64,000 nucleotides of DNA from a virus, in the IMG/VR virus record IMGVR_UViG_3300006793_000015, positions 1 to 64,000 of that record. One strand, 5' to 3'. The notes below the pieces were generated by a model that worked only from the letters and a program-made list of their open reading frames with translations, made no database searches and had not been told where the DNA came from. A program made the position numbers and the translations under genes. Positions 1 to 64,000 of the stretch are shown piece by piece. How positions within the stretch are numbered: the first letter of the stretch is position 1; every line of letters begins with the position of its first letter.

Positions 1-36
1 AATATTAGTATAGAAAGTAAAAACTCGAGTACACAA

Positions 37-1341
37 ATGTCACAAAATACAACCGCTAATAGTAAAACTGAGAAATACCCGCTTTTGCAGGTAGGCTTTG
101 AGACTGATTCCGAACTTGACGCAAAGGTTCGTGAGTCACTCACAACCGCCCGAATTGGGCTTCTGCTTAAAGAGCCGTTCTTTGGTAATCTGGCTACACG
201 CCTGACACTCGTAAATGCTGATGAATGGTTGCCTACCGCCGCTACTGATGGCCGTCGTTTCTACTACAATACGAAATTCGTAGAGCAGTTATCCCCTAAA
301 CAGATTGAGTTTTTGTTTGGGCACGAAGTTCTTCATATTGTATACGACCATATTGGACGCCGTGGTGATCGTGATCCTAAACTGTCTAACATTGCCGCTG
401 ACTATTGTGTCAACGGTGACTTGATTGTTAATCGCATTGGCGAGGCTATTGATCAAGTTCCTATTGTACACGACAGAAAGTATTACGACATGTCGTTTGA
501 AGAGGTGTATGACGATCTCTACGAAAACGCCGAGAAAATTGATATCGACGAACTGCTTGATGCGGTTCTCGATGATCACTTGGATAGCGATGACAGTGAC
601 GAAGGTAATGATGGAGACGGAGAAGGAAAAGGTAAAGAAGGCGGTAAAGGCGGCCGCCCTAAACTATCCGAAGAAGAGCGTAAAGAAATTCGTGATGAGA
701 TGAAGGAAGCGATTATGTCAGCGGCCCAAAATGCCGGCGCAGGCAATGTACCTGCTGGTGTTCGGCGTATGCTCAAAGAACTTACTGAGCCGAAGATGAA
801 CTGGCGTGAGTTACTTGATGTGCAGATCAAAAGCCTTGTAAAGAGTGATTACTCCTTTATGCGTCCTAGCCGTAAGGCGTGGCACACTGGCGTGATGTTG
901 CCTGGTATGGTTCCTGATGATACAATCGACTTGGTTGTTGCTATTGACGTTAGTGGTAGTATCAGCGAAGATATGGTGCGCGACTTCCTTAGCGAAGTTA
1001 AAGGCATTATGGACGCCTACACTACGTTCAACGTTAAAATATTTTGTTTTGATACTGATGTATACAGCATCAAAGACTTTACTGCTGACAACCTCCACGA
1101 GATTAATGAGTATGAAATTGTAGGCGGTGGTGGTACTAGTTTTGAAGTGGTATACGAGTATATGAAACAGAATGGCATTGAACCTAAAAAACTTTTAGTA
1201 TTTACAGATGGCTATCCGTGGGGTTCATGGGGAGATGAGAATTACTGTGATGTGTGTTGGGTCATACATACTCACAGAATTGAAGGTGCACCTAAGCCAC
1301 CATTTGGTGCTCATGCATATTACGAAACAATCTATAGTTAA
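37..1341 (+). CDS. Metallopeptidase-like + VWA domain protein (DUF2201-type, usual partner of a MoxR AAA+ ATPase)
   Basis: TAATDG and HEVLH (HExxH) in N-domain, acidic/Gly linker, C-terminal MIDAS elements DVSGS, GGGT, FTDG. Confidence 0.85.
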   Translation: MSQNTTANSKTEKYPLLQVGFETDSELDAKVRESLTTARIGLLLKEPFFGNLATRLTLVNADEWLPTAATDGRRFYYNTKFVEQLSPKQIEFLFGHEVLHIVYDHIGRRGDRDPKLSNIAADYCVNGDLIVNRIGEAIDQVPIVHDRKYYDMSFEEVYDDLYENAEKIDIDELLDAVLDDHLDSDDSDEGNDGDGEGKGKEGGKGGRPKLSEEERKEIRDEMKEAIMSAAQNAGAGNVPAGVRRMLKELTEPKMNWRELLDVQIKSLVKSDYSFMRPSRKAWHTGVMLPGMVPDDTIDLVVAIDVSGSISEDMVRDFLSEVKGIMDAYTTFNVKIFCFDTDVYSIKDFTADNLHEINEYEIVGGGGTSFEVVYEYMKQNGIEPKKLLVFTDGYPWGSWGDENYCDVCWVIHTHRIEGAPKPPFGAHAYYETIYS

Positions 1342-1354
1342 GGAGAATGTCGAA

Positions 1355-3424
1355 ATGAATATTAGTAAATTAGCAGTGGCGGCTATCGCAACTGTTTACA
1401 GCGTTTCAGCATACGCATTGGACAGTACCTATAACTTTGTACAAGGGCACGGATCGGTTGGATGGGTAGAGCACTTTGCTGACAACGGTAACGCTGTAGC
1501 AAGAGACTGGAATGGTGATGGTAATACTGATGTTATGGTTTTTGCAGCCGCTCATGGAGTTTATTGTCAAAATGGATGCCCAATGGGATGGGATGTGAAA
1601 ATCCAACCTTATGTATTTCTTAGTAATCCAGACGGCTCTTATAGTCCTACACGCGCAGGTGGTGTTGCCGCTAGTGAAACAGTAAATGAATGGACTGGTA
1701 ACTACTTTGCACAAGGTCCAATTGCATTAGGTAATGGTGGCGGTGGAGCAACGAATCCTGCTCTTATTTACAACGGAATAAATGCGGCGCCTGGACCTGT
1801 TTTCAACTGGCACGGATCGTCAGTAGGTGACGTCAATAAAGACGGGCGTTTGGATATTGTTGGCTTCTCTGGTGGTACGGTGGTTTATCTTGGCTTCAAT
1901 CCTGGTGAACGAGGACAAAACGTAAACGGAGAAGTTAGTGATCTTGGACAGATTCGTATGCAAAATAGTGCCTTCGCAGGAACACTTATGGATCTGGATG
2001 GTGACGGGTATCCCGAACTTATTTCTGGAGATATGGATGTTAGATCAGGAGGAGGGTTTGCCGGAGCAGGAGGAGCATTTGCTCTTGATGGCGTATCAGC
2101 AAGAGGCGGTGCTATTAACGTGTACAAGAACAATGGTGGGGAATCGTTCTCACTAATGCAGATACACCCAGATACGATTCCAGGAGTAGCAGGACTGAGA
2201 GCGGTTTATAACAATGGACGTGACATCATCGTGTATGACGAATGTGGTGACGTTTGTGCTACCAATAGTTGGATTCGTGTTTTTGCTACTGGTGCAGGTG
2301 GTGTAAGTTTGAAACAGCAATTCGGAATAAGTGGAACTGTTCCGCACTCTAAAGGACAAGCACCAATGCTCGTTGACTTAAACGGTGATGGCAAAAACGA
2401 TCTCTATGTCAATCATTATCAAAACTATGCTGGCAGTGTTGGATCACAACATGGCGGTATTTGGTTGAACAACGGTAACGGAACGTTTAGCCAACTCGGT
2501 AGTGCAATTTTTGCTAACGTGCCTAATGCAGGATCAAAGGGAGCCTTGTTTCCAACCCACGCCAACAATGACGGGCGCATGGATTGGATTATTGTTTATG
2601 AAGACGGTTCCTTTGGAACACTGCTCTCTCCAATGGCTACTATTTCTGTACCAGGCGAAGAAGAGGAAGAAGAGGAAGAGCAAATTGGAAAAGGGTATGC
2701 GAGGTTCGCAATGCATGATGTTATCAAAGGACGTGACCCTCGTTTTTGGCAGTTAAGTTTTGTAAAAGACCAGATCCTTAACATGCAGGGACACTTTATA
2801 GATAACAGTAAATTAATGTCTTTTAACGACATTAATATGGTTCCCGTATTTAACTTTGATACTAATACTGCCTTGACGTTTGGTGCTACTAAAGCAGACG
2901 AGTACGGGGAAATCGATAACGCCGTTGTAGGTTTGCGATACGGAGAAGTTGATGTGGCGGTTGGTATTGATAACAGCCTTATGGGTTGGGCGCCTGGACA
3001 AAGCCTGATGCATGTCGATGATCCCACTACTCGTTATATTAATATTAGCCGTAAGAAAAGCATTGGTGAATGGAACTTTAGTGCTAATGCCACTTACGCA
3101 TTTGGTACAGCAAACGGCAGTTATGGTTATGTCAAAGACGTAGAGGACTTCCACGCAATGGGCTTTGGTGTAAACGCAAATTACGGCAGATTAAACTTTG
3201 GTATCACCCAACCGCTACGCATTGAACAGGGCGGGATGATGTTTGCGGACTTTATTGCAGATATGGAGCCTGACGGACGACATATTGACTATACTCTACA
3301 GTATGACATGGGCATCAATAAGCATAACAATATTGAGTTTAGTGTTAGTTACATGAATGACGTGGATCATTTACGAGGTAACGACGATGTTCGCGCTATA
3401 GCAAAGTATAAGGCTTCATGGTAA
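1355..3424 (+). CDS. Secreted FG-GAP/VCBS-repeat protein with probable C-terminal outer-membrane beta-barrel (autotransporter-like)
   Basis: Start moved from 1208 to ATG 1355 (AAGGAG at 1340-1345); signal peptide MNISKLAVAAIATVYSVSAYA; DxNxDG repeats (DWNGDGNTD, DVNKDGRLD, DLDGDGYPE, DLNGDGKND); E8 linker; amphipathic beta-strand tail ending YKASW. Confidence 0.65.
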   Translation: MNISKLAVAAIATVYSVSAYALDSTYNFVQGHGSVGWVEHFADNGNAVARDWNGDGNTDVMVFAAAHGVYCQNGCPMGWDVKIQPYVFLSNPDGSYSPTRAGGVAASETVNEWTGNYFAQGPIALGNGGGGATNPALIYNGINAAPGPVFNWHGSSVGDVNKDGRLDIVGFSGGTVVYLGFNPGERGQNVNGEVSDLGQIRMQNSAFAGTLMDLDGDGYPELISGDMDVRSGGGFAGAGGAFALDGVSARGGAINVYKNNGGESFSLMQIHPDTIPGVAGLRAVYNNGRDIIVYDECGDVCATNSWIRVFATGAGGVSLKQQFGISGTVPHSKGQAPMLVDLNGDGKNDLYVNHYQNYAGSVGSQHGGIWLNNGNGTFSQLGSAIFANVPNAGSKGALFPTHANNDGRMDWIIVYEDGSFGTLLSPMATISVPGEEEEEEEEQIGKGYARFAMHDVIKGRDPRFWQLSFVKDQILNMQGHFIDNSKLMSFNDINMVPVFNFDTNTALTFGATKADEYGEIDNAVVGLRYGEVDVAVGIDNSLMGWAPGQSLMHVDDPTTRYINISRKKSIGEWNFSANATYAFGTANGSYGYVKDVEDFHAMGFGVNANYGRLNFGITQPLRIEQGGMMFADFIADMEPDGRHIDYTLQYDMGINKHNNIEFSVSYMNDVDHLRGNDDVRAIAKYKASW

Positions 3425-4698
3425 ACAAAATACTTAAAGTATTAGAAAAGCAGGCAAGTCCTAGTGGGTTGCCTGTTTTTTCCGCGGATGAATGGCAAGA
3501 GTTTAAAGGGCAATATGAAAAGAAAGAAGCAATAGAGGCGTTCGCACATTACATTGTCAACAATAACATTCCGTTTCCGTTTCAAGATATTACTGAAAAC
3601 GATGTAGTAGATAGGTTTAGAAAACTTAAAGGTATGGACCATAACAAACTGTTATATGGTTATACTACTGCCATTACAGACAAGTTTAATGACTACGAAT
3701 ACTCTGTTCAAAAATACTGTAAAGACGTTATAGACATTAATCACTACTATAACGATATTAGTAACTACTTTCAGCAACAGAACAGACTTAAATGTAGTGG
3801 TTGGTCACATAAAAGTCCATTAGATATATGGAGCAGTGAAGAAGCATTAAAGAAACTTAACTGGACATTTTGGCGCGAAGGCGTTGTAAAGTATGTAGAC
3901 GAAGCCAAGTATAGAGAAGCATTTAGACTAGGTGCGTATGTAGCGACACAGTTTAAACCTACAGTTGCCAAGTATGTTTATAACAGGTTTAACGCTAAAA
4001 CAGTATTAGATACTAGTTGTGGTTGGGGAGATAGATTAGCAGGTTTTTGGACAAGTAACGCAGAAACTTATGTAGGGTGTGATCCAAATCCGAACGTTTA
4101 TAAAACATATATGGAGCAATGTAAGTTTTATGACAATCATATTTTTAACAACGACGGACTGTTAATGGAGTTTAATGCATGCAATGGTTTAGAATGGTTT
4201 AGATATGAAGGTGCTAAAACAGTAACTATTTTTAACGCACCCGCAGAAGATATTAAAGACTTTCCAGAACTAAATTATGATCTAGCATTTACTAGTCCAC
4301 CATATTATAATACAGAACGCTACGCAGAAGGTATAAAAGAGGAAACGCAAAGTTGGTTTAAGTATAAAGAGTTTGATAGTTGGTTAAATGATTTTTTGTT
4401 TGTAACGCTAGAGAAAACTAAAAGTCTAATTAATCCACAAACAGGCGTTATAGCAGTAAATATTATTGATGCTAATATTAAGAACAAGAGACATTATGTA
4501 TGCGATCCTATGACAAACTTTATGGATAGTATTGGTATGCCGCTACAAGAAGTCATCGGTATGCGTATGAAGCAAAGACCAAAGAACGAAGAAGGCGGTG
4601 ACAAAGAACATATGCAGGACTGTTTTGTAGAGCCCATATGGGTTTATAGTTCTTCCAATGAAAACACTTTAACACAATTTGAGAGGTTATTCGAATGA
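3418..4698 (+). CDS. Amino (N4-C/N6-A) DNA methyltransferase
   Basis: SAM-binding VLDTSCGWG and catalytic FTSPPYY motifs. Confidence 0.8.
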   Translation: MVNKILKVLEKQASPSGLPVFSADEWQEFKGQYEKKEAIEAFAHYIVNNNIPFPFQDITENDVVDRFRKLKGMDHNKLLYGYTTAITDKFNDYEYSVQKYCKDVIDINHYYNDISNYFQQQNRLKCSGWSHKSPLDIWSSEEALKKLNWTFWREGVVKYVDEAKYREAFRLGAYVATQFKPTVAKYVYNRFNAKTVLDTSCGWGDRLAGFWTSNAETYVGCDPNPNVYKTYMEQCKFYDNHIFNNDGLLMEFNACNGLEWFRYEGAKTVTIFNAPAEDIKDFPELNYDLAFTSPPYYNTERYAEGIKEETQSWFKYKEFDSWLNDFLFVTLEKTKSLINPQTGVIAVNIIDANIKNKRHYVCDPMTNFMDSIGMPLQEVIGMRMKQRPKNEEGGDKEHMQDCFVEPIWVYSSSNENTLTQFERLFE

Positions 4699-5408
4699 GC
4701 AGACGTGCTTACATTTTTGATGTTGATGGTACTTTAACTCCTAGCAGACAAAAAATAAATTCGGAATTCAGCGAATGGTTTACTGATTGGGTTAAACAAG
4801 AACATGTATTTTTAGTAACGGGTAGTGACTATCCTAAGACAGTAGAGCAGTTAGGAGAGGAGATTTGTAATACAGTTCAACGTTGCTATAACTGTTCCGG
4901 TAATAGTGTGCGGGAGCAAGGTGACGAAATATACGGAGACGAGTTGAAACTTGAAAATAAAGCACACGACTTCTTAACAGAAAAACTAGTTGCTAGTAAG
5001 TTTCCATTACGCACAGGAATGCATTTTGAAAACAGACCTGGAATGATTAACTTTAGCGTGGTAGGTAGAAACGCTAATCTTAACGAACGTGCGGATTATG
5101 TTAGATGGGACGTTAAAACAAATGAACGACACACGATCGCAGAAGAATTTAATAGACTGTTTCCTGAATACCAAGCAGTTGTAGGAGGAGAAACTGGCTT
5201 GGATATTTCCAAGTTAGGCTGTGATAAGTCGCAGATTATTTGGGACTTCGATGACTATGACATTAGTTTCTTTGGCGATAGAATGGAACCCGGCGGTAAC
5301 GACTACACGTTGGCAGAGGCAATACGAATTCGCTACAATGAACAAGACATGTTGCATCACGTTACTAGTTGGACAGATACTTGGAGAAGATTAACCCATG
5401 GAAAATAA
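4695..5408 (+). CDS. HAD-IIB phosphomannomutase-like enzyme (eukaryote-type PMM family)
   Basis: FDVDGTLTPSR, VTGSD, RPGMINFSVVGRNA, FFGD..PGGNDY motifs. Confidence 0.8.
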   Translation: MSRRAYIFDVDGTLTPSRQKINSEFSEWFTDWVKQEHVFLVTGSDYPKTVEQLGEEICNTVQRCYNCSGNSVREQGDEIYGDELKLENKAHDFLTEKLVASKFPLRTGMHFENRPGMINFSVVGRNANLNERADYVRWDVKTNERHTIAEEFNRLFPEYQAVVGGETGLDISKLGCDKSQIIWDFDDYDISFFGDRMEPGGNDYTLAEAIRIRYNEQDMLHHVTSWTDTWRRLTHGK

Positions 5409-5619
5409 AAAACCTTATCAAAAACTTGCTTGGACAAGTACCGCGTTATTAATACTTGCGGCTACATTAGCGGCATTTAATGTACATCCTCAGTACGTCT
5501 GGATGTTTATTATTGCTAATAGTATGTGGACACTGACGGGCATACTATGGAAAGAAACTAGCCTTATTGTACTCAACGCTGGCTTAACAGTAATATATAT
5601 TGTAGGAATGTTGTGGTAG
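5398..5619 (+). CDS. Small integral membrane protein
   Basis: 73 aa with about three hydrophobic segments; overlaps upstream stop. Confidence 0.7.
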   Translation: MENKKPYQKLAWTSTALLILAATLAAFNVHPQYVWMFIIANSMWTLTGILWKETSLIVLNAGLTVIYIVGMLW

Positions 5620-5633
5620 ATAAAAACTAAATT

Positions 5634-5771
5634 ATGAAAGACTACTTTAAATTAAGAATGACTTGGCGGGTGTTTAACGTCGTTGAAAAGTTTCTTTTTT
5701 CGCTTTCTATGGCGTTATTAACAGGTTCTATAATATTTTTGCTATATATAGTATACAATGGGCCTTTATAA
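5634..5771 (+). CDS. 45-aa membrane peptide (below ORF-track cutoff)
   Basis: Read by hand: MKDYFKLRMTWRVFNVVEKFLFSLSMALLTGSIIFLLYIVYNGPL*; fills the intergenic gap and overlaps next start. Confidence 0.5.
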   Translation: MKDYFKLRMTWRVFNVVEKFLFSLSMALLTGSIIFLLYIVYNGPL

Positions 5772-6141
5772 TACAAGAACAGTAAATCACCACAACGTCT
5801 TAAATAGTAGACGATGTAAGACTACTCCTCCGTATTTTACTTCCATCACTATTCCTATTCGCTCTCACCAAATAGAGTCGAGCAAACAACAAATAATTGA
5901 TGATTTAGACAAGTGGATCTATCTTTCATTAGATGGAAGATATAGCATTGCTAAAAAGATAATGGTTGGTTTTGATACCAAAATATCTATTAATAAAACA
6001 GTAGATCCAAAACACCCAATTATTGGGCGCGTAAATGCGTTTGATATGCTTTGGTCTTTAGAATGGGTTATTGGATTTGAAGAGCCTAGCGAGGCAAGTT
6101 ATTTCGTATTATCTTGTCCTGTACTACAAGATCTCAAATAG
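5758..6141 (+). CDS. Hypothetical protein
   Basis: 127-aa ORF in the + strand run, no recognisable motif. Confidence 0.65.
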   Translation: MGLYNTRTVNHHNVLNSRRCKTTPPYFTSITIPIRSHQIESSKQQIIDDLDKWIYLSLDGRYSIAKKIMVGFDTKISINKTVDPKHPIIGRVNAFDMLWSLEWVIGFEEPSEASYFVLSCPVLQDLK

Positions 6142-6145
6142 TAGA

Positions 6146-6637
6146 TCATTCTCCAGTCTGCTCTTTAGCCCACGCTCTACACTTTTTAACATATGTAAAA
6201 GTTTTTATAATAACATCGTTTATTGTTGCTGGATCTTTTACTGCCCTGCGCTCTGCTATCTTAGCAGATGTGGCTAATCTTTGCTCAGTTACTATTTTCA
6301 CTAGTGTATCTTCTGGTATACCGGATTGCTCTAAAATTCCAAGTGAGCGAAAAATTAAACTATCAAATAGTTCTCTGTTATTTTCTAATCTTGCATCTAC
6401 TAGACCGTATGAGTTACTAGTAACATCTATTTGGAATATTTCATTCATAGCATAATGAACCGCCATTAAGCGTTTTAATTCTTCATTAGCCAATGTACAC
6501 TCTATACCTTCTTTTACAAACCAAATCAGTGCGGCATTTCTTCCATCATTTTGATCACTTTGTTCGGAATTTTCCTGTGCATAACCTGTGAAACTAAATA
6601 CTATAGTAAGGATTGTAGTTAATATAATTCTTTTCAT
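6146..6637 (-). CDS. Hypothetical secreted protein
   Basis: Start at ATG 6637 gives signal peptide MKRIILTTILTIVFSFTGYA-QE; fits exactly between flanking + genes. Confidence 0.6.
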   Translation of the reverse strand: MKRIILTTILTIVFSFTGYAQENSEQSDQNDGRNAALIWFVKEGIECTLANEELKRLMAVHYAMNEIFQIDVTSNSYGLVDARLENNRELFDSLIFRSLGILEQSGIPEDTLVKIVTEQRLATSAKIAERRAVKDPATINDVIIKTFTYVKKCRAWAKEQTGE

Positions 6638-6663
6638 ACAATTAATTATCAGGAGAACAAACA

Positions 6664-6954
6664 ATGTCGGAAAATACTGAAAATGCAGAAGAGACGCCAG
6701 TAGAAGTACCTAATGAGGCATCTGAAGCATTACCAGAAGCAGGAGATGCACCAGAATTTAATTTAAAAGATTTATTGGCTGTTAAGCAGATCGTCGAAGT
6801 TGGTGCCCGAAGAGGTGCATGGAACGCGGCAGAAATGTCTGCTGTAGGCGTTACTTATGACAGGCTAATGAGGTTCTTAAGACACCACTTACCTGCCACT
6901 GAACCAGCACAACAAGAAGTACAAGCAGATGCACCAGAAGCACCTGCTGAATAA
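6664..6954 (+). CDS. Hypothetical acidic protein
   Basis: AGGAG RBS upstream; 96 aa with Glu/Pro/Ala-rich termini. Confidence 0.75.
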   Translation: MSENTENAEETPVEVPNEASEALPEAGDAPEFNLKDLLAVKQIVEVGARRGAWNAAEMSAVGVTYDRLMRFLRHHLPATEPAQQEVQADAPEAPAE

Positions 6955-6976
6955 TCAATATTAAACGGAGAAATAT

Positions 6977-7519
6977 ATGAAACACGTTGGCAAGCAAATA
7001 TCAACTAAAGACAAAATCATTTTACTTTTTAGGGAAGTCCCCGGCGAGCCAGATAACTGTTTAGTAGCAAGAACAGCATCTTTATCACAAGATGATCATG
7101 ATTCACTAATTACAGTTTTAGAGAGTGAAGAAGGCCAACAAGCCAACACACTAGCAGAAATTTTACATGTTAAAATGAACGGTGCAGGGCGCCCGATTTT
7201 AGAAAGTTTACATGTTAGTCAAAAGATTCTAAAACTACCTGCTAGTGATGTTGCTCTCACACCAGACACAAACACTGCTATTACGCTATCTGATGTTAAT
7301 GCCGCTATTCGCGGAGAAGAAGTATCAGCACCAGAAAGTGACGACAGCGGTGTATTAACTGATTCAAAAATTGCAGAAGGCTTGCGTAGTCAGGCAGCTA
7401 TTATGCAAAAAGAAGCGAAACGGTTACTTGCTGAAGCAGAAGAGTTGTCACCAACTAAGAAAGCAAGAGCAAAGAAGACTACTAAGAAGAAGGCTTCCAA
7501 AGCCCGTGCCTCAGCATAA
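6977..7519 (+). CDS. Hypothetical protein with basic Lys/Ala tail
   Basis: GGAG RBS; C-terminus KKARAKKTTKKKASKARASA. Confidence 0.75.
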   Translation: MKHVGKQISTKDKIILLFREVPGEPDNCLVARTASLSQDDHDSLITVLESEEGQQANTLAEILHVKMNGAGRPILESLHVSQKILKLPASDVALTPDTNTAITLSDVNAAIRGEEVSAPESDDSGVLTDSKIAEGLRSQAAIMQKEAKRLLAEAEELSPTKKARAKKTTKKKASKARASA

Positions 7520-7823
7520 AGAAGTTTACTTAACAGACTCTTTTAAGAATCGATGGTTGGACATTATTGAAGACGTTGATATCACTAATGTCCCCGTCGA
7601 ATATATAGATCATCTCGTATTACGCAACGAGCATGACAATGAAGTTGTAATAAGTGTCATCGATCTTTTAGAGGAAGGCGTAGATCCAAGAGACTTAGAA
7701 GAAGAACTAACATACCGCATAGATGCCTATGGCGGTGTACTTTCAATTGACTATGTTTTAAACGTTGACAAGGTTAAAACAGACATTCAATTATCAACAA
7801 ACAATGCATTAAAAAATCTTTAA
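7506..7823 (+). CDS. Hypothetical acidic protein
   Basis: In-frame GTG at 7506 overlapping the upstream stop is more plausible than the 7371 start. Confidence 0.6.
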   Translation: MPQHKEVYLTDSFKNRWLDIIEDVDITNVPVEYIDHLVLRNEHDNEVVISVIDLLEEGVDPRDLEEELTYRIDAYGGVLSIDYVLNVDKVKTDIQLSTNNALKNL

Positions 7824-7829
7824 TTTTTA

Positions 7830-7858
7830 TTGACAAAAAGTAGTTACAATTATATAAT
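7830..7858 (+). promoter_or_regulatory. Consensus sigma70 promoter for thyX operon (probably leaderless)
   Basis: TTGACA 7830-7835, 17-nt spacer, TATAAT 7853-7858; ATG at 7865. Confidence 0.85.
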
Positions 7859-7864
7859 GTAAAT

Positions 7865-8776
7865 ATGACTAAAGTTTCAGACATAAATTTTAACACAGAC
7901 GAAAACTATGTAAAGTATTTGGATCATGGCTTTGTCGGTCTCGTTGATACAATGGGATCTGACAATGCGATAGTCCAAGCTGCGAGAGTGTCATATGGTG
8001 ACGGCACCAAAGGCACTAGTAATGATAGGGCATTAATACGCTATCTAGTTAAGCACCGACACACATCACCGCTCGAGATGTGCGAGGTAAAATTCCATTT
8101 AAAGATGCCCATCTTTGTTATGAGGCAACACGTTAGGCATAGAACAGCAAACTTGAACGAATATTCTGGCAGATATAGTATTATGTCGGATGAGTTTTAC
8201 GTTCCTGATAAAGAAAACCTTAAACCACAAAGTTCAATCAACAAACAGGGAAGAGATGGTAAATTACTTCCAGTTGAAGAAACGATGTGCCATAATACTA
8301 TTAAACGAATTGGTAGAGAAAACTACAATGATTATTTAAGTTTATTGGGAGAACACCCAAATGACAATTATAACATTGAAGAAGATCAACGTCAAGGTTT
8401 GTCAAGAGAGTTGGCCCGTGCCGTGTTGCCTCTTAATAACTATACAGAACTATATTGGAAAATAGATTTAAACAACTTTTTCCACTACGTTAAATTAAGA
8501 GCAGATTATCACGCACAATGGGAAATACAAGAATTAGCAAGATCAATGTATAGTTTAATTCAAGATAAGTTTCCTTTGTCGTGTGAAGCATATGAAGATT
8601 TTATTGAAAACGCTCATACTGCTAGTCGTATGGAAGTTGATCTAATAAACAGATTAATTGATAAAAAGCGATGGAATGAACTAGTAGAGGATTGGAGAAC
8701 TGAAGAAGCAGTGGCAGAGCAGTACGGCATGTCCAAACGTGATCTCAATGAGTTTAAGCAAAAATGGAGTCTTTAA
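7865..8776 (+). CDS. thyX: Flavin-dependent thymidylate synthase
   Basis: IVQAARVSY, HTSPLE, RHRTANLNEYSGRY (RHRx7S), ELARAVLP, HAQWEI motifs. Confidence 0.95.
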   Translation: MTKVSDINFNTDENYVKYLDHGFVGLVDTMGSDNAIVQAARVSYGDGTKGTSNDRALIRYLVKHRHTSPLEMCEVKFHLKMPIFVMRQHVRHRTANLNEYSGRYSIMSDEFYVPDKENLKPQSSINKQGRDGKLLPVEETMCHNTIKRIGRENYNDYLSLLGEHPNDNYNIEEDQRQGLSRELARAVLPLNNYTELYWKIDLNNFFHYVKLRADYHAQWEIQELARSMYSLIQDKFPLSCEAYEDFIENAHTASRMEVDLINRLIDKKRWNELVEDWRTEEAVAEQYGMSKRDLNEFKQKWSL

Positions 8777-9363
8777 AAAATGAAGGGAAATCTATTCTAG
8801 CACTTAGTCCACATCCGGACGACGCGGAGTTAGGAGCAGGTGGGTTCATTTTAAATGAACTTTCTAAGAAAGGCTTTGTTAAAATTGTTTACTTTTATAA
8901 AGAAAAAGTAACAAGTGTAACTGAAAACTCTTCTAAATTAAATTACTCGTACGAATTCTTCTCAGACTCTGAAACTCGACCAGTATTAAATAACAATAGT
9001 GTGGCCCGATTAGATGATATTATCTATGGTAAAGAGCAATATGATTATATGTTAATACCACATTACGGCGACAGTCACCAAGACCATAAAATTGTAAACG
9101 AGTTAGCAATTGCAAGTAGTCGTAAGTTTACAGGCACTATATTGCAATATGAAATCAGTGCTTATATAAACAATAACAAATCTTATAATCCAAATGTATT
9201 CGTTGGAATGGATAACATTCAAGACAAATTGGATTGGTGCAATTCATACTGGGACGTTGACGACAAAATATTAGAATCAACTCGCGCACTTGCTATATTA
9301 CGTAGTGCTAATACAAATTACCCTTATGCAGAAAGTTTTGAATTACTAAGATGCACATTGTAA
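8764..9363 (+). CDS. PIG-L/LmbE family N-deacetylase
   Basis: SPHPDDAELG and DSHQDH metal-binding motifs, terminal AESF. Confidence 0.85.
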   Translation: MESLKNEGKSILALSPHPDDAELGAGGFILNELSKKGFVKIVYFYKEKVTSVTENSSKLNYSYEFFSDSETRPVLNNNSVARLDDIIYGKEQYDYMLIPHYGDSHQDHKIVNELAIASSRKFTGTILQYEISAYINNNKSYNPNVFVGMDNIQDKLDWCNSYWDVDDKILESTRALAILRSANTNYPYAESFELLRCTL

Positions 9364-10415
9364 AAGCAAATAATCTTAACAGGTTATGGAATGAAATAAG
9401 AGATGAAGTTCAAAGAACTTCTGATTTATCTTTGTCTAATGGTATATGCCAAGGTGGTGAAATAACCAAATTGGCCGAGGCAAGATTAGAAGTAGTAACT
9501 AATAGTAAATTACACAATGCGGTAATCTTCCATAGTTGTACAGACGCGCTAACGCAAGGCTTGCGTAATTTAAATTTGCCTGCTGGCAGTGAGGTTCTTG
9601 TACCTGCTTATACGTTTATCGCAACTGCAACAAGTATTTTACTTGCGGGATTAAAACCTGTCTTTGTTGATGTTGGTAATGATTATTGCATTGATTTATC
9701 TGACGCCAAAGAAAAAATTACAAACAATACAAGAGTAATGTTATATGTTACATTGTGGGGTAATTCAATGAACAAATACGCTAAAACTTTTTGTGACGAA
9801 AATAATCTCTTGTTAGTGGAAGATGCGGCGCAAAGTCTAGGAGCACTATTAAATGATGCTGAATTTACTGTTTTAAGTTTTAGTCCTTCAAAACCCTGTA
9901 CTACAATGGGAAGTGGTGGCGCATTAATTACAAAAAATAAAGATGTATTTGAATTAGCCAGGTTAGGAAGATTACACGGTAAATCCAATAACTCAACACC
10001 TAGTATAGGATTAGGCGTAAACAGTATGATTAGCAGTACTGAGGCGGCTACATTATATATTACATTAGGCCTAATGAAAAAACACCAATCTAAACGACAG
10101 AAAATTGCTAATATATATAAACAAGAACTTAGAGACTTATATGAGTTTCCAGACTATACACAAGATTGCACGTATAGTAAGTTTGTAATTAAGTGTGACA
10201 AGAGAGACGAACTGGCACAGCACCTTAGATCTAATAATATTCAAACACAAATCCACTACAGTATTTTGCCTATTCAAGAAAAAATATTTGATGTAAATTA
10301 TAGTGATTTTAAGAATAGTTTAACGTTGCAAGAAAAAAGTTTAACAATACCAAACTGTCCCTATATGACAGATGATGAAATAGAAAGAGTTTTAGAATGT
10401 CTAAAAAAATTTTAA
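9351..10415 (+). CDS. DegT/DnrJ/EryC1/StrS PLP-dependent sugar aminotransferase
   Basis: VPAYTFIAT, PVFVDV, EDAAQS, SFSPSK (PLP lysine) then GSGG. Confidence 0.9.
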   Translation: MHIVKANNLNRLWNEIRDEVQRTSDLSLSNGICQGGEITKLAEARLEVVTNSKLHNAVIFHSCTDALTQGLRNLNLPAGSEVLVPAYTFIATATSILLAGLKPVFVDVGNDYCIDLSDAKEKITNNTRVMLYVTLWGNSMNKYAKTFCDENNLLLVEDAAQSLGALLNDAEFTVLSFSPSKPCTTMGSGGALITKNKDVFELARLGRLHGKSNNSTPSIGLGVNSMISSTEAATLYITLGLMKKHQSKRQKIANIYKQELRDLYEFPDYTQDCTYSKFVIKCDKRDELAQHLRSNNIQTQIHYSILPIQEKIFDVNYSDFKNSLTLQEKSLTIPNCPYMTDDEIERVLECLKKF

Positions 10416-11392
10416 TATTAGGAGGCCATGGCTTTATTGGCTCACATACCAGTAACATACTTCGCAAACAAGGCCATATTGTGGGCGTAGTAGATTGTTA
10501 TCATCAGTATTATATTTTTCCTGATGATGAATATCAATGTATACTGAATCAGAGACAAGAACATGCAAATGCAGATCATGTATTTGTTGGAAAGATTGAA
10601 GATGTTAATTTTATGGCATCTGTTTTTGCAGAATTTCAACCAGACGTGGTTATTCACTTAGCAACTTACCCCAATGCGTATATGGTAAAACGTAATGTAG
10701 TTGATGCTACTGGAAATATGATTACAGCGACAGCAACAACATTAGACTTATGCACAGAACACAATGTAGAAAAGATTGTATTTTCCAGCAGTAGTATGGT
10801 ATATGGTAACTTCGAAAGTGATGCACCTGATGAAAATAGTAAAACAGATCCTAAAACTTTGTATGGAAGTTATAAACTACAAGGTGAACGCATGTGTCAA
10901 ATTTGGCACAGGGAAAAAGAATTAAATTATACAATACTTCGTCCTAGTGCTTTATACGGAACTAGAGATATGATTGTTAGAGTAATTAGTAAGATGGCAG
11001 AAAGTTCATTAACTAATGGTAATATTCGTGTTCAAGGTCCTGACAATAAGTTAGATTTTAGTTGGGTTACTGATGTTGCTGATGCGTTTGCTGTATGTGC
11101 CACTAACGAGACTACCACTAACGAAATTTTTAATTGTACGCGAGGCAATGGAAGAACTATCTTAGAAGCAGCTACTATGATCCAGCAAAGACTGGGTGGT
11201 GACATAGAAATTTATCCGCACGACAGTTTTTATCCTAACAGAGATACATTAAACAGTAATAAGTTAAAAGAGTTTACTGGTTGGAACCCTACTGAAGATA
11301 TTGATGCTGGAATTCCAAATTATTTAGATTGGCTCTTAGAGCAACCGTTTATTAAAACGCTTCCTCGGTATCAAGAGGTAATGGATCAGTAA
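10397..11392 (+). CDS. NAD-dependent nucleotide-sugar epimerase/dehydratase (extended SDR)
   Basis: GGHGFIG, VIHLA, SSSMVYG, YGSYK (YxxxK). Confidence 0.9.
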   Translation: MSKKILILGGHGFIGSHTSNILRKQGHIVGVVDCYHQYYIFPDDEYQCILNQRQEHANADHVFVGKIEDVNFMASVFAEFQPDVVIHLATYPNAYMVKRNVVDATGNMITATATTLDLCTEHNVEKIVFSSSSMVYGNFESDAPDENSKTDPKTLYGSYKLQGERMCQIWHREKELNYTILRPSALYGTRDMIVRVISKMAESSLTNGNIRVQGPDNKLDFSWVTDVADAFAVCATNETTTNEIFNCTRGNGRTILEAATMIQQRLGGDIEIYPHDSFYPNRDTLNSNKLKEFTGWNPTEDIDAGIPNYLDWLLEQPFIKTLPRYQEVMDQ

Positions 11393-14387
11393 TACTATTG
11401 TAGCGTTCTTCAAAGTAAGACTTTAACCACGGCCAGTCATAACTATTTAATAAAGCACTATACTGGCCTTCTTCTTGAGCATAGTATTCCAAAGCATCGT
11501 TTGCTCCTGCTAAACACCATTCAGCATTTAATCCTTCTGCAACAGTACACCATGTTTTAAGCCGGAAGGCAATTTCTGGTCTAGGATCACCTAGATCAAC
11601 TTCACGTTTAAGTTTTAAAACTTCACGGAAAGCACTTCTCCATGTTACCCATGGATCTTCGTTAAATCTACTAATACTAGCAACAACTGGTATAGTGTCA
11701 TGATTACTACTAAGAGTAAAGTCTAATCCAGGTTTAGTATCTAAAGTTAATTGTTTATGATACATGTTAATATTCATTGCCCCGTATTCTAATCCGTTTA
11801 ACGGATTTCGACTATGTAACATGTAATGTTTAGTTTCCTCAAGGTAATTAGGATTTAAATCAAATTTAAAATCCGGCAATACTTCGGTTTTTGCAAAAAC
11901 AGCATAAAACCAATCTGTTTCACTTAACCGTGCGGCGGCTTGATAGGCTTGCGTTCTACCATCTACACCATCACTACGTAATAAACGGTTTTCACACCCG
12001 TTTTGTTTATGTATATTTACAAGGTGTTTCCAGTTTTCGTTGGCGTTTTTTTCGCCATTTGAAATAAACACTATATCTAGTGGTTTATCCTCACATTTAA
12101 AGCCATCATGACGCAAGATATATGGGTAGTCATATAATTGAGTCCGAAATTCACTTTTACAGTCCCGCGGCACCAAGGATACACTACCACTTGTGTTAAA
12201 AACGTGAAGTTCTGGCTTTTTCCAGAAAGGAGGGTCATATGTTACCGGAGACTGGTTATTGTGCAGTATCCATCCATACATAGTATCTAAATCTTGTAAA
12301 CTTTTAATTGTTGGCCAACTACACCGAGGAACACTGACGTCTTTAATATAGTTTACAGTGTCAAACCATCCTAACACTTTTAAACTTTCTAATTGTTCTT
12401 TAAATAGTTTTACTGGAACGAGGAAAGTATCTCCTTCAACTTGTCCGTTACTCGGAAATACATGCAACATATTCTGTTGCCACGGCTCTGGTTCCCATCC
12501 AAAATCAAAACTAGTATAATCACAAATACTACCACATACCCATATATATTCTTCGTCTGTTCGTTCAACGATCCGTTTAAGAGTATCTAACCATGTTCCA
12601 AAGAATCTTGCTTTCTTATAATTTAAATTGGGTGAGAATTCTTCGTTATTTCCAAAGTCAACGTACCATATTTCTCGATTATCATCAAATAATTCTACTT
12701 GTTGATCCTCTACGAAGTTTAAATTATAAACATCCTCAATATTCTCTGCCCAATCAAACGTGCGAATAAAGTCGTCTGCATTTACTAAAAATGTGTTGCT
12801 CCATTTGTTCCATTTACTGCCAAATACGTGTAGCATACCATTCTGCCATGGTTCGCAATGCCAATCAAAGTTAAAATTTGAGTAATCGTTTTCGCTTGAT
12901 ACCGCCCAGAATCGCCCTGTCTTGCATTTCTTAGCACACCGCAGTAGTGTATCGCGGGTATCCCCAAAGAAGCGCGTCTTGAGCGTCTGAGAGTGTTTCG
13001 TCACTAGTGAATCATAGCGTTTTGTACTAGCAGAGCCCCCTTTGTCTATATAGAAGATATCCAAGGTGCTATTCGCTACTACCCTTTGATCTCCCACAAA
13101 ATTCAAGTGGTTATTGCCTTTTAAATAGGCAGGAGCATTTACGTAGAATGTTTGGCTATGCTTTTGCCATTGGGATCCAAACACATGAACATATTCCATT
13201 TGGCTTGCATCCGGATGCCAACTAAAGTCAAACTCCTTATAATCCATCTCCGGATTCAATGCCCAAAAGCGTTCAGTAGGATGTTCGTTTATTAAATTCT
13301 CTAATGTTGTTTCAATATTGTAACGCGGTAATGTATCGCTTTTACTTGTTACACGTTGGTCCGTTACGTAGTTTACTTTTGGATTAGCATCATTGCCATT
13401 GTAGTAAAACGTTTTACTAGTCTTTTGCCATTGTGATCCAAATACGTGCTTAAAGTCTTTTTGTGATTCTTCCGGATGCCAACTAAAGTCAAATGTGCTG
13501 TAATCTGCTTCACTGTCTGTATGCCAATGTTCTGTAGTGGGCAACGCTTTTGCTTGCGGGGTATCTATATAACTTGTTTCAGTCGCACCTTCTACTTTAT
13601 ATACTGGACCTCCGTCTTTCTGCCATTGTGTGCCAAATACATATATGTATGGTGGATCATCTGGGTCTGGTAACCAACTAAAATCAAAACTATCTTCGTC
13701 TATATTCTTAGGAATAATCCAATCTTCTTTATTAGGTAACGGCCTAATAACTTGGTCACTTACATATTTTTTAGGTGCATCATTATTTGTAATGTATAAT
13801 ACGTTACTGTTTCGTTGCCATAAGGAAGGAAAAACATATGTCCAATCACCGTGTGAGGGATCAGGATGCCAACTAAAGTCAAAATTATCTGTATCAACGC
13901 CTTTGGGTATTTGCCAATTATCTAAACAGTTTGTTCTTTTTGTTATTTGGTCAGAAACATATTTTTTAGGCGCACTTGGATTAGTAACATAATAAGTACC
14001 ACCTTCTTTTTGCCACTGGGAAGGAAATGCGTGTGTGTATTCTTTATTTAGACTATCCGGATGCCAACTAAAGTCAAAATCTGTATAGTCAGTATTATCC
14101 TCAAGTACCCAATTTCTTGTAGTTGGTACTCTCGTTACCTTTTTTGTATTATGGAATTTTAATTCGCCTTCAGGACTTTGTTTGTTGACTAATCTTATTC
14201 CGCCGTCACGTTGCCATTTACTTGGGAAGATATGTACGAACTGGGACTCCCATGGTACAGGAACCCAATTGAAATCAAACCCAGTATAATCAACACCATG
14301 ATCAACGTACCAAAAATATCTCGTTTTACATTTGCTGGCTGCTTCGTAAATATCATTGACGTCATCCCTGCTTATAATATCATACAT
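11352..14387 (-). CDS. 1011-aa repeat protein with C-terminal glycosyltransferase-like domain
   Basis: Eight FDFxWxP...HxF(P/G)SxWQ units; C-domain (DIVFISNGE...GLEYG...WRSAFREVLKL) resembles the 31262-32203 protein. Confidence 0.7.
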   Translation of the reverse strand: MYDIISRDDVNDIYEAASKCKTRYFWYVDHGVDYTGFDFNWVPVPWESQFVHIFPSKWQRDGGIRLVNKQSPEGELKFHNTKKVTRVPTTRNWVLEDNTDYTDFDFSWHPDSLNKEYTHAFPSQWQKEGGTYYVTNPSAPKKYVSDQITKRTNCLDNWQIPKGVDTDNFDFSWHPDPSHGDWTYVFPSLWQRNSNVLYITNNDAPKKYVSDQVIRPLPNKEDWIIPKNIDEDSFDFSWLPDPDDPPYIYVFGTQWQKDGGPVYKVEGATETSYIDTPQAKALPTTEHWHTDSEADYSTFDFSWHPEESQKDFKHVFGSQWQKTSKTFYYNGNDANPKVNYVTDQRVTSKSDTLPRYNIETTLENLINEHPTERFWALNPEMDYKEFDFSWHPDASQMEYVHVFGSQWQKHSQTFYVNAPAYLKGNNHLNFVGDQRVVANSTLDIFYIDKGGSASTKRYDSLVTKHSQTLKTRFFGDTRDTLLRCAKKCKTGRFWAVSSENDYSNFNFDWHCEPWQNGMLHVFGSKWNKWSNTFLVNADDFIRTFDWAENIEDVYNLNFVEDQQVELFDDNREIWYVDFGNNEEFSPNLNYKKARFFGTWLDTLKRIVERTDEEYIWVCGSICDYTSFDFGWEPEPWQQNMLHVFPSNGQVEGDTFLVPVKLFKEQLESLKVLGWFDTVNYIKDVSVPRCSWPTIKSLQDLDTMYGWILHNNQSPVTYDPPFWKKPELHVFNTSGSVSLVPRDCKSEFRTQLYDYPYILRHDGFKCEDKPLDIVFISNGEKNANENWKHLVNIHKQNGCENRLLRSDGVDGRTQAYQAAARLSETDWFYAVFAKTEVLPDFKFDLNPNYLEETKHYMLHSRNPLNGLEYGAMNINMYHKQLTLDTKPGLDFTLSSNHDTIPVVASISRFNEDPWVTWRSAFREVLKLKREVDLGDPRPEIAFRLKTWCTVAEGLNAEWCLAGANDALEYYAQEEGQYSALLNSYDWPWLKSYFEERYNSITDPLPLDTEEAF
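13213..14078. repeat. Four exact 20-nt intragenic direct repeats GGATGCCAACTAAAGTCAAA
   Basis: Copies at 13213, 13474, 13864, 14059; encode FDFSWHP on - strand; spacings 261/390/195 are all multiples of 3. Confidence 0.9.
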
Positions 14388-14957
14388 TTAGTTTGCTAAT
14401 TCAGGATAAAAAACTTTCTGTTGTAAATTAAATACTCTCCAAATATTTAAGCAGTAACTTTCTAAATCTGTGTTATCTAGCATTTCTGTGATGTGAGAAT
14501 AGTTACTAATTGTTTTTTTATAATATTCGGAACCGCGCATTATATAATTAGTATTTAACTCTTTCTTTACCATGGTATCATATAATATGAACTGAAACGA
14601 ATACTTCGCCGCTAGCGGTATCATGTCATCTGTAAAGGCTTTTAAATATTGACACGCTCTTGCTATATGATCTGCGGCAATTTCATGTGGTTCGTATACC
14701 TCGAGTGGTCTATTTACGTGCCCAACATCATAGCCGTTTCTCCATGCATTTTGCATAGAGTACATATTTGAGATAAGTTGATCACGTGGAGAACGCACTA
14801 ATATTATTAAATGCTTGCCCTTTTCGTCATACAGTTCTTTTGCTGTGGACGCTTCATGCTTAAACTCGCACTCCTCTCCTTTGCTTTTTAAATAACTTTG
14901 GAGTAAGTGATTACCACTTCGCTTTGCACCGTATATTACTATTGTATTCTTTTCCAT
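14388..14957 (-). CDS. Sulfotransferase-like P-loop protein
   Basis: 5'-PSB-like GAKRSGNHLL and 3'-PB-like LVRSPRDQLIS motifs. Confidence 0.6.
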   Translation of the reverse strand: MEKNTIVIYGAKRSGNHLLQSYLKSKGEECEFKHEASTAKELYDEKGKHLIILVRSPRDQLISNMYSMQNAWRNGYDVGHVNRPLEVYEPHEIAADHIARACQYLKAFTDDMIPLAAKYSFQFILYDTMVKKELNTNYIMRGSEYYKKTISNYSHITEMLDNTDLESYCLNIWRVFNLQQKVFYPELAN

Positions 14958-14958
14958 A

Positions 14959-16059
14959 TTAACTACTTATTCTAATTCCATTCTTTCTGTCAACTAAGTT
15001 AGGATATCCCTTTATCTGTTCGCTATATTCTATCATCCACTGCTTATAACGTTGAGTATTCTTTATTAAAGAAGTTATCTTATACCACTCTATCACTGTG
15101 TTTTTTGTACAGAATACATCAAAAATTTTTTTATTTCCAAACACTGTTTGGAAATTAGTCATAAGTTTAATGTTATCTTCGTTAACCCAGTAGTTTTCGT
15201 AATTGTGCAAATCTAACGGAAATATTCCTCCCCATCGAGAAGAATTATCAGTATCCAACTCCTGTCCCTCATGCCCATTATCAGTAAACATGCGATCAGC
15301 ACTAAACCCAGCCAATACAATGTTCTCAGAAAAAATATTTTTTATACATGTGTCAACATTTGGTGCAAATTCTCCACCATCATAATGCGTTTTGTTATCA
15401 ATTATAATTTTAAACTCTGATTTATCATATCGTGTGTGTATACGCTTTCTTTTCTTAACTAAAGCAAAATCAGGTTCGTATATTGGATAACATTGGTAAT
15501 TAATAACGTCAACTGTGACGCCATTTTTTAAACATACGCAATGTAAAAAACCACTATCAATACCTTCAGACAGTAACAATGTTAACGAGCCTTTTTTTCT
15601 CAATTGTGTTACTGTCTGTACTACAGACTCGGATAATAAGTTAAAATCTTCTTTTGTTGCCCCACTACTATAATTCTCAAAAAAGTTAATTGATCTTTTT
15701 AGATTTAGATCGTTGTCATAAACTTGTATACTGTTAGACGGAAGTGGTGCAGTATTAGTTATAGGGGCTGTAGTAATATGAGAATCTGACATATATAAGA
15801 ATTGCATTAGACTAAAGTCTGTTACTGTAAGACAAAATGATTCTGTTTTCCACACTAATGCAAATTGGCCGTCTAAACTCTTAATTGCTTCTATACACTG
15901 ATCAACATTATCATTCAATAAACTTAATAAATCTTCAATTTCATTCTTTAGATTTAACAAAATACCAGTAAAATGTAAAAATCCATAATTATTGTGTCCA
16001 GACGAATTGACATCAGGATGCTGATTATTGTAGAGTATTTCCATCATGTCCGCAATCAA
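14959..16059 (-). CDS. Degenerate asparagine synthetase B-like ATP-dependent amide ligase
   Basis: LDGQFALV, PP-loop-like LLSEGIDS, VLAGFSAD; no N-terminal catalytic Cys. Confidence 0.55.
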   Translation of the reverse strand: MIADMMEILYNNQHPDVNSSGHNNYGFLHFTGILLNLKNEIEDLLSLLNDNVDQCIEAIKSLDGQFALVWKTESFCLTVTDFSLMQFLYMSDSHITTAPITNTAPLPSNSIQVYDNDLNLKRSINFFENYSSGATKEDFNLLSESVVQTVTQLRKKGSLTLLLSEGIDSGFLHCVCLKNGVTVDVINYQCYPIYEPDFALVKKRKRIHTRYDKSEFKIIIDNKTHYDGGEFAPNVDTCIKNIFSENIVLAGFSADRMFTDNGHEGQELDTDNSSRWGGIFPLDLHNYENYWVNEDNIKLMTNFQTVFGNKKIFDVFCTKNTVIEWYKITSLIKNTQRYKQWMIEYSEQIKGYPNLVDRKNGIRISS

Positions 16060-16760
16060 ACAAAGTCATTGCCAAAAATATTATCTACGACCCATCCGTA
16101 GAGTGGCGTTTCAAACTTAAACTTCCATATACCGTTTAGATTTAAACAAGAACTATTTGGCACATGGTGCATTAATTTATTATCGTATACGTACAAGTAG
16201 TCGTTATTGGAATGTTCTTTAATAAAGTTTATATCAGCGGTTGCATCATAATACATTTTGTTTCCTTTAATAACATAGCCAGAGTCAGTAATAAAGACAC
16301 CACTATATTCAATAAATTCGTTATTTGTATGGTCAAACACTTTTGGTTTATTATACTTTACGTGATTGTGTCTATAGTTTAATAGTTTATAATCATCAAC
16401 AATAAAGTTATTATTATTCATTTGCTCTAAAATATAGTAAGAATTATTAGTGCAATCCATATAACAATGGCCGCGTCTGTGAATTAAATCATTTAAATCA
16501 ACACCGTTGATGTACAGACTTTTTATGTCAATACCAAAATCACCATTTAAATAATCTTGTGGGTAAACTGCGTTAGTGTGCTCTAGTTCTAGAACATAAG
16601 AGTTGGGTTCATAGTCATGAATATCTACAGTGTATGAGATGTCGTCTAACTTTGTTATAGGTAATTGATTATCGTTACTGTCAATTACAGAAACATTTAA
16701 ATCAGGTTTCTTATCTAAATTACAACTATAATCCACACCTATCTTAAATTCAATAGACAT
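16056..16760 (-). CDS. Hypothetical protein
   Basis: 234-aa ORF, 4-nt overlap with downstream gene. Confidence 0.65.
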   Translation of the reverse strand: MSIEFKIGVDYSCNLDKKPDLNVSVIDSNDNQLPITKLDDISYTVDIHDYEPNSYVLELEHTNAVYPQDYLNGDFGIDIKSLYINGVDLNDLIHRRGHCYMDCTNNSYYILEQMNNNNFIVDDYKLLNYRHNHVKYNKPKVFDHTNNEFIEYSGVFITDSGYVIKGNKMYYDATADINFIKEHSNNDYLYVYDNKLMHHVPNSSCLNLNGIWKFKFETPLYGWVVDNIFGNDFV

Positions 16761-16779
16761 TCGCTTCCCGCTCGTTGAT

Positions 16780-16809
16780 TTAAGTAGGAAATTCCACTAA
16801 CCTACTTAA
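16780..16809. other. Intergenic inverted repeat (9-bp stem, 12-nt loop)
   Basis: TTAAGTAGG 16780-16788 / CCTACTTAA 16801-16809, in the only large gap of the cluster. Confidence 0.55.
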
Positions 16810-16879
16810 CTTTATTATATGCTATTATATTTAAAATATATACGATATATTAAATAGTAGCATATAACTATGCGGTGCG

Positions 16880-18502
16880 TTATTTTGTTGGCGGGGGTGG
16901 CGCTTTAGCCATTGTGAATACTTTTATACCGTATGCTTCTTCAAAGCGTTTTGCGTCTTGAAAATTATTTACTACCGGCTCTCCCCTAATGTTTAAACTG
17001 GTATTAAGTAACATAGGACAGCCTGTGTAATATTCCCACATTTTTAATAAACTTCTTATCTCAGGATTATCATTAGGACCTACAGTTTGAACTCTGCTGG
17101 TGCCATCTGCGTGAACTATGGCAGGGAAGTCTTTTGGGTGTTTACACTTTGCTGTATATTGCATATAAGGTGAGCTAAGTTTTGTTCTGTTACGAAATAA
17201 CTTTATACCGTGTAATACCACGTAATCAGAATTGTCTGGATTGGGCGTAAATTCAAATGTTGCGGGCATTTCAAAGTATTCGTCTGCTTTCTCTTCTAGT
17301 ATCATTGGAGCAAATGGACGAAACTTTTGTCTACGCTTTATCTCATTTACCTTGTCTTTGATATGTTTCCCACGCGGATCTGCTAACAAACTTCTATTAC
17401 CTAAGGCGCGTGGTCCAAACTCTGCTCTACCGTTAGCAACACCTACGATATTACCCTCTAATAATTCTTTTAACAACTCTACTTCAGGGTATTGACCTGG
17501 TATGTTATATCCTAAATATGGACTCTCCCACCTTAACCTCTTACCGTATGCTAATGCGGCGGCTCCTAAACTACTACCAGCATCGCCCGGGTTAGGCATA
17601 ATCCAAATGTCGCTCCAATTTTTCGCTATCTTTGAATTAGCGACACAATTTAATGCAACTCCACCCATGTAAACTAAGTTTTTAGACTTACAACTTATCC
17701 TTGCATGGGCCATAATATGCCCTACAACAAACTCTAATACTTGTTGAGATGAAGCGGCAATATCATAATTGTCTTGTTCTTCCATCAACTCGTCGGAGCG
17801 CCAGCCTGTTCCAGCGTGTAAGTTTTCTTTCATGCGTATAATATTCTTACCATTAATATCCCAAAACGTATCCATCAAATCTTTTGTATACATTGGTAAC
17901 CCATATGCCGCCATTCCCATTAAGATATATTCTTCGTCTAATGGGCGCAGGCCTACGCGATCAGTCATAGCACTATAAAATAAACCAATACTGTTTGGAT
18001 ACTTTGCGCCCCACACTTTCTTATATTGTGCTTTGCCGTTTCTGTCATACTCTGCATCCCATATGGTAATGGTATCCCATTCTCCTATTGCATCAATGAC
18101 CACTACAGTTGCATCAGCAAATGGGCTTGTTTGAAACCCGGCGGCCGCATGGGATAAGTGATGCCCGTAGTATTTAAATTTACAGTTTTTCCCCACAACG
18201 CAATTAGTTTGTTCTTGTAACTGCTTGCGTATGTTAATATTATCTAAATCAAAAAAGTCTGCCCACTGCCCAGAATATGCTTGGCGAGTTTTCTTAAGCC
18301 AGGGATTTTCGTAGTATGCGACTATTTCTAAAGGACTATTACTAAAACTTAAAGCATCTTTTATTAGGCCGGGGTTTAAATTCTTATCGTGTTTTTTCTT
18401 ACTGTAACGTTCAGCATGTCCTGCAAAAAGTATAATGCCGTCGTTGTCAATTAAGCTAGCTGCGGCGTCATGAAATCCGTAACTTACTCCCAATATTGTC
18501 AT
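16880..18502 (-). CDS. O-carbamoyltransferase, NodU/CmcH/TobZ family
   Basis: HDAAA, HHLSHAA, DAIGE, GGVALNC, EFGPRALGNRSLLADPR, RPFAP, LLNTSLN. Confidence 0.95.
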   Translation of the reverse strand: MTILGVSYGFHDAAASLIDNDGIILFAGHAERYSKKKHDKNLNPGLIKDALSFSNSPLEIVAYYENPWLKKTRQAYSGQWADFFDLDNINIRKQLQEQTNCVVGKNCKFKYYGHHLSHAAAGFQTSPFADATVVVIDAIGEWDTITIWDAEYDRNGKAQYKKVWGAKYPNSIGLFYSAMTDRVGLRPLDEEYILMGMAAYGLPMYTKDLMDTFWDINGKNIIRMKENLHAGTGWRSDELMEEQDNYDIAASSQQVLEFVVGHIMAHARISCKSKNLVYMGGVALNCVANSKIAKNWSDIWIMPNPGDAGSSLGAAALAYGKRLRWESPYLGYNIPGQYPEVELLKELLEGNIVGVANGRAEFGPRALGNRSLLADPRGKHIKDKVNEIKRRQKFRPFAPMILEEKADEYFEMPATFEFTPNPDNSDYVVLHGIKLFRNRTKLSSPYMQYTAKCKHPKDFPAIVHADGTSRVQTVGPNDNPEIRSLLKMWEYYTGCPMLLNTSLNIRGEPVVNNFQDAKRFEEAYGIKVFTMAKAPPPPTK

Positions 18503-19136
18503 AGATAATCTCTGCTATTTTAGTATGGCCATCTTCCAATGGATGGCCTTTAGGACCATGTGGTAACCCATATACCCAATTTACTACCGCCTCATTTGGC
18601 CATCCTATAAAGTACTTATCGTCTACAAGTTCTTTAAATTTAGAATTACACCTAGGTATTATTTTTTCATTCTCAAACGCATTAAACATCAAGTACGGTA
18701 TTCTTCTATCTTCGAAAAATTCCTGCAACTCTCTTACTTGTACAAAAAATTTATCTAATAAGTATTGATCAATATCGTCTTTATTTGGTAGAGATGAAAT
18801 ATCGCGTGGTAGCGTTTTTACTTCTTCGGGTGCTATTCTAAGATAAGTGGTCCATTGTATTATTGCAATTGCATTGTTAGGATTATGATTGTATCGCGAC
18901 TCATCAGCAATGATTGCACCAGTTGAGCCAATCATTTCTAAATCATTGTAAAAGTTTTTAGTTGTATTAACAATTCGAGTGTTAGATGCTCCGCTTCTGC
19001 CAAAATTAATAACTTGTGCTCTAGTTAACTCACTTAACTTAAAAGGCCAGCATGAACTATACGGTTTTTCCAACTCGTCACCAAAAGTAAAACTATCACC
19101 GTTAGTAAATATTATTTTTTCTTGATTGATATCCAT
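18468..19136 (-). CDS. SGNH/GDSL-like hydrolase or acyltransferase
   Basis: NGDSFTFG block I, GASN block II, C-terminal GHP; start tentatively at MDINQ. Confidence 0.6.
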   Translation of the reverse strand: MDINQEKIIFTNGDSFTFGDELEKPYSSCWPFKLSELTRAQVINFGRSGASNTRIVNTTKNFYNDLEMIGSTGAIIADESRYNHNPNNAIAIIQWTTYLRIAPEEVKTLPRDISSLPNKDDIDQYLLDKFFVQVRELQEFFEDRRIPYLMFNAFENEKIIPRCNSKFKELVDDKYFIGWPNEAVVNWVYGLPHGPKGHPLEDGHTKIAEIIYDNIGSKLRIS

Positions 19137-19345
19137 AAGTGAAAACACCCGCCATCATTTGTTTGTTCTATTTTTCTAACTAGTGGGTTACGCTCAAGCC
19201 AGAAAGGAAACTCTCTACAAATTTCTCCTTTGCCTGTTATAACTTTAAGTTTTTTAACTCGTTCTTCGTGACAATCTTTAACAGTGTTTTGAATATCTTC
19301 ATACGCTTCTTGCACGGTGTAACCGTGGTAATCGATTATAATCAT
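19112..19345 (-). CDS. Stand-alone Smr (small MutS-related) domain protein
   Basis: IDYHG..VQEA and VITGKG motifs plus late NDGG, in 77 aa. Confidence 0.75.
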   Translation of the reverse strand: MIIIDYHGYTVQEAYEDIQNTVKDCHEERVKKLKVITGKGEICREFPFWLERNPLVRKIEQTNDGGCFHLWISIKKK

Positions 19346-19476
19346 TTATATATAAATGGATCTCTCTTTTTTAGTTCTTTTAAACGCTTTCTATATCGTA
19401 TTTCGCGTTTAATTGCGTTAATAGGGCGCATGGCTTGATACTTTGCTTTTTTATAATATCTTTTCAATGTGTTCAT
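19342..19476 (-). CDS. 44-aa basic peptide (below ORF-track cutoff)
   Basis: Read by hand: MNTLKRYYKKAKYQAMRPINAIKREIRYRKRLKELKKRDPFIYK*; TGA overlaps the Smr ATG (ATGA); alternative start 19431. Confidence 0.65.
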   Translation of the reverse strand: MNTLKRYYKKAKYQAMRPINAIKREIRYRKRLKELKKRDPFIYK

Positions 19477-20281
19477 AAATTAACTCTGCCGCATCTGCGT
19501 GTCCTTTTTCTAAAGGATGTGATGTAGCGTATTCATAATTATTTATAAGTCCCCAGTCATTAAAACCAATATACTTGCTTGTCGGCCAGTCTCCGGGAAA
19601 ATGATACCAAGAATCTTGGTCAATTGTTTTTCTCAAACTAGTAACGTATTCGTTAGTCTCATCTTCAAATAATTGTTTAGGAACATGATACCCAGTATAA
19701 GCAAATATATGATTAATATTATGAATTTTTAAGAAGTTTTGAAGTGAGAATATATCTTTTAAACTTGAGTATACGTCATCTTCGTCGCTAACAATATTAT
19801 ACCATGCTTTACCAAAGTCTACTACGCCCGCACCTTTGTAAATATTATACTTGTTTTCTAAGGAAAACTTGGTGCTTGCGTAATTGGGCGTGTCGGGGTG
19901 TATCTTTTTAAACCAGTCTGATTTTGCCTCGTTCGTAGCACAATATGGATCCAAAGCTAACCATTCCGAATCTTGTTTATACATTAGATCATTTAACGTT
20001 CCGTTGATTAACTTAAATTCTCTTCTTGCTACAAATGTCCACATAATTTGAACAAAAATATTCTCTGGTAAATACCCATTCTCTAATGCCTTATTGACCG
20101 TGTATAATATACGTCGAGTAATAAAAGAATTGCTTCTACCACTGGAGGCTGTATTGATATGCATATGGGCATCTAATTTTTTAGAAACTAAATTAGCCCA
20201 GCATAATTCACTAGGGCCTCCGGCATCATCCGGAAGTTCTGCACCGAACGTAAAACTGTCACCACCGGATATAACTAACAT
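19451..20281 (-). CDS. SGNH/GDSL-like hydrolase or acyltransferase
   Basis: GGDSFTFG, GRSN, C-terminal SHPLEKGH; paralogous to 18468-19136. Confidence 0.6.
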   Translation of the reverse strand: MLVISGGDSFTFGAELPDDAGGPSELCWANLVSKKLDAHMHINTASSGRSNSFITRRILYTVNKALENGYLPENIFVQIMWTFVARREFKLINGTLNDLMYKQDSEWLALDPYCATNEAKSDWFKKIHPDTPNYASTKFSLENKYNIYKGAGVVDFGKAWYNIVSDEDDVYSSLKDIFSLQNFLKIHNINHIFAYTGYHVPKQLFEDETNEYVTSLRKTIDQDSWYHFPGDWPTSKYIGFNDWGLINNYEYATSHPLEKGHADAAELIYEHIEKIL

Positions 20282-21367
20282 TTAACGCATTTCCTTAATT
20301 GACATATTTTTAAAATCCTCATCATGCCAAAAATAGTCATACGTGGCACTAGCGTCTGATGTTCTTATTTTATAAACATCTAAATAATCATTCATTACAT
20401 ACCAAATTAAATATGGAATGTCTGTATTAAAAGACTTTTGTAAGTTAACCTGTCCTACTTGTGGATGTCCTAGTGTTAATGTTGGGTCTTTAGGATCTAA
20501 TCCATTCTTCTCTAACCAGGCGACAAATTGGTTAATCTGGTCCATTGACTGAGGAAAATCTGCCTTTCTGGACCAACTAATATCGAAATCGCCGGCAGCT
20601 TTTGTTTGTGTTCTGCACGACGTAGTCACCACATCGTCTAACATACTATCCGGTCCTTCGTCTGTAAAAACTTCCCAATGTGATTTTCCGATTGCCTTGT
20701 TTATACCTACATATACACCACCAGGTGCTTTTAGTAATGAGTCGATGCCGAAGCCTTCAAAGTCCGCTTCATCTACTAAATCAAATCTTGGTGAATTCAG
20801 CCAGCACATTAATTGTGACTTCTGCATCCATTCAGGTGCTTGAACTAACTTACGGTTAGTCAACGCCCATGTCTCAAACTCATGGCATAATAAATTAAGT
20901 TGTCTAATGTGATACTTCTCTTCCTTAGTTGCGTTATGGTAATGCTCGGTCATTGATGTGGATGAATCGCCAGTGTCTATTCCTTGTAATTCTTCAAACC
21001 ATCTATGTAACCAATTAAATCTGTCATGATTAATTGTTAGTCCAGAATGCCCGAATCCTACTTCTCCATAGTTGATACAATTTTCCATTGTAAATGGTTC
21101 TGTTTCTATATGGTAATCTAATGAACTATTATTAATAGACAACACTGTATCGTTAATCTCATCAAGTATTAATTGCCCGTTGCGTTTACTATTCATAAAA
21201 CCCATAAAGCAATAGTTCTTTTCGAGTATTAAATTGTCGTTAAGTATTCCGTTTAATGCTGTGAGCCATTTGCGGCTTAGCCCTGTGTCGTATATATCAA
21301 TATAGACATCCATAGTATTATAATGTCTGGTTCTTAACGTCATTACAATTTCATCTAGTTTTTTCAT
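20282..21367 (-). CDS. Hypothetical protein
   Basis: 361-aa ORF abutting neighbours; LHRWFE and LCHEFE His/Glu motifs. Confidence 0.75.
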   Translation of the reverse strand: MKKLDEIVMTLRTRHYNTMDVYIDIYDTGLSRKWLTALNGILNDNLILEKNYCFMGFMNSKRNGQLILDEINDTVLSINNSSLDYHIETEPFTMENCINYGEVGFGHSGLTINHDRFNWLHRWFEELQGIDTGDSSTSMTEHYHNATKEEKYHIRQLNLLCHEFETWALTNRKLVQAPEWMQKSQLMCWLNSPRFDLVDEADFEGFGIDSLLKAPGGVYVGINKAIGKSHWEVFTDEGPDSMLDDVVTTSCRTQTKAAGDFDISWSRKADFPQSMDQINQFVAWLEKNGLDPKDPTLTLGHPQVGQVNLQKSFNTDIPYLIWYVMNDYLDVYKIRTSDASATYDYFWHDEDFKNMSIKEMR

Positions 21368-21385
21368 TGATTAGTTTCTCTTTTA

Positions 21386-22258
21386 TTATGTATTTTCTAA
21401 TAGATAAAAAGATTTACGTCCTGCTTTTCTCGGTGGAGATTCTCCGCGGCCAATAAATGACTGGTAATCATAATATTTTTTTACTTTCCATCCTTGGTCT
21501 TTGACAAAAAAATCAATAGCGTTTCTTGATGGCATTAAACCAGTAACTGAAGTATATGACATCATAGATTCGTCGGTTTGTTTAGGTTTCCATACCTCAA
21601 AGTGTCCGTTTTCAAAAATATCATCCTTTACCGTTGATTCTAAAAATAAGTATTTTGGTCTAATCACTTCTTTAACATGCCTAATAACATGAATACCGTT
21701 TTCTAAATAATATAATACATCAAGCATAAACACTACATTTACTCTATCTAAATTAATATTCTTTCTTGGTATGTGCCTATCTACTGTAATAAATTCGTTG
21801 TCAACGGTAGTTAGTGTAGAATCTATAGACATTGTATGATTAGTTATTTTATCTGTTAGGTTACATATACTAGCAAGTTCCTTTCCTAGTGTTGATCTAC
21901 GCATGTTTGGTTCAATTGAAGTTATTTCTTTCGCACCGATCTGCGCCGCCCACACAGAAAAAAAACTAAGATTGGATCCAAGATCAAGTATTGTAGCATC
22001 TTTAATTATGTTTTTACATAATATATAATACAAATAATATCGAAGTTTATAGCATTCTGGAAATTCCCATGACGCTGTAGATGTATCATAATCAGAAAAC
22101 TGTAAATTGGGCTTGTCAAAAAATTTATGGAAAATATAATTAATCTCAGGTAAAAATGGCATATTGAGTTTATTTAATTCATCAAAATTAATGTCAATTA
22201 CTGAATTAATTTTTTGTAAATTTAAGATACTGTCTTTTTTCATATAGTGTTCCACCAA
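21386..22258 (-). CDS. Class I SAM-dependent methyltransferase
   Basis: ILDLGSN motif I, SIEP motif II, DVLYY and LFLES motifs. Confidence 0.8.
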   Translation of the reverse strand: MVEHYMKKDSILNLQKINSVIDINFDELNKLNMPFLPEINYIFHKFFDKPNLQFSDYDTSTASWEFPECYKLRYYLYYILCKNIIKDATILDLGSNLSFFSVWAAQIGAKEITSIEPNMRRSTLGKELASICNLTDKITNHTMSIDSTLTTVDNEFITVDRHIPRKNINLDRVNVVFMLDVLYYLENGIHVIRHVKEVIRPKYLFLESTVKDDIFENGHFEVWKPKQTDESMMSYTSVTGLMPSRNAIDFFVKDQGWKVKKYYDYQSFIGRGESPPRKAGRKSFYLLENT

Positions 22259-23541
22259 TTTAAAATATCCCTTTGAAGAATATTATTAATATTATAACTG
22301 GTTTTACGCAGATTGTCAATTTTTTCCATGCGTTGCTTGCCTTTTAAAAGGCCTTCCTCGTATTCGTTAGGCCATTCTTCTGCGAACGTTGGTCTTTCTT
22401 TTAGATTTTTTAATACATCTATTAGCGGTTGTTGTTTCCATGTTGCCTCCCTGCATTGTTCTAATAATTCATCTACTTTATCGTTTAATAAGTTACGCGG
22501 TAAACACATTGGACTCATTATAATGTCCGGCGTAAAAGCAAAAGTAACCTTCGCTAATAACATTGTATCTAACTCCTTACTCAAATCAAACATATTTTTT
22601 ACTTCGTATAGCCCGGGTAAAGTTAAAGTAAAGTCTAAACGCATTTGGTTTGGATGTTTTTGTGCCGCCATACCTTGTTTATAGTAATCTAAAAACTTAC
22701 TCCATTCCAATCCATCGCGTATATATTCTCCTATAGGACCAGTGCCATCTATTGAGGCACATATTTGCCAATCACGTATGTTACATAATATGTCATTGTA
22801 TAAATGTACGCCTTTATACTCTATACGAGATAAGTTTGTATTATATCTTGCGTATACTTTACCACCATCTCCCTGTTCTATAATCTGTTTCATATACTTC
22901 CAATGTTCTTCAAACATTAGAGGTTCACCACCTACCCAATATATTTCCTCTACTCTGCCCTCTGCTACTGCATCGGCAAACTCTTTCTCTACTACTTGCG
23001 ATTGGAATTCGCTTATTTGTTTTCTTACAGTTGGATCCATCCAATTGTTCTTTGGATCGCTATAGTTAATCATATCATTGCTACGTTGCTCTGTTTCCCA
23101 ACTGCTACTTAACATATCGCCACACATACGGCACTTAAAGTTACATAGGTTACTAAAGCGATAGTCCCAACTTACTGGCTTCATCGTAGTGTAGCCTGTT
23201 TCGTCCGTGCTTGCTACTACTTCGTCGTATTTGTGTTTAAACAAATTCCAAAAGTAATCTCTATATACGTCTGTGTTTAGTAACTTCTTGTTACATACTT
23301 GGCAAGCATCTATCTCTTCTCCTGCCATATGTGCTCTACGCACACTTTTCATATACTCGCTGTTCCAATGTTCTTCTAACGTTATTGGATTGTATTCTCC
23401 TGTGCCTGCTTCAGTGTCTATATACTGCTTAAAACTTTGTGCGGGTTCTCGCGAAGCACAACACAATCTACGTTCTGTTTGCGGACTTAGGTAAGTATGC
23501 ACCCATGGCGCCAAACACATGTTTTCGGGCTTTGTATTCAT
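22240..23541 (-). CDS. Radical SAM enzyme with N-terminal twitch-like domain (#7)
   Basis: CNFKCRMC; GGEP; N-terminal CLAPW..RLCC..CQVC. Confidence 0.9.
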   Translation of the reverse strand: MNTKPENMCLAPWVHTYLSPQTERRLCCASREPAQSFKQYIDTEAGTGEYNPITLEEHWNSEYMKSVRRAHMAGEEIDACQVCNKKLLNTDVYRDYFWNLFKHKYDEVVASTDETGYTTMKPVSWDYRFSNLCNFKCRMCGDMLSSSWETEQRSNDMINYSDPKNNWMDPTVRKQISEFQSQVVEKEFADAVAEGRVEEIYWVGGEPLMFEEHWKYMKQIIEQGDGGKVYARYNTNLSRIEYKGVHLYNDILCNIRDWQICASIDGTGPIGEYIRDGLEWSKFLDYYKQGMAAQKHPNQMRLDFTLTLPGLYEVKNMFDLSKELDTMLLAKVTFAFTPDIIMSPMCLPRNLLNDKVDELLEQCREATWKQQPLIDVLKNLKERPTFAEEWPNEYEEGLLKGKQRMEKIDNLRKTSYNINNILQRDILNWWNTI

Positions 23542-24890
23542 TGGTTATTCATAGGTGGCAGGCACTTATTGTATTCGTAACCAATATACTCTGATAATAC
23601 CGGATCTACTTCGTTTAACGTCTTAGTTCTCATGCTGTCTACTCTCGCAGTGTCAGTTAACATACGATCCGTATGGTCTTCATCATCTTTAATATTTCTC
23701 AAATCAGTGCTATGCATGTAGTTAATAAAAGAATCAATTTCTTTAACATTATCAAACTTACTGTCTATTAACTCTTGCCAGTTGTATGCTCTCAACTTAT
23801 TTGCTATAATGTTCTTTATTTCGGGAGTATGCATTTGAATGTTATAATGTAACGGATAGTGCATCAAGTTCAAATACCAAGAGTCTAAATTTTTAATTTC
23901 TTTGATCCAATCAGCAACATCTGGTAAATTATGAAAGTTAAATAAATTAAGAGTAGTGCAAATCTCTGTTTCTATATTACTTGGCTTGTTTCCGGAAATA
24001 TACTGAATATTGTTGTTTACTTCATCCCATTTTGCACCGTAACGTTGATACTCGAACTTATCGCCGATGTCGTCAATGCTAAAAGAAATTCTACAGTGTT
24101 TAAAATGTGGCAGAATATTATGGTATTCGTGTTTTGGTAATTGTGTTCCGTTTGTGTTGTAATGTATGTTAATGTCTTTAGAGTGGCCGCTTTCTATTAG
24201 TGTTTCTAATACTTGGAAATGCTCTTTAATCATCCACGGTTCTCCTCCCGTAAACTCCAAATGTTTTACGTTAGGTAATATCTCTTTAAGATCTTCCCAA
24301 AACTGTGGGTTCTTACGCGGCCATTCACCTTGCTTTAAATAATAGTATGCGGGTGTTTTCTTTGTATCTTCTTTCTTAGCACCGTAAAACTTAATACCCA
24401 TTTTTATTTCTTCTTCCGCCCACTTACTGCTACTCCAAGAGCCGCATATTCTACACTTTAAGTTACATATGGTTCCTAATTTTAAATCTAAGTACGCAAT
24501 ATCTTTCTCTGTTACATCTTTATCAAATATATTTTTTATTTGTGGTAGGTGATGTGAGAAATAGTGAGCCCAGTTTATGCGCTTACTTTCTAAACCTGCG
24601 CCTTCTTCATCCCAACACTTCTTACAAATCTCAGGCTTTTTGCCATCTAAAAATTCTTGTCGTAACTGTTGCATGTCAGTACTGTTAAACGCATCCGTAA
24701 TAGTATCGCCATTGTTTAAATTGTATGGATCTTCCGTGCCTTCTTTATAAACAGGCCCTTCTGCCATACAACAAGGCTTGAGCCAACCCTTAGCGTCTGC
24801 TTCCATATGCATAAAAGGAAGATAACACAATGTAGGAGTTTTTTCAAATGACTCTGCTTGCTTTATAACTTGCCTCAGTTTTTCGTTCAT
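23538..24890 (-). CDS. Radical SAM enzyme with N-terminal twitch-like domain (#6)
   Basis: CNLKCRIC; TGGEP; CYLPF..KPCC..CKKC. Confidence 0.9.
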   Translation of the reverse strand: MNEKLRQVIKQAESFEKTPTLCYLPFMHMEADAKGWLKPCCMAEGPVYKEGTEDPYNLNNGDTITDAFNSTDMQQLRQEFLDGKKPEICKKCWDEEGAGLESKRINWAHYFSHHLPQIKNIFDKDVTEKDIAYLDLKLGTICNLKCRICGSWSSSKWAEEEIKMGIKFYGAKKEDTKKTPAYYYLKQGEWPRKNPQFWEDLKEILPNVKHLEFTGGEPWMIKEHFQVLETLIESGHSKDINIHYNTNGTQLPKHEYHNILPHFKHCRISFSIDDIGDKFEYQRYGAKWDEVNNNIQYISGNKPSNIETEICTTLNLFNFHNLPDVADWIKEIKNLDSWYLNLMHYPLHYNIQMHTPEIKNIIANKLRAYNWQELIDSKFDNVKEIDSFINYMHSTDLRNIKDDEDHTDRMLTDTARVDSMRTKTLNEVDPVLSEYIGYEYNKCLPPMNNQ

Positions 24891-26137
24891 AATTGGATTA
24901 GTTCCGGAAATGTTTCCTTAAAATTCTCATCTCGTATTGCATCTATTTGTGCTGTAAGTTTTAAGAAGTCTTGTAGCAATTGTTCGTTAGCAGTTTGATT
25001 AATGAAGTTAATAGCACTTTCATAACCGTTCGTTGCTCGTTGCAAGCCGTCCAACGGTCTAATGTATTCAATATGCTCCTTGTATTTAGCGACTAGTTTT
25101 TCCTTAAGATTATTTGGTAGATTGTCTATACGATAGTGTGGTGGATTCATTAATATATTAATGTTAAAGTCTTGTGCGTTAATAAATCCTTTGTCCATCC
25201 AATCTCTATGGAAGTCCGGCATATGGAAACTGTTTAGTATGCTTAACGTACAACTAATATAAAAGTCTACGTTAGGGCATATTTCTAACATGCGTTCTCT
25301 GTTACGCTCTGTTTGGTCCCATACAGTTTCTTTGCGTATGTATTCACCGCGTGGTCCCATTCCATCTAAACTTGCTCCAATGCTTACACTATTAAACAAC
25401 TTCCACATCTCTAATACATCTTGTTTCTTATAACGCAATTCGCTAAAGTTTGTATTATAAATTAACTTTACATCAAAGCGTTCTAAACGTATTAGTTCTT
25501 CAATGATCTTCCAGTGCTCTTCCATCATAAGTGGTTCGCCACCAGCAAAGTATATTTGCTCTACGTATGGCATATGGCGTTTTGCTTCTCGATAAAAGTC
25601 TTTTGTATCGCCACAGCGGATTATTTTTGGATGGTCAGGCTTACTGCCGTGTAACTTCTCATAGTCTTGATACCAGTTACTGCTAAACAATGGGCCGCAA
25701 GTTCTACATCTAAAGTTACACAAATTGCTAAACCTTACGTCCCAATATATAATCTCAAACTCTGGATCTACTGTGTTTGCTTTGTTAATGTGATGCCCGA
25801 AGTGTTTATTGGCACTTACTCTACCGCTCATAAAGCCATTGCGATCCTGTTCGTAACACTTGCTACACTCTTTTAACTTTTTACCTGCAAGCATATCTTG
25901 CCGTATGCTTTGCATCTTCTCACCATGCCATATATTTTCCAGTGTAGTATCTTTAAGTGTTCCTAGTGGCATGTCCATATCTGACATACAGCATAAGTGT
26001 ACAGTGCTGTCCGGATAGGCGTGTATATGTGTCCATGGGTATATACAAAACGCTTCGTTCTCTGTTAATGCAATACGCTCGTTGTCTGTTAAATCTTCTA
26101 GTTTAACATATAGCGGTGCTTTCTCGTTATAATCCAT
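24887..26137 (-). CDS. Radical SAM enzyme with N-terminal twitch-like domain (#5)
   Basis: CNFRCRTC; AGGEP; CIYPW..HLCC..CSKC. Confidence 0.9.
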   Translation of the reverse strand: MDYNEKAPLYVKLEDLTDNERIALTENEAFCIYPWTHIHAYPDSTVHLCCMSDMDMPLGTLKDTTLENIWHGEKMQSIRQDMLAGKKLKECSKCYEQDRNGFMSGRVSANKHFGHHINKANTVDPEFEIIYWDVRFSNLCNFRCRTCGPLFSSNWYQDYEKLHGSKPDHPKIIRCGDTKDFYREAKRHMPYVEQIYFAGGEPLMMEEHWKIIEELIRLERFDVKLIYNTNFSELRYKKQDVLEMWKLFNSVSIGASLDGMGPRGEYIRKETVWDQTERNRERMLEICPNVDFYISCTLSILNSFHMPDFHRDWMDKGFINAQDFNINILMNPPHYRIDNLPNNLKEKLVAKYKEHIEYIRPLDGLQRATNGYESAINFINQTANEQLLQDFLKLTAQIDAIRDENFKETFPELIQL

Positions 26138-26809
26138 CCATTAGTTCCTTTAGTTCCGGAAACGTTTCAACAAAGTTTTCGTTTCTGTATTGGTCATACT
26201 TGCGTATTTCTTCTCTAAACTTTGGTAGCAAGTCTGTTCTATCCTCTTGTTTTAAGAAGTTTATTGCTCCTGTAAACCCGTTTGATGCTCTCATGATGTC
26301 ATCATTAAAGTTTATTTTTTCTATATGGTCTTCATATAATTGTACTACTTCTTCTTTCATTTGTTGTGGTAAAATAGTTAGTCTGTACCACTCTGGCCCT
26401 TGCAACACATTAACGTGAAAATCGTATGTTTCTATTAATCCTTGTTGTATCCACTCATTATGAAAATCTACTATATGGTATGCGTTTAATGCCTGTAGCG
26501 TAGCACTCGCAAAAAAGTCTACTGTAGGACATATAGATAACATTTCTTCTCTGTTACGCACAATATTGTCCCACTTAGTTCCTTTACGTATGTACTCTGC
26601 CCTTGCTCCCATTGCATCTAAACTTGCACCCACAGACACGAGTTCAAACTCCTTCCATGTTTCAAATATATTACGCTTTTTATACTTTGTCTCACTAAAG
26701 TTCGTGTTGTAAATAAGTTCTACGTCTGTTTTACCACGCTTTAGTAGTTCATCTATTAAACGCCAGTGCTCTTCCATCATAAGTGGTTCGCCACCAGCAA
26801 AGTATATTT
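25511..26809. repeat. 47-nt perfect direct repeat shared by radical SAM paralogs #4 and #5
   Basis: CCAGTGCTCTTCCATCATAAGTGGTTCGCCACCAGCAAAGTATATTT at 25511-25557 and 26763-26809. Confidence 0.9.
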
Positions 26810-27443
26810 TATGTAAGTTATCTATATACGGCTCTACCATTTCCCAGTTTAATTGTTTACTACCGCGGGTATAATTAATAATTGGAACTTTACGATTGTA
26901 CATACTGTTTGATTCTTTTGCCCAACTACTACTAAACTGTGGCCCACACATTCTACAACTAAAATTACATTGATTACTAAATCGCATATCCCAATAAAAA
27001 ATGTTTGGATCTGCACTGCCATCTTCATATGTGTTGTCTATATAATCTACAGCATATGCAAAGTTTCTATTGCTTTCATTACGTAAACTAAAAAGAGAAG
27101 ACTTTTCTAATTCGTAACATTTTTTACAAGTGTCACTGGGTTTGTCTTGCAACATATTGAGACGAAGTTGCTTCATGCTTTCGCCATTCCATACTTCCTC
27201 AAAAGTATTTTTCCGTAAGTTGCCCACTGGAATTTCCATATCAGCCATACAGCAAGGATAAGCATTACCATCAGTCCAGCCGTGTAAATGTAACCACGGC
27301 AACATACAAAAGTGTTTACTGCTCGTTAGTAAATTATAATGCTCTGTAGTAAATTGGTGTTGCTCTAGTTTTTGTTTATTTCTATCAAGCAATAATGATT
27401 TACTGTTGTGAGGTGTATCCTCGCTTAGATATCCTTTATCCAT
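26127..27443 (-). CDS. Radical SAM enzyme with N-terminal twitch-like domain (#4)
   Basis: CNFSCRMC; AGGEP; CMLPW..YPCC..CKKC. Confidence 0.9.
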   Translation of the reverse strand: MDKGYLSEDTPHNSKSLLLDRNKQKLEQHQFTTEHYNLLTSSKHFCMLPWLHLHGWTDGNAYPCCMADMEIPVGNLRKNTFEEVWNGESMKQLRLNMLQDKPSDTCKKCYELEKSSLFSLRNESNRNFAYAVDYIDNTYEDGSADPNIFYWDMRFSNQCNFSCRMCGPQFSSSWAKESNSMYNRKVPIINYTRGSKQLNWEMVEPYIDNLHKIYFAGGEPLMMEEHWRLIDELLKRGKTDVELIYNTNFSETKYKKRNIFETWKEFELVSVGASLDAMGARAEYIRKGTKWDNIVRNREEMLSICPTVDFFASATLQALNAYHIVDFHNEWIQQGLIETYDFHVNVLQGPEWYRLTILPQQMKEEVVQLYEDHIEKINFNDDIMRASNGFTGAINFLKQEDRTDLLPKFREEIRKYDQYRNENFVETFPELKELMDGL

Positions 27444-28803
27444 TTAAACTATTATACCAGTCTGCTAGGCGTGGGAACGTCTCTGTAAAGTTCTTTCCTC
27501 TACGCTCATCGTATTGTTTATAAAAATGATAGAAGTCATTGTGTAACGCAGGCTTTTCAAATGTATCACTGTGCGGCGTTTCCACTACATCCAAGTAGTC
27601 TATTAATCGCTCTACATGATTGCGTTCCATCTCCTGTAACAGTGGATTGGTTTTTGCTTTACTATACCAGTTTTGTAAATCTCCCCTAAACTCTGCTAGT
27701 GTTTCTTTTGGCAATATTAACGGAGATTGGAAACTTGGAAAACGTAAAATGTTCAGTGTAAACGTAGGACGATCTGATCCATATGTCTCTTTAAATTCTA
27801 TTTGCTGTTGTAAAAACTCCGGTAATGAGTTTAAGCACAATGCGTTAATAGTACACATCATATGGAAACCTTCTAAATTTCCATCTGTACAAACTTTGTG
27901 GCAGTTATCTACCCACCTGTTCCATTCTAATCCGTCACGTATATACTCTGCATGTGGACCCATTGATTCACAACTCGTGTATAAATGTAGATGTTTAATA
28001 GATTGTGCGTTTTCTATGAATCGATTTATTAAATCGTCTTTTCCTCCGAGGTTACTGTTAATAGCGAGACGCATGTCTGGCTTAACTGAGCCCTCTTTGA
28101 ACTTATCAAATAGTTTCCATACATCATCGGACATCAATGGTTCACCACCTGTAATACGGAGTTCGTCTAATGTTTCATGTAATTCCTCATCCCACCACTT
28201 CCAGAACGCTTCAACATACGGATTGTTTTCATCCTTTTTATATAATTGAGCGGAAGGGTGGGAATGAGTGAAATGATTACGGCCATCGCTAATTAGATTT
28301 TCGTAAGGGCCGTCTTTTTTGATGTCTTTTACCCAGGTGCTACTAAAAGCAGGATTGCAATAAGAGCAACCAAAGTTACAAGTCCGGTCAAAGGCGGCCT
28401 CGAGAGTACGTAAAGCAAAATTCTCTGTAGGTAACTTATTTTTAACATAATTAACATCCTCCTCGTCATAAATGACTGACTTATGGACACGATCCGAAAT
28501 CGAATCAGGCCCAATATCTTCAATCTTCCAACAATATTCGCAACCTGCAGGACGCTGTCCTACTAGCATATTGTGTCGATCTTTCTTTTTTTGGGATGTG
28601 TTATGAATAGCTGCTGGATTTGACTGAAGTTCTGTTACATCTATTTCGTGGGCGGGCGGATGATGACAACTTGTCGTCATTCCACTGCCTAACCATATTG
28701 TAGCGTTCCTCCATTTTGCCATACAAAAAGATGGACTTACATTAGTATTTAGCCACTTTTTTACTTCTAAATCAGTCTCTCTACCGGGTTTTCTTAATGT
28801 CAT
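27436..28803 (-). CDS. Radical SAM enzyme, CxAKW..SCxHPP N-terminal subtype (#3)
   Basis: CNFGCSYC; TGGEP; CMAKW..SCHHPP..CEYC. Confidence 0.9.
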   Translation of the reverse strand: MTLRKPGRETDLEVKKWLNTNVSPSFCMAKWRNATIWLGSGMTTSCHHPPAHEIDVTELQSNPAAIHNTSQKKKDRHNMLVGQRPAGCEYCWKIEDIGPDSISDRVHKSVIYDEEDVNYVKNKLPTENFALRTLEAAFDRTCNFGCSYCNPAFSSTWVKDIKKDGPYENLISDGRNHFTHSHPSAQLYKKDENNPYVEAFWKWWDEELHETLDELRITGGEPLMSDDVWKLFDKFKEGSVKPDMRLAINSNLGGKDDLINRFIENAQSIKHLHLYTSCESMGPHAEYIRDGLEWNRWVDNCHKVCTDGNLEGFHMMCTINALCLNSLPEFLQQQIEFKETYGSDRPTFTLNILRFPSFQSPLILPKETLAEFRGDLQNWYSKAKTNPLLQEMERNHVERLIDYLDVVETPHSDTFEKPALHNDFYHFYKQYDERRGKNFTETFPRLADWYNSLNG

Positions 28804-29823
28804 TTAGAACCTCATTACTGTTTCTTCGTTAATTTCTGTTGATTTGCACTTTAATTTGCATATATCTAACTTGGGAATATTGGCTATAAACTGTGTCCAA
28901 TAATTAGTGTTTAAAACGGACTCTAATCCACTTTGTTTTATATTTTTATCTTCTGTTTGCCACTCTGCGTATGCTTTATCATTATATCTATCTATAATCC
29001 AACAGCACGGATAAAAATACCCTCTGCTGTCTACAAACAACCCCTTTGTGCCTATAAAACAATACGGGGTTATATCTCCAATTGGTGTTTGCTTTTTATA
29101 TATTTCTCTTGCTGTCTTAAAACTGTCGTCGTATATTTTTCTATCAGTAAAACGTATTGTATTACTTTCGTATCTACCAGACTCACTAATATATTCTTTA
29201 ATAGGATCTAAAGAATCGTCGTAGTGCTCGTAAAAGAAATTAAACTTATTACTTTTAGTTTGTCGCATTGCATCGAAGCCTAATTCCTGTGCAAGATTTA
29301 CCATATGGTCTACGTGTTTATAATTAAAAGAAAAATAAATCATATCCCACACTAGTCGTACGGGACCAATACGCAATGTTTCTATTCCTTCTATTATACT
29401 ATTCCAATTACTGTTTACTCTATACTTCTCATTGCTTTCTTGATCATAGCCATCTAAACTAAAATGAATTTGGTCGTATTTGTTTAAGGTTTTTCCTAAC
29501 TCTAACCACCAGTCAGTTTTTTTATAACTACCATTGGTTACAATATTTAACTCTACTTTTTGATTATTACTTTTAAAGTATTCGCATATTTCTATAAATT
29601 CTTTGTTGTAAATTGGGTCGCCGTCATAGCCACAAAAAGTAACTCTTTTCGTTTCTTGTAAAATATCTTTAGTAAAGTTTTCTTTAAAAAAATTTAAATC
29701 TAAATTATCTATTACTAATGTTTCTGGTTTTTCTGTTCTAGAGCAACGCGGACACTTTAATGTACAAGCACTTGTAAGTTCAAAATGCCAATGCCATAAT
29801 GGCCAGTTAAAGTCATTTCTCAT
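28804..29823 (-). CDS. Radical SAM enzyme with C-terminal SPASM/twitch domain (#2)
   Basis: CTLKCPRC near N-terminus; GYDGDP; C-terminal C..VDSRGYFYPCC..CKLKC. Confidence 0.88.
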   Translation of the reverse strand: MRNDFNWPLWHWHFELTSACTLKCPRCSRTEKPETLVIDNLDLNFFKENFTKDILQETKRVTFCGYDGDPIYNKEFIEICEYFKSNNQKVELNIVTNGSYKKTDWWLELGKTLNKYDQIHFSLDGYDQESNEKYRVNSNWNSIIEGIETLRIGPVRLVWDMIYFSFNYKHVDHMVNLAQELGFDAMRQTKSNKFNFFYEHYDDSLDPIKEYISESGRYESNTIRFTDRKIYDDSFKTAREIYKKQTPIGDITPYCFIGTKGLFVDSRGYFYPCCWIIDRYNDKAYAEWQTEDKNIKQSGLESVLNTNYWTQFIANIPKLDICKLKCKSTEINEETVMRF

Positions 29824-31262
29824 GCCTGTGCTAACCTCTTACATTCTTTCCACCAATCTACCATCTCCGGGAAAGTTTCTAGGAAGTTTGTTCCTCTGCG
29901 TTTATCGTGTTCGTTAAAAAATCTATAAAAATCTGCTTTACAATCTCTTACATATTGCTCATCTAGTTTACTGCCTTCTTGCCACCATGCTAAATCTCGT
30001 TGCATACGTTGGACTTCATAATCCTTAAAACCTTTAAATCTTGTGCTTTCGTCCTCCATATTATCGAGCATCCAACATACATTATCATCATGAATCATTT
30101 GGTATGACTCTGGCAATAACTGTACGCTCTGCCAAGCTGGTTGCCTTAGTAGCGGAGTATCAAACCATATACGTTGATACGTATCACTATATGCTTGTCT
30201 TAATCCGTGTATTGCTGACAACAGTTTGTCTAAACCCGTTACACTCAAATTATTATACGTAATGATAAATGTAACACTGTTTCTATATGGAATCTCTGTT
30301 AAAAATCTATTGATGTTATTCCACATTCGATTAAAATCTAAGCCATTTCGTATATATTCTGCTTGCTCCATCCAACTATCAACACTAATGTACTGCATAA
30401 AGTGTTCTACTTTTTCATCTAAGCAAATGGGTTTAATCGCTTCAATATATTTGTCAAACAGTTTATCTTCCACAGAGAAGTTACTTGTTACGTTGAGGTG
30501 TAGGTCACTCTTTGGATTTGCGTTAATGTAATCAAATACTTTGTAAGTATTTTTATCCATCAAAGGTTCGCCGCCTGTCATTCTAAAGTGTTTTAAATCT
30601 TTATATAGATCAGGCCACCATTTCCAAAATGCTTCTACATATGGATTATATTGACTGTGGGGAATACAAGCACGGCTTCCTGTAAAGTGTTCAGGTGCGT
30701 TATGTGGAGTTTTAGTGGGCCATGCTCCAAATTGTTTTGTTTCCTTTTCCCACGACGTGCTAAATTGAGGTGAACAGTAACTACACTTTAGATTACAGTT
30801 ATGGTTAAAGTTAACCTCAACATAGCGTGGGTTCTTATCTGCATCCCATGGCGTGTTAAGTATAGTTTCAAAGTCCATATGTGCCCATGGTTCACCACTT
30901 CTGTAGTGCCTGTCGCTCATATGTCCTGTATCTTCTATGTTCCAACAGTACTGACATTCTTTTGGACGTTCGCCTTTGATCATCAATTTACGCATTTCTT
31001 TTTTGTGTTGCGTGTTGTGTAGTGCGGATGGATTTACTTTAACTGCTTCTGCATCCATTTTATGGAGTGGAGGATGATAGCAACTATTATTATATCCTGT
31101 TGGCAAATGTAAACTAACTTGGTTCCATTTAGCAAGACAAAAGGATGGCGAAACAGAGTCTAACTGCTCTTTAATATTTTCGGCACTTTTATAAAAGTCG
31201 GATTTAAATTTTCCGTCTTTTACTTCTACTTTGTCGCCCTTATTGTCTTTATATAGTTCCAT
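29820..31262 (-). CDS. Radical SAM enzyme, CxAKW..SCxHPP N-terminal subtype (#1)
   Basis: CNLKCSYC; TGGEP; CLAKW..SCYHPP..CQYC. Confidence 0.9.
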   Translation of the reverse strand: MELYKDNKGDKVEVKDGKFKSDFYKSAENIKEQLDSVSPSFCLAKWNQVSLHLPTGYNNSCYHPPLHKMDAEAVKVNPSALHNTQHKKEMRKLMIKGERPKECQYCWNIEDTGHMSDRHYRSGEPWAHMDFETILNTPWDADKNPRYVEVNFNHNCNLKCSYCSPQFSTSWEKETKQFGAWPTKTPHNAPEHFTGSRACIPHSQYNPYVEAFWKWWPDLYKDLKHFRMTGGEPLMDKNTYKVFDYINANPKSDLHLNVTSNFSVEDKLFDKYIEAIKPICLDEKVEHFMQYISVDSWMEQAEYIRNGLDFNRMWNNINRFLTEIPYRNSVTFIITYNNLSVTGLDKLLSAIHGLRQAYSDTYQRIWFDTPLLRQPAWQSVQLLPESYQMIHDDNVCWMLDNMEDESTRFKGFKDYEVQRMQRDLAWWQEGSKLDEQYVRDCKADFYRFFNEHDKRRGTNFLETFPEMVDWWKECKRLAQA

Positions 31263-32203
31263 TACCAGCCTTCAATTTGACGTATTACATCCAACTCTTG
31301 TATCATAATGTCGTAGTTAGTATGTGTGCTATAATGTGCTTTGAAAAACTTACTTGCTTCAGCATCCATTTCGCATATAGGCATACCTAGTTTGTTTTGT
31401 AGTATTTCGCCTAGTAACTTTGCTTCTTGTTCTGGATCCTTAGATGCGTATTCTGCGTTAAACATTTCTGTGAGATACTTAAAGTCTCTTACATTTACAT
31501 AGTTCCAGTCTGTAAGCATAGTTAAAAATGTGCCTAAACGTGCTCCATATATTGCCCAATTGCCGTGTTCAATATCGCGTCCAACAGTTTGCCAGATGCA
31601 TAGATTGTCGTAGTTACGTGCGTGAATTGCTTTTTCAAATGTGTCAAGATCAGGACGCTTGCCTTGGTCTAACACCATTTTGACGCCTTCTCTAAACCCT
31701 GCTCGCCATGCGTGTAATTCTGATCCATTTGGATATGTTGTGCTATAACAGTTATGCATTGCCTTGTAATTGTCATCAAAGCAAAATTCAACCAATGTTT
31801 CATCTCTGCCATCAGTGTTTTCATGTGACTTCATATTCATTACAAACTCAACTGGCCAACAACTTAACCCACCATTGCCATACATTAGTCCGTTTATAAT
31901 ATTGCGTCCTTTCCATCTAAAAACACAATCCTTTGTAGCGTCATCTATTGTAAGTTGCAGGTTAAAGAACTCCGGGTCAGGCATATTGTCTCCGTCGATT
32001 AAAACAAAACGTTCTGTGTCACTTGCCTCTGCCGCCGCTTTGTGTGCCGCATCGGATCCATAAACACCATCTACGTGTTTTGCCCACGGAACCATGTTAA
32101 GTATCTTAGCCCAAAACTCGTCCTTCTGTGGTTCATCATATGTTAAGTAGATGCAGTCTAAATCTGCCACATCAACTATCTCAGTCATTAAATGTTTCCT
32201 CAA
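31262..32203 (-). CDS. GT-A-like glycosyltransferase
   Basis: N-terminal DCIYLTYDE strand, AHKAAA helix, FVLIDGD (DxD). Confidence 0.55.
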   Translation of the reverse strand: MRKHLMTEIVDVADLDCIYLTYDEPQKDEFWAKILNMVPWAKHVDGVYGSDAAHKAAAEASDTERFVLIDGDNMPDPEFFNLQLTIDDATKDCVFRWKGRNIINGLMYGNGGLSCWPVEFVMNMKSHENTDGRDETLVEFCFDDNYKAMHNCYSTTYPNGSELHAWRAGFREGVKMVLDQGKRPDLDTFEKAIHARNYDNLCIWQTVGRDIEHGNWAIYGARLGTFLTMLTDWNYVNVRDFKYLTEMFNAEYASKDPEQEAKLLGEILQNKLGMPICEMDAEASKFFKAHYSTHTNYDIMIQELDVIRQIEGW

Positions 32204-32408
32204 ATAACTTTGCTTCTGTTGGACGCCTAAATGTTACTCTAACTCCATCAGCGTAAACTTTATCGTCTACTTTAAACTCACCTTTACAGTTTGTTTGGCA
32301 CCACTCTTTAACAGTCCTGTAAATTTTAACTGCTTCTTTAAATTCTTTGTTTTTAATTACTTCTCCTTGCTGTGCTTCCCAAGGATATTTTGCGTGTTTT
32401 GTTACCAT
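32181..32408 (-). CDS. Hypothetical protein
   Basis: 75 aa, AGGA RBS, overlaps downstream start. Confidence 0.6.
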   Translation of the reverse strand: MVTKHAKYPWEAQQGEVIKNKEFKEAVKIYRTVKEWCQTNCKGEFKVDDKVYADGVRVTFRRPTEAKLFEETFND

Positions 32409-32431
32409 TATTGATTCCTATTTTGTTTCTC

Positions 32432-32821
32432 TTATTGTAATTGATAATAACTTTCGTCTCTATTAAACATCACCTGATCTGGATCAATGACATGTTTAAT
32501 TAACCTATGATCCTTCTCTGTTACTAAAACTGGTTGACTATGATCTAACTCCGAAGCGTGTGTTACTTGTCTATACTTTGACGCTGAACTGCTATGTTTT
32601 TCTATAGGCTTTAACTTACCATCTTCGACAGTCCAGTCAGTGATAAAGTTATTCTCTGGCCAGTTCCATGGAACTTTTATATAACTTAATTCTTCTCTTT
32701 CTTCTGGCGATGCCTCGTATATTTTACCTGCATCATCATAGTATAAGCAATAGTCTGGCTTTTCCTTTTCACTATAGTCAAAGCCTTCCAATGCTTCTAA
32801 AAACTCATTAAGTCCTTTCAT
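32432..32821 (-). CDS. Hypothetical protein
   Basis: 129 aa, overlaps upstream stop. Confidence 0.65.
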   Translation of the reverse strand: MKGLNEFLEALEGFDYSEKEKPDYCLYYDDAGKIYEASPEEREELSYIKVPWNWPENNFITDWTVEDGKLKPIEKHSSSASKYRQVTHASELDHSQPVLVTEKDHRLIKHVIDPDQVMFNRDESYYQLQ

Positions 32822-33671
32822 AGTACTCTATTGTTTTATCAGCCAAGTACTCCTTACATTCAGCACCATGTACTGGATATATTTGTGGCTCAACACCAAT
32901 AAGTAGTCCAATGCTATCACTATAACTTATATTAACAACATCCTCTATCTTATGCTGTTCGGGCCACTCTAAAATGCTTGGCTTTAAATGTACAAACGTT
33001 GGATAATCCAATACGCTGTTAGTAGCAGTATACTCTTGCTCCTGTAATACTAACGCAATGGCTAACGCAACATCTGTTGTGGGTTTACTGTCTCTACAGT
33101 TTTTAATATTCTCTGTTACAGTATTCCAGTTCTTGTAAACCCATTTAAGTGTTTTAAACAGTTTTAAACTTTCCTCGCCGTAACGAAAATACATAAACCC
33201 ACTATACGCATTAGGCAGTTCGTTTTCATCAAATACTTTTCTGTATTTGCGCGATGTAGCAATGCTTCCATCTAACTTGCGAACGTTTGTAGCAATAAGC
33301 ACTTCCTGCTCACGCATAAACGTCCACCAGTGGTCAATGTTTCTCGTAAACACTAAGTCACAGTCTATCTTAACTGTTTCTTTAAATGGTGTTATTGCCC
33401 ACGCTTTCCACTCGTTACCTAACTTCCAACTATCTTCTTCGCTTTCATCTCCCCACGGTATGTCTATAACGTAGTCAAACACTTCGTGGTGCTTATCCTC
33501 TAAACACTGTTTAGTCGCTTCGTCTACTGCTACGGCAAATTTGTTTATACGTTGCGTTGCCTTTAAACTTAATCCACATGCGTAAGCAAGTTTTAAATAG
33601 TCTGTTGTCTCATTGTTTTGAACAAAAGTAAAATATCCTAGTTGTTCGTTGTGATCTTTAATTCTCTTCAT
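32808..33671 (-). CDS. GT-A-like glycosyltransferase (DxD)
   Basis: YLKLAY..SLK, TPFKETVKIDCD, YSGFMYF, TDVALA, FVHLK. Confidence 0.6.
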   Translation of the reverse strand: MKRIKDHNEQLGYFTFVQNNETTDYLKLAYACGLSLKATQRINKFAVAVDEATKQCLEDKHHEVFDYVIDIPWGDESEEDSWKLGNEWKAWAITPFKETVKIDCDLVFTRNIDHWWTFMREQEVLIATNVRKLDGSIATSRKYRKVFDENELPNAYSGFMYFRYGEESLKLFKTLKWVYKNWNTVTENIKNCRDSKPTTDVALAIALVLQEQEYTATNSVLDYPTFVHLKPSILEWPEQHKIEDVVNISYSDSIGLLIGVEPQIYPVHGAECKEYLADKTIEYYERT

Positions 33672-34497
33672 TTGGTGTATGGATTAAAGTAGGCTGTGTT
33701 GCATATCTTATAATACTATTAGCATGTTCGAGTATGCTATACTTGTTCATAATATGTAAATTAGCATTGCGTATCATCGATACTTCGTTGTCAAACTCAT
33801 AAACTACCATACCATCTTCTCTAACATCTGTTAAAGTATGCTGAGAAGGTAAAGTAAGGAGGGAGTTGTCGAAATAACCTTCTAAACTTAAAAGGTTATA
33901 TGCAATACTTATAGCATAATCGTTGCGGTATGGCCCTTTCTTGAAATTATATAGATTGTAATAATACATATAATTTTCTTTTACCGTACTCACTAAATCG
34001 AAAAATGTTTTAGCAGTTTCTCCTTTAGTAAAGTATAACACGGTTGCCCACAGCATGGGTATGCTACTCCAATGCAATAACTTATCATCAATAAAACTAT
34101 TCTTACCTGTTATATCAAACACATTCTTATGGCATACTAACTCTTCTTGTGTTTCGAATATTCCTTGCAACGAATTGTTAAACATTAGATAGTCTACATC
34201 TAATAGTAAAGTTTTTTGGAATGGAGACAATTCGTATGCTAATGGTCTAGTTTTATTGTGCCATGTAAGTTCTTCGACTTCTCCCTCGGGGTTTCTAAAC
34301 GTTCTTCTTCCGCTATTGCCAGCATCAATATGTATTACGTGGTCAAACGGTCCATCGACAGGATTGTTAGTAACTAACGCTATTCCTGTTCCTGGTAAAT
34401 GTTTGCGTACTAACAAAGCACAAATAATGGCGAGATTTGTGTAACTTATTGATTCGTTATCATACGCAAATAATAATACGCCTTTATCATCGGGCAT
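33658..34497 (-). CDS. GT-A-like glycosyltransferase (DxD), paralog of 32808-33671
   Basis: SPFQKTLLLDVDY, WATVLYF, RNDYAISIA, LHIMNK. Confidence 0.6.
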   Translation of the reverse strand: MPDDKGVLLFAYDNESISYTNLAIICALLVRKHLPGTGIALVTNNPVDGPFDHVIHIDAGNSGRRTFRNPEGEVEELTWHNKTRPLAYELSPFQKTLLLDVDYLMFNNSLQGIFETQEELVCHKNVFDITGKNSFIDDKLLHWSSIPMLWATVLYFTKGETAKTFFDLVSTVKENYMYYYNLYNFKKGPYRNDYAISIAYNLLSLEGYFDNSLLTLPSQHTLTDVREDGMVVYEFDNEVSMIRNANLHIMNKYSILEHANSIIRYATQPTLIHTPNEEN

Positions 34498-34847
34498 TAA
34501 ATTTGATCTGGTTTTCTAATTTGTCGAATTTTGTTTAGTTCGGCATAGTATTCGTTGGTTACTTCGTAATACCGTTGCCATAGTTTTTGTGTAAAGTCTA
34601 CTGGATCCTCAATTATAATTGGATTTTCAAATTGATCTAATACAACAGTTGGATTTGATTCTAAGTCATTTCGTTCAGCAATTTGTTGCCTTAAAGACAT
34701 TAGTTCGCAAAAACTAATTAATTCATAGGATACTTTGAATAAACCGCCGTTGTATGGGAGGGAGAGTAACCCCAAAGTGGTCTCACGCTTTGTTGCATGA
34801 GCCACTTTTTGGTTAAACTTTTTCTTTACAATTTCTTTTGCACTCAT
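34497..34847 (-). CDS. Hypothetical protein, first gene of the modification cluster
   Basis: Start at ATG 34847 (MSAKEIV), 6 nt after the -10 box; TAATG overlap with next gene. Confidence 0.7.
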   Translation of the reverse strand: MSAKEIVKKKFNQKVAHATKRETTLGLLSLPYNGGLFKVSYELISFCELMSLRQQIAERNDLESNPTVVLDQFENPIIIEDPVDFTQKLWQRYYEVTNEYYAELNKIRQIRKPDQI

Positions 34848-34853
34848 AGACTC

Positions 34854-34882
34854 ATTATATAACAAATGCTTCTAATTGTCAA
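34854..34882 (-). promoter_or_regulatory. Consensus sigma70 promoter heading the GT/radical SAM cluster (probably leaderless)
   Basis: Minus strand TTGACA (34882-34877), 17-nt spacer, TATAAT (34859-34854). Confidence 0.85.
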
Positions 34883-34892
34883 TATTAATTAA

Positions 34893-35804
34893 TTAAGATT
34901 GTGTAAAGCCTGTACTACTATATGTTGGTGCACCTGTCCAGGCTGCATTGTTCAATGCTGTAGTGTTTGGTGTTCTGTGTGTAATAGTATTTGTTACTGT
35001 ACCGTCAACGCTATCATCAAAGTTATCAGCGGCTGCATCAGCCCATGTAATAGTGAATGTTAATACACTACCACTGTCGCCGTTTACGCCCTGAGCACCG
35101 TTTGATTTTGCTTGTACAGAAATATAGTTTGATGTATAAGGACTGTCACCTTCATATTGTCTAAATACCAACTGATTAGAGGTTGACATGTCATGATAAC
35201 CAACTGTTGTTGCTTCTGTATCTGCTGTTCCAGAACCGCCAGACTTAGTTGTACCTTGTGCGGCAAAAATAATTGTGCCACATGCGGTTGCTAAATTTGA
35301 CCACTCAGTATTCTTTGTATGTGTTGTGCCACCTGTTCTACTAAATGTGAACTGTGTGCTACCACCTGCATTAAAATAGTATCTTGCTTCGTCGCCACTT
35401 GCCCATGTAAGTGTAAACTCATGAACTGTACTTGTTGTCCAACTAGCAGAGCCATCGCCTGTACTGGATGTGTCTGTATAGTTGGGGGACGTAATGTTCA
35501 ATCTGTTTGTGTCAATTGTGGTAATATTACCTGATAGAGCGGAGTATGCACTGATTGTATCACCTGCGCTGGGTGAGCTAATCGCTGTAATTGAGCTACC
35601 TTGATGGGATGAGGCTGAGGAAATTCTTGCTAACAATGTTGACCACTGGGTTGCTGTAACGGTTGATGATGCGGAAGTAGAAGCAATTGTGTTTGATTGC
35701 CCGTATCCATGATCACCTGATCCAGTCCCCCATATAGCGTTAACGCTAGTAGTAAAGTCATTATAGTGTGTAGCGAGAATTGTATCACCTGTTACGTATG
35801 CCAT
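34893..35804 (-). CDS. Ser/Thr/Gly-rich virion structural protein (tail fibre-associated)
   Basis: MAY.. start, AGGAG RBS, beta-rich Ser/Thr composition, follows a late motif in the tail module. Confidence 0.65.
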   Translation of the reverse strand: MAYVTGDTILATHYNDFTTSVNAIWGTGSGDHGYGQSNTIASTSASSTVTATQWSTLLARISSASSHQGSSITAISSPSAGDTISAYSALSGNITTIDTNRLNITSPNYTDTSSTGDGSASWTTSTVHEFTLTWASGDEARYYFNAGGSTQFTFSRTGGTTHTKNTEWSNLATACGTIIFAAQGTTKSGGSGTADTEATTVGYHDMSTSNQLVFRQYEGDSPYTSNYISVQAKSNGAQGVNGDSGSVLTFTITWADAAADNFDDSVDGTVTNTITHRTPNTTALNNAAWTGAPTYSSTGFTQS

Positions 35805-35937
35805 CTTTCTTATATTCTCCTATAGGGTTTTACTGTTTTTTCTCGAGATTTTGTTAATTAAATTCAAAGTATTATTCATTTGTTAAGTTATGTACAGCGT
35901 ACAAAGGAATAATTGCCTTTTATAAAAGTAACAACAG

Positions 35938-35945
35938 TATTTATA
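35938..35945 (-). promoter_or_regulatory. T4-type late promoter TATAAATA
   Basis: Exact TATAAATA on - strand in intergenic DNA; gp55-like sigma is encoded in the window. Confidence 0.7.
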
Positions 35946-35956
35946 CTTTTTCTTAA

Positions 35957-37495
35957 TTATACTACTCGTACAATACAAAGAACTAGTTTCTCGTTTTCAT
36001 TTTTATTGCTTTCTAACGCCCTTCCAATACAATTAAAAGCAGTTATTTCACTATCAGTTGCTTTTCTTGCTGTACCATTACCTGCTGACACTAGTCGGTC
36101 ACCTTTTGTAACCGAACCAGTAACTTTAACTGGAACTCTACCAGCCAATGCTACTTGAATACCATCTTCTTGTTCACTGTTCATTAAGTATGCTGGGTAT
36201 GAACTTACAACACCTAACACATCTTCTGATGCTGTTGTTTCACACATTGTAACTTCACGCTCTCCACCAATCTGTACAACAGTACCTGCGTCATAGTCGT
36301 AGTCTGCTTCAAACTTTTCTGCTAAGTCAGCATATTGTGCTGAAGTTGCCAAACCTGTTAATGTGGCTACGTGCATGTTTGCGTAACTATCAATTGTTAC
36401 ATTACCTGCTGTGCTACCTGTTTCTGTTGTGGTAACGGCTGCCCATTCATCAGCAGTCTCATCCCAAATCATACCAGTATTTGCGCTTGTTCCGCGCTCA
36501 ACAATAATACCTGCGTCATAAGAAGGCGTACCTGCAACATTTTTAGCAAGAACAATTAATGGATCTTCTACTAATAAGTTAGTAGTGTCAATTGTTGATG
36601 TTGTGCCATTAACTGTTAAGTCGCCTGCGATTGTAACAGCAGTAGTTGACCCATCAATTTCAATGGCGTTGGTAGGAACACCACCTACGTTAACGTTCAT
36701 GTACATATTACCATTGCTAGTATTATTCTTAAACGTTACATCGTCACCCGACACTGATAATGTAATATCAGAGTCAACACCAATTACTACACCATTATCA
36801 TTTAAAACACTAATCGAACCTGATGTTGTTTCGTTTGTGTCAGATCGCATGTAATTGGCGGCCGCTACTCCTGCTAGTGAGTCAGAGTCAGTTGCTGTTC
36901 CGTGCCATTTAGCATCTGTTACTGTAGTGCTAAGGTTATAACCAGGACTTACTGTAGCAAATCCACCAATTGCTACGTTTGGTGTAAAGACACTATCTTT
37001 AGATATAATAGCAACTCTTGTGTCTGCTACATACATTGAAATTACAGTATGATCTGCCGCCAATGTATCTGTGATAGTTTCTACAAGTGGGCCTGTTTTA
37101 ACGCCAGCTGCGTATAAAGGACCAACAAGAATCCATGATGTGTTGTCCCAAGCAAATAATTGGTCATTTACGGTATCAAACCATAACTCACCTTCTGAGG
37201 GACTAGTAGGAGCAGTTGATTGTCTCGTTAAACCGCCCGCGCCTTTCCAATTTGTTCCGGTATAAACTTTTAATGTACTCGTTCCTGTATCCCACCATAA
37301 TTCACCAGCAAGTGGTGAACTTGGTGCAGTTGTATTTGCAAAGTTTTCTAGTAAGTATACAAAGTTCTCGTTTTGAATCTCACCGTAACCGGCATAGTTC
37401 TTACCAATGAGGGTAAGATCTGAAGTTGTGTCTAGGGTCGAATCCGCAACTGTTGTTAAGACTGACCCATCCGTTTTATTAACTGTATATGCCAC
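35957..37495 (-). CDS. Tail fibre-like protein with C-terminal intramolecular chaperone/autoprocessing-like domain
   Basis: GTG start with GGAG RBS; LIGKNYAGYGE..ENF and repeated PxxGELW units; C-terminal ADLAE..LGVVS..AGRVPVKV..KGDRLV. Confidence 0.7.
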   Translation of the reverse strand: MAYTVNKTDGSVLTTVADSTLDTTSDLTLIGKNYAGYGEIQNENFVYLLENFANTTAPSSPLAGELWWDTGTSTLKVYTGTNWKGAGGLTRQSTAPTSPSEGELWFDTVNDQLFAWDNTSWILVGPLYAAGVKTGPLVETITDTLAADHTVISMYVADTRVAIISKDSVFTPNVAIGGFATVSPGYNLSTTVTDAKWHGTATDSDSLAGVAAANYMRSDTNETTSGSISVLNDNGVVIGVDSDITLSVSGDDVTFKNNTSNGNMYMNVNVGGVPTNAIEIDGSTTAVTIAGDLTVNGTTSTIDTTNLLVEDPLIVLAKNVAGTPSYDAGIIVERGTSANTGMIWDETADEWAAVTTTETGSTAGNVTIDSYANMHVATLTGLATSAQYADLAEKFEADYDYDAGTVVQIGGEREVTMCETTASEDVLGVVSSYPAYLMNSEQEDGIQVALAGRVPVKVTGSVTKGDRLVSAGNGTARKATDSEITAFNCIGRALESNKNENEKLVLCIVRVV

Positions 37496-37579
37496 TTTAT
37501 TTCTCCATTTTATAATCGATTATGTTTGCCACGGCACTACGCCGTTAAATGTTTGGCATTGCATATAATATGCTACTAT

Positions 37580-37598
37580 TATTTATATTCTATTTATA
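37580..37598 (-). promoter_or_regulatory. Tandem T4-type late promoters TATAAATA x2
   Basis: TATTTATA on + strand at 37580-37587 and 37591-37598. Confidence 0.7.
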
Positions 37599-37641
37599 GA
37601 AAGACTCAATAATAGACAAGAAAAGTGGCTTTTCCGGTGCC

Positions 37642-38313
37642 TTAAGTTGCGGAACTTAGGTTTGTAAGCGTTTGAATGCGTATTGTATAGTCGATTTGAA
37701 TCAAACGGTTTAATGACTTCTGTACAGGGTGGAAAACTACGTGTGTAAGTAAGTTACCCTCGCCTAACACACCTTCCCAACTCTTTAGGCCTAATTCGTC
37801 AAATACATACGTGCCGTCTAGTGAAGCAGAGTTATCAAATGCTTCTTGACCTGCTGGTTCACCGTAATCTAGCAAGCATGAAACTAAAATATCGGAATAA
37901 ACTGTGCCTGCAACGTGACTGACAGTCATTTTGTTTCGTGTTGGATCTGGATTGGAACTACTAGTATCGTCAACAACCTTATAATAAGTTTTATTGTATA
38001 AGTCTGCCGAACTGCCTGAGTTATTTGCAGGTAGGTATGTAATGATACCAGTAGTAGATACTGAGGTACCACCGTTACCAAAATGCATTTCGTGAATAAA
38101 CCCTGTTGTCTTATTAGCGACGCTCTGTGCCAGTGCTAAAGAAAAGTTTTCATAATGAATAGCGTTACGCTTATCTACAAAAACCTCTTCTGTTTCGGGA
38201 TCAAAGATTTTAATGTGACCTTCAATGTTCACACTAGGAATTTCATTAGGTTGTTTTGTTTCCATATCTTGTTTTTCTTCACTTTCGTTGACTTGTTTAT
38301 TTTCATTTTCCAT
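37642..38313 (-). CDS. Virion structural protein (baseplate/fibre attachment)
   Basis: GHIKI..NAIH, FGNGG, FDELGL, HPVQKS..IDYTIRI; lies between giant wedge and fibre genes; ATAAATA 6 nt before ATG. Confidence 0.65.
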   Translation of the reverse strand: MENENKQVNESEEKQDMETKQPNEIPSVNIEGHIKIFDPETEEVFVDKRNAIHYENFSLALAQSVANKTTGFIHEMHFGNGGTSVSTTGIITYLPANNSGSSADLYNKTYYKVVDDTSSSNPDPTRNKMTVSHVAGTVYSDILVSCLLDYGEPAGQEAFDNSASLDGTYVFDELGLKSWEGVLGEGNLLTHVVFHPVQKSLNRLIQIDYTIRIQTLTNLSSAT

Positions 38314-38330
38314 CTGAAGTATTTATCCTA

Positions 38331-41300
38331 TTAATATGCCTTTGGAGTAGTTAACGGTGCTTCCTTAAGGAATTTTGCCTGTGCTGACGTTGCTAAACCT
38401 AAACCTTGGCCGTTTGTTGCTGTACTTGTGCCTTGATCATACCATACATTAGTATGTGCTTCAGTCTTACCTGGAATTGCTTGTTGCTTACTTCCATCAA
38501 CAACTTCAGTTTGTGCGTTATAAGTTGTTTGGACACCTGTGCCCCAAGTTCCTCTACGAACTCGTTTTAATGTATTTCCGTCAATTTCCCAATATTCTAT
38601 TCTCTCGCCTCCAATGAATATCACACCTGGAATACCATTTGTTGGTTGCGGTGTTAATAACTTGGATGCGTCAGTAACACTAATTGTTAAATCTGTGTAT
38701 GCAAGATCTGTAGATAATGTTGTTGTATTTGCTGTGGAAATTCTATAGTATGCAACTTGGTCAAACATATCTTTCCAAATTCTAAATCCAATACCTTGTC
38801 CTTGCTCAGCTTCGGCTCCGCGCATAGTAGTCACTGTGATCTTATCTGATGCTAATATCAACCCACTTAGTGGTGTCATTACCAAATAACCATCACTAGT
38901 GATATAGTAATCATGGTTTGCTATTTGATAAACTCCGTTTAACCATACCCAAGCATAGTTAGTGTTGTATTCTTCCATCATTACTCTAATATCGTACACT
39001 GGTGTAGCAATAGAAACGCTAATATCGCCGGCGTACGCAATATCATCATATACGACTGTGTCAAACCTTTCAAGTCCTGTTGAGGTTGCAATTGATGATC
39101 CCTCAATAGTAATAGTGTTTCCTTGGCTGTACTTTTGATTAATATATGACTGTACAAAAACTGAATCACTAGTAGATGCATTAGCAGTTCTTGATAACCC
39201 TGTACCATCTTCTAAAATAATACTTTGATCATTTTCAATCCAGTACTGCCCGTTTCTAACAGATATAGCAATCTCTAAGCCGTCTGCAGGTGCTGTGACA
39301 AATGTTATTTCTGCTCTTGCTGGAGTTCCTGTAAACGTATAATCTGTTGTGAGTGTCTTTAACTCTCCGCCAACGTGTACTTGAATGTCTGCATCAGTTG
39401 CTAATGCGTAGTCTACTGTTGGATTAGATGGACTCGCAAATACAGTTGTGCTACCATCACCAGTGTAATATTCTGTGTCACCTGGTGCTAGTCTAGTCTT
39501 GTTTAAGTATACAACTACTTTAGCATAATCCGGACCTTGCTCTATAAACTGTGCTGGATAAGTTAATATGTAATCTGTAGGCCATGTTGTTAGTGTTGGA
39601 AGAGTAAATTCTTCCGAGTCAACTCTAATATAAGGTTGTGGAATACCAATTTTATCATCATAAACTGATGCGGTTGCCGTTGCTTGCACACCCCCTGCTC
39701 CAGGAGTGCCTATTGTAACTGTTGGCGCACTAGTATATCCTGTGCCTACGTTTGTTATAATAAATCCTTCAACTTCTCCGTTGTCGTTAACTACTGCGGT
39801 TGCGGCTGCGTTTGAGCCTACACCACTAATAGTAACTGTTGGTGGATTGCTAGGATCATATTTAGATCCTGGATTTGTTACTTCTAGTCCAGACATGTTG
39901 AATGTATGTACTCTTATTCTAGAATTAGCAATAGGAGCGGCATCAAATGTAATTTTTGTTCTCTTATAATAACTAGTTGCTGTATAAGATTGATTGCCAC
40001 CATTGACTGTAACATATAAACTTTGCGCGTATTGATATGGAACATTGACAATAAACTCAGTTGTTGATTCATCACCAACAAAGTCTTGCTGGAATGAACT
40101 AAAGTTTTCACCGCCCGTTTCAACTAAAACAATATGTACTAGTTGTCCATTCAACGCAGGTGAATTTAAGTTAACTGTGTTGTTAGTAAAATCTAATGTA
40201 TAATCAACTAAGCGAATTTTTAGTACGTTATCAACATATACCTCTGCGCCAAATGACGCAGTAGGTAAGCCGCCTAAGTCACTGAAATTGTAAGCAGTGG
40301 TTGAGCCATTGCCATTATACGTATACTTTCTAACAGTTACACCTGAATTTCTTGGAGTAGGCATTTCATACACTTTCATATCCAGTGTATCAAACAATCT
40401 ACCTGGAATTTGTTCTTCAGGAGCATGTGATGTGTATGTTGTAACAAATCCATCACCATCGACTACAACATTAGCAGGGTCAACACCGCCAGTACTGCTA
40501 AAATCACCGCCGCTCATATCTGTGTCAACAGACGCGATAACCCTAATGCCTTCTTCTGTTATAGCAAAGTCATCAAAAGCATTTCTAGCATACGCGGCTC
40601 TGTCATAACCAGGTTCTAAACTAAACTCCGCACCAAGGACCTTGTTTGCTTTATACTCCAAACCTGATTCGGATATAACCGCTTCATAAGTTGGAGTATT
40701 TACCTGCTCGTTTTTCCAGTTCTTATCACTGTTTGTGCCTGTTTGCCCACCTGCGTAATAAAGTGTTAAACGATCACTGTTCTTTTTACTTGTTAGTTCA
40801 TGATTTGGCTCTAATCTATTGTACGTAGTAAATGAAATTGTTGCGGTTGCTGTAGCATTTGAACCTCCGCCACCGCTAATAATAACAGTAGGGGCTGTTT
40901 GGTAATCTCTGCCTTGTTGAGTGACTGTAATTCCTGCTACTGCGCCGCTTGAAATATTTGCTACTGCCTGTGCGCCTGTGCCACCAAGTCCGGTGCTCAC
41001 TGCCGTTGCCCTTGCTTCTGTTATTGGATTAGGGTCAGTTGGGCTATTTTTTATAAACTGTACAAATGGAGTTTTAGTATATCCACTGCCAGGCTCTGTT
41101 ACTGTAACACTGGTCACTGAACCATCAATGTCTAACACCAACGACGCAGTTGCTTGCACTCCGTTTAACTCATCTGGTGGTGATATTACAATCAATGGCG
41201 CCACTGAGTAACCCATTCCCTTTTCTGTTACTGTAATTTCTGAAACAGTTCCTGTTATTGTAACTGTTGGAATTGATGTGTATCCTGTGCCGCCAGTATC

Positions 41301-44300
41301 TACAGCAATTGTTTTAACATGTCTAGGGCCATCCACACGATCAAACTTAATTGTTTCTAAAATATCTCTTACTTTAAAGTTTTCTAAGTTAGCGTATACT
41401 ATCGCGCCGCTACCTGCGCCGCCTTGTACTGTAACTTTAGGCGTGGTTACATAACCTGTCCCAGGATTTGTTACAGTGACTGATTCTACTTCATCTAAAC
41501 CTGGTGACTTCATTACAGGAACAGCGGTTGCGCCGCTTCCGTCTCTATGTGTACCATCTTCTAATGCTGAGAATCTAAAATATCCTTTGGCGGCATTACT
41601 TGCGTCTGTTTGCGTAAAGGTATATGTTGAACCTCTATACAATATTAAATTAGGACGCTCTACACCGTCAATATAAAAATCTGGATTGCCTTCGCCATCA
41701 ACTACTACAGTAACAGCAAATGTTTTTGTTTCTGGAGTGGGTAATGCTGGCTGTACTCTCACCTTCCAACCCATGTCTTTAATATCACTACTGTAATACC
41801 ATAATGTATCTGGGCTATGGGTTGGAATAGTTAAAACTGCTTGCGCGCCACCTTCTCCTGGTCTTACCAGGCTAGTGTATGAATATCCAAGTTCCCATTG
41901 GGCACCACTTTCAATAATAACTACCGGAGGAGTTGTTGTTGTTTCTTTACCATCATACTTCGTTGTATCATATGATGACTCTGCATACTCTGAAAGATCA
42001 GTTGTGCCGTAGCCGCTACCACCATCAACAACAGTCATAGATTCAATATGCTTAGTGTAATGATTGGACCAATTGACCCATGGGCCAGTCTGCATTCTTT
42101 CGTCATCGTCTGCGTTATATACATTTGGTGAACGGAATATTTCTTGTGTCGCATCCCAGTAACCTGGAAGATCAAAGTCTGTAACCGCAGTCAATGCTAC
42201 ATCAAGGTATGGATATCTATATACATACTCTCTTAAATTTGTTCTATATGGTTTTGCTTCCTTAATATAATTTTCTATACTATCCTGTACGTCATAACTG
42301 TAGTTTGTAATTTCAGTAAGTTCTCTTACTGTTTGTATTACTTTTACAAAACTGGTTTTAAATGCCCAGTCAATTTGTAGGTTTTGGTCGTGTAGTGCAA
42401 AACGAACTAACTCAAACCAAACTTTATTAAAATGCTCTTCTAATTCATCAATAAACAAATTGTCTTGTAACGCACTAACGATGTACCTCAGTTCTTGTAG
42501 AGGTTCTGTTAATGTATATAGTTCTGTCTTTAATTTAACAGTTGCATTTTCTTCGCCTATTAAAGTATATGAATCAGAGCCTTTTACATATAGTTCCCAT
42601 CTAGATTGACCATTATTAATTACTTTTACCACATCACCTATAGCAGTGGTAATTTTTTCTAAATCGTTTCTTAGAGGAACAATTTGATCAATAACTGTGT
42701 TGCTACTATAGTTAGTAGCATACCAATCTACATAATCCCAATATTTGGTTGTGTCATATTTTTGTTTTTTATTAAAATTCCACAATCCTTGTGCTGTTGA
42801 CCATGAATATGATGTCCAATAATTTTCTCTTGTTTCGTCTTTCCTAACTATTACAGTGTAACCTTCTGAAACTGTATTAGTGTTTATATACGTTAATTCT
42901 GTATATGTTTCTACAATTTCATTGTAGCCAGTTGATGGAATTGGATCTGCGGTGCTAAGAGTAGTTAGATCAAAGTCTATCGCCATTTTATTAGTTGCAA
43001 ATACTGTATTACAGTAATTAACTAAAATTTTAATAGCGCCTGCTTTGTCAACAAACATTGTTTGTCTTGGATAATTTAATATTCCGTAACGTTGTCCAAT
43101 ACGCACTGTTGGGTCAGGTACACTTTTTTCTGTAATATCTAAACCAACTAAACTATCTGATAGTTTAGTTACCAAGTAACTATTTGGTTTAGACAATTTA
43201 TTATCTCTTTGCATTAACTGCCATTCAGTGTGTAAAGGAATATTATTTTTCTTTGTGTCATAATTAACGCTGAGTACAATATTCTTGTTAACTAGGTTTT
43301 TATTTAAATTATAACCAACAATTGCGTTTTGAGCAACTACACCTATATAAGCAAGTCCGTTACCTTCCGGATCTTTTAACATGTTAGCAACTGTATTGGC
43401 TGGAAGTTTTCTTGTTGCGGCTGGTATAAAACTTTGCAACTCTAATTCTCTTCCACGTGATGTAAATCTAATTTGTCCTGTCGCGTCTAAATATGCTCTA
43501 GATTTTTGTGGAATTGATGTTTTATTTTTAACCCAGTAATAATATACTGATTCAAGTAAGCCTGTTGCGTCGTCTTTTCTAACGTATTCAACATAAGCAC
43601 TATCGCTCGCAAACTTAGGAGTTCCGTCGCCATCATATACAGCGTAACTTGAAGGCAACGTATCACTTTCTACCCACTCATATACGCTAATTTGTGTGCC
43701 TGGGAATAGTTTACCCCATGATTTTTTTCTATACTCCAAATCACCTTGTTCATAATCAACATACTTGGTGTTTGTTAAATCCCACCACAATGTTCCAACT
43801 TGGTTAGGTCCCCAATGGTTATCTGAGTCTGTGGTCACTGTAGTATCTGTGGCCACATTATAAACTGCTGGATCATAGAATGTTTTGAAACTTATTTCTT
43901 GGTTTACAACGCCAGGTATCTTTCCTTTTACTGGATCCAAGTAGTCAACATAGTTTATAAACTTATTAGTTTTCTGATTGTATGTGAATACTTGATTAAT
44001 TGTGTCAATGTCAACTCTGGAATTTTGTTGTCGCTTAACATTCCAGGAGCCTTTGTTATTTGCGTCAATCGCCTCTAGTACTGAACCAGTATTAGACGTA
44101 TACTTACTAAACTTAATAGTATACGCAAGCGGTGGATTATCAAATGTAACTGTGCTATTAGGTGATGCATTGTCGCTTGTAAAGCCAGATAATATCTTTT
44201 TATCATTAATAGTAACTTCAATATTATCAGTACTATATTGTCCAGTTATTGCAAATGCTGTAGTTACACCATCTCCAATTGTTGTCTCTGTTTCGAAGTA

Positions 44301-47300
44301 ATCATCTCCTGGAGCACCAACGAACGCGGTGTTATTTGTTAATGTAATGCCTGAACCGTATTTGTCATACTGTCTGCGTTCTCTCCAATCTAAACGTTGA
44401 ATTAAACTGTTTGTCATATCGCTATTAATATCGTATATTAACGCAGACCCTGACTCTAATTGGATATCACTAATTGCCGTATTAGACTGATCAAATGTTG
44501 TTAAACCGTCATCTATACCTATCTCAACAATTGAGTTTCCTGCTGGACTACTAATTAACAATTTAGAAGCGTCTTCGTTAAACTTTATTCTTTCTCCATA
44601 ATAAGCGTTTTGTAAACCGTCTGGATGTACTAACGATGCTTTAAATTCATACAATGTAATACCAATTGCTGTAAACACTGCCACACCATTTGTATTACCT
44701 ACTGTAATACTAAGTTTATTATTTGTTGTGGTGCTAGTACTAGTAATTTTTAATTTATTATCCGAAGTGCTTTCTGCGGTGATGAATGTAATACTTGCGT
44801 CATTAATATCTTGTACAATATCAGTCAATGCTGTACCTGTAAATGTAACCTGTGTGCCGTTAATAACAATTTGATCACCAATACCAACAGTTGGATTAGC
44901 AACTGTTCCTGTTATTGTACCAGTTACTTTCATATTATTAATAAAGTAGTCTACTTCACCTGTATTATACGCTAAGGCAGCAGTTGCTCCTATGTAGGTG
45001 TAATCTGCACCTGTGGCACCAACTGCGACAATGTGACCACTGTCGCCTGATTCTACTTGCTTACCAAAAAATTCCAACTCGCTTGTTATGTTACTAGAAA
45101 GTTCTTGAACTTCGCTATACGTTTCGTTAGGTGACTTAGCATAAACTTTAGTGCTTCCTACTTGCAATTTTCCGCCGGCTGCTTTGTCTGGCTGGCCGAC
45201 AAATGCAAAATCTCCATTATCGTTTATAGCAACACTTCTACCAAAGTCTGTTGCTGATGCTCCTGATAGAGTTTGAACCTGATAAAAATAATTTCCAGTA
45301 CGCATCTCAACATTGTTAGAACCTAATGGTGGGAAGGTAACAAATGTAATTGTTCCTGCTCCTAATGTATAATCTAATCCTTCAATTTTAATTTGTCCAT
45401 CAACATACACTGTAACTTCTCTATTGTCACTGTATGATATTGTTGTCGCAAACGTTGGAGTTGCGCCTGTTCCGTTAAAGAACTCACTATTCGTTGTCGT
45501 AACAGTATTTGTTAGTCCATAAATGTGTGCCTTTAACTCTCCTGGCTCGCCAATAATCATATAGTTTCCGTTGTTACTAAGAGCAACATCATAACCAAAA
45601 TATCCATTTACTGCTGGCGCCGGTGATCGAAGTATATCAAATGCCTCATATGTTTTATCATCTTTTTGTTTTAAAACAATAACATAGCCTTCGTTACTAT
45701 TACTTCCTGGTGCTGTTGTTACAACGTAATCGTGTTCTTTAGTATTATCAAATCGCCACCCAAGAAGTCCGCTGTTGCGAAGTTTACTGCCGTCAATTAT
45801 ATTACTGTCAAAAGCAAAGTCTGCCGGCACTAAGGCAACCGTCTGTGTATTACTACCTCCTGGATCTTTAGGAACGGTATCTGCTTCTAATACAGGATAT
45901 TCCTTCATTGTTGGTCCTACTACGTAAGGATAAACTACAGAACCATCTACCTTAATTGTCAAAAAGTATGCGTATGTGCCGTCTGGATAATCAGGAGTTA
46001 CACCATAACGTCCATTGTGTTTGTCTAACGTGCCTGATCCATCTGAATAATAATAATCTTGTATAAAAGATCCTTTAGAATATTGGGTATAATTGTATTC
46101 TCTATCAGCAAGAGGAGCGTCATGTAACAAGTATGATGAGGTCATTCTTACTGGTGTTGTAGCAGAGTTAGTAGGAGTTTGATATCCAAAAGGTCCATAA
46201 ATTGGATAACCATCATAAGCATAGCCAATTATTTTAGAGTGCCCATCCGCGTGTCTCCAATGATCGCCGCTGTAATTAGTATCATTATAATAACTATTTT
46301 CTAAGTATACGCTGTCATTCCATTGGCTTAAAAACTTACCACTATAATAATTATAATGGTTGTCATCCAACGGTTGTCCGTCGCCACTGTCCAGTCCTAA
46401 TTTGCTTCTGTTTACTACAGCGTTCCATTGCCAATTTAATGGTGCTTTTCCTTTGGCACTGCCAGTGTCGTTAGTTAATTCTCCTTCAACTATAGGACTT
46501 TTAATAGTAACACCAGTTGCTGTAATACCAATACTATCACTTCCAATTTCTCTTGGAGTAGTAGTTGTGGTATTTGTTCCAACACGGATGTTTATAGTGT
46601 GTTCAAAAACTTTTGGTGTAACTCTATTAGAATTACTATCATTTGGAAATGTACCAAAAGATGATGGCTGTGGCAATCCGTCAGTATTAACAGTTAACAA
46701 GTATCCAGAGTTGTTTAAGTAACCTGACGTTAGTGAACCATCGCCACTTACAAAAATACTCTTAACATCAAATACTGTTTTGATGTCTCTTGTCCATTGT
46801 TCAATGTTGCCTGCTGAGGTGCCATCGTACACTGATCCTACTAATAATGTGGAAGTGTCTTTGTTAGTGGAAACTGCCTGCCCAAATCCAGTATTAATTG
46901 CTTTACTGTTAGGATATATTTGCTCTCTTAGCGTGTAAGGATTCTTTTTCTCTAATACTGCCCATTTCCCTGTATCAGCGTAGTCATCAACCCATGCTAA
47001 ATCACCGTCTTGCCAACCATATCTTGGTTCATCTGTTCCGTATAAACTGTCTGAACTATTATATCGAGCATTGGATAATACTACCATCTCGCCGCGTGTT
47101 ATAGTAGGTGCTTGTGAATCACCCAAACTTGCGTATGGTTCCAGTGACGTTGTTGCGTGTAATTTTAGTACATAAAGTCCGTTGGAGGATAAGTTTTCTT
47201 TTACTTTGTAAATTCCACTAAAATCTACTCCACTGTTTGACGTGCTTGTCCAGCGTCTTAAAATAATATATTCGCCTACTAGTATGGTACCAATGGGATA

Positions 47301-50300
47301 CAAAAATGCAACAGTTAATTCATTGTCGTTATCTTTAGATACACTTATAGGTGAATTCCCTGCGTTAGTAATTCTATATACTGCCCAATCTTTTGAATCC
47401 TCTTTAAACTGCGGTGGGAAACTGTCAGCACTAGAGACCCAAACTTTGTCACCAATTGCTAACGAATTAAGATACGCAGTTTTTTCAGTTAGTACTATAG
47501 ACTCACCTACTCCAGTTACTACGAAGTTTTTACCTCTATAACTGGACGGTATAATTTGTGTGCTATCAAAACTTACTACGGCACCATTATATAATGTAAC
47601 AGAGCCACTAGTAGTATAACTTGTTCTTCCAATTAACTGTGTTTCGATATTAATTGTTTCTTCTATTATAATAGTGTTAGAAGAAACCCACTCTGATAGG
47701 CTAACAACTGAATGTTTCGTATCGTCAGTTCTTACATACCCTGCTGTTGGAAGGGTTAGTCTATCATCTATTGTGTCTGATTCTATAGAGAATATATTTT
47801 TATTAAAGTGTAATGGTTCTAATGGCTTTTGGTAAAGATCGCTTGGACGAACTGTAATATTTTCATTCTTATATTGCTCGTCAGCATTAATAAGCTCTAT
47901 TAAGTCAGGACTTTCTTTAAATTTATTCTCTTCTAAGTAAAAATCAATACTTTGTGTGCTGTCTACAGAACCATACTCGCCAATTCTAAATGCCCATTCC
48001 TCGTATAAGTTAATTGAGGTATCCAAAGCAGGAACTTTTGCTCTGAGCAATTTATCAACAACCGCTGTTGTTCCTTTTTCTTTAATAAATCCTTGATAGA
48101 ATTTCTTTTGAGCAGTTTCGTCAATCTGCAGATTCTCTAAATATTTTCTACTTTGGTAACCTATTAGGTTAGAAGAAAGTTTCTCAGTGCTAAACTTCCT
48201 CACATCTTCTTCAATCTCGTAGAAGGCTCTAAACTGATCTGCTTTTGTATCCAAGTTAGGAAGCAAGCCAGTGTTAACTTCATCTAGTAGTTTCCATTTG
48301 CTAAAATCAAACTTTCCTTGTTCTGTTAAATCCGACGGAGCGTGTTTTATATTAGCGACATAAAATTTACTTTTAAATCTTATAATCTCGCCGAGTTCAT
48401 AATTATTGTTAACATCCCAATCATCAACGCTGTCATCTAATAAGACATAGCCTGGCAATTGTTGCGTTCCGTCCCACAATCTTGTCTTATAGCCTACTAA
48501 CTTAATTCTGTTTTGTCTGCTACCAGTGGTTAAGTTCCAAATAACATCATTAAATACAGTTTCATTTTCTACAATTAACAAATGTTCTGTTTGTATTGGA
48601 TTTAAGACGCAAGCGTATACACCATCTACTTCTTGGCTAGTGCTTAATTCAAATGTGTTATCTTCTCTCTTATAAAATAAATCTTGAACTAAAATCTTTT
48701 GCTTGTTTTGGTTGATAACTGATGACGGAATAATCTCGCTAGTTAAACTTCCGACCTGTGCGTTACTTAGATTAAACTTTAGAACTGAGCTACCAGCACT
48801 CATTGTAAGCATTGATCCGGGACCAAAGTTTGTTTGTGTCCAGTATAAAAATTCAACTCCTGACTGATCCCAATCTTCAACTAGTCCAAAATCATCGCTA
48901 ATATTATCAAATTGTAAACCAGTAGACTCTAAATATCTACCATAACTAATAATAAAATCATAAACATCTTGTATAGTTTTGTATTCTGTTCTATAAGGCA
49001 CTTTGGTTGGAGTATTTTTAAAATCTCCATATCGTAATACTGTAACTCCGCCTTGCGTTGGAATTTGCTGAGTCCTTGTTAAATATTGCCTATCATTTTC
49101 AAAATCATCTGTTGATGAAAAAGGAATATTAACAATGTAATATGACCCAGAGGTTGTTTCTAATATTTGTCCAGCTGCGTAATCATTATTAGGCTCGTAA
49201 GGAACGGTATCAAGTTGTATTCCACCAACTGAAACTTGTCTTTTATTTCCTGAGGTAGTAATACTTTGCAGAACATTAAAGTAAGGAGTATCGACAGAGT
49301 AACCATCAATAATGTAGCCAGACTCAGTTCTTTCAACTATCACACCCGAGTAATTAATTCTTTCTAATGGCTTTCCTTCTAATAGATAAAAGGAATAATC
49401 TTCTTGTGGTATAAACACGTCATTGGAAGAGCGTGTTGGTGAAATTTGCTCAAGTATAATCTTTAACTTTTCTTTATCTGTAAACCCTGCCATTTTATAA
49501 GCAAGATTAAGACTTAAACTATTAAGATTCTCATTAAACTTTATTGTGCTACCGCCCAAGTAAACTGTATAATCAACTATCCAGTTACCATAACCAGCAG
49601 TGTATTCAACAGTACCATCTGCGTTAACAAACCCATGTGTGCTTACTGCGTTAGGAACAATTGGTAACCCAGTGTCCTTGTGTACATAATGTCCTACTAG
49701 GTTTGTGGTTATTTTAGACACATCGTACATTAGTTCAAAATATTTTGCCGGCTTTGTTAACGCCATCAACTTCTGTAACGCGAACGGATAACTGCTAGAT
49801 CTTTTCCATGCTGTTTCAGCCGGACCGTCGTCACCTATTGCCCAATCTGCGCTTGTACTTGAATCAATTCTATCAATTAATCCAACATCTACAGGATGCA
49901 TTAAGTTACCAGCACTGTCTGTAGGAATATAGTTAGCAACTAAACCTGTGCGTTTGTATTTGTCATATGTGCCTGCTTTGGGTCCGGACGCAATCACGCC
50001 ATCCTCTAAGTCTTGCCACAATATTAAGTTATCTCTTGTGTAAGGTGCTGGGCCATAAGTAAGTTCCCACCACGATGGCTTATCTGTAAATCCAAGCATT
50101 TCCCACGGGCGTGTATGTGGTCTGTCTGTATCATAAAAATACTTGTAAATGCCTCTCCAGTAGCCAGGCAATAATTGTGTCGAATCAAATTTATTCTTTA
50201 TTAAACTATAGTTCCAAGTAAACGGATCGCTTACGTCGTAAGTTGAGTTTGTGATGTAATTTATTCCGTTTTTGTTAGCCCAATTGGATATGTAGGCACT

Positions 50301-53114
50301 TAATATATTGTTAATCTCTTGAGTAGTGTAGTCTACTTTTCTAGTATGACCGTTAATCAAGTTACATGTATCAAGTAAATTACTATTATACTCAACTTTA
50401 AGATTGTTGTAAATTCTTTTTTCTAACTCTAGTAAAACATCATCTTTATAATCACCATACGCTGGTGTGATGGAACCATCGTGTCCTTGAATAACATCAA
50501 TTGATGTCTTGTATGTGTCATCTGTAAACTTACTTGGAACATACTTTGGATATAATCCCAACTTAGTAGGAGTAGGCGGCACAAAGTTACCACCTGTAGT
50601 AATATACTCAACGATCTCAAGTTTTTCGTTTGAAACTAATGTTACACTGTCCGCCAATGTAACAAACGGAGTTGTTGTAGAGAAAGTATAATCTCTATCT
50701 TTTACCAGCATAACACCATTGTTGTATATTAATACACCAGTTTCACTTGGAACTGTGTCGTTGTAAGTTTTATTAAGTTCAAACTTCTTATTATCAATAT
50801 CAAAAATTGTATATGTTAAAGTTGTTGTATCTGTTGAGAACGGAACCATATCACTATTGTGATATGCCATTGTATTATTTTTACCAGCGAACATTGTCTG
50901 TAAAATAGAATCAACAAACCTAGATGTATTTGAATCATACTCGAGGTTGTCAGCAGTAGTTAAAAATAAGTTCTTAAATCTATTGTATTGTACTTCTGCG
51001 TGGTCAATTGAAGTGAAAAAGTCATATTCGTTGTTTGTTAGTATGTACCCTGCTTTTGCTAAACTAGCAGAGTTTTGAACAATGTTTGTTCCTAACAGAC
51101 TGATGTCGCCAATGTCTCTAGTATTATTATAACCAAAGTATGTGCCCTCAAATTCTAAACTATTATCAACGCACGTTCCGATATGGTCTCTAATTTGTCC
51201 AAGGGTGTATGTTGTTGTTACGTCCAAATTATTAAGCGGGTTATTATTTAAGTTAACAGGAATGTTATACACTTCTCCATCTACTAAGTTTTCAGTAGTG
51301 TCGTCAGTATAGGATTTTATAACAAGTACGTCACCAGTGGTAAGGGCTGTTGTGAAATTAACATACTGTACATTATCAGTTGTTAAAATATAAAAATCTT
51401 TTGTGGTGGAGGAGTTTTCTCCTTTCTCCTTCAACTTTCCGTTAACTTTTACAATTAAATTCTTTGCGTTAGTTTCTTCCTTTGGAGTTGTCGTAATTTT
51501 AAACTGTTGTAATTCAGATCCTACTGAAATTGTTTGTTGTATAAACTGTCTACTCTCAAACGGTGCTTTTGTCCAGTTATTTTCTACTGTATAATCAGAA
51601 ATACTATTATAGTTGTGTAAAAAGCCTTTTGCGTTTCTTACACTACTAGTGACATTGTTTAAAACATCAGTAGTATATGTAAAACTATCTCTAATAATAT
51701 TATCGTAAAAAACAATGTCGCCAATGTTATTAAAGTTTCTATATGTTAAAGCAAAACCTAACTCAGTGTCTGCCACTCCTGCTGAGTTTACTGCGTAACT
51801 GAACACTGGAGAACCAGCGAACGTGCTGTTAGTATATGTTGAAAAACTAACACCAGTCTCATCAAACATATCAAACAATGGGGCTTGGTTTACTCCTGCT
51901 TTAATTTGTCCTTTATTCCATTTGCTGTTTTTATAATACCACTGTGTTCCTGCATTATTGCCATATTTGGCAATAAGTGTATTATGCTCTACAGGATCTG
52001 CGATAGTAGTTGACTTTTCCAAGTGTATAGTATCTACACCAGCAATTCTAAGAATTTGTATTTCGTATACAAAGCCATTAACAAAAGGATCTGCATCGCT
52101 TGTAAATACTATTAATTGTCCTTCTTCAACCAACTTTCCGTCTATGTAAGTACCAGCACTTGGCTGTCCTTCTAAATCAGAGAACGCATCTGTAAATAAA
52201 GTGTCAACTAAGTCGACATCTGTTAACTTAGCAGTACCAAAATCATAAAGTTTTAAGTTTTTATCAAACTCAATAATAGGACGTTTTGCTCTAACTGCTG
52301 AATCAAATACAGGAACTGTGTTTGTATATTCTGCTGTTTTGGTAATAATATCTTCATGGAACCAACGGTTATTATTACTCCATTGGTTGCCATCAAGTGC
52401 GCCAGGCTTAATAGTTATGTAATCTTTAGTTAGAGAATAAACTGCTGACTCAGGTGTGACTAAAGTGCTCCACTCAATCAATTCAATGCTCTTTCCAACA
52501 TTTGCAACCAGGTATTCTTTGTTTTGGTATGATGATGGATACGTAGATGCGTTAGTGAACTTAACTTTTAGTCCAGAGGAAAACACCACTGATTGTGTGC
52601 CACTAGTAGCAGTAAAAGTTGTTTTGCCTATTAAATCTGATTCTACATTAATTTCTTGATCAATCTCTATAGTATCTGGACCGTCTTGTAACCAAAAGTA
52701 TTTTGTATAACTGGAAATTTTATCTTGGTCAATAGGTGGTGTCCACACATAGTATTCACTAGAAAACAATCTGTTATGATTATAACTACTACCGCCCTTT
52801 ACTTTAACTGAGTTAATTGTGTCAATATATGTGGCGGCAAAGGCATAAGCAGATTGCTCTAAGTTTGCCGTTGCTAAATCTTTTTTAATTGTTATTGCAG
52901 GTTCTAACTGATAGTTTCTTCTATCAGATGTTGTTTCAACTACATAACTATCAGTTGTTTCAAAGTTGTTAACATCTCGCCTTCCAACGAAACCATTAAC
53001 AACATCCAAAGTCCCTGGGGACATTAACTGATCCAATGTTGCGTTTAAAAACTTTTTATTAACATCAGTTTGAAACTGTCCAGGTAATAGGTTAACAGTC
53101 TTTCTTATTGCCAT
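38331..53114 (-). CDS. 4927-aa giant baseplate wedge-like (gp7-position) structural protein with FG-GAP propeller, YHYH-like domain and GxGY beta repeats
   Basis: Uninterrupted 14.8-kb ORF after gp6-like gene; IKEKGT segment; seven FG/YG propeller blades; SKIIGYAYDGYPIYGP..LDKHNGRYGVTPDYPDGTYAYF; about eight VTxxGxGY repeats. Confidence 0.75.
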   Translation of the reverse strand: MAIRKTVNLLPGQFQTDVNKKFLNATLDQLMSPGTLDVVNGFVGRRDVNNFETTDSYVVETTSDRRNYQLEPAITIKKDLATANLEQSAYAFAATYIDTINSVKVKGGSSYNHNRLFSSEYYVWTPPIDQDKISSYTKYFWLQDGPDTIEIDQEINVESDLIGKTTFTATSGTQSVVFSSGLKVKFTNASTYPSSYQNKEYLVANVGKSIELIEWSTLVTPESAVYSLTKDYITIKPGALDGNQWSNNNRWFHEDIITKTAEYTNTVPVFDSAVRAKRPIIEFDKNLKLYDFGTAKLTDVDLVDTLFTDAFSDLEGQPSAGTYIDGKLVEEGQLIVFTSDADPFVNGFVYEIQILRIAGVDTIHLEKSTTIADPVEHNTLIAKYGNNAGTQWYYKNSKWNKGQIKAGVNQAPLFDMFDETGVSFSTYTNSTFAGSPVFSYAVNSAGVADTELGFALTYRNFNNIGDIVFYDNIIRDSFTYTTDVLNNVTSSVRNAKGFLHNYNSISDYTVENNWTKAPFESRQFIQQTISVGSELQQFKITTTPKEETNAKNLIVKVNGKLKEKGENSSTTKDFYILTTDNVQYVNFTTALTTGDVLVIKSYTDDTTENLVDGEVYNIPVNLNNNPLNNLDVTTTYTLGQIRDHIGTCVDNSLEFEGTYFGYNNTRDIGDISLLGTNIVQNSASLAKAGYILTNNEYDFFTSIDHAEVQYNRFKNLFLTTADNLEYDSNTSRFVDSILQTMFAGKNNTMAYHNSDMVPFSTDTTTLTYTIFDIDNKKFELNKTYNDTVPSETGVLIYNNGVMLVKDRDYTFSTTTPFVTLADSVTLVSNEKLEIVEYITTGGNFVPPTPTKLGLYPKYVPSKFTDDTYKTSIDVIQGHDGSITPAYGDYKDDVLLELEKRIYNNLKVEYNSNLLDTCNLINGHTRKVDYTTQEINNILSAYISNWANKNGINYITNSTYDVSDPFTWNYSLIKNKFDSTQLLPGYWRGIYKYFYDTDRPHTRPWEMLGFTDKPSWWELTYGPAPYTRDNLILWQDLEDGVIASGPKAGTYDKYKRTGLVANYIPTDSAGNLMHPVDVGLIDRIDSSTSADWAIGDDGPAETAWKRSSSYPFALQKLMALTKPAKYFELMYDVSKITTNLVGHYVHKDTGLPIVPNAVSTHGFVNADGTVEYTAGYGNWIVDYTVYLGGSTIKFNENLNSLSLNLAYKMAGFTDKEKLKIILEQISPTRSSNDVFIPQEDYSFYLLEGKPLERINYSGVIVERTESGYIIDGYSVDTPYFNVLQSITTSGNKRQVSVGGIQLDTVPYEPNNDYAAGQILETTSGSYYIVNIPFSSTDDFENDRQYLTRTQQIPTQGGVTVLRYGDFKNTPTKVPYRTEYKTIQDVYDFIISYGRYLESTGLQFDNISDDFGLVEDWDQSGVEFLYWTQTNFGPGSMLTMSAGSSVLKFNLSNAQVGSLTSEIIPSSVINQNKQKILVQDLFYKREDNTFELSTSQEVDGVYACVLNPIQTEHLLIVENETVFNDVIWNLTTGSRQNRIKLVGYKTRLWDGTQQLPGYVLLDDSVDDWDVNNNYELGEIIRFKSKFYVANIKHAPSDLTEQGKFDFSKWKLLDEVNTGLLPNLDTKADQFRAFYEIEEDVRKFSTEKLSSNLIGYQSRKYLENLQIDETAQKKFYQGFIKEKGTTAVVDKLLRAKVPALDTSINLYEEWAFRIGEYGSVDSTQSIDFYLEENKFKESPDLIELINADEQYKNENITVRPSDLYQKPLEPLHFNKNIFSIESDTIDDRLTLPTAGYVRTDDTKHSVVSLSEWVSSNTIIIEETINIETQLIGRTSYTTSGSVTLYNGAVVSFDSTQIIPSSYRGKNFVVTGVGESIVLTEKTAYLNSLAIGDKVWVSSADSFPPQFKEDSKDWAVYRITNAGNSPISVSKDNDNELTVAFLYPIGTILVGEYIILRRWTSTSNSGVDFSGIYKVKENLSSNGLYVLKLHATTSLEPYASLGDSQAPTITRGEMVVLSNARYNSSDSLYGTDEPRYGWQDGDLAWVDDYADTGKWAVLEKKNPYTLREQIYPNSKAINTGFGQAVSTNKDTSTLLVGSVYDGTSAGNIEQWTRDIKTVFDVKSIFVSGDGSLTSGYLNNSGYLLTVNTDGLPQPSSFGTFPNDSNSNRVTPKVFEHTINIRVGTNTTTTTPREIGSDSIGITATGVTIKSPIVEGELTNDTGSAKGKAPLNWQWNAVVNRSKLGLDSGDGQPLDDNHYNYYSGKFLSQWNDSVYLENSYYNDTNYSGDHWRHADGHSKIIGYAYDGYPIYGPFGYQTPTNSATTPVRMTSSYLLHDAPLADREYNYTQYSKGSFIQDYYYSDGSGTLDKHNGRYGVTPDYPDGTYAYFLTIKVDGSVVYPYVVGPTMKEYPVLEADTVPKDPGGSNTQTVALVPADFAFDSNIIDGSKLRNSGLLGWRFDNTKEHDYVVTTAPGSNSNEGYVIVLKQKDDKTYEAFDILRSPAPAVNGYFGYDVALSNNGNYMIIGEPGELKAHIYGLTNTVTTTNSEFFNGTGATPTFATTISYSDNREVTVYVDGQIKIEGLDYTLGAGTITFVTFPPLGSNNVEMRTGNYFYQVQTLSGASATDFGRSVAINDNGDFAFVGQPDKAAGGKLQVGSTKVYAKSPNETYSEVQELSSNITSELEFFGKQVESGDSGHIVAVGATGADYTYIGATAALAYNTGEVDYFINNMKVTGTITGTVANPTVGIGDQIVINGTQVTFTGTALTDIVQDINDASITFITAESTSDNKLKITSTSTTTNNKLSITVGNTNGVAVFTAIGITLYEFKASLVHPDGLQNAYYGERIKFNEDASKLLISSPAGNSIVEIGIDDGLTTFDQSNTAISDIQLESGSALIYDINSDMTNSLIQRLDWRERRQYDKYGSGITLTNNTAFVGAPGDDYFETETTIGDGVTTAFAITGQYSTDNIEVTINDKKILSGFTSDNASPNSTVTFDNPPLAYTIKFSKYTSNTGSVLEAIDANNKGSWNVKRQQNSRVDIDTINQVFTYNQKTNKFINYVDYLDPVKGKIPGVVNQEISFKTFYDPAVYNVATDTTVTTDSDNHWGPNQVGTLWWDLTNTKYVDYEQGDLEYRKKSWGKLFPGTQISVYEWVESDTLPSSYAVYDGDGTPKFASDSAYVEYVRKDDATGLLESVYYYWVKNKTSIPQKSRAYLDATGQIRFTSRGRELELQSFIPAATRKLPANTVANMLKDPEGNGLAYIGVVAQNAIVGYNLNKNLVNKNIVLSVNYDTKKNNIPLHTEWQLMQRDNKLSKPNSYLVTKLSDSLVGLDITEKSVPDPTVRIGQRYGILNYPRQTMFVDKAGAIKILVNYCNTVFATNKMAIDFDLTTLSTADPIPSTGYNEIVETYTELTYINTNTVSEGYTVIVRKDETRENYWTSYSWSTAQGLWNFNKKQKYDTTKYWDYVDWYATNYSSNTVIDQIVPLRNDLEKITTAIGDVVKVINNGQSRWELYVKGSDSYTLIGEENATVKLKTELYTLTEPLQELRYIVSALQDNLFIDELEEHFNKVWFELVRFALHDQNLQIDWAFKTSFVKVIQTVRELTEITNYSYDVQDSIENYIKEAKPYRTNLREYVYRYPYLDVALTAVTDFDLPGYWDATQEIFRSPNVYNADDDERMQTGPWVNWSNHYTKHIESMTVVDGGSGYGTTDLSEYAESSYDTTKYDGKETTTTPPVVIIESGAQWELGYSYTSLVRPGEGGAQAVLTIPTHSPDTLWYYSSDIKDMGWKVRVQPALPTPETKTFAVTVVVDGEGNPDFYIDGVERPNLILYRGSTYTFTQTDASNAAKGYFRFSALEDGTHRDGSGATAVPVMKSPGLDEVESVTVTNPGTGYVTTPKVTVQGGAGSGAIVYANLENFKVRDILETIKFDRVDGPRHVKTIAVDTGGTGYTSIPTVTITGTVSEITVTEKGMGYSVAPLIVISPPDELNGVQATASLVLDIDGSVTSVTVTEPGSGYTKTPFVQFIKNSPTDPNPITEARATAVSTGLGGTGAQAVANISSGAVAGITVTQQGRDYQTAPTVIISGGGGSNATATATISFTTYNRLEPNHELTSKKNSDRLTLYYAGGQTGTNSDKNWKNEQVNTPTYEAVISESGLEYKANKVLGAEFSLEPGYDRAAYARNAFDDFAITEEGIRVIASVDTDMSGGDFSSTGGVDPANVVVDGDGFVTTYTSHAPEEQIPGRLFDTLDMKVYEMPTPRNSGVTVRKYTYNGNGSTTAYNFSDLGGLPTASFGAEVYVDNVLKIRLVDYTLDFTNNTVNLNSPALNGQLVHIVLVETGGENFSSFQQDFVGDESTTEFIVNVPYQYAQSLYVTVNGGNQSYTATSYYKRTKITFDAAPIANSRIRVHTFNMSGLEVTNPGSKYDPSNPPTVTISGVGSNAAATAVVNDNGEVEGFIITNVGTGYTSAPTVTIGTPGAGGVQATATASVYDDKIGIPQPYIRVDSEEFTLPTLTTWPTDYILTYPAQFIEQGPDYAKVVVYLNKTRLAPGDTEYYTGDGSTTVFASPSNPTVDYALATDADIQVHVGGELKTLTTDYTFTGTPARAEITFVTAPADGLEIAISVRNGQYWIENDQSIILEDGTGLSRTANASTSDSVFVQSYINQKYSQGNTITIEGSSIATSTGLERFDTVVYDDIAYAGDISVSIATPVYDIRVMMEEYNTNYAWVWLNGVYQIANHDYYITSDGYLVMTPLSGLILASDKITVTTMRGAEAEQGQGIGFRIWKDMFDQVAYYRISTANTTTLSTDLAYTDLTISVTDASKLLTPQPTNGIPGVIFIGGERIEYWEIDGNTLKRVRRGTWGTGVQTTYNAQTEVVDGSKQQAIPGKTEAHTNVWYDQGTSTATNGQGLGLATSAQAKFLKEAPLTTPKAY

Positions 53115-53122
53115 ATTATTTC

Positions 53123-56100
53123 CTATGCACTTGTTGTAATTGTGCCGCTTGCTCTAATCTTAGATGCTGTTACTGCATCAATAATCTCAACGTTTTCTAC
53201 TTTAGCATCACTTATAAAAATCTCATCGCTTGTACACTCAATTTCAAACAAACTACCAAAAGTTTGCTCAGTACCCTTTGGAACAATTAATACTGTTGCA
53301 ACGTGTGGTGATAATTCAGTGTGAATATACGCTGATAATTCTGTAAAGTAAAATGTATCTCCAAAGTCCCAATTTACGCTATCAAAATATTCATTAATAG
53401 CACTCACTGCCTTTGTTTTAATTTCAGTGTCAGTGATTGAAGACTGTGGATTTTTTACAATCTTAAACTCTGCTTGCAGATAGCTATCTGCTTTGCTTCC
53501 AAACAATACTTTATACTTTACTGGATGGAAAATAATCTCATCACTTAGCATTTTATAATCTAATAAATTACTAAATTGTGACGATAACTCTGTTGTAGTA
53601 CTTTCTTCTGGTTTAATAACAACACCAGTATTATCTTTTATGTAACGAATAAATTGGTTACTATATGATTGGGTTAATATATACAAATCAATAATATTAC
53701 TCAACCCAGGGTTAATTCTTCTGTCGCTTGGTGAGTTATGCTTGTAGTTAAAGTATAAGTCTTTTCTACCAATATATGCCAAATAATCTGTGCTATCCAA
53801 CAATGTACTATCTGCTGAATTGTTTACTTTAAACTTCTTATCTAGAGTTAAGTATATAACTTCTCCGTCACTAAAAATTGACAAGTCTGTTGGCAAGTTT
53901 GTTGCTAAATCGTAATCTAAATTAACTTCTTTTGTAGTTAATCTATATTGTTCTCCACCGTCTGCCTCAGTTAACTTTTCAAAAAATACTAATTTGTTAT
54001 TTGGATTAACTGTTGGATCAATTACTGTGGTAAACTGATCTGGATTATCTGGAATGCCGTCGTCATCGCTATCTAAAAATGTAACTAATACTCTACGTGT
54101 GTTTGTGCTTCCTGAAAACTCTGTGTCTAAACCGTAAATTTGCCAAATGTAATCTTGATCTAATGCGTCATTAGAATCAGGCTTGCTATTCATTTTAAAT
54201 ACATTAACGTGGTCTGCTAATGTTTGTCCAGTTCGTGAGTCATAAATTTTAACTGAATCGTCAAAGTAAAATCTTGTTTCCAAATCACTTTCAAAACTGT
54301 ATTTTAAACCTCTATATGTTGATGTATAAATTACGCCAGTACTACTAAAACGTATCATCCAACTTGAGTCTTTACGTAGTCCGGAAGTGTCGCCCGCAAA
54401 GCTAAAACTAAATGCATTTGTCGTATTTAAATTTTCTGCTAATACAATAATCCATTCTCTAGTAGTTGCATCAAAGCGTAAGCCAAACTCTTCATGATTA
54501 AATATTTTGTTTAGCATTGCGGTTTCAATTGCAGAAGTCAAGTCTGTATCAAACTGCGGAATAATTTCCGCTACTTCTGCACCATCACCAATCTTTTCTG
54601 TTAGTGTTACTGGGCCGGAGCCGTCGGATAGATTGCCGGTGCCACCATTCATGCCATCACCTACTACGTTTTTAACCATTGCCCATATGGAACTAAATGT
54701 TCCTGGAGCACCAACTACACCAGTGTGTAAACTGCCATCTGACTTAAAGTATTTTCCAGACGGTGCATTAAACTTAACTAGTGAGTTTGTTGTTAACCAC
54801 ACTCTGTTGTCTGGTGCCCCTGAACCAATTGGAACTGGAGAGCCGATGTTGTTTTTAAAATAACCAGTGCTGATATTAGTGCTTGTAGTTGACTGTTCCC
54901 AAGTTGTGGTGGATACTGATATTCTTGGGTAATTTTTATAGTAGTATTGTTTACTACTAACGTTACGTAGAATAGGTTCAATAGTATCGCGAATAATTCG
55001 CAATATATCCATTTCATTAGAAAACTCAAAATCAAAATTGTTAGTAAATAATTCTTGGAATAATATTCCATCCTCACAAAATACGTTTGTGGATGAATAC
55101 TTTGCTGAAGGATCAATGACATCTAAATATCTAGATATACCACTTGATGTTCTATTAACTGCCTTTGCTTTAATAATTTCGTTTGTTGCTGTTACTGGAA
55201 AAATATTATAATCTTCGCCATTAACCATTCTGTTTTGTGAATAATAACTCTGCGGTGCCTTTGTTCTAATATCTTCAATAGTTTCTCTTTCGGCTGCATT
55301 ATAAACTTGCTGTTGTAGATCAAGAACCATTGTTAATGTATGTTGAACATTATATTTGCTTAGGTAACTAATGTTTAACGTTACACCTTGCATATCGTCT
55401 GAGTTAATGTCGTATGACAATCCGTTACCTTGTCTAAAGTATGATCTAAAACTACCGCGTGGCATATCAGAAAATATACCGTCGCCAAACACATATGTAA
55501 TTTGATCTGCTTCACGTGATTGTACACTGTATAATGATCTTATATCTCTTGATAAACTATTGTAAATCACGTTATTACCTGTTACCGCTGGCACTTGCGT
55601 CCATAGTCTATATAAGTCATTGTTAGAATCTAACTCATATAACCAAACATCATTTTGGCTAACGTTACTAGTATTAATTAATACTTGTCTATTAGGAATT
55701 GCTTGGTCAATAGTAAAATCAGATGCTCTTAAAGTACCTTGTTTAAAGTAAGCAAAGAAGCCAGTGTTGACACTGCCGTTACCTTTGCCGTCACTTCTAT
55801 ATAAAAAACTAAATGGTGAGATAGTGCTAGGTTCTTTTTCATAAACATAGTCATAACCTTCAAAAGTAGCACTAACAATTTCAAAATCAATATTAACGCC
55901 ATCAATTGATGCTTGGAATGGAAACACTGGCAGTGTTCCAGTTGCTATGTTAATTTGGTATTCTTGAGTCTCGATACCATTTAACGTTTTAGAACTATTA
56001 GGGTTACCAACTTTTTGTGTGTTCACCATTGCCGCATTTAATACTAAATTAATTTGTTCTGCGTAATCATCATTATTAATGTCATTCCAATCAATTCTAG

Positions 56101-56518
56101 TGTTTGCTAAATTCTCTCCATTGGAATCATAAACATCTTCCGTTGTAGAGATGCTTGATAACTTTAACATTCCGCTTGCGTTTACACTACGCTTTGCGTT
56201 ATAACTTACGAGTCTCGCAAGTCTTAAAATACTTTCTCTGCGTTCAGCAGTTGCTAGGAAGTTTTCTCTAGCGTTTAAATCTACTCTGTAACTAATGTTT
56301 TGTGTTACATAAGATATGAGGTCAATTAACGCAATAAATTCTGAACTTTCAATGTAGTCATTGAAATCTTCAGGATAGTATGCTTTGATGTAATCAATCA
56401 TTGACTTACGCAATGTTTGGAAATCATAACTCTCAAAGTCTGCGTTAATAAAAGATTGGTATAATACTTGCCAATCCTCTGCGTTGTATATGTTATTTTG
56501 TCGTGTTGTTAATGCCAT
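53123..56518 (-). CDS. Baseplate wedge subunit, T4 gp6-like
   Basis: DFQTLRKSM..DFNDY, ENFLATAERRESILRLARLVSY, FGDG, ETIEDIR..AP..QNRMVNGEDY; follows gp25-like gene. Confidence 0.85.
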   Translation of the reverse strand: MALTTRQNNIYNAEDWQVLYQSFINADFESYDFQTLRKSMIDYIKAYYPEDFNDYIESSEFIALIDLISYVTQNISYRVDLNARENFLATAERRESILRLARLVSYNAKRSVNASGMLKLSSISTTEDVYDSNGENLANTRIDWNDINNDDYAEQINLVLNAAMVNTQKVGNPNSSKTLNGIETQEYQINIATGTLPVFPFQASIDGVNIDFEIVSATFEGYDYVYEKEPSTISPFSFLYRSDGKGNGSVNTGFFAYFKQGTLRASDFTIDQAIPNRQVLINTSNVSQNDVWLYELDSNNDLYRLWTQVPAVTGNNVIYNSLSRDIRSLYSVQSREADQITYVFGDGIFSDMPRGSFRSYFRQGNGLSYDINSDDMQGVTLNISYLSKYNVQHTLTMVLDLQQQVYNAAERETIEDIRTKAPQSYYSQNRMVNGEDYNIFPVTATNEIIKAKAVNRTSSGISRYLDVIDPSAKYSSTNVFCEDGILFQELFTNNFDFEFSNEMDILRIIRDTIEPILRNVSSKQYYYKNYPRISVSTTTWEQSTTSTNISTGYFKNNIGSPVPIGSGAPDNRVWLTTNSLVKFNAPSGKYFKSDGSLHTGVVGAPGTFSSIWAMVKNVVGDGMNGGTGNLSDGSGPVTLTEKIGDGAEVAEIIPQFDTDLTSAIETAMLNKIFNHEEFGLRFDATTREWIIVLAENLNTTNAFSFSFAGDTSGLRKDSSWMIRFSSTGVIYTSTYRGLKYSFESDLETRFYFDDSVKIYDSRTGQTLADHVNVFKMNSKPDSNDALDQDYIWQIYGLDTEFSGSTNTRRVLVTFLDSDDDGIPDNPDQFTTVIDPTVNPNNKLVFFEKLTEADGGEQYRLTTKEVNLDYDLATNLPTDLSIFSDGEVIYLTLDKKFKVNNSADSTLLDSTDYLAYIGRKDLYFNYKHNSPSDRRINPGLSNIIDLYILTQSYSNQFIRYIKDNTGVVIKPEESTTTELSSQFSNLLDYKMLSDEIIFHPVKYKVLFGSKADSYLQAEFKIVKNPQSSITDTEIKTKAVSAINEYFDSVNWDFGDTFYFTELSAYIHTELSPHVATVLIVPKGTEQTFGSLFEIECTSDEIFISDAKVENVEIIDAVTASKIRASGTITTSA

Positions 56519-56907
56519 TATGCTGTACTCAGTGTAGCGGTAGTTGTTTGTGTGTTAAAATCAATTAGCAAATTTTCTATTATCTGGTCTGGAATAAACT
56601 TTAAGTTTAATTCTATTAATAGACCGTGCTCATATTGTTTAACCACTATATTTTCTGCTTCTATTCTCGGATCATAAGCAATAACATCCTGTATGTCTTG
56701 TCTTATTGTTTCTATTGTGGTTTCATTCAAGGGCTCGTAAACCATATCCCATACCACAGATCCAAAATCAGGTAGTTGTAACTTTTCACCTTTTCTTATA
56801 TTAAAATGGTTCATAAGATCTTGTTTTGCAATATCAAAACCAGTTAATGTGTAAGAATTAGAGAAGTTTTTGCCCAGAGTATTGAAGCCTTTATATGTAA
56901 TCGCCAT
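56518..56907 (-). CDS. Baseplate wedge subunit, gp25/GPW-like
   Basis: NHFNIRKGEK..PDFGS..YEP..YDPRI; CTAAATA 5 nt before ATG. Confidence 0.88.
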   Translation of the reverse strand: MAITYKGFNTLGKNFSNSYTLTGFDIAKQDLMNHFNIRKGEKLQLPDFGSVVWDMVYEPLNETTIETIRQDIQDVIAYDPRIEAENIVVKQYEHGLLIELNLKFIPDQIIENLLIDFNTQTTTATLSTA

Positions 56908-56955
56908 ACTAATATTTAGTTATTTTAATTATATACTACTATTAACCTACGTAGA

Positions 56956-58491
56956 TTAATTACTACTGTCAGCAATATGTGAGGTGGTTCCTGCTTTAGG
57001 TTCCTTTTTCTTTGATTGGTTAATTCTTGGATCTGGCTCGTGCATTGGAACTCGTTGCATTGCGGTATAATAAGAGTAGCTGCCATCAACAGCATAACGT
57101 TTACCACCGTGCGTGTTGGATGCTCCTTTGTTTACCCAGTTATTTTCATATATAGCAACTCTGCCTGCTTCTTCAGCAACGTTTCCGGCTTCAGTGTTGA
57201 GTTTAATAGGATACTTTGTTCCGCCGCCACTTTTAAGAAAAATACATGCTGTGCTTGTAAGGCTAATTGCTTCCTTGCAAGTAATATTAAACCAGTCAGT
57301 GGACTTAAAGTTCATAGTGCCTACTGATGTTGCTTTTAAATTACCATTTATATAGAAGTGAGCGTGTCCTTTGCCTTGAGCATTTGTTGGATTTGTTTCT
57401 ATTTTAAAGTTATGCCCTGCTAGTAGATTAATATCCTCGCCCGCTTGTATATTAACATCAACATCTGCTAACATATTAACATTACCTTCGGCATGAACGC
57501 TAACGTCTTTAGCACTAAACACATCTACTGATCCGTCATTTCTCAACTCAGCCCAAGCACTCCCGCTTGCAGTTCCTAAATAAACTGTGCCACCGTCGTC
57601 ACTTAATAAAATTTGATGCCCTGTACCTGTTCGTAATCTTATTAACTGGCTAGTACCATTATTGTCGCCGTCGTCCATAACAAAAGTATGTCCGCTTTTT
57701 CTGTTAACAGGCCACTCATATCCTTCTTTATTTTCCTCAGTAACAAGTCCTTGCGTAATTGTTCCAAAGTCATAATCTAAAGGACCAGGCGTGGAAATAC
57801 CAAACACATTAGACGGACTCTCGCGTTGAACACTAGAAGTTGTAAGTCCTCTAACATAGTCTGTTTCTAATCCTTGCATAAGCAAAGTATCAAACATTGG
57901 GTGTACAGGTTTTTCTACATTTTTCCAAGCAGTAGTTTTGTCAAATTTCTTGGTACTTAACTTATTATATTCCGCAACAGGCACTTCAAACTTTGGTGAA
58001 GTTATACCAGCTGCTTTAGTAGAACTTGAGCCTTTAAATGCTGGCGATGCGGCGATACCCGGAACCATATGTAACATTAATGCGTCAGGAATATATGAGA
58101 TAATATAACCACTTCCTAGTTTGCCTTCTGCAAACACTACCATAACTTGGGTATCAATATCAGGTGTAGGGAAGGTCATACCATATGATTTAGTGGTCAT
58201 TTCATACTGATCATTATTATCAGCTAATGCATTCGTTCTTCCGTAAAAAGGCAATGCTAATGAGCAAAGTATAGTGTTAGATTCATACTCTGTCTTATCG
58301 TAACCTGATTCTTTGGATTTACGCTGTTGTGCTAATGCAGGAATATAAACCGCAATACGATTCATACCGCTGTCATCACCATATCCTTTGACAATACCTA
58401 TATAAGGACCTGGGTCTGTTTTCGCTGTATAATCTCGTCCAGCAGTGGGTAATCCTACTGTAGGCTTTTTAGGATGATTTGCTTGAGGCAT
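56956..58491 (-). CDS. Baseplate central spike, gp5/VgrG-like (no lysozyme domain seen)
   Basis: N-terminal OB-like GIVK..RIAVYIP..YGM..P; SGHTFVMDD..IRLRTGTGHQI; short beta-helix repeats; terminal PMHEP. Confidence 0.75.
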   Translation of the reverse strand: MPQANHPKKPTVGLPTAGRDYTAKTDPGPYIGIVKGYGDDSGMNRIAVYIPALAQQRKSKESGYDKTEYESNTILCSLALPFYGRTNALADNNDQYEMTTKSYGMTFPTPDIDTQVMVVFAEGKLGSGYIISYIPDALMLHMVPGIAASPAFKGSSSTKAAGITSPKFEVPVAEYNKLSTKKFDKTTAWKNVEKPVHPMFDTLLMQGLETDYVRGLTTSSVQRESPSNVFGISTPGPLDYDFGTITQGLVTEENKEGYEWPVNRKSGHTFVMDDGDNNGTSQLIRLRTGTGHQILLSDDGGTVYLGTASGSAWAELRNDGSVDVFSAKDVSVHAEGNVNMLADVDVNIQAGEDINLLAGHNFKIETNPTNAQGKGHAHFYINGNLKATSVGTMNFKSTDWFNITCKEAISLTSTACIFLKSGGGTKYPIKLNTEAGNVAEEAGRVAIYENNWVNKGASNTHGGKRYAVDGSYSYYTAMQRVPMHEPDPRINQSKKKEPKAGTTSHIADSSN

Positions 58492-58518
58492 TATGCTTTT
58501 CCATTGTTATTTAAAGTT

Positions 58519-61410
58519 CTATTGTCCTGTTAGAGGATTTACTGGAAGTATGTCTGACAAATATCCGTGTTCTTTCCAACTATTATAACCGTTTCCATAT
58601 TTACCGTGTGTAATCTTACTACTTTCACTCGCTGAGTTTCCGGCCGCCCAAGCAGTTACGGCTGCCGCTATCGCACCTGCAGACACGGCATTAATAACAT
58701 CTTTTCTCGCACTGCGTTCAGTATTGTTATTATTTGATATAGTAGTTTGGTCTTGGGACGCATAACTGCTTGTATTAATAATTGGATTTAATCCAACTAC
58801 GCCAAGCGATTGTCCAGTAGGCTCGGTCAAAACAGTGCCTCCTGTACTAGTTACAAATGACGGCGATGATCTATAACTCTCAATAGCAGGACTTGCACTA
58901 AATGTAAAAGATCCTGATGCGTCTCCTGGATTTGGACGCATAGGAGTAGTTCCACGCGAAGTATTGGAAATTACTGCTGATGTAGTGCCTGACTGCGCCG
59001 ACGTTGTGTTTAAAGAATTTAACTGAAATGATCTTGCTTCAGCCGCTCTAAACTCTTGTGCGCTTTGAGGAGAAGATTGTATTGCTTGGGTATTAAAATC
59101 TGCATGTGGATTTACACTGTTTCTATTTGACGCTGTTTCAGTTACAGGGCCACTAACTGAGTCAAACTCACCTGCCCATTCTCTGTCAGCTGCTTCTGAT
59201 GCAAGTTCGCGTTCTTTTTGTTCTTCTTGGCTGGCTAATGATTGCACTGGTGTTCCGTCAAATTCGCCAGCGGCGCTGTCAACGGCTGCTTCACTTCCAG
59301 GCGCGGTTGTTGTTGCTGATGCGGCCGCGGCTTTAGCATCTTCAAAATCATAATTTGCGGCTTCGTCATCTGACATTAACTCTTGACCTGGTTTCTCAGG
59401 GTTGTCTATGTTTTCGCGCCATTGATTATAAATTCTTGTGGCCTCAACAGCTTGTGTAAATTCACCGCCTTGGAAAGTACTGTTTACCTCCCAAATTCTA
59501 TAGTAACCTGACAATGTGCTACCGCCATCACTCTCAGCAAAGTTTGCTAATCCAGTTGCTTCATCATAATCTCTTGGAGTTTTGAACACTAAGTAAAAAT
59601 GCGAATCGTCAAGATCACTAAGAATTGCTCCGTTTGCTGGATCGTGTCCTTCGGTGCCGCCTTGGGCTCCTGTTTTATTAGGAGTAGTCATTGTTAGAAT
59701 ACCGTCTTGTTGTATATAACCAGGATCTCCAACAATCTCTAAACTAATAGTTATCATATCAGACCCAGGAGTTCTGTATAGATTTTCCATCAACGTGGCG
59801 CCAGTTCTTTGCTTTTGGTTTGCGTGTTCATCTGCATTAAATTTGTTATTTTTTGGTTTAATGCTTTGTGCGCCACTAACAACAGCCTCTCCATCTTGCT
59901 GATTCCCTGACTCAGGTGACACATTTGCTTCAGTTTCTTCAATAATAGGGTTTTCAGAACCTTCGTTTGATGTTCCAATACCCGACATTGCCATTATAAA
60001 AGCATTGTTGAAGGTCAAATCTAAGTTTCTTATATCTAAGTTTTGTCCAGTGTAGATATAGCTATAACTTCTAGCAGGATTACGAAGGCCGTTTTCTCCA
60101 GGTTTAGATTTCCCGCCAGTAACTTCAGGATCAACTACTTTGTAAGGATCTATTTGTATAACTGTTTTTCTAGCATACTTGTTTCGTATTTTATCAAAAT
60201 CTTTTAATGTCTTAACATACGTAATTTTCCACCAATTTAGGCCGTTTTCTGGATTTTTCAGTACTGACCTAGCATCCTTCATTTTATCAAGCGTGGTGTT
60301 TTCTTCTAGTTGATCAGTGACGTATGTACTATCACGTATTATTTTTTCAAGAAATGCTAACATGGATTGCCCAGGTGCTGTTATCTCAACCTTGTAGTCG
60401 CCTCTCTCACCTTCACCATAATACCTTATGTCTCTATTAAATTTAAATTTTTTCTCGGGAGGCACTTGACGCCCCCTCTCGCCAGGAGCTGTAGTAACCG
60501 GGCCTACCCTCAATAAAGTTTGTTTAGCAACATTTGGTTCTATTTTTGCATTTTTTAGCTTTTCAGCAATTGGGCCACCACCTGACCCTAATTTAAATTC
60601 AATTTCATCAGGAAATTCCTGTGTTTTCGGTGCGACGACAGTTCCGGCAGAATTTGGTTTTAGTCCTGCACCACCTATTTTGTCTGTTGATCTTTCCACT
60701 TGCTCTCTATTAAATTCTTTCTCAAGAATTTTACAAAAGTCTTGAAGTGATTTTCCTTTAACTTGTTTTAAATTAAGTGCTTGGGTCAATGGATTGTTAC
60801 TTCCTTCTAACACAGCCATTGCGATAAACTCAACTGAATAACTAGTACCGACTGACGTAATATTAAAATCTAAACTTACTAATCTGACAGGAATCCATCG
60901 AGTAGCTGGTTTTATTCTAACCGGCTGGCCTGCATCATCGTACCCAAGAAAATCAATTTGAATTAGTAGCGGTTTCTCTGTCCAATTTGGTCCGTCTTCG
61001 GTTAGTACTTCGTGAAGTCTTTCCAACAATGTGGTGCCAGCTGGCTCTACAATGGCCATGTTCATATCCATCACGTTGGTTGCACGACTGGTGGAATTCA
61101 TACCCATCATTCCTGATATTGACATAGAATCTATGTAAAAATCCAATCCAAAGGCTGGGTGCCGGGCTGGTATAAACTCTGTGGCGCTGTCTGCAATTCC
61201 TCCGGAAGATATTAATGTGTTACATATAGAAGGAATATTTCCATGGCACCATTCCCAACTGCCGTTTTCAGCCAAATCGTTATACATCTGAAAAGATTTA
61301 AAACTTAACAAACTAATTTTATAAGTGTAGTTTGTGAACTGATGTAAAATATTATCAGGTGCTGGAATGGGCTTGTTAGGATCTATTTGTAGGTTTGGAT
61401 CACCTGACAT
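58519..61410 (-). CDS. Baseplate hub-like protein with long low-complexity C-terminal extension
   Basis: NILH..YTY, YSYIYTGQN, LEIVGDP, GYYRI..V.STFQGGEFTQ; position between gp53-like and gp5-like genes. Confidence 0.55.
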   Translation of the reverse strand: MSGDPNLQIDPNKPIPAPDNILHQFTNYTYKISLLSFKSFQMYNDLAENGSWEWCHGNIPSICNTLISSGGIADSATEFIPARHPAFGLDFYIDSMSISGMMGMNSTSRATNVMDMNMAIVEPAGTTLLERLHEVLTEDGPNWTEKPLLIQIDFLGYDDAGQPVRIKPATRWIPVRLVSLDFNITSVGTSYSVEFIAMAVLEGSNNPLTQALNLKQVKGKSLQDFCKILEKEFNREQVERSTDKIGGAGLKPNSAGTVVAPKTQEFPDEIEFKLGSGGGPIAEKLKNAKIEPNVAKQTLLRVGPVTTAPGERGRQVPPEKKFKFNRDIRYYGEGERGDYKVEITAPGQSMLAFLEKIIRDSTYVTDQLEENTTLDKMKDARSVLKNPENGLNWWKITYVKTLKDFDKIRNKYARKTVIQIDPYKVVDPEVTGGKSKPGENGLRNPARSYSYIYTGQNLDIRNLDLTFNNAFIMAMSGIGTSNEGSENPIIEETEANVSPESGNQQDGEAVVSGAQSIKPKNNKFNADEHANQKQRTGATLMENLYRTPGSDMITISLEIVGDPGYIQQDGILTMTTPNKTGAQGGTEGHDPANGAILSDLDDSHFYLVFKTPRDYDEATGLANFAESDGGSTLSGYYRIWEVNSTFQGGEFTQAVEATRIYNQWRENIDNPEKPGQELMSDDEAANYDFEDAKAAAASATTTAPGSEAAVDSAAGEFDGTPVQSLASQEEQKERELASEAADREWAGEFDSVSGPVTETASNRNSVNPHADFNTQAIQSSPQSAQEFRAAEARSFQLNSLNTTSAQSGTTSAVISNTSRGTTPMRPNPGDASGSFTFSASPAIESYRSSPSFVTSTGGTVLTEPTGQSLGVVGLNPIINTSSYASQDQTTISNNNNTERSARKDVINAVSAGAIAAAVTAWAAGNSASESSKITHGKYGNGYNSWKEHGYLSDILPVNPLTGQ

Positions 61411-61414
61411 GATA

Positions 61415-61726
61415 TTATAACTCCAATGATTTTTGAAGAGTTGTTATTTTTGGTACAAATATAGTTACGCCCGCAACAAAATCATATACTGGGTCAATTA
61501 GAGTGTCTGGGTTTCTCACCGCAAATACCCACCACAGGTTAGCATTGTTATAAATGTCATGTGCTAATAAATCAGGGCGATTATTATAACTCTCTTCAAT
61601 TTGATATTCTAAATCGTCGTTTTCGAATGGAAAGGATCTCTTTCTCATTATGCCTAATCTACTATTTACAGTGGGAGTTAAGTAATAAGGACTATCTGCA
61701 AAATAACTGTATCTTGTCTTTGCCAT
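61415..61726 (-). CDS. Baseplate wedge protein, gp53/LysM-like
   Basis: YNNRPDLLAHDIY..LWWVFA.RN..DP..F..G..IFVP; start at ATG 61726 with GGAGG upstream. Confidence 0.8.
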   Translation of the reverse strand: MAKTRYSYFADSPYYLTPTVNSRLGIMRKRSFPFENDDLEYQIEESYNNRPDLLAHDIYNNANLWWVFAVRNPDTLIDPVYDFVAGVTIFVPKITTLQKSLEL

Positions 61727-61727
61727 T

Positions 61728-62396
61728 TTATATAAAGCCTCCTTCACTGTCACTTCCTAATAATCCGCCAGATGCGAATTTTTTCAGTCCAAAACGTTTG
61801 GATGTTGCTTTTCTTGAATACGTTGGCTTTGCTGTTATAGTAACTGTAGTGCTTGATGGAATCATTGTTTTACCATCAGAAGTTCTAATGTAATCAACAC
61901 TACTTGGAAGTTCCATCGAAAATGATTCTACTACAACAGGTACATTTGAAAATATGTAATCTCCAGATGCATTTAATCTTAGTACAGGTGGCGGCGTGCC
62001 TGCTACAGGCTCCGCATCTTGTCCAAAAAACATTTTTGTAACAGTTCTTAAAAAGTGTAACACTCCTCTTAAATAGTCCGCCTCAGCAGAACTATTTGCT
62101 GTAAACTGTCCTGTAATTTGTATTGAGCCAATTTGATGACTTTCAAACGTAGGATGATCATAGTTTGTATGAGTAAGTCCAGCCGCGCCATAAGCCGCGT
62201 TGTGTTGAACAAACAGTGTCGGAGTGTAAGGAAAAATAATTCCTTTTCCGGCTGCCAATGGACTTAGCACTGGTCCTCCCAAGAGGTCAGTGTTGACTGT
62301 TAATCTTGTTCTCCAATCCTCACCTACATCGCTAAACGCAACTATTGGCGCCGCAATGCTACCTAATAATATTCCACCAAATGGTATTGTTGCCAT
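61728..62396 (-). CDS. Baseplate/tail-tube initiator-like protein (gp48/gp54-like)
   Basis: FPYTP, I.ITGQF, GTPPPVLRL..G...F.NVPVVVESF; start at ATG 62396 (MATIPF) after ATAAATA and AGGA. Confidence 0.6.
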   Translation of the reverse strand: MATIPFGGILLGSIAAPIVAFSDVGEDWRTRLTVNTDLLGGPVLSPLAAGKGIIFPYTPTLFVQHNAAYGAAGLTHTNYDHPTFESHQIGSIQITGQFTANSSAEADYLRGVLHFLRTVTKMFFGQDAEPVAGTPPPVLRLNASGDYIFSNVPVVVESFSMELPSSVDYIRTSDGKTMIPSSTTVTITAKPTYSRKATSKRFGLKKFASGGLLGSDSEGGFI

Positions 62397-62426
62397 AAAA
62401 AAGTTCCTGTATGCCTTGTTATTTAT

Positions 62427-62455
62427 TTGACTTTTTAATATACGTGTATTATAAT
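62427..62455 (+). promoter_or_regulatory. sigma70-type promoter for gp55-like gene
   Basis: TTGACT 62427-62432, 17-nt spacer, TATAAT 62450-62455; back to back with - strand ATAAATA (62420-62426). Confidence 0.75.
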
Positions 62456-62476
62456 AAATACTATATTGGAGCATAA

Positions 62477-63283
62477 ATGAACAATAAAAAAACAGTTTAC
62501 CTTAGAAACAAAGATATTTTAGAAGAAATACACAAATCAAAGAATACCTACAGTAGTTACACTACACCAGAAGATGCTGATTACGATATCATTGTACCAG
62601 AGATTGAAAAAATTAATATAAGATCTGTTGCACAAGCGAAGCGTAATCGAGCGGCAAAACTTTCCAAGATAGAACACGCAAAAGCAGTAGAGGAAAATAC
62701 ATCTCGTAAAAAACCTCGACTTATTGACTTTCAAATTAATTGGAAAAAGATTCCTAAAGAAGATCTTGTGTTTAGAGTTATGACTTTTGACCATATTCCT
62801 TTACAACACGGAAGGGTTAAAACACCAAAGCGTGTAGCGGATCACTATGAAAAACTTCCTTTTCCGCCATATCAACACTTTCGTTATGATGACAATAAGG
62901 AACTTTTTTGCGTAGGCAAAAGTCACTGGATTGGTGACTTAGAAACTGGATATTTTAACAAGGATCATGGTCAAATGACTGAAAACCTCGCTAAAATGTT
63001 TATGAAGTTATGTGATCGTTATGGCACAAGATCTAACTGGCGCGGATACACATATAATGATGAGATGCGCGGTACTGCGATATTACAATTAATTCAAGTA
63101 GGGTTACTATTTGATGAAAGTAAAAGCCAAAACCCATTTGCGTATTACACAGCAATTGTCACTAACTCGTTTACCAAGATTCTTAATATGGAAAAGCGTA
63201 ACCAAAACATTCGTGATGATATATTAGAAATGAATGATATGGCGCCAAGTTACACAAGGCAAAATCAAAACGCAAAAACTTGA
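62477..63283 (+). CDS. Late-transcription sigma factor, T4 gp55-like
   Basis: YLRNKD N-terminus, NWRGYTYNDEM, FDESKSQNPFAYYT; immediately upstream of gp47-like gene. Confidence 0.85.
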   Translation: MNNKKTVYLRNKDILEEIHKSKNTYSSYTTPEDADYDIIVPEIEKINIRSVAQAKRNRAAKLSKIEHAKAVEENTSRKKPRLIDFQINWKKIPKEDLVFRVMTFDHIPLQHGRVKTPKRVADHYEKLPFPPYQHFRYDDNKELFCVGKSHWIGDLETGYFNKDHGQMTENLAKMFMKLCDRYGTRSNWRGYTYNDEMRGTAILQLIQVGLLFDESKSQNPFAYYTAIVTNSFTKILNMEKRNQNIRDDILEMNDMAPSYTRQNQNAKT

Positions 63284-63308
63284 CAATTTACTTTAACTTT
63301 AGTATAAT
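63280..63308 (+). promoter_or_regulatory. Consensus sigma70 promoter for gp47-like gene
   Basis: TTGACA 63280-63285 (overlaps gp55 TGA), 17-nt spacer, TATAAT 63303-63308; ATG 63321. Confidence 0.85.
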
Positions 63309-63320
63309 ATTTAATTATAT

Positions 63321-64000
63321 ATGAGTAACAATAATCTATTTAAAAAAGTAGCAGTTTGTACAGATATACACTTCGGAAATAAAAGCAATTCAACTACACA
63401 CAATCAAGATTGTGAAGACTTTATTGACTGGTTTATAGAAACGGCGCACAAAAACGATTGCGAGACTTGCATGTTTTTAGGCGACTGGCATCACCAGCGA
63501 GCAAGCATTAACGTCCATACGTTAAACTATAGTTTGCGTAGTTTGGAAAAGTTGGGTAAATCTTTTGAGAAGTTTTACTTTATTACAGGCAACCATGATC
63601 TCTACTACAGAGATCGTCGTGATCTAAACAGTGTTGAATTTGCTAGTAGATTTCCTGGAATTTCTATTGTAAATCAAACAATTAACGAGGGCAATGTTGC
63701 TATTGTTCCGTGGTTAGTTGGTGATGACTTTAAGAAAATTAAAAAAATTAAAGCAAAGTATATTTTTGGACACTTTGAACTGCCTCACTTTTACATGAAC
63801 GCTATGGTACAAATGCCGGATCACGGCGAACTTTATGCTGACGACATGGGACATGCAGACTACGTGTTTAGTGGTCATTTCCATAAAAGACAACAGCAAA
63901 AGAATGTAATATACATTGGTAATTGCTTTCCACACAACTATGCTGATGCGTGGGACGATGATCGTGGCATGATGATGTTGGAATGGGATGGTGAGCCAGA
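63321..64000 (+). CDS. Recombination endonuclease subunit, T4 gp47/Mre11/SbcD-like (runs off window)
   Basis: Translated by hand: MSNNNLFKKVAVCTDIHFG..GDWHH..GNHD..GHFE..SGHFH metallophosphoesterase motifs. Confidence 0.9.
   Translation, partial: MSNNNLFKKVAVCTDIHFGNKSNSTTHNQDCEDFIDWFIETAHKNDCETCMFLGDWHHQRASINVHTLNYSLRSLEKLGKSFEKFYFITGNHDLYYRDRRDLNSVEFASRFPGISIVNQTINEGNVAIVPWLVGDDFKKIKKIKAKYIFGHFELPHFYMNAMVQMPDHGELYADDMGHADYVFSGHFHKRQQQKNVIYIGNCFPHNYADAWDDDRGMMMLEWDGEP

Follow-up and report, generated by a model that had tools for sequence, protein, structure and literature searches.

The operon directly behind the tail-fibre genes of this uncultured marine giant T4-like phage most likely builds and edits an unusual sugar decoration. 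We tentatively propose that the locus encodes a pathway for glycosylation and glycan tailoring that operates in the cytoplasm, independently of membranes, with virion proteins as a plausible target. The glycan part of the interpretation given by the first-pass annotation is supported by the GT-A/GT8 folds or profiles of the glycosyltransferases (GTs), by the flanking nucleotide-sugar enzymes and by the fibre linkage. Its label of a "new system", on the other hand, was overstated, because GTs and radical-SAM cassettes had already been noted in the hypervariable fibre region of pelagimyophages (PMC7029224); 12 radical-SAM genes have also been reported in one marine T4-like genome (PMC5332604).

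Layout and conservation of the operon

The operon occupies the minus strand from 34865 to 11352 of the window (the whole 64-kb stretch of DNA analysed) and comprises 24 genes, 21 ORFs with a length of 80 aa or more and three small ones, with no membrane protein among them. Its proteins are all soluble and acidic, which we count in favour of glycosylation. The ORF map bears out the run of overlapping or abutting genes described earlier (34847 to 11352): neighbours abut or overlap by 1–37 nt, and the sole gap longer than 25 nt is an AT-rich stretch of 119 nt (16761–16879). The likely first codon, ATG 34847, lies within the ORF beginning at 34865 and gives a leaderless-type start. Perfect TTGACA-N17-TATAAT sites number four in the window against 0.15 expected; the three in Table 1 were missing from the first-pass annotation, as were the 75-aa ORF, the Smr protein and the micropeptide. 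A promoter-like site stands at the same place in 41 of 70 distinct related loci, its −10 box ending 5–7 nt before the ATG. Because a perfect sigma-70 promoter precedes o122, the operon starts from an early-type promoter of its own, whereas the fibres have late promoters.

Table 1. Features of the locus, in transcription order on each strand
Feature	Positions	Strand	Description
T4-late TATAAATA boxes	35938, 37580, 37591	-	fibre/o223 genes
o223	37642-38313	-	baseplate/structural in Rak2-like phages
FIB512	35957-37495	-	tail-fibre PHROGs
FIB303	34893-35804	-	33% Ser+Thr; structural, upstream of operon
Sigma-70 promoter	34854-34882	-	perfect TTGACA-N17-TATAAT; ends 6 nt before ATG 34847
o122	34497-34865	-	small conserved first gene; probable true start ATG 34847
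GT279	33658-34497	-	GT8-like soluble GT; DxD, C-terminal H..K
GT287	32808-33671	-	GT8-like soluble GT
o129	32432-32821	-	small acidic protein; conserved slot between GT287 and GT313
75-aa ORF	32181-32408	-	kept in nearer relatives only
GT313	31262-32203	-	GT-A fold, DGD motif, helical C-domain
rs480	29820-31262	-	N-terminal-twitch radical SAM; NF033640 325 bits
rs339	28804-29823	-	classic radical SAM + C-terminal SPASM; PF04055 43.8 bits, PF13186 25.2 bits
rs455	27436-28803	-	N-terminal-twitch radical SAM (NF033640)
rs438	26127-27443	-	N-terminal-twitch radical SAM (NF033640)
rs416	24887-26137	-	N-terminal-twitch radical SAM (NF033640)
rs450	23538-24890	-	N-terminal-twitch radical SAM (NF033640)
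rs433	22240-23541	-	N-terminal-twitch radical SAM (NF033640)
Methyltransferase-like cassette	21386-22319	-	ORF 21386-22258; own perfect sigma-70 promoter 22291-22319
o361	20282-21367	-	cyclophilin-like beta-barrel, helical insert, many invariant His/Glu/Asp
Carbamoylation set	16880-20281	-	the five genes below
SGNH-like protein	19451-20281	-	carbamoylation set
Micropeptide	19342-19476	-	44 aa, ends ...DPFIYK; RYRKRLKELKKRDPFIYK
Smr protein	19112-19345	-	PF01713
SGNH-like protein	18468-19148	-	carbamoylation set
Carbamoyltransferase	16880-18502	-	NodU/TobZ-type; PF02543 133 bits, PF16861 176 bits
Distal cassette	11352-16760	-	behind the 119-nt gap; the four proteins below
o234	within 11352-16760	-	no family named
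PP-loop protein	14959-16059	-	SEGIDS motif; ThiI match E 0.005
P-loop protein	14388-14957	-	sulfotransferase-like, 19.6 bits (cut-off 27)
1011-aa repeat protein		-	distal cassette; eight ~65-aa FDFxWxP units, C-terminal GT313-like domain
Phosphomannomutase (PMM)	4695-5408	+	eukaryotic PMM type; PF03332 93 bits
Convergent early operon	7830-11392	+	ThyX/PIG-L/DegT/SDR; every gene overlapping
Sigma-70 promoter	7830-7858	+	convergent operon; perfect TTGACA-N17-TATAAT
ThyX	7865-8776	+	translationally coupled to PIG-L/DegT/SDR
PIG-L-type deacetylase	8764-9363	+	38.3 bits (Pfam cut-off 28.2), spanning first 33 model positions only
DegT aminotransferase	9351-10415	+	Pfam
SDR epimerase/dehydratase	10397-11392	+	Pfam

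All 77 related loci keep the order fibre-fibre-small protein-GT8-GT8-small protein-GT313, one radical SAM almost always comes next (rs480 is coupled to GT313 in 60 of the 61 loci with enough downstream DNA), and the tail beyond varies between loci. This pattern, constant beside the fibre genes and variable in the tailoring genes, is the one that had been predicted. GT279 and GT287 are each present in 78 of 78 loci; o122 was found by BLAST in 46 of them (median identity 27%), and most of the remainder have an ORF of similar size in its position. With identities across loci of 27–32%, the GT8 pair and o122 match the fibres (37–45%) in their degree of divergence. The figure is 56–61% for GT313, the radical SAMs and the carbamoyltransferase, GT313 being the best-conserved gene of the module (median 59%, 78 loci).

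The cultured Ralstonia phage RsoM2USA carries the core in the same fixed order behind its fibre genes, which opens the question to bench testing. In that phage the set of carbamoyltransferase, rs455 and SGNH genes lies about 90 kb away from the fibre-linked module, a separation which indicates that the operon described here is a fusion of separable modules. The module is missing from most cultured relatives that share the baseplate and fibre scaffold. Since the enterobacterial Rak2-like phages and XacN1 have the o223/baseplate scaffold without it, the module is not needed to build fibres; XacN1 has no homologs of GT287 and GT313. In Atu_ph07 the equivalent site, after the o223 and fibre genes, is taken by a different operon of three radical SAMs, and none of these GTs has a recognisable homolog there.

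Enzymes of the fixed module and of the variable tail

Of the three DxD GT-like proteins claimed at first, all have GT-A/GT8-type folds or profiles. The motif itself is DxD in GT279 (D100/D102 invariant) and DGD in GT313, whereas GT287 has (E/D)-x-D, the preceding acid being Glu in most relatives and Asp here. GT279 and GT287 are paralogs (hhalign E 1.6e-25, probability 99.7%); the GT287 profile matches glycogenin-1 of family GT8 (E 6e-4), and GT287 leads through the ESM Atlas to PF03407/PF01501 clusters. The GT-A fold of GT313 spans residues 8–181 (AF2 pLDDT 89) and matches B4GALNT1, STIV A197, WrtF, SunS and PBCV-1 A64R (VIA Z 9.7–7.5). The GT313 family is very large (at least 8000 clusters), uncatalogued and without a Pfam entry. 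For o122, Pfam and PHROG searches gave no match.

The seven radical SAMs claimed earlier are all present: six are recognised by NF033640 (NCBIfam N_Twi_rSAM) at 283–409 bits against a cut-off of 170 bits, and the seventh, rs339, is a variable cassette seen in a few relatives only. All six share with that family an N-terminal four-Cys domain, CxxxCxxC and GGEP; what sets the locus apart from the family is the array of six old paralogs (22–44% identical). The order rs480>rs455>rs416/438>rs450 is repeated in 32 of 61 related loci. The N-domain aligns with the twitch domain of BtrN (E 2e-3), and each auxiliary cluster domain is predicted to be fully Cys-ligated and BtrN-like. We know of no NF033640 member with an established reaction. 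A bacterial homolog in Nereida adjoins GT90 and GT2 genes, which we count in favour of the glycan reading. The Bacteroidota homologs, which are lone genes with unrelated neighbours, count against it, as does the radical-SAM core, whose best sequence match in the PDB is the peptide-modifying cyclopropyl synthase 8vpo.

Among the genes of the variable tail, o361, a putative enzyme, has 4503 homologs without a Pfam family and matches cyclophilins (Z about 9) and the Pictet-Spenglerases KslB (8.1) and McbB (7.2) in structure. The names given earlier to the other tail genes held to different degrees. Pfam upheld the carbamoyltransferase, as well as the convergent PIG-L/DegT/SDR trio and the nearby PMM; the repeat/GT-like protein was also borne out, its C-terminal domain being homologous to GT313 (E 2e-10) without a DxD. 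The methyltransferase and sulfotransferase names retain weak similarity, the former at 19.7 bits (PF13489, cut-off 27) and with no BLAST match in any surveyed locus. Both SGNH-like proteins keep that designation, the second at only 21.3 bits against a cut-off of 27. "AsnB-like" comes down to the PP-loop motif and the ThiI match, and neither the PP-loop nor the P-loop protein has a PDB sequence match. The micropeptide, for which Pfam returned nothing at E 0.01 or better, is kept in at least 15 distinct loci, RsoM2USA among them. In other loci the tail carries a UDP-glucose/GDP-mannose dehydrogenase, an NTP-transferase-kinase fusion, SDRs and SGNH proteins.

Proposed pathway and competing readings

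In the proposed pathway, the PMM and the PIG-L/DegT/SDR operon would provide unusual nucleotide-sugar donors. The fixed module (o122, the two GT8-like enzymes, o129, GT313 and rs480), inherited with the distal tail-fibre genes, most likely attaches a sugar to a soluble acceptor and begins to edit it, the best candidate acceptors being the adjoining fibre proteins. The variable tail, with its further N-twitch radical SAMs, o361, the carbamoyltransferase with SGNH proteins and micropeptide, and the methyltransferase-like, PP-loop and P-loop proteins, would diversify this sugar. By analogy with BtrN, the radical SAMs would take hydrogen from sugar carbons, resulting in oxidation, epimerisation, deoxygenation or C-C/C-O coupling. 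Expression would begin at the sigma-70 promoter, earlier than that of the late fibre genes, and later expression would probably arise by read-through from the late fibre promoter. Several observations count against a virion target: the early-type promoter of the operon as opposed to the T4-late fibre genes, the lack of the module in most cultured relatives with this scaffold, and the Ser/Thr richness of FIB303, which is even over the conserved region and does not resemble a mucin-like or glycosylated linker.

Remodelling of the host envelope, in which soluble GTs and tailoring enzymes would alter LPS core, O-chain or capsule precursors at the cytoplasmic face and so block superinfection by competitors or keep progeny off debris, seems unlikely to us. 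A sigma-70 promoter suits an early function, PMM and amino-sugar enzymes are typical of O-antigen genes, and the module is accessory within its structural clade. Furthermore, GT8 is a classic LPS-core family whose enzymes function without phage-encoded flippase or polymerase genes, so that the lack of such genes is a weaker argument than the first-pass annotation assumed. The argument from GT8 also appears in the pelagimyophage study, where the GTs were read as modifiers of the host envelope or O-chain (PMC7029224). However, the strict fibre linkage is left unexplained, and neither a lipid-carrier transferase nor a membrane protein of the Gtr or acyltransferase type came to light. Membrane GTs of the peripheral kind tend to be basic, whereas all three GTs here are acidic (pI 4.8–5.2; 5.15 for GT279) and have no TM or amphipathic segment. 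It is quite improbable that the radical SAMs epimerise, cross-link or otherwise edit a fibre or other structural protein directly, in a RiPP-like manner, with the GTs working either on that protein as well or independently. Most SPASM and twitch enzymes are peptide maturases, YydG and SkfB match weakly besides 8vpo, and the Atu_ph07 operon stands at the equivalent place without these GTs. Nevertheless, Pfam revealed neither an RRE domain nor a precursor of the Cys-rich or leader type. The one micropeptide that is conserved is basic, lacks Cys and travels with the carbamoyltransferase and not the radical SAMs, and in other loci sugar-nucleotide enzymes occupy the same slot as the radical SAMs.

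The combination of a BtrN-like twitch, a TobZ/NodU-type carbamoyltransferase, PIG-L, DegT and GTs is aminoglycoside-like, and a cyanophage paper counts similar genes as "antibiotic synthesis" (PMC12801897). A diffusible aminoglycoside-, aminocyclitol- or nucleoside-like molecule made during infection is still very unlikely: a scaffold-forming enzyme (cyclitol synthase, NRPS/PKS) is absent among the annotated ORFs, there is no exporter, and neither the fibre linkage nor the serotype-like variability of the tail is explained. We consider it highly improbable that sugars and radical chemistry serve to hypermodify phage DNA, nucleotides or tRNA, despite the early-type promoter, the soluble GTs, the coupling of ThyX to PIG-L/DegT/SDR and weak matches of the radical SAMs to the nucleotide-acting viperin, MoaA, QueE and BlsE. 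ThyX makes ordinary dTMP, the fibre linkage is again unexplained, and the annotated ORFs of the window include no kinase or other known DNA-modification family. No dUMP/dCMP hydroxymethylase (PF00303) occurs in the 114-kb contig, a weak point because this contig is about a third of the genome.

Glycosylation with glycan tailoring resembles several known systems. As in aminoglycoside clusters, radical SAMs stand among aminotransferase, deacetylase, GT and carbamoyltransferase genes; besides the BtrN twitch, BlsE gives a weak core match. The BtrN/BlsE/DesII-type enzymes differ in that the BtrN twitch is C-terminal, not N-terminal, the core similarity is generic, and the genes here lie in a phage structural region without cyclitol or nucleoside scaffold genes. 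In virus-encoded virion glycosylation (mycobacteriophage Che8-type GTs, chlorovirus PBCV-1 A64R, jumbo phage XacN1), soluble GT-A enzymes likewise adjoin structural genes. Both A64R and the Che8 GT are among the structural matches of GT313, at a generic GT-A level (Z 7.5; E about 1e-3), and XacN1, in one clade with RsoM2USA, has at least two detected virion glycoproteins (PMC5852040, PMC8504454). Those systems have no radical SAM enzymes. The hypervariable "host recognition cluster" of pelagimyophages also combines tail-fibre, GT8-type, LPS-like sugar and radical-SAM genes, but the fixed module, N-twitch family and carbamoylation set were not resolved there (PMC7029224). With saxitoxin sxtI/sxtJ/sxtK/sxtL and NodU/TobZ class III the locus shares a two-domain carbamoyltransferase, with PF02543 and PF16861 both exceeding their cut-offs, as well as SGNH/GDSL-like proteins and a very small conserved peptide as partner, although the NodU equivalog score of 135 is far below the cut-off of 1000. 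Finally, four marine metatranscriptomes contain pieces of the fibre and radical-SAM genes, which we count as weak support, and one metatranscriptome contig spans a fibre gene into o122.

Layout and transcription signals of the cluster

The window covers the opening 64 kb of a 114-kb IMG/VR viral contig with an estimated completeness of 32%. It encodes a gp6-type baseplate wedge protein, which is 35% identical to the versions in Atu_ph07 and Rak2-like jumbo phages, together with fibre-like genes and a 4927-aa structural giant. Neither the operon nor gp6 had a Megablast match among cultured phages. Near-identical DNA is present in marine metagenomes and, among the matches listed, 20 runs from 13 studies hold the whole or part of the stretch. 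The operon comprises 24 minus-strand genes that abut or overlap except at a single 119-nt AT-rich gap, and the first-pass annotation of a minus-strand run of this kind was borne out. No cluster protein contained a 19-residue hydrophobic segment typical of transmembrane proteins. The cluster proteins, including all the GTs, are acidic, with the exception of the carbamoyltransferase.

Coordinates of features in the window
Feature	Position	Strand	Remark
HNH endonuclease	37-1341		phrog_1314
FG-GAP/VCBS-repeat protein (738 aa), weak N6/N4 DNA methylase-like protein (426 aa), PMM	1208-5408	+	mutually overlapping
Perfect sigma-70 site	7830-7858		
ThyX/PIG-L/DegT/SDR early operon	7865-11392	+	ThyX overlaps the PIG-L, DegT, SDR genes
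Operon of 24 genes	34865-11352	-	probable ATG 34847
77-aa Smr-domain protein	19112-19345	-	beside micropeptide, within carbamoylation set; kept in nearer relatives
Micropeptide ...DPFIYK	19342-19476		basic
TATAAATA box	19540		inside the SGNH276 gene
Perfect sigma-70 site	22291-22319		
Classic radical SAM/SPASM protein rs339	28804-29823		
Perfect sigma-70 site	34854-34882		
4927-aa ORF	38331-53114	-	immediately upstream of o223 and fibres
Perfect sigma-70 site	63280-63308		

The giant ORF, which precedes the baseplate/structural gene o223, is distantly matched by RsoM2USA gp361, whose status as a virion protein (>288 kDa) is confirmed, and by Atu_ph07 gp180. ThyX and SDR are likewise neighbours in two other loci (L105 and L106), bordering the variable region.

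Perfect TTGACA-N17-TATAAT sites occur four times in the window, compared with 0.15 expected. One lies ahead of the ATG of o122, a small ORF, one ahead of thyX, one ahead of the methyltransferase cassette, and the last is at 63280; the first two end 6 nt before the ATG and one site ends 12 nt before an ATG. Because perfect sites end so close to the ATG, the sequence suggests that early mRNAs in this phage may be leaderless or near-leaderless. A promoter-like site at the o122 position, with the -10 box ending 5–7 nt before the ATG, was present in 41 of 70 distinct loci. T4-late TATAAATA boxes number just four in the window, of which three lie ahead of the fibre genes FIB512 and FIB303 and the fourth within the operon. 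No terminator was found between the operon and the late fibre genes. Since the site at o122 recurs and the late boxes lie chiefly before the fibres, the operon appears to have an early-type start of its own. As weak evidence, one metatranscriptome contig bridges the junction between fibres and operon; these data consist of contigs only, from which transcript ends, strand and timing are not readable and in which uncovered parts carry no meaning.

Predicted enzymes of the operon

All seven radical SAM proteins named in the first-pass annotation were recovered. Six score 283.7, 361.7, 402.7, 408.7, 312.0 and 324.6 bits against NF033640 (N_Twi_rSAM), above its curated whole-protein cut-off of 170 bits, and the seventh, rs339, is a classic radical SAM/SPASM protein (PF04055, 43.8 bits with gathering 29.5; C-terminal PF13186, 25.2 bits with gathering 21.5). 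In the six N-twitch proteins, Pfam places SPASM N-terminal to Radical_SAM; the N-domain aligns to the twitch domain of BtrN, and the core matches the generic radical SAMs 8vpo, viperin, MoaA and BlsE. These proteins are old paralogs (22–44% identity) that all keep GGEP, and the cysteines of CxxxCxxC (C140/C144/C147) and four N-terminal ones (C31/C50/C91/C94) are invariant among them. We know of no reaction for NF033640. An ESM Atlas search with the N-twitch protein rs480 returned generic SPASM clusters below 0.9 and nothing else, and no recognisable domain was found in the N-terminal extensions of the longer radical-SAM forms of relatives. Bacterial gene contexts of N-twitch homologs were rejected as a functional clue, the copies in Reichenbachiella and Ancylomarina being lone genes amid unrelated neighbours.

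Beyond the window, three more ORFs (295, 262 and 321 aa; contig 106350-108984) form a second run on the source contig, and the first and third of them match Radical_SAM/N-twitch models weakly (PF04055, 41.6 bits at 106389-106706; NF033640, below cut-off, at 106356-106703 and 108175-108504). Relatives of these two ORFs are inserted in the main radical-SAM array in loci L017, L050 and L054.

Three GT-like proteins accompany the array. In the predicted structure of GT313 (pLDDT 89), residues 8–181 form a GT-A fold with DGD at residues 70–72. The structure matched B4GALNT1 (Z 9.7; rmsd 3.1 over 139 residues), STIV A197 (Z 9.4), WrtF (Z 9.2), SunS and PBCV-1 A64R, with Z from 9.7 to 7.5 over all five, and same-fold nucleotidyltransferases matched too, at Z about 8.5. 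GT313 is predicted by this model to be a nucleotide-sugar-transferase-type protein of GT-A fold with a DxD motif. The only strong relatives that the viral structure library offers for it are long, uncharacterised proteins of phages, and its family spans at least 8000 sequence clusters without a Pfam model. GT279 and GT287 are paralogs (hhalign E 1.6e-25). Neither matched a Pfam family at E ≤0.01 or reached the gathering threshold of PF01501 (GT8), and we therefore term them GT8-like rather than file them as GT8 members. The GT287 profile matched glycogenin-1 (GT8; E 6e-4) over the first ~100 residues only, and ESM Atlas agreed with a GT8-type direction for this protein; the GT279 profile found no match in the PDB, and single-sequence PDB searches of all three proteins gave only chance-level matches. 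The D-x-D is invariant in GT279, and in GT287 the second Asp is invariant while the preceding acid is E in most relatives and D here. The earlier description of three DxD GT-like proteins gained support from the fold of GT313 and the profile of GT287. The repeat/GT-like protein was confirmed as a 1011-aa protein with eight FDFxWxP repeats of ~65 aa and a C-terminal domain that is homologous to GT313 and lacks DxD. In addition, the protein o361 folds as a cyclophilin-like barrel interrupted by a helical insert. Many of its His, Glu and Asp residues are invariant, and it has 4503 homologs without a Pfam family; Foldseek against the PDB gave no match, and VIA-align gave only a middling cyclophilin-fold match that says little on function.

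The carbamoyltransferase carries both defining domains of class III enzymes (NodU/CmcH/TobZ) above cut-off (Carbam_trans_N, 132.7 bits against 24; Carbam_trans_C, 175.6 bits against 27), but it reaches only 135.4 of the 1000 bits set for the NodU equivalog NF041651. PIG-L, DegT, SDR, ThyX and PMM also pass their Pfam cut-offs, the PIG-L match being limited to the first 33 model positions, so that the original calls for the carbamoyltransferase and the sugar genes held. The methyltransferase, second SGNH-like, "AsnB-like" and "sulfotransferase-like" assignments all fall below Pfam cut-offs and remain weak; the PP-loop ("AsnB-like") and P-loop ("sulfotransferase-like") proteins had no PDB sequence match beyond chance level. 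The 114-kb contig has no NTP_transferase (PF00483). Besides RsoM2USA, at least 15 distinct loci have kept the micropeptide, adjoining SGNH and carbamoyltransferase genes. The Smr nuclease-type domain beside it is unexpected in a sugar operon.

Conservation in related phages

We compared 15 loci collected via the N-twitch protein rs438 and 80 kept of 491 relatives collected via GT313. Wherever the upstream DNA was long enough (77 loci), the order FIB512-FIB303-small ORF-GT279-GT287-small ORF-GT313 was found without exception. In most loci whose flank extends so far, the fibres are preceded by the giant protein and o223; in a few, other ORFs intervene or there is no recognisable match to either. 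Downstream, among the 61 loci with at least 8 kb, rs480 was present in 60, the series rs480>rs455>rs416/438>rs450 in 32, and another tail in 28, which included UDP-glucose/GDP-mannose dehydrogenase, an NTP-transferase-kinase fusion, SDRs, SGNH proteins and other radical SAMs. This fixed order with varying tails answers in the affirmative the question posed by the first-pass annotation, whether the cluster always adjoins fibre genes and differs in its tailoring genes. Identity stays at 56–61% for GT313, rs480, rs455, rs433 and the carbamoyltransferase, and falls to 27–32% for GT279, GT287 and o122, near the 37–45% of the fibres.

Among cultured phages, o223 is common to 93 Rak2-like phages, and of these only Ralstonia phage RsoM2USA has GT287 and GT313. 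There, gp355 (fibre) is followed by gp354, gp353, gp352, gp351, gp350 (GT313, 38%), gp349 (rs480) and gp348, and about 90 kb away lies SGNH-rs455 (52%)-SGNH-micropeptide-SGNH-carbamoyltransferase (45%). Because the two parts stand so far apart in this phage, the window operon is a fusion of separable modules. The GenBank record of RsoM2USA labels these genes hypothetical, and its paper (PMC8504454) makes no mention of radical SAM, carbamoyl or ORF350. Agrobacterium phage Atu_ph07 (L124, record 116908-123646) has an operon behind its o223 and fibre homologs in which three radical SAM genes of another type (gp171, gp168, gp165) are interspersed with genes for unknown proteins. The placing of a radical-SAM operon behind the fibres may be more widespread in this jumbo-phage lineage. 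In the cultured, KVP40-like Vibrio phage K566 (record 161548-168284) there are four N-twitch-type radical SAMs, distant in sequence (21–27% identity), none of which adjoins fibre or GT313-type genes. Twelve radical SAM genes have been described in one marine T4-like genome (PMC5332604).

Proposed product and target of the predicted pathway

The locus is best read as a predicted cytoplasmic glycosylation-and-tailoring pathway, because of its enzyme content, the sugar-nucleotide supply genes, the solubility of all its proteins and a slot shared with sugar enzymes. As its putative target we favour virion proteins, given the fibre linkage, the fibre-like divergence of the GT8-like pair and the precedent of XacN1. 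Physical linkage of GT genes to virion-protein genes, which would be expected of a phage virion glycosylation system, is present in 77 of 77 loci and in RsoM2USA. XacN1, placed in the same clade as RsoM2USA, was reported to carry two unrelated GTs and at least two glycoproteins in its virion, and is the only precedent for a glycosylated virion protein, an indirect one (PMC5852040). The Ser/Thr richness of FIB303 was rejected as evidence of O-glycosylation, since the richness is even and the region conserved.

GT8 enzymes habitually act on the LPS core. This habit, the early promoter and the accessory distribution of the module keep alive a remodelling of the host envelope, and GTs with radical-SAM cassettes in a fibre-linked hypervariable region of pelagimyophages have been read as host O-chain modifiers (PMC7029224). 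Conversion of LPS or O-antigen, or Wzx/Wzy assembly, would involve membrane components (lipid-carrier transferase, flippase, polymerase or Gtr), and the cluster proteins have no TM-type segment; modification of the host LPS core by soluble enzymes would still be possible. Direct modification of proteins is less likely; for RiPP-type maturation, a Pfam search of the cluster found no RRE-type domain, and the sole conserved small peptide is basic, Cys-free and linked to the carbamoyltransferase. A small metabolite as product is likewise less likely, and so is nucleic-acid modification: PF00303 (the ThyA/gp42 family), the one base-modifying family looked for across the whole contig, is absent from it, a result that holds for this third or so (about 32%) of the genome.

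Within the favoured reading of virion-protein glycosylation, we consider it possible, though rather unlikely, that the N-twitch array uses a radical chemistry not described so far to act on sugars attached to the tail-fibre proteins of the phage itself, giving a hypervariable phage-made glycan "serotype" that would tune adsorption or shield the fibres. Such chemistry would define a new class of glycan-editing enzyme and add a new level at which host range is set, across a very large group of giant phages from aquatic habitats. Fibre decoration, if true, would add a chemical layer to host recognition by abundant ocean viruses, and envelope editing or a metabolite would constitute a new kind of auxiliary pathway. 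Whichever reading holds, five to eight unexplored radical SAM enzymes in a defined genetic context offer rich new enzymology, with RsoM2USA as a cultured way in. Hundreds of uncultured giant phages from marine and fresh waters carry the module. Two loci with the fibre-GT-radical-SAM module (L035 and L036) are binned in Neomarinimicrobiota and Pelagibacterales MAGs; we rejected them as bacterial loci, as they are really phage contigs, and their placement could reflect mis-binning or hint at hosts.
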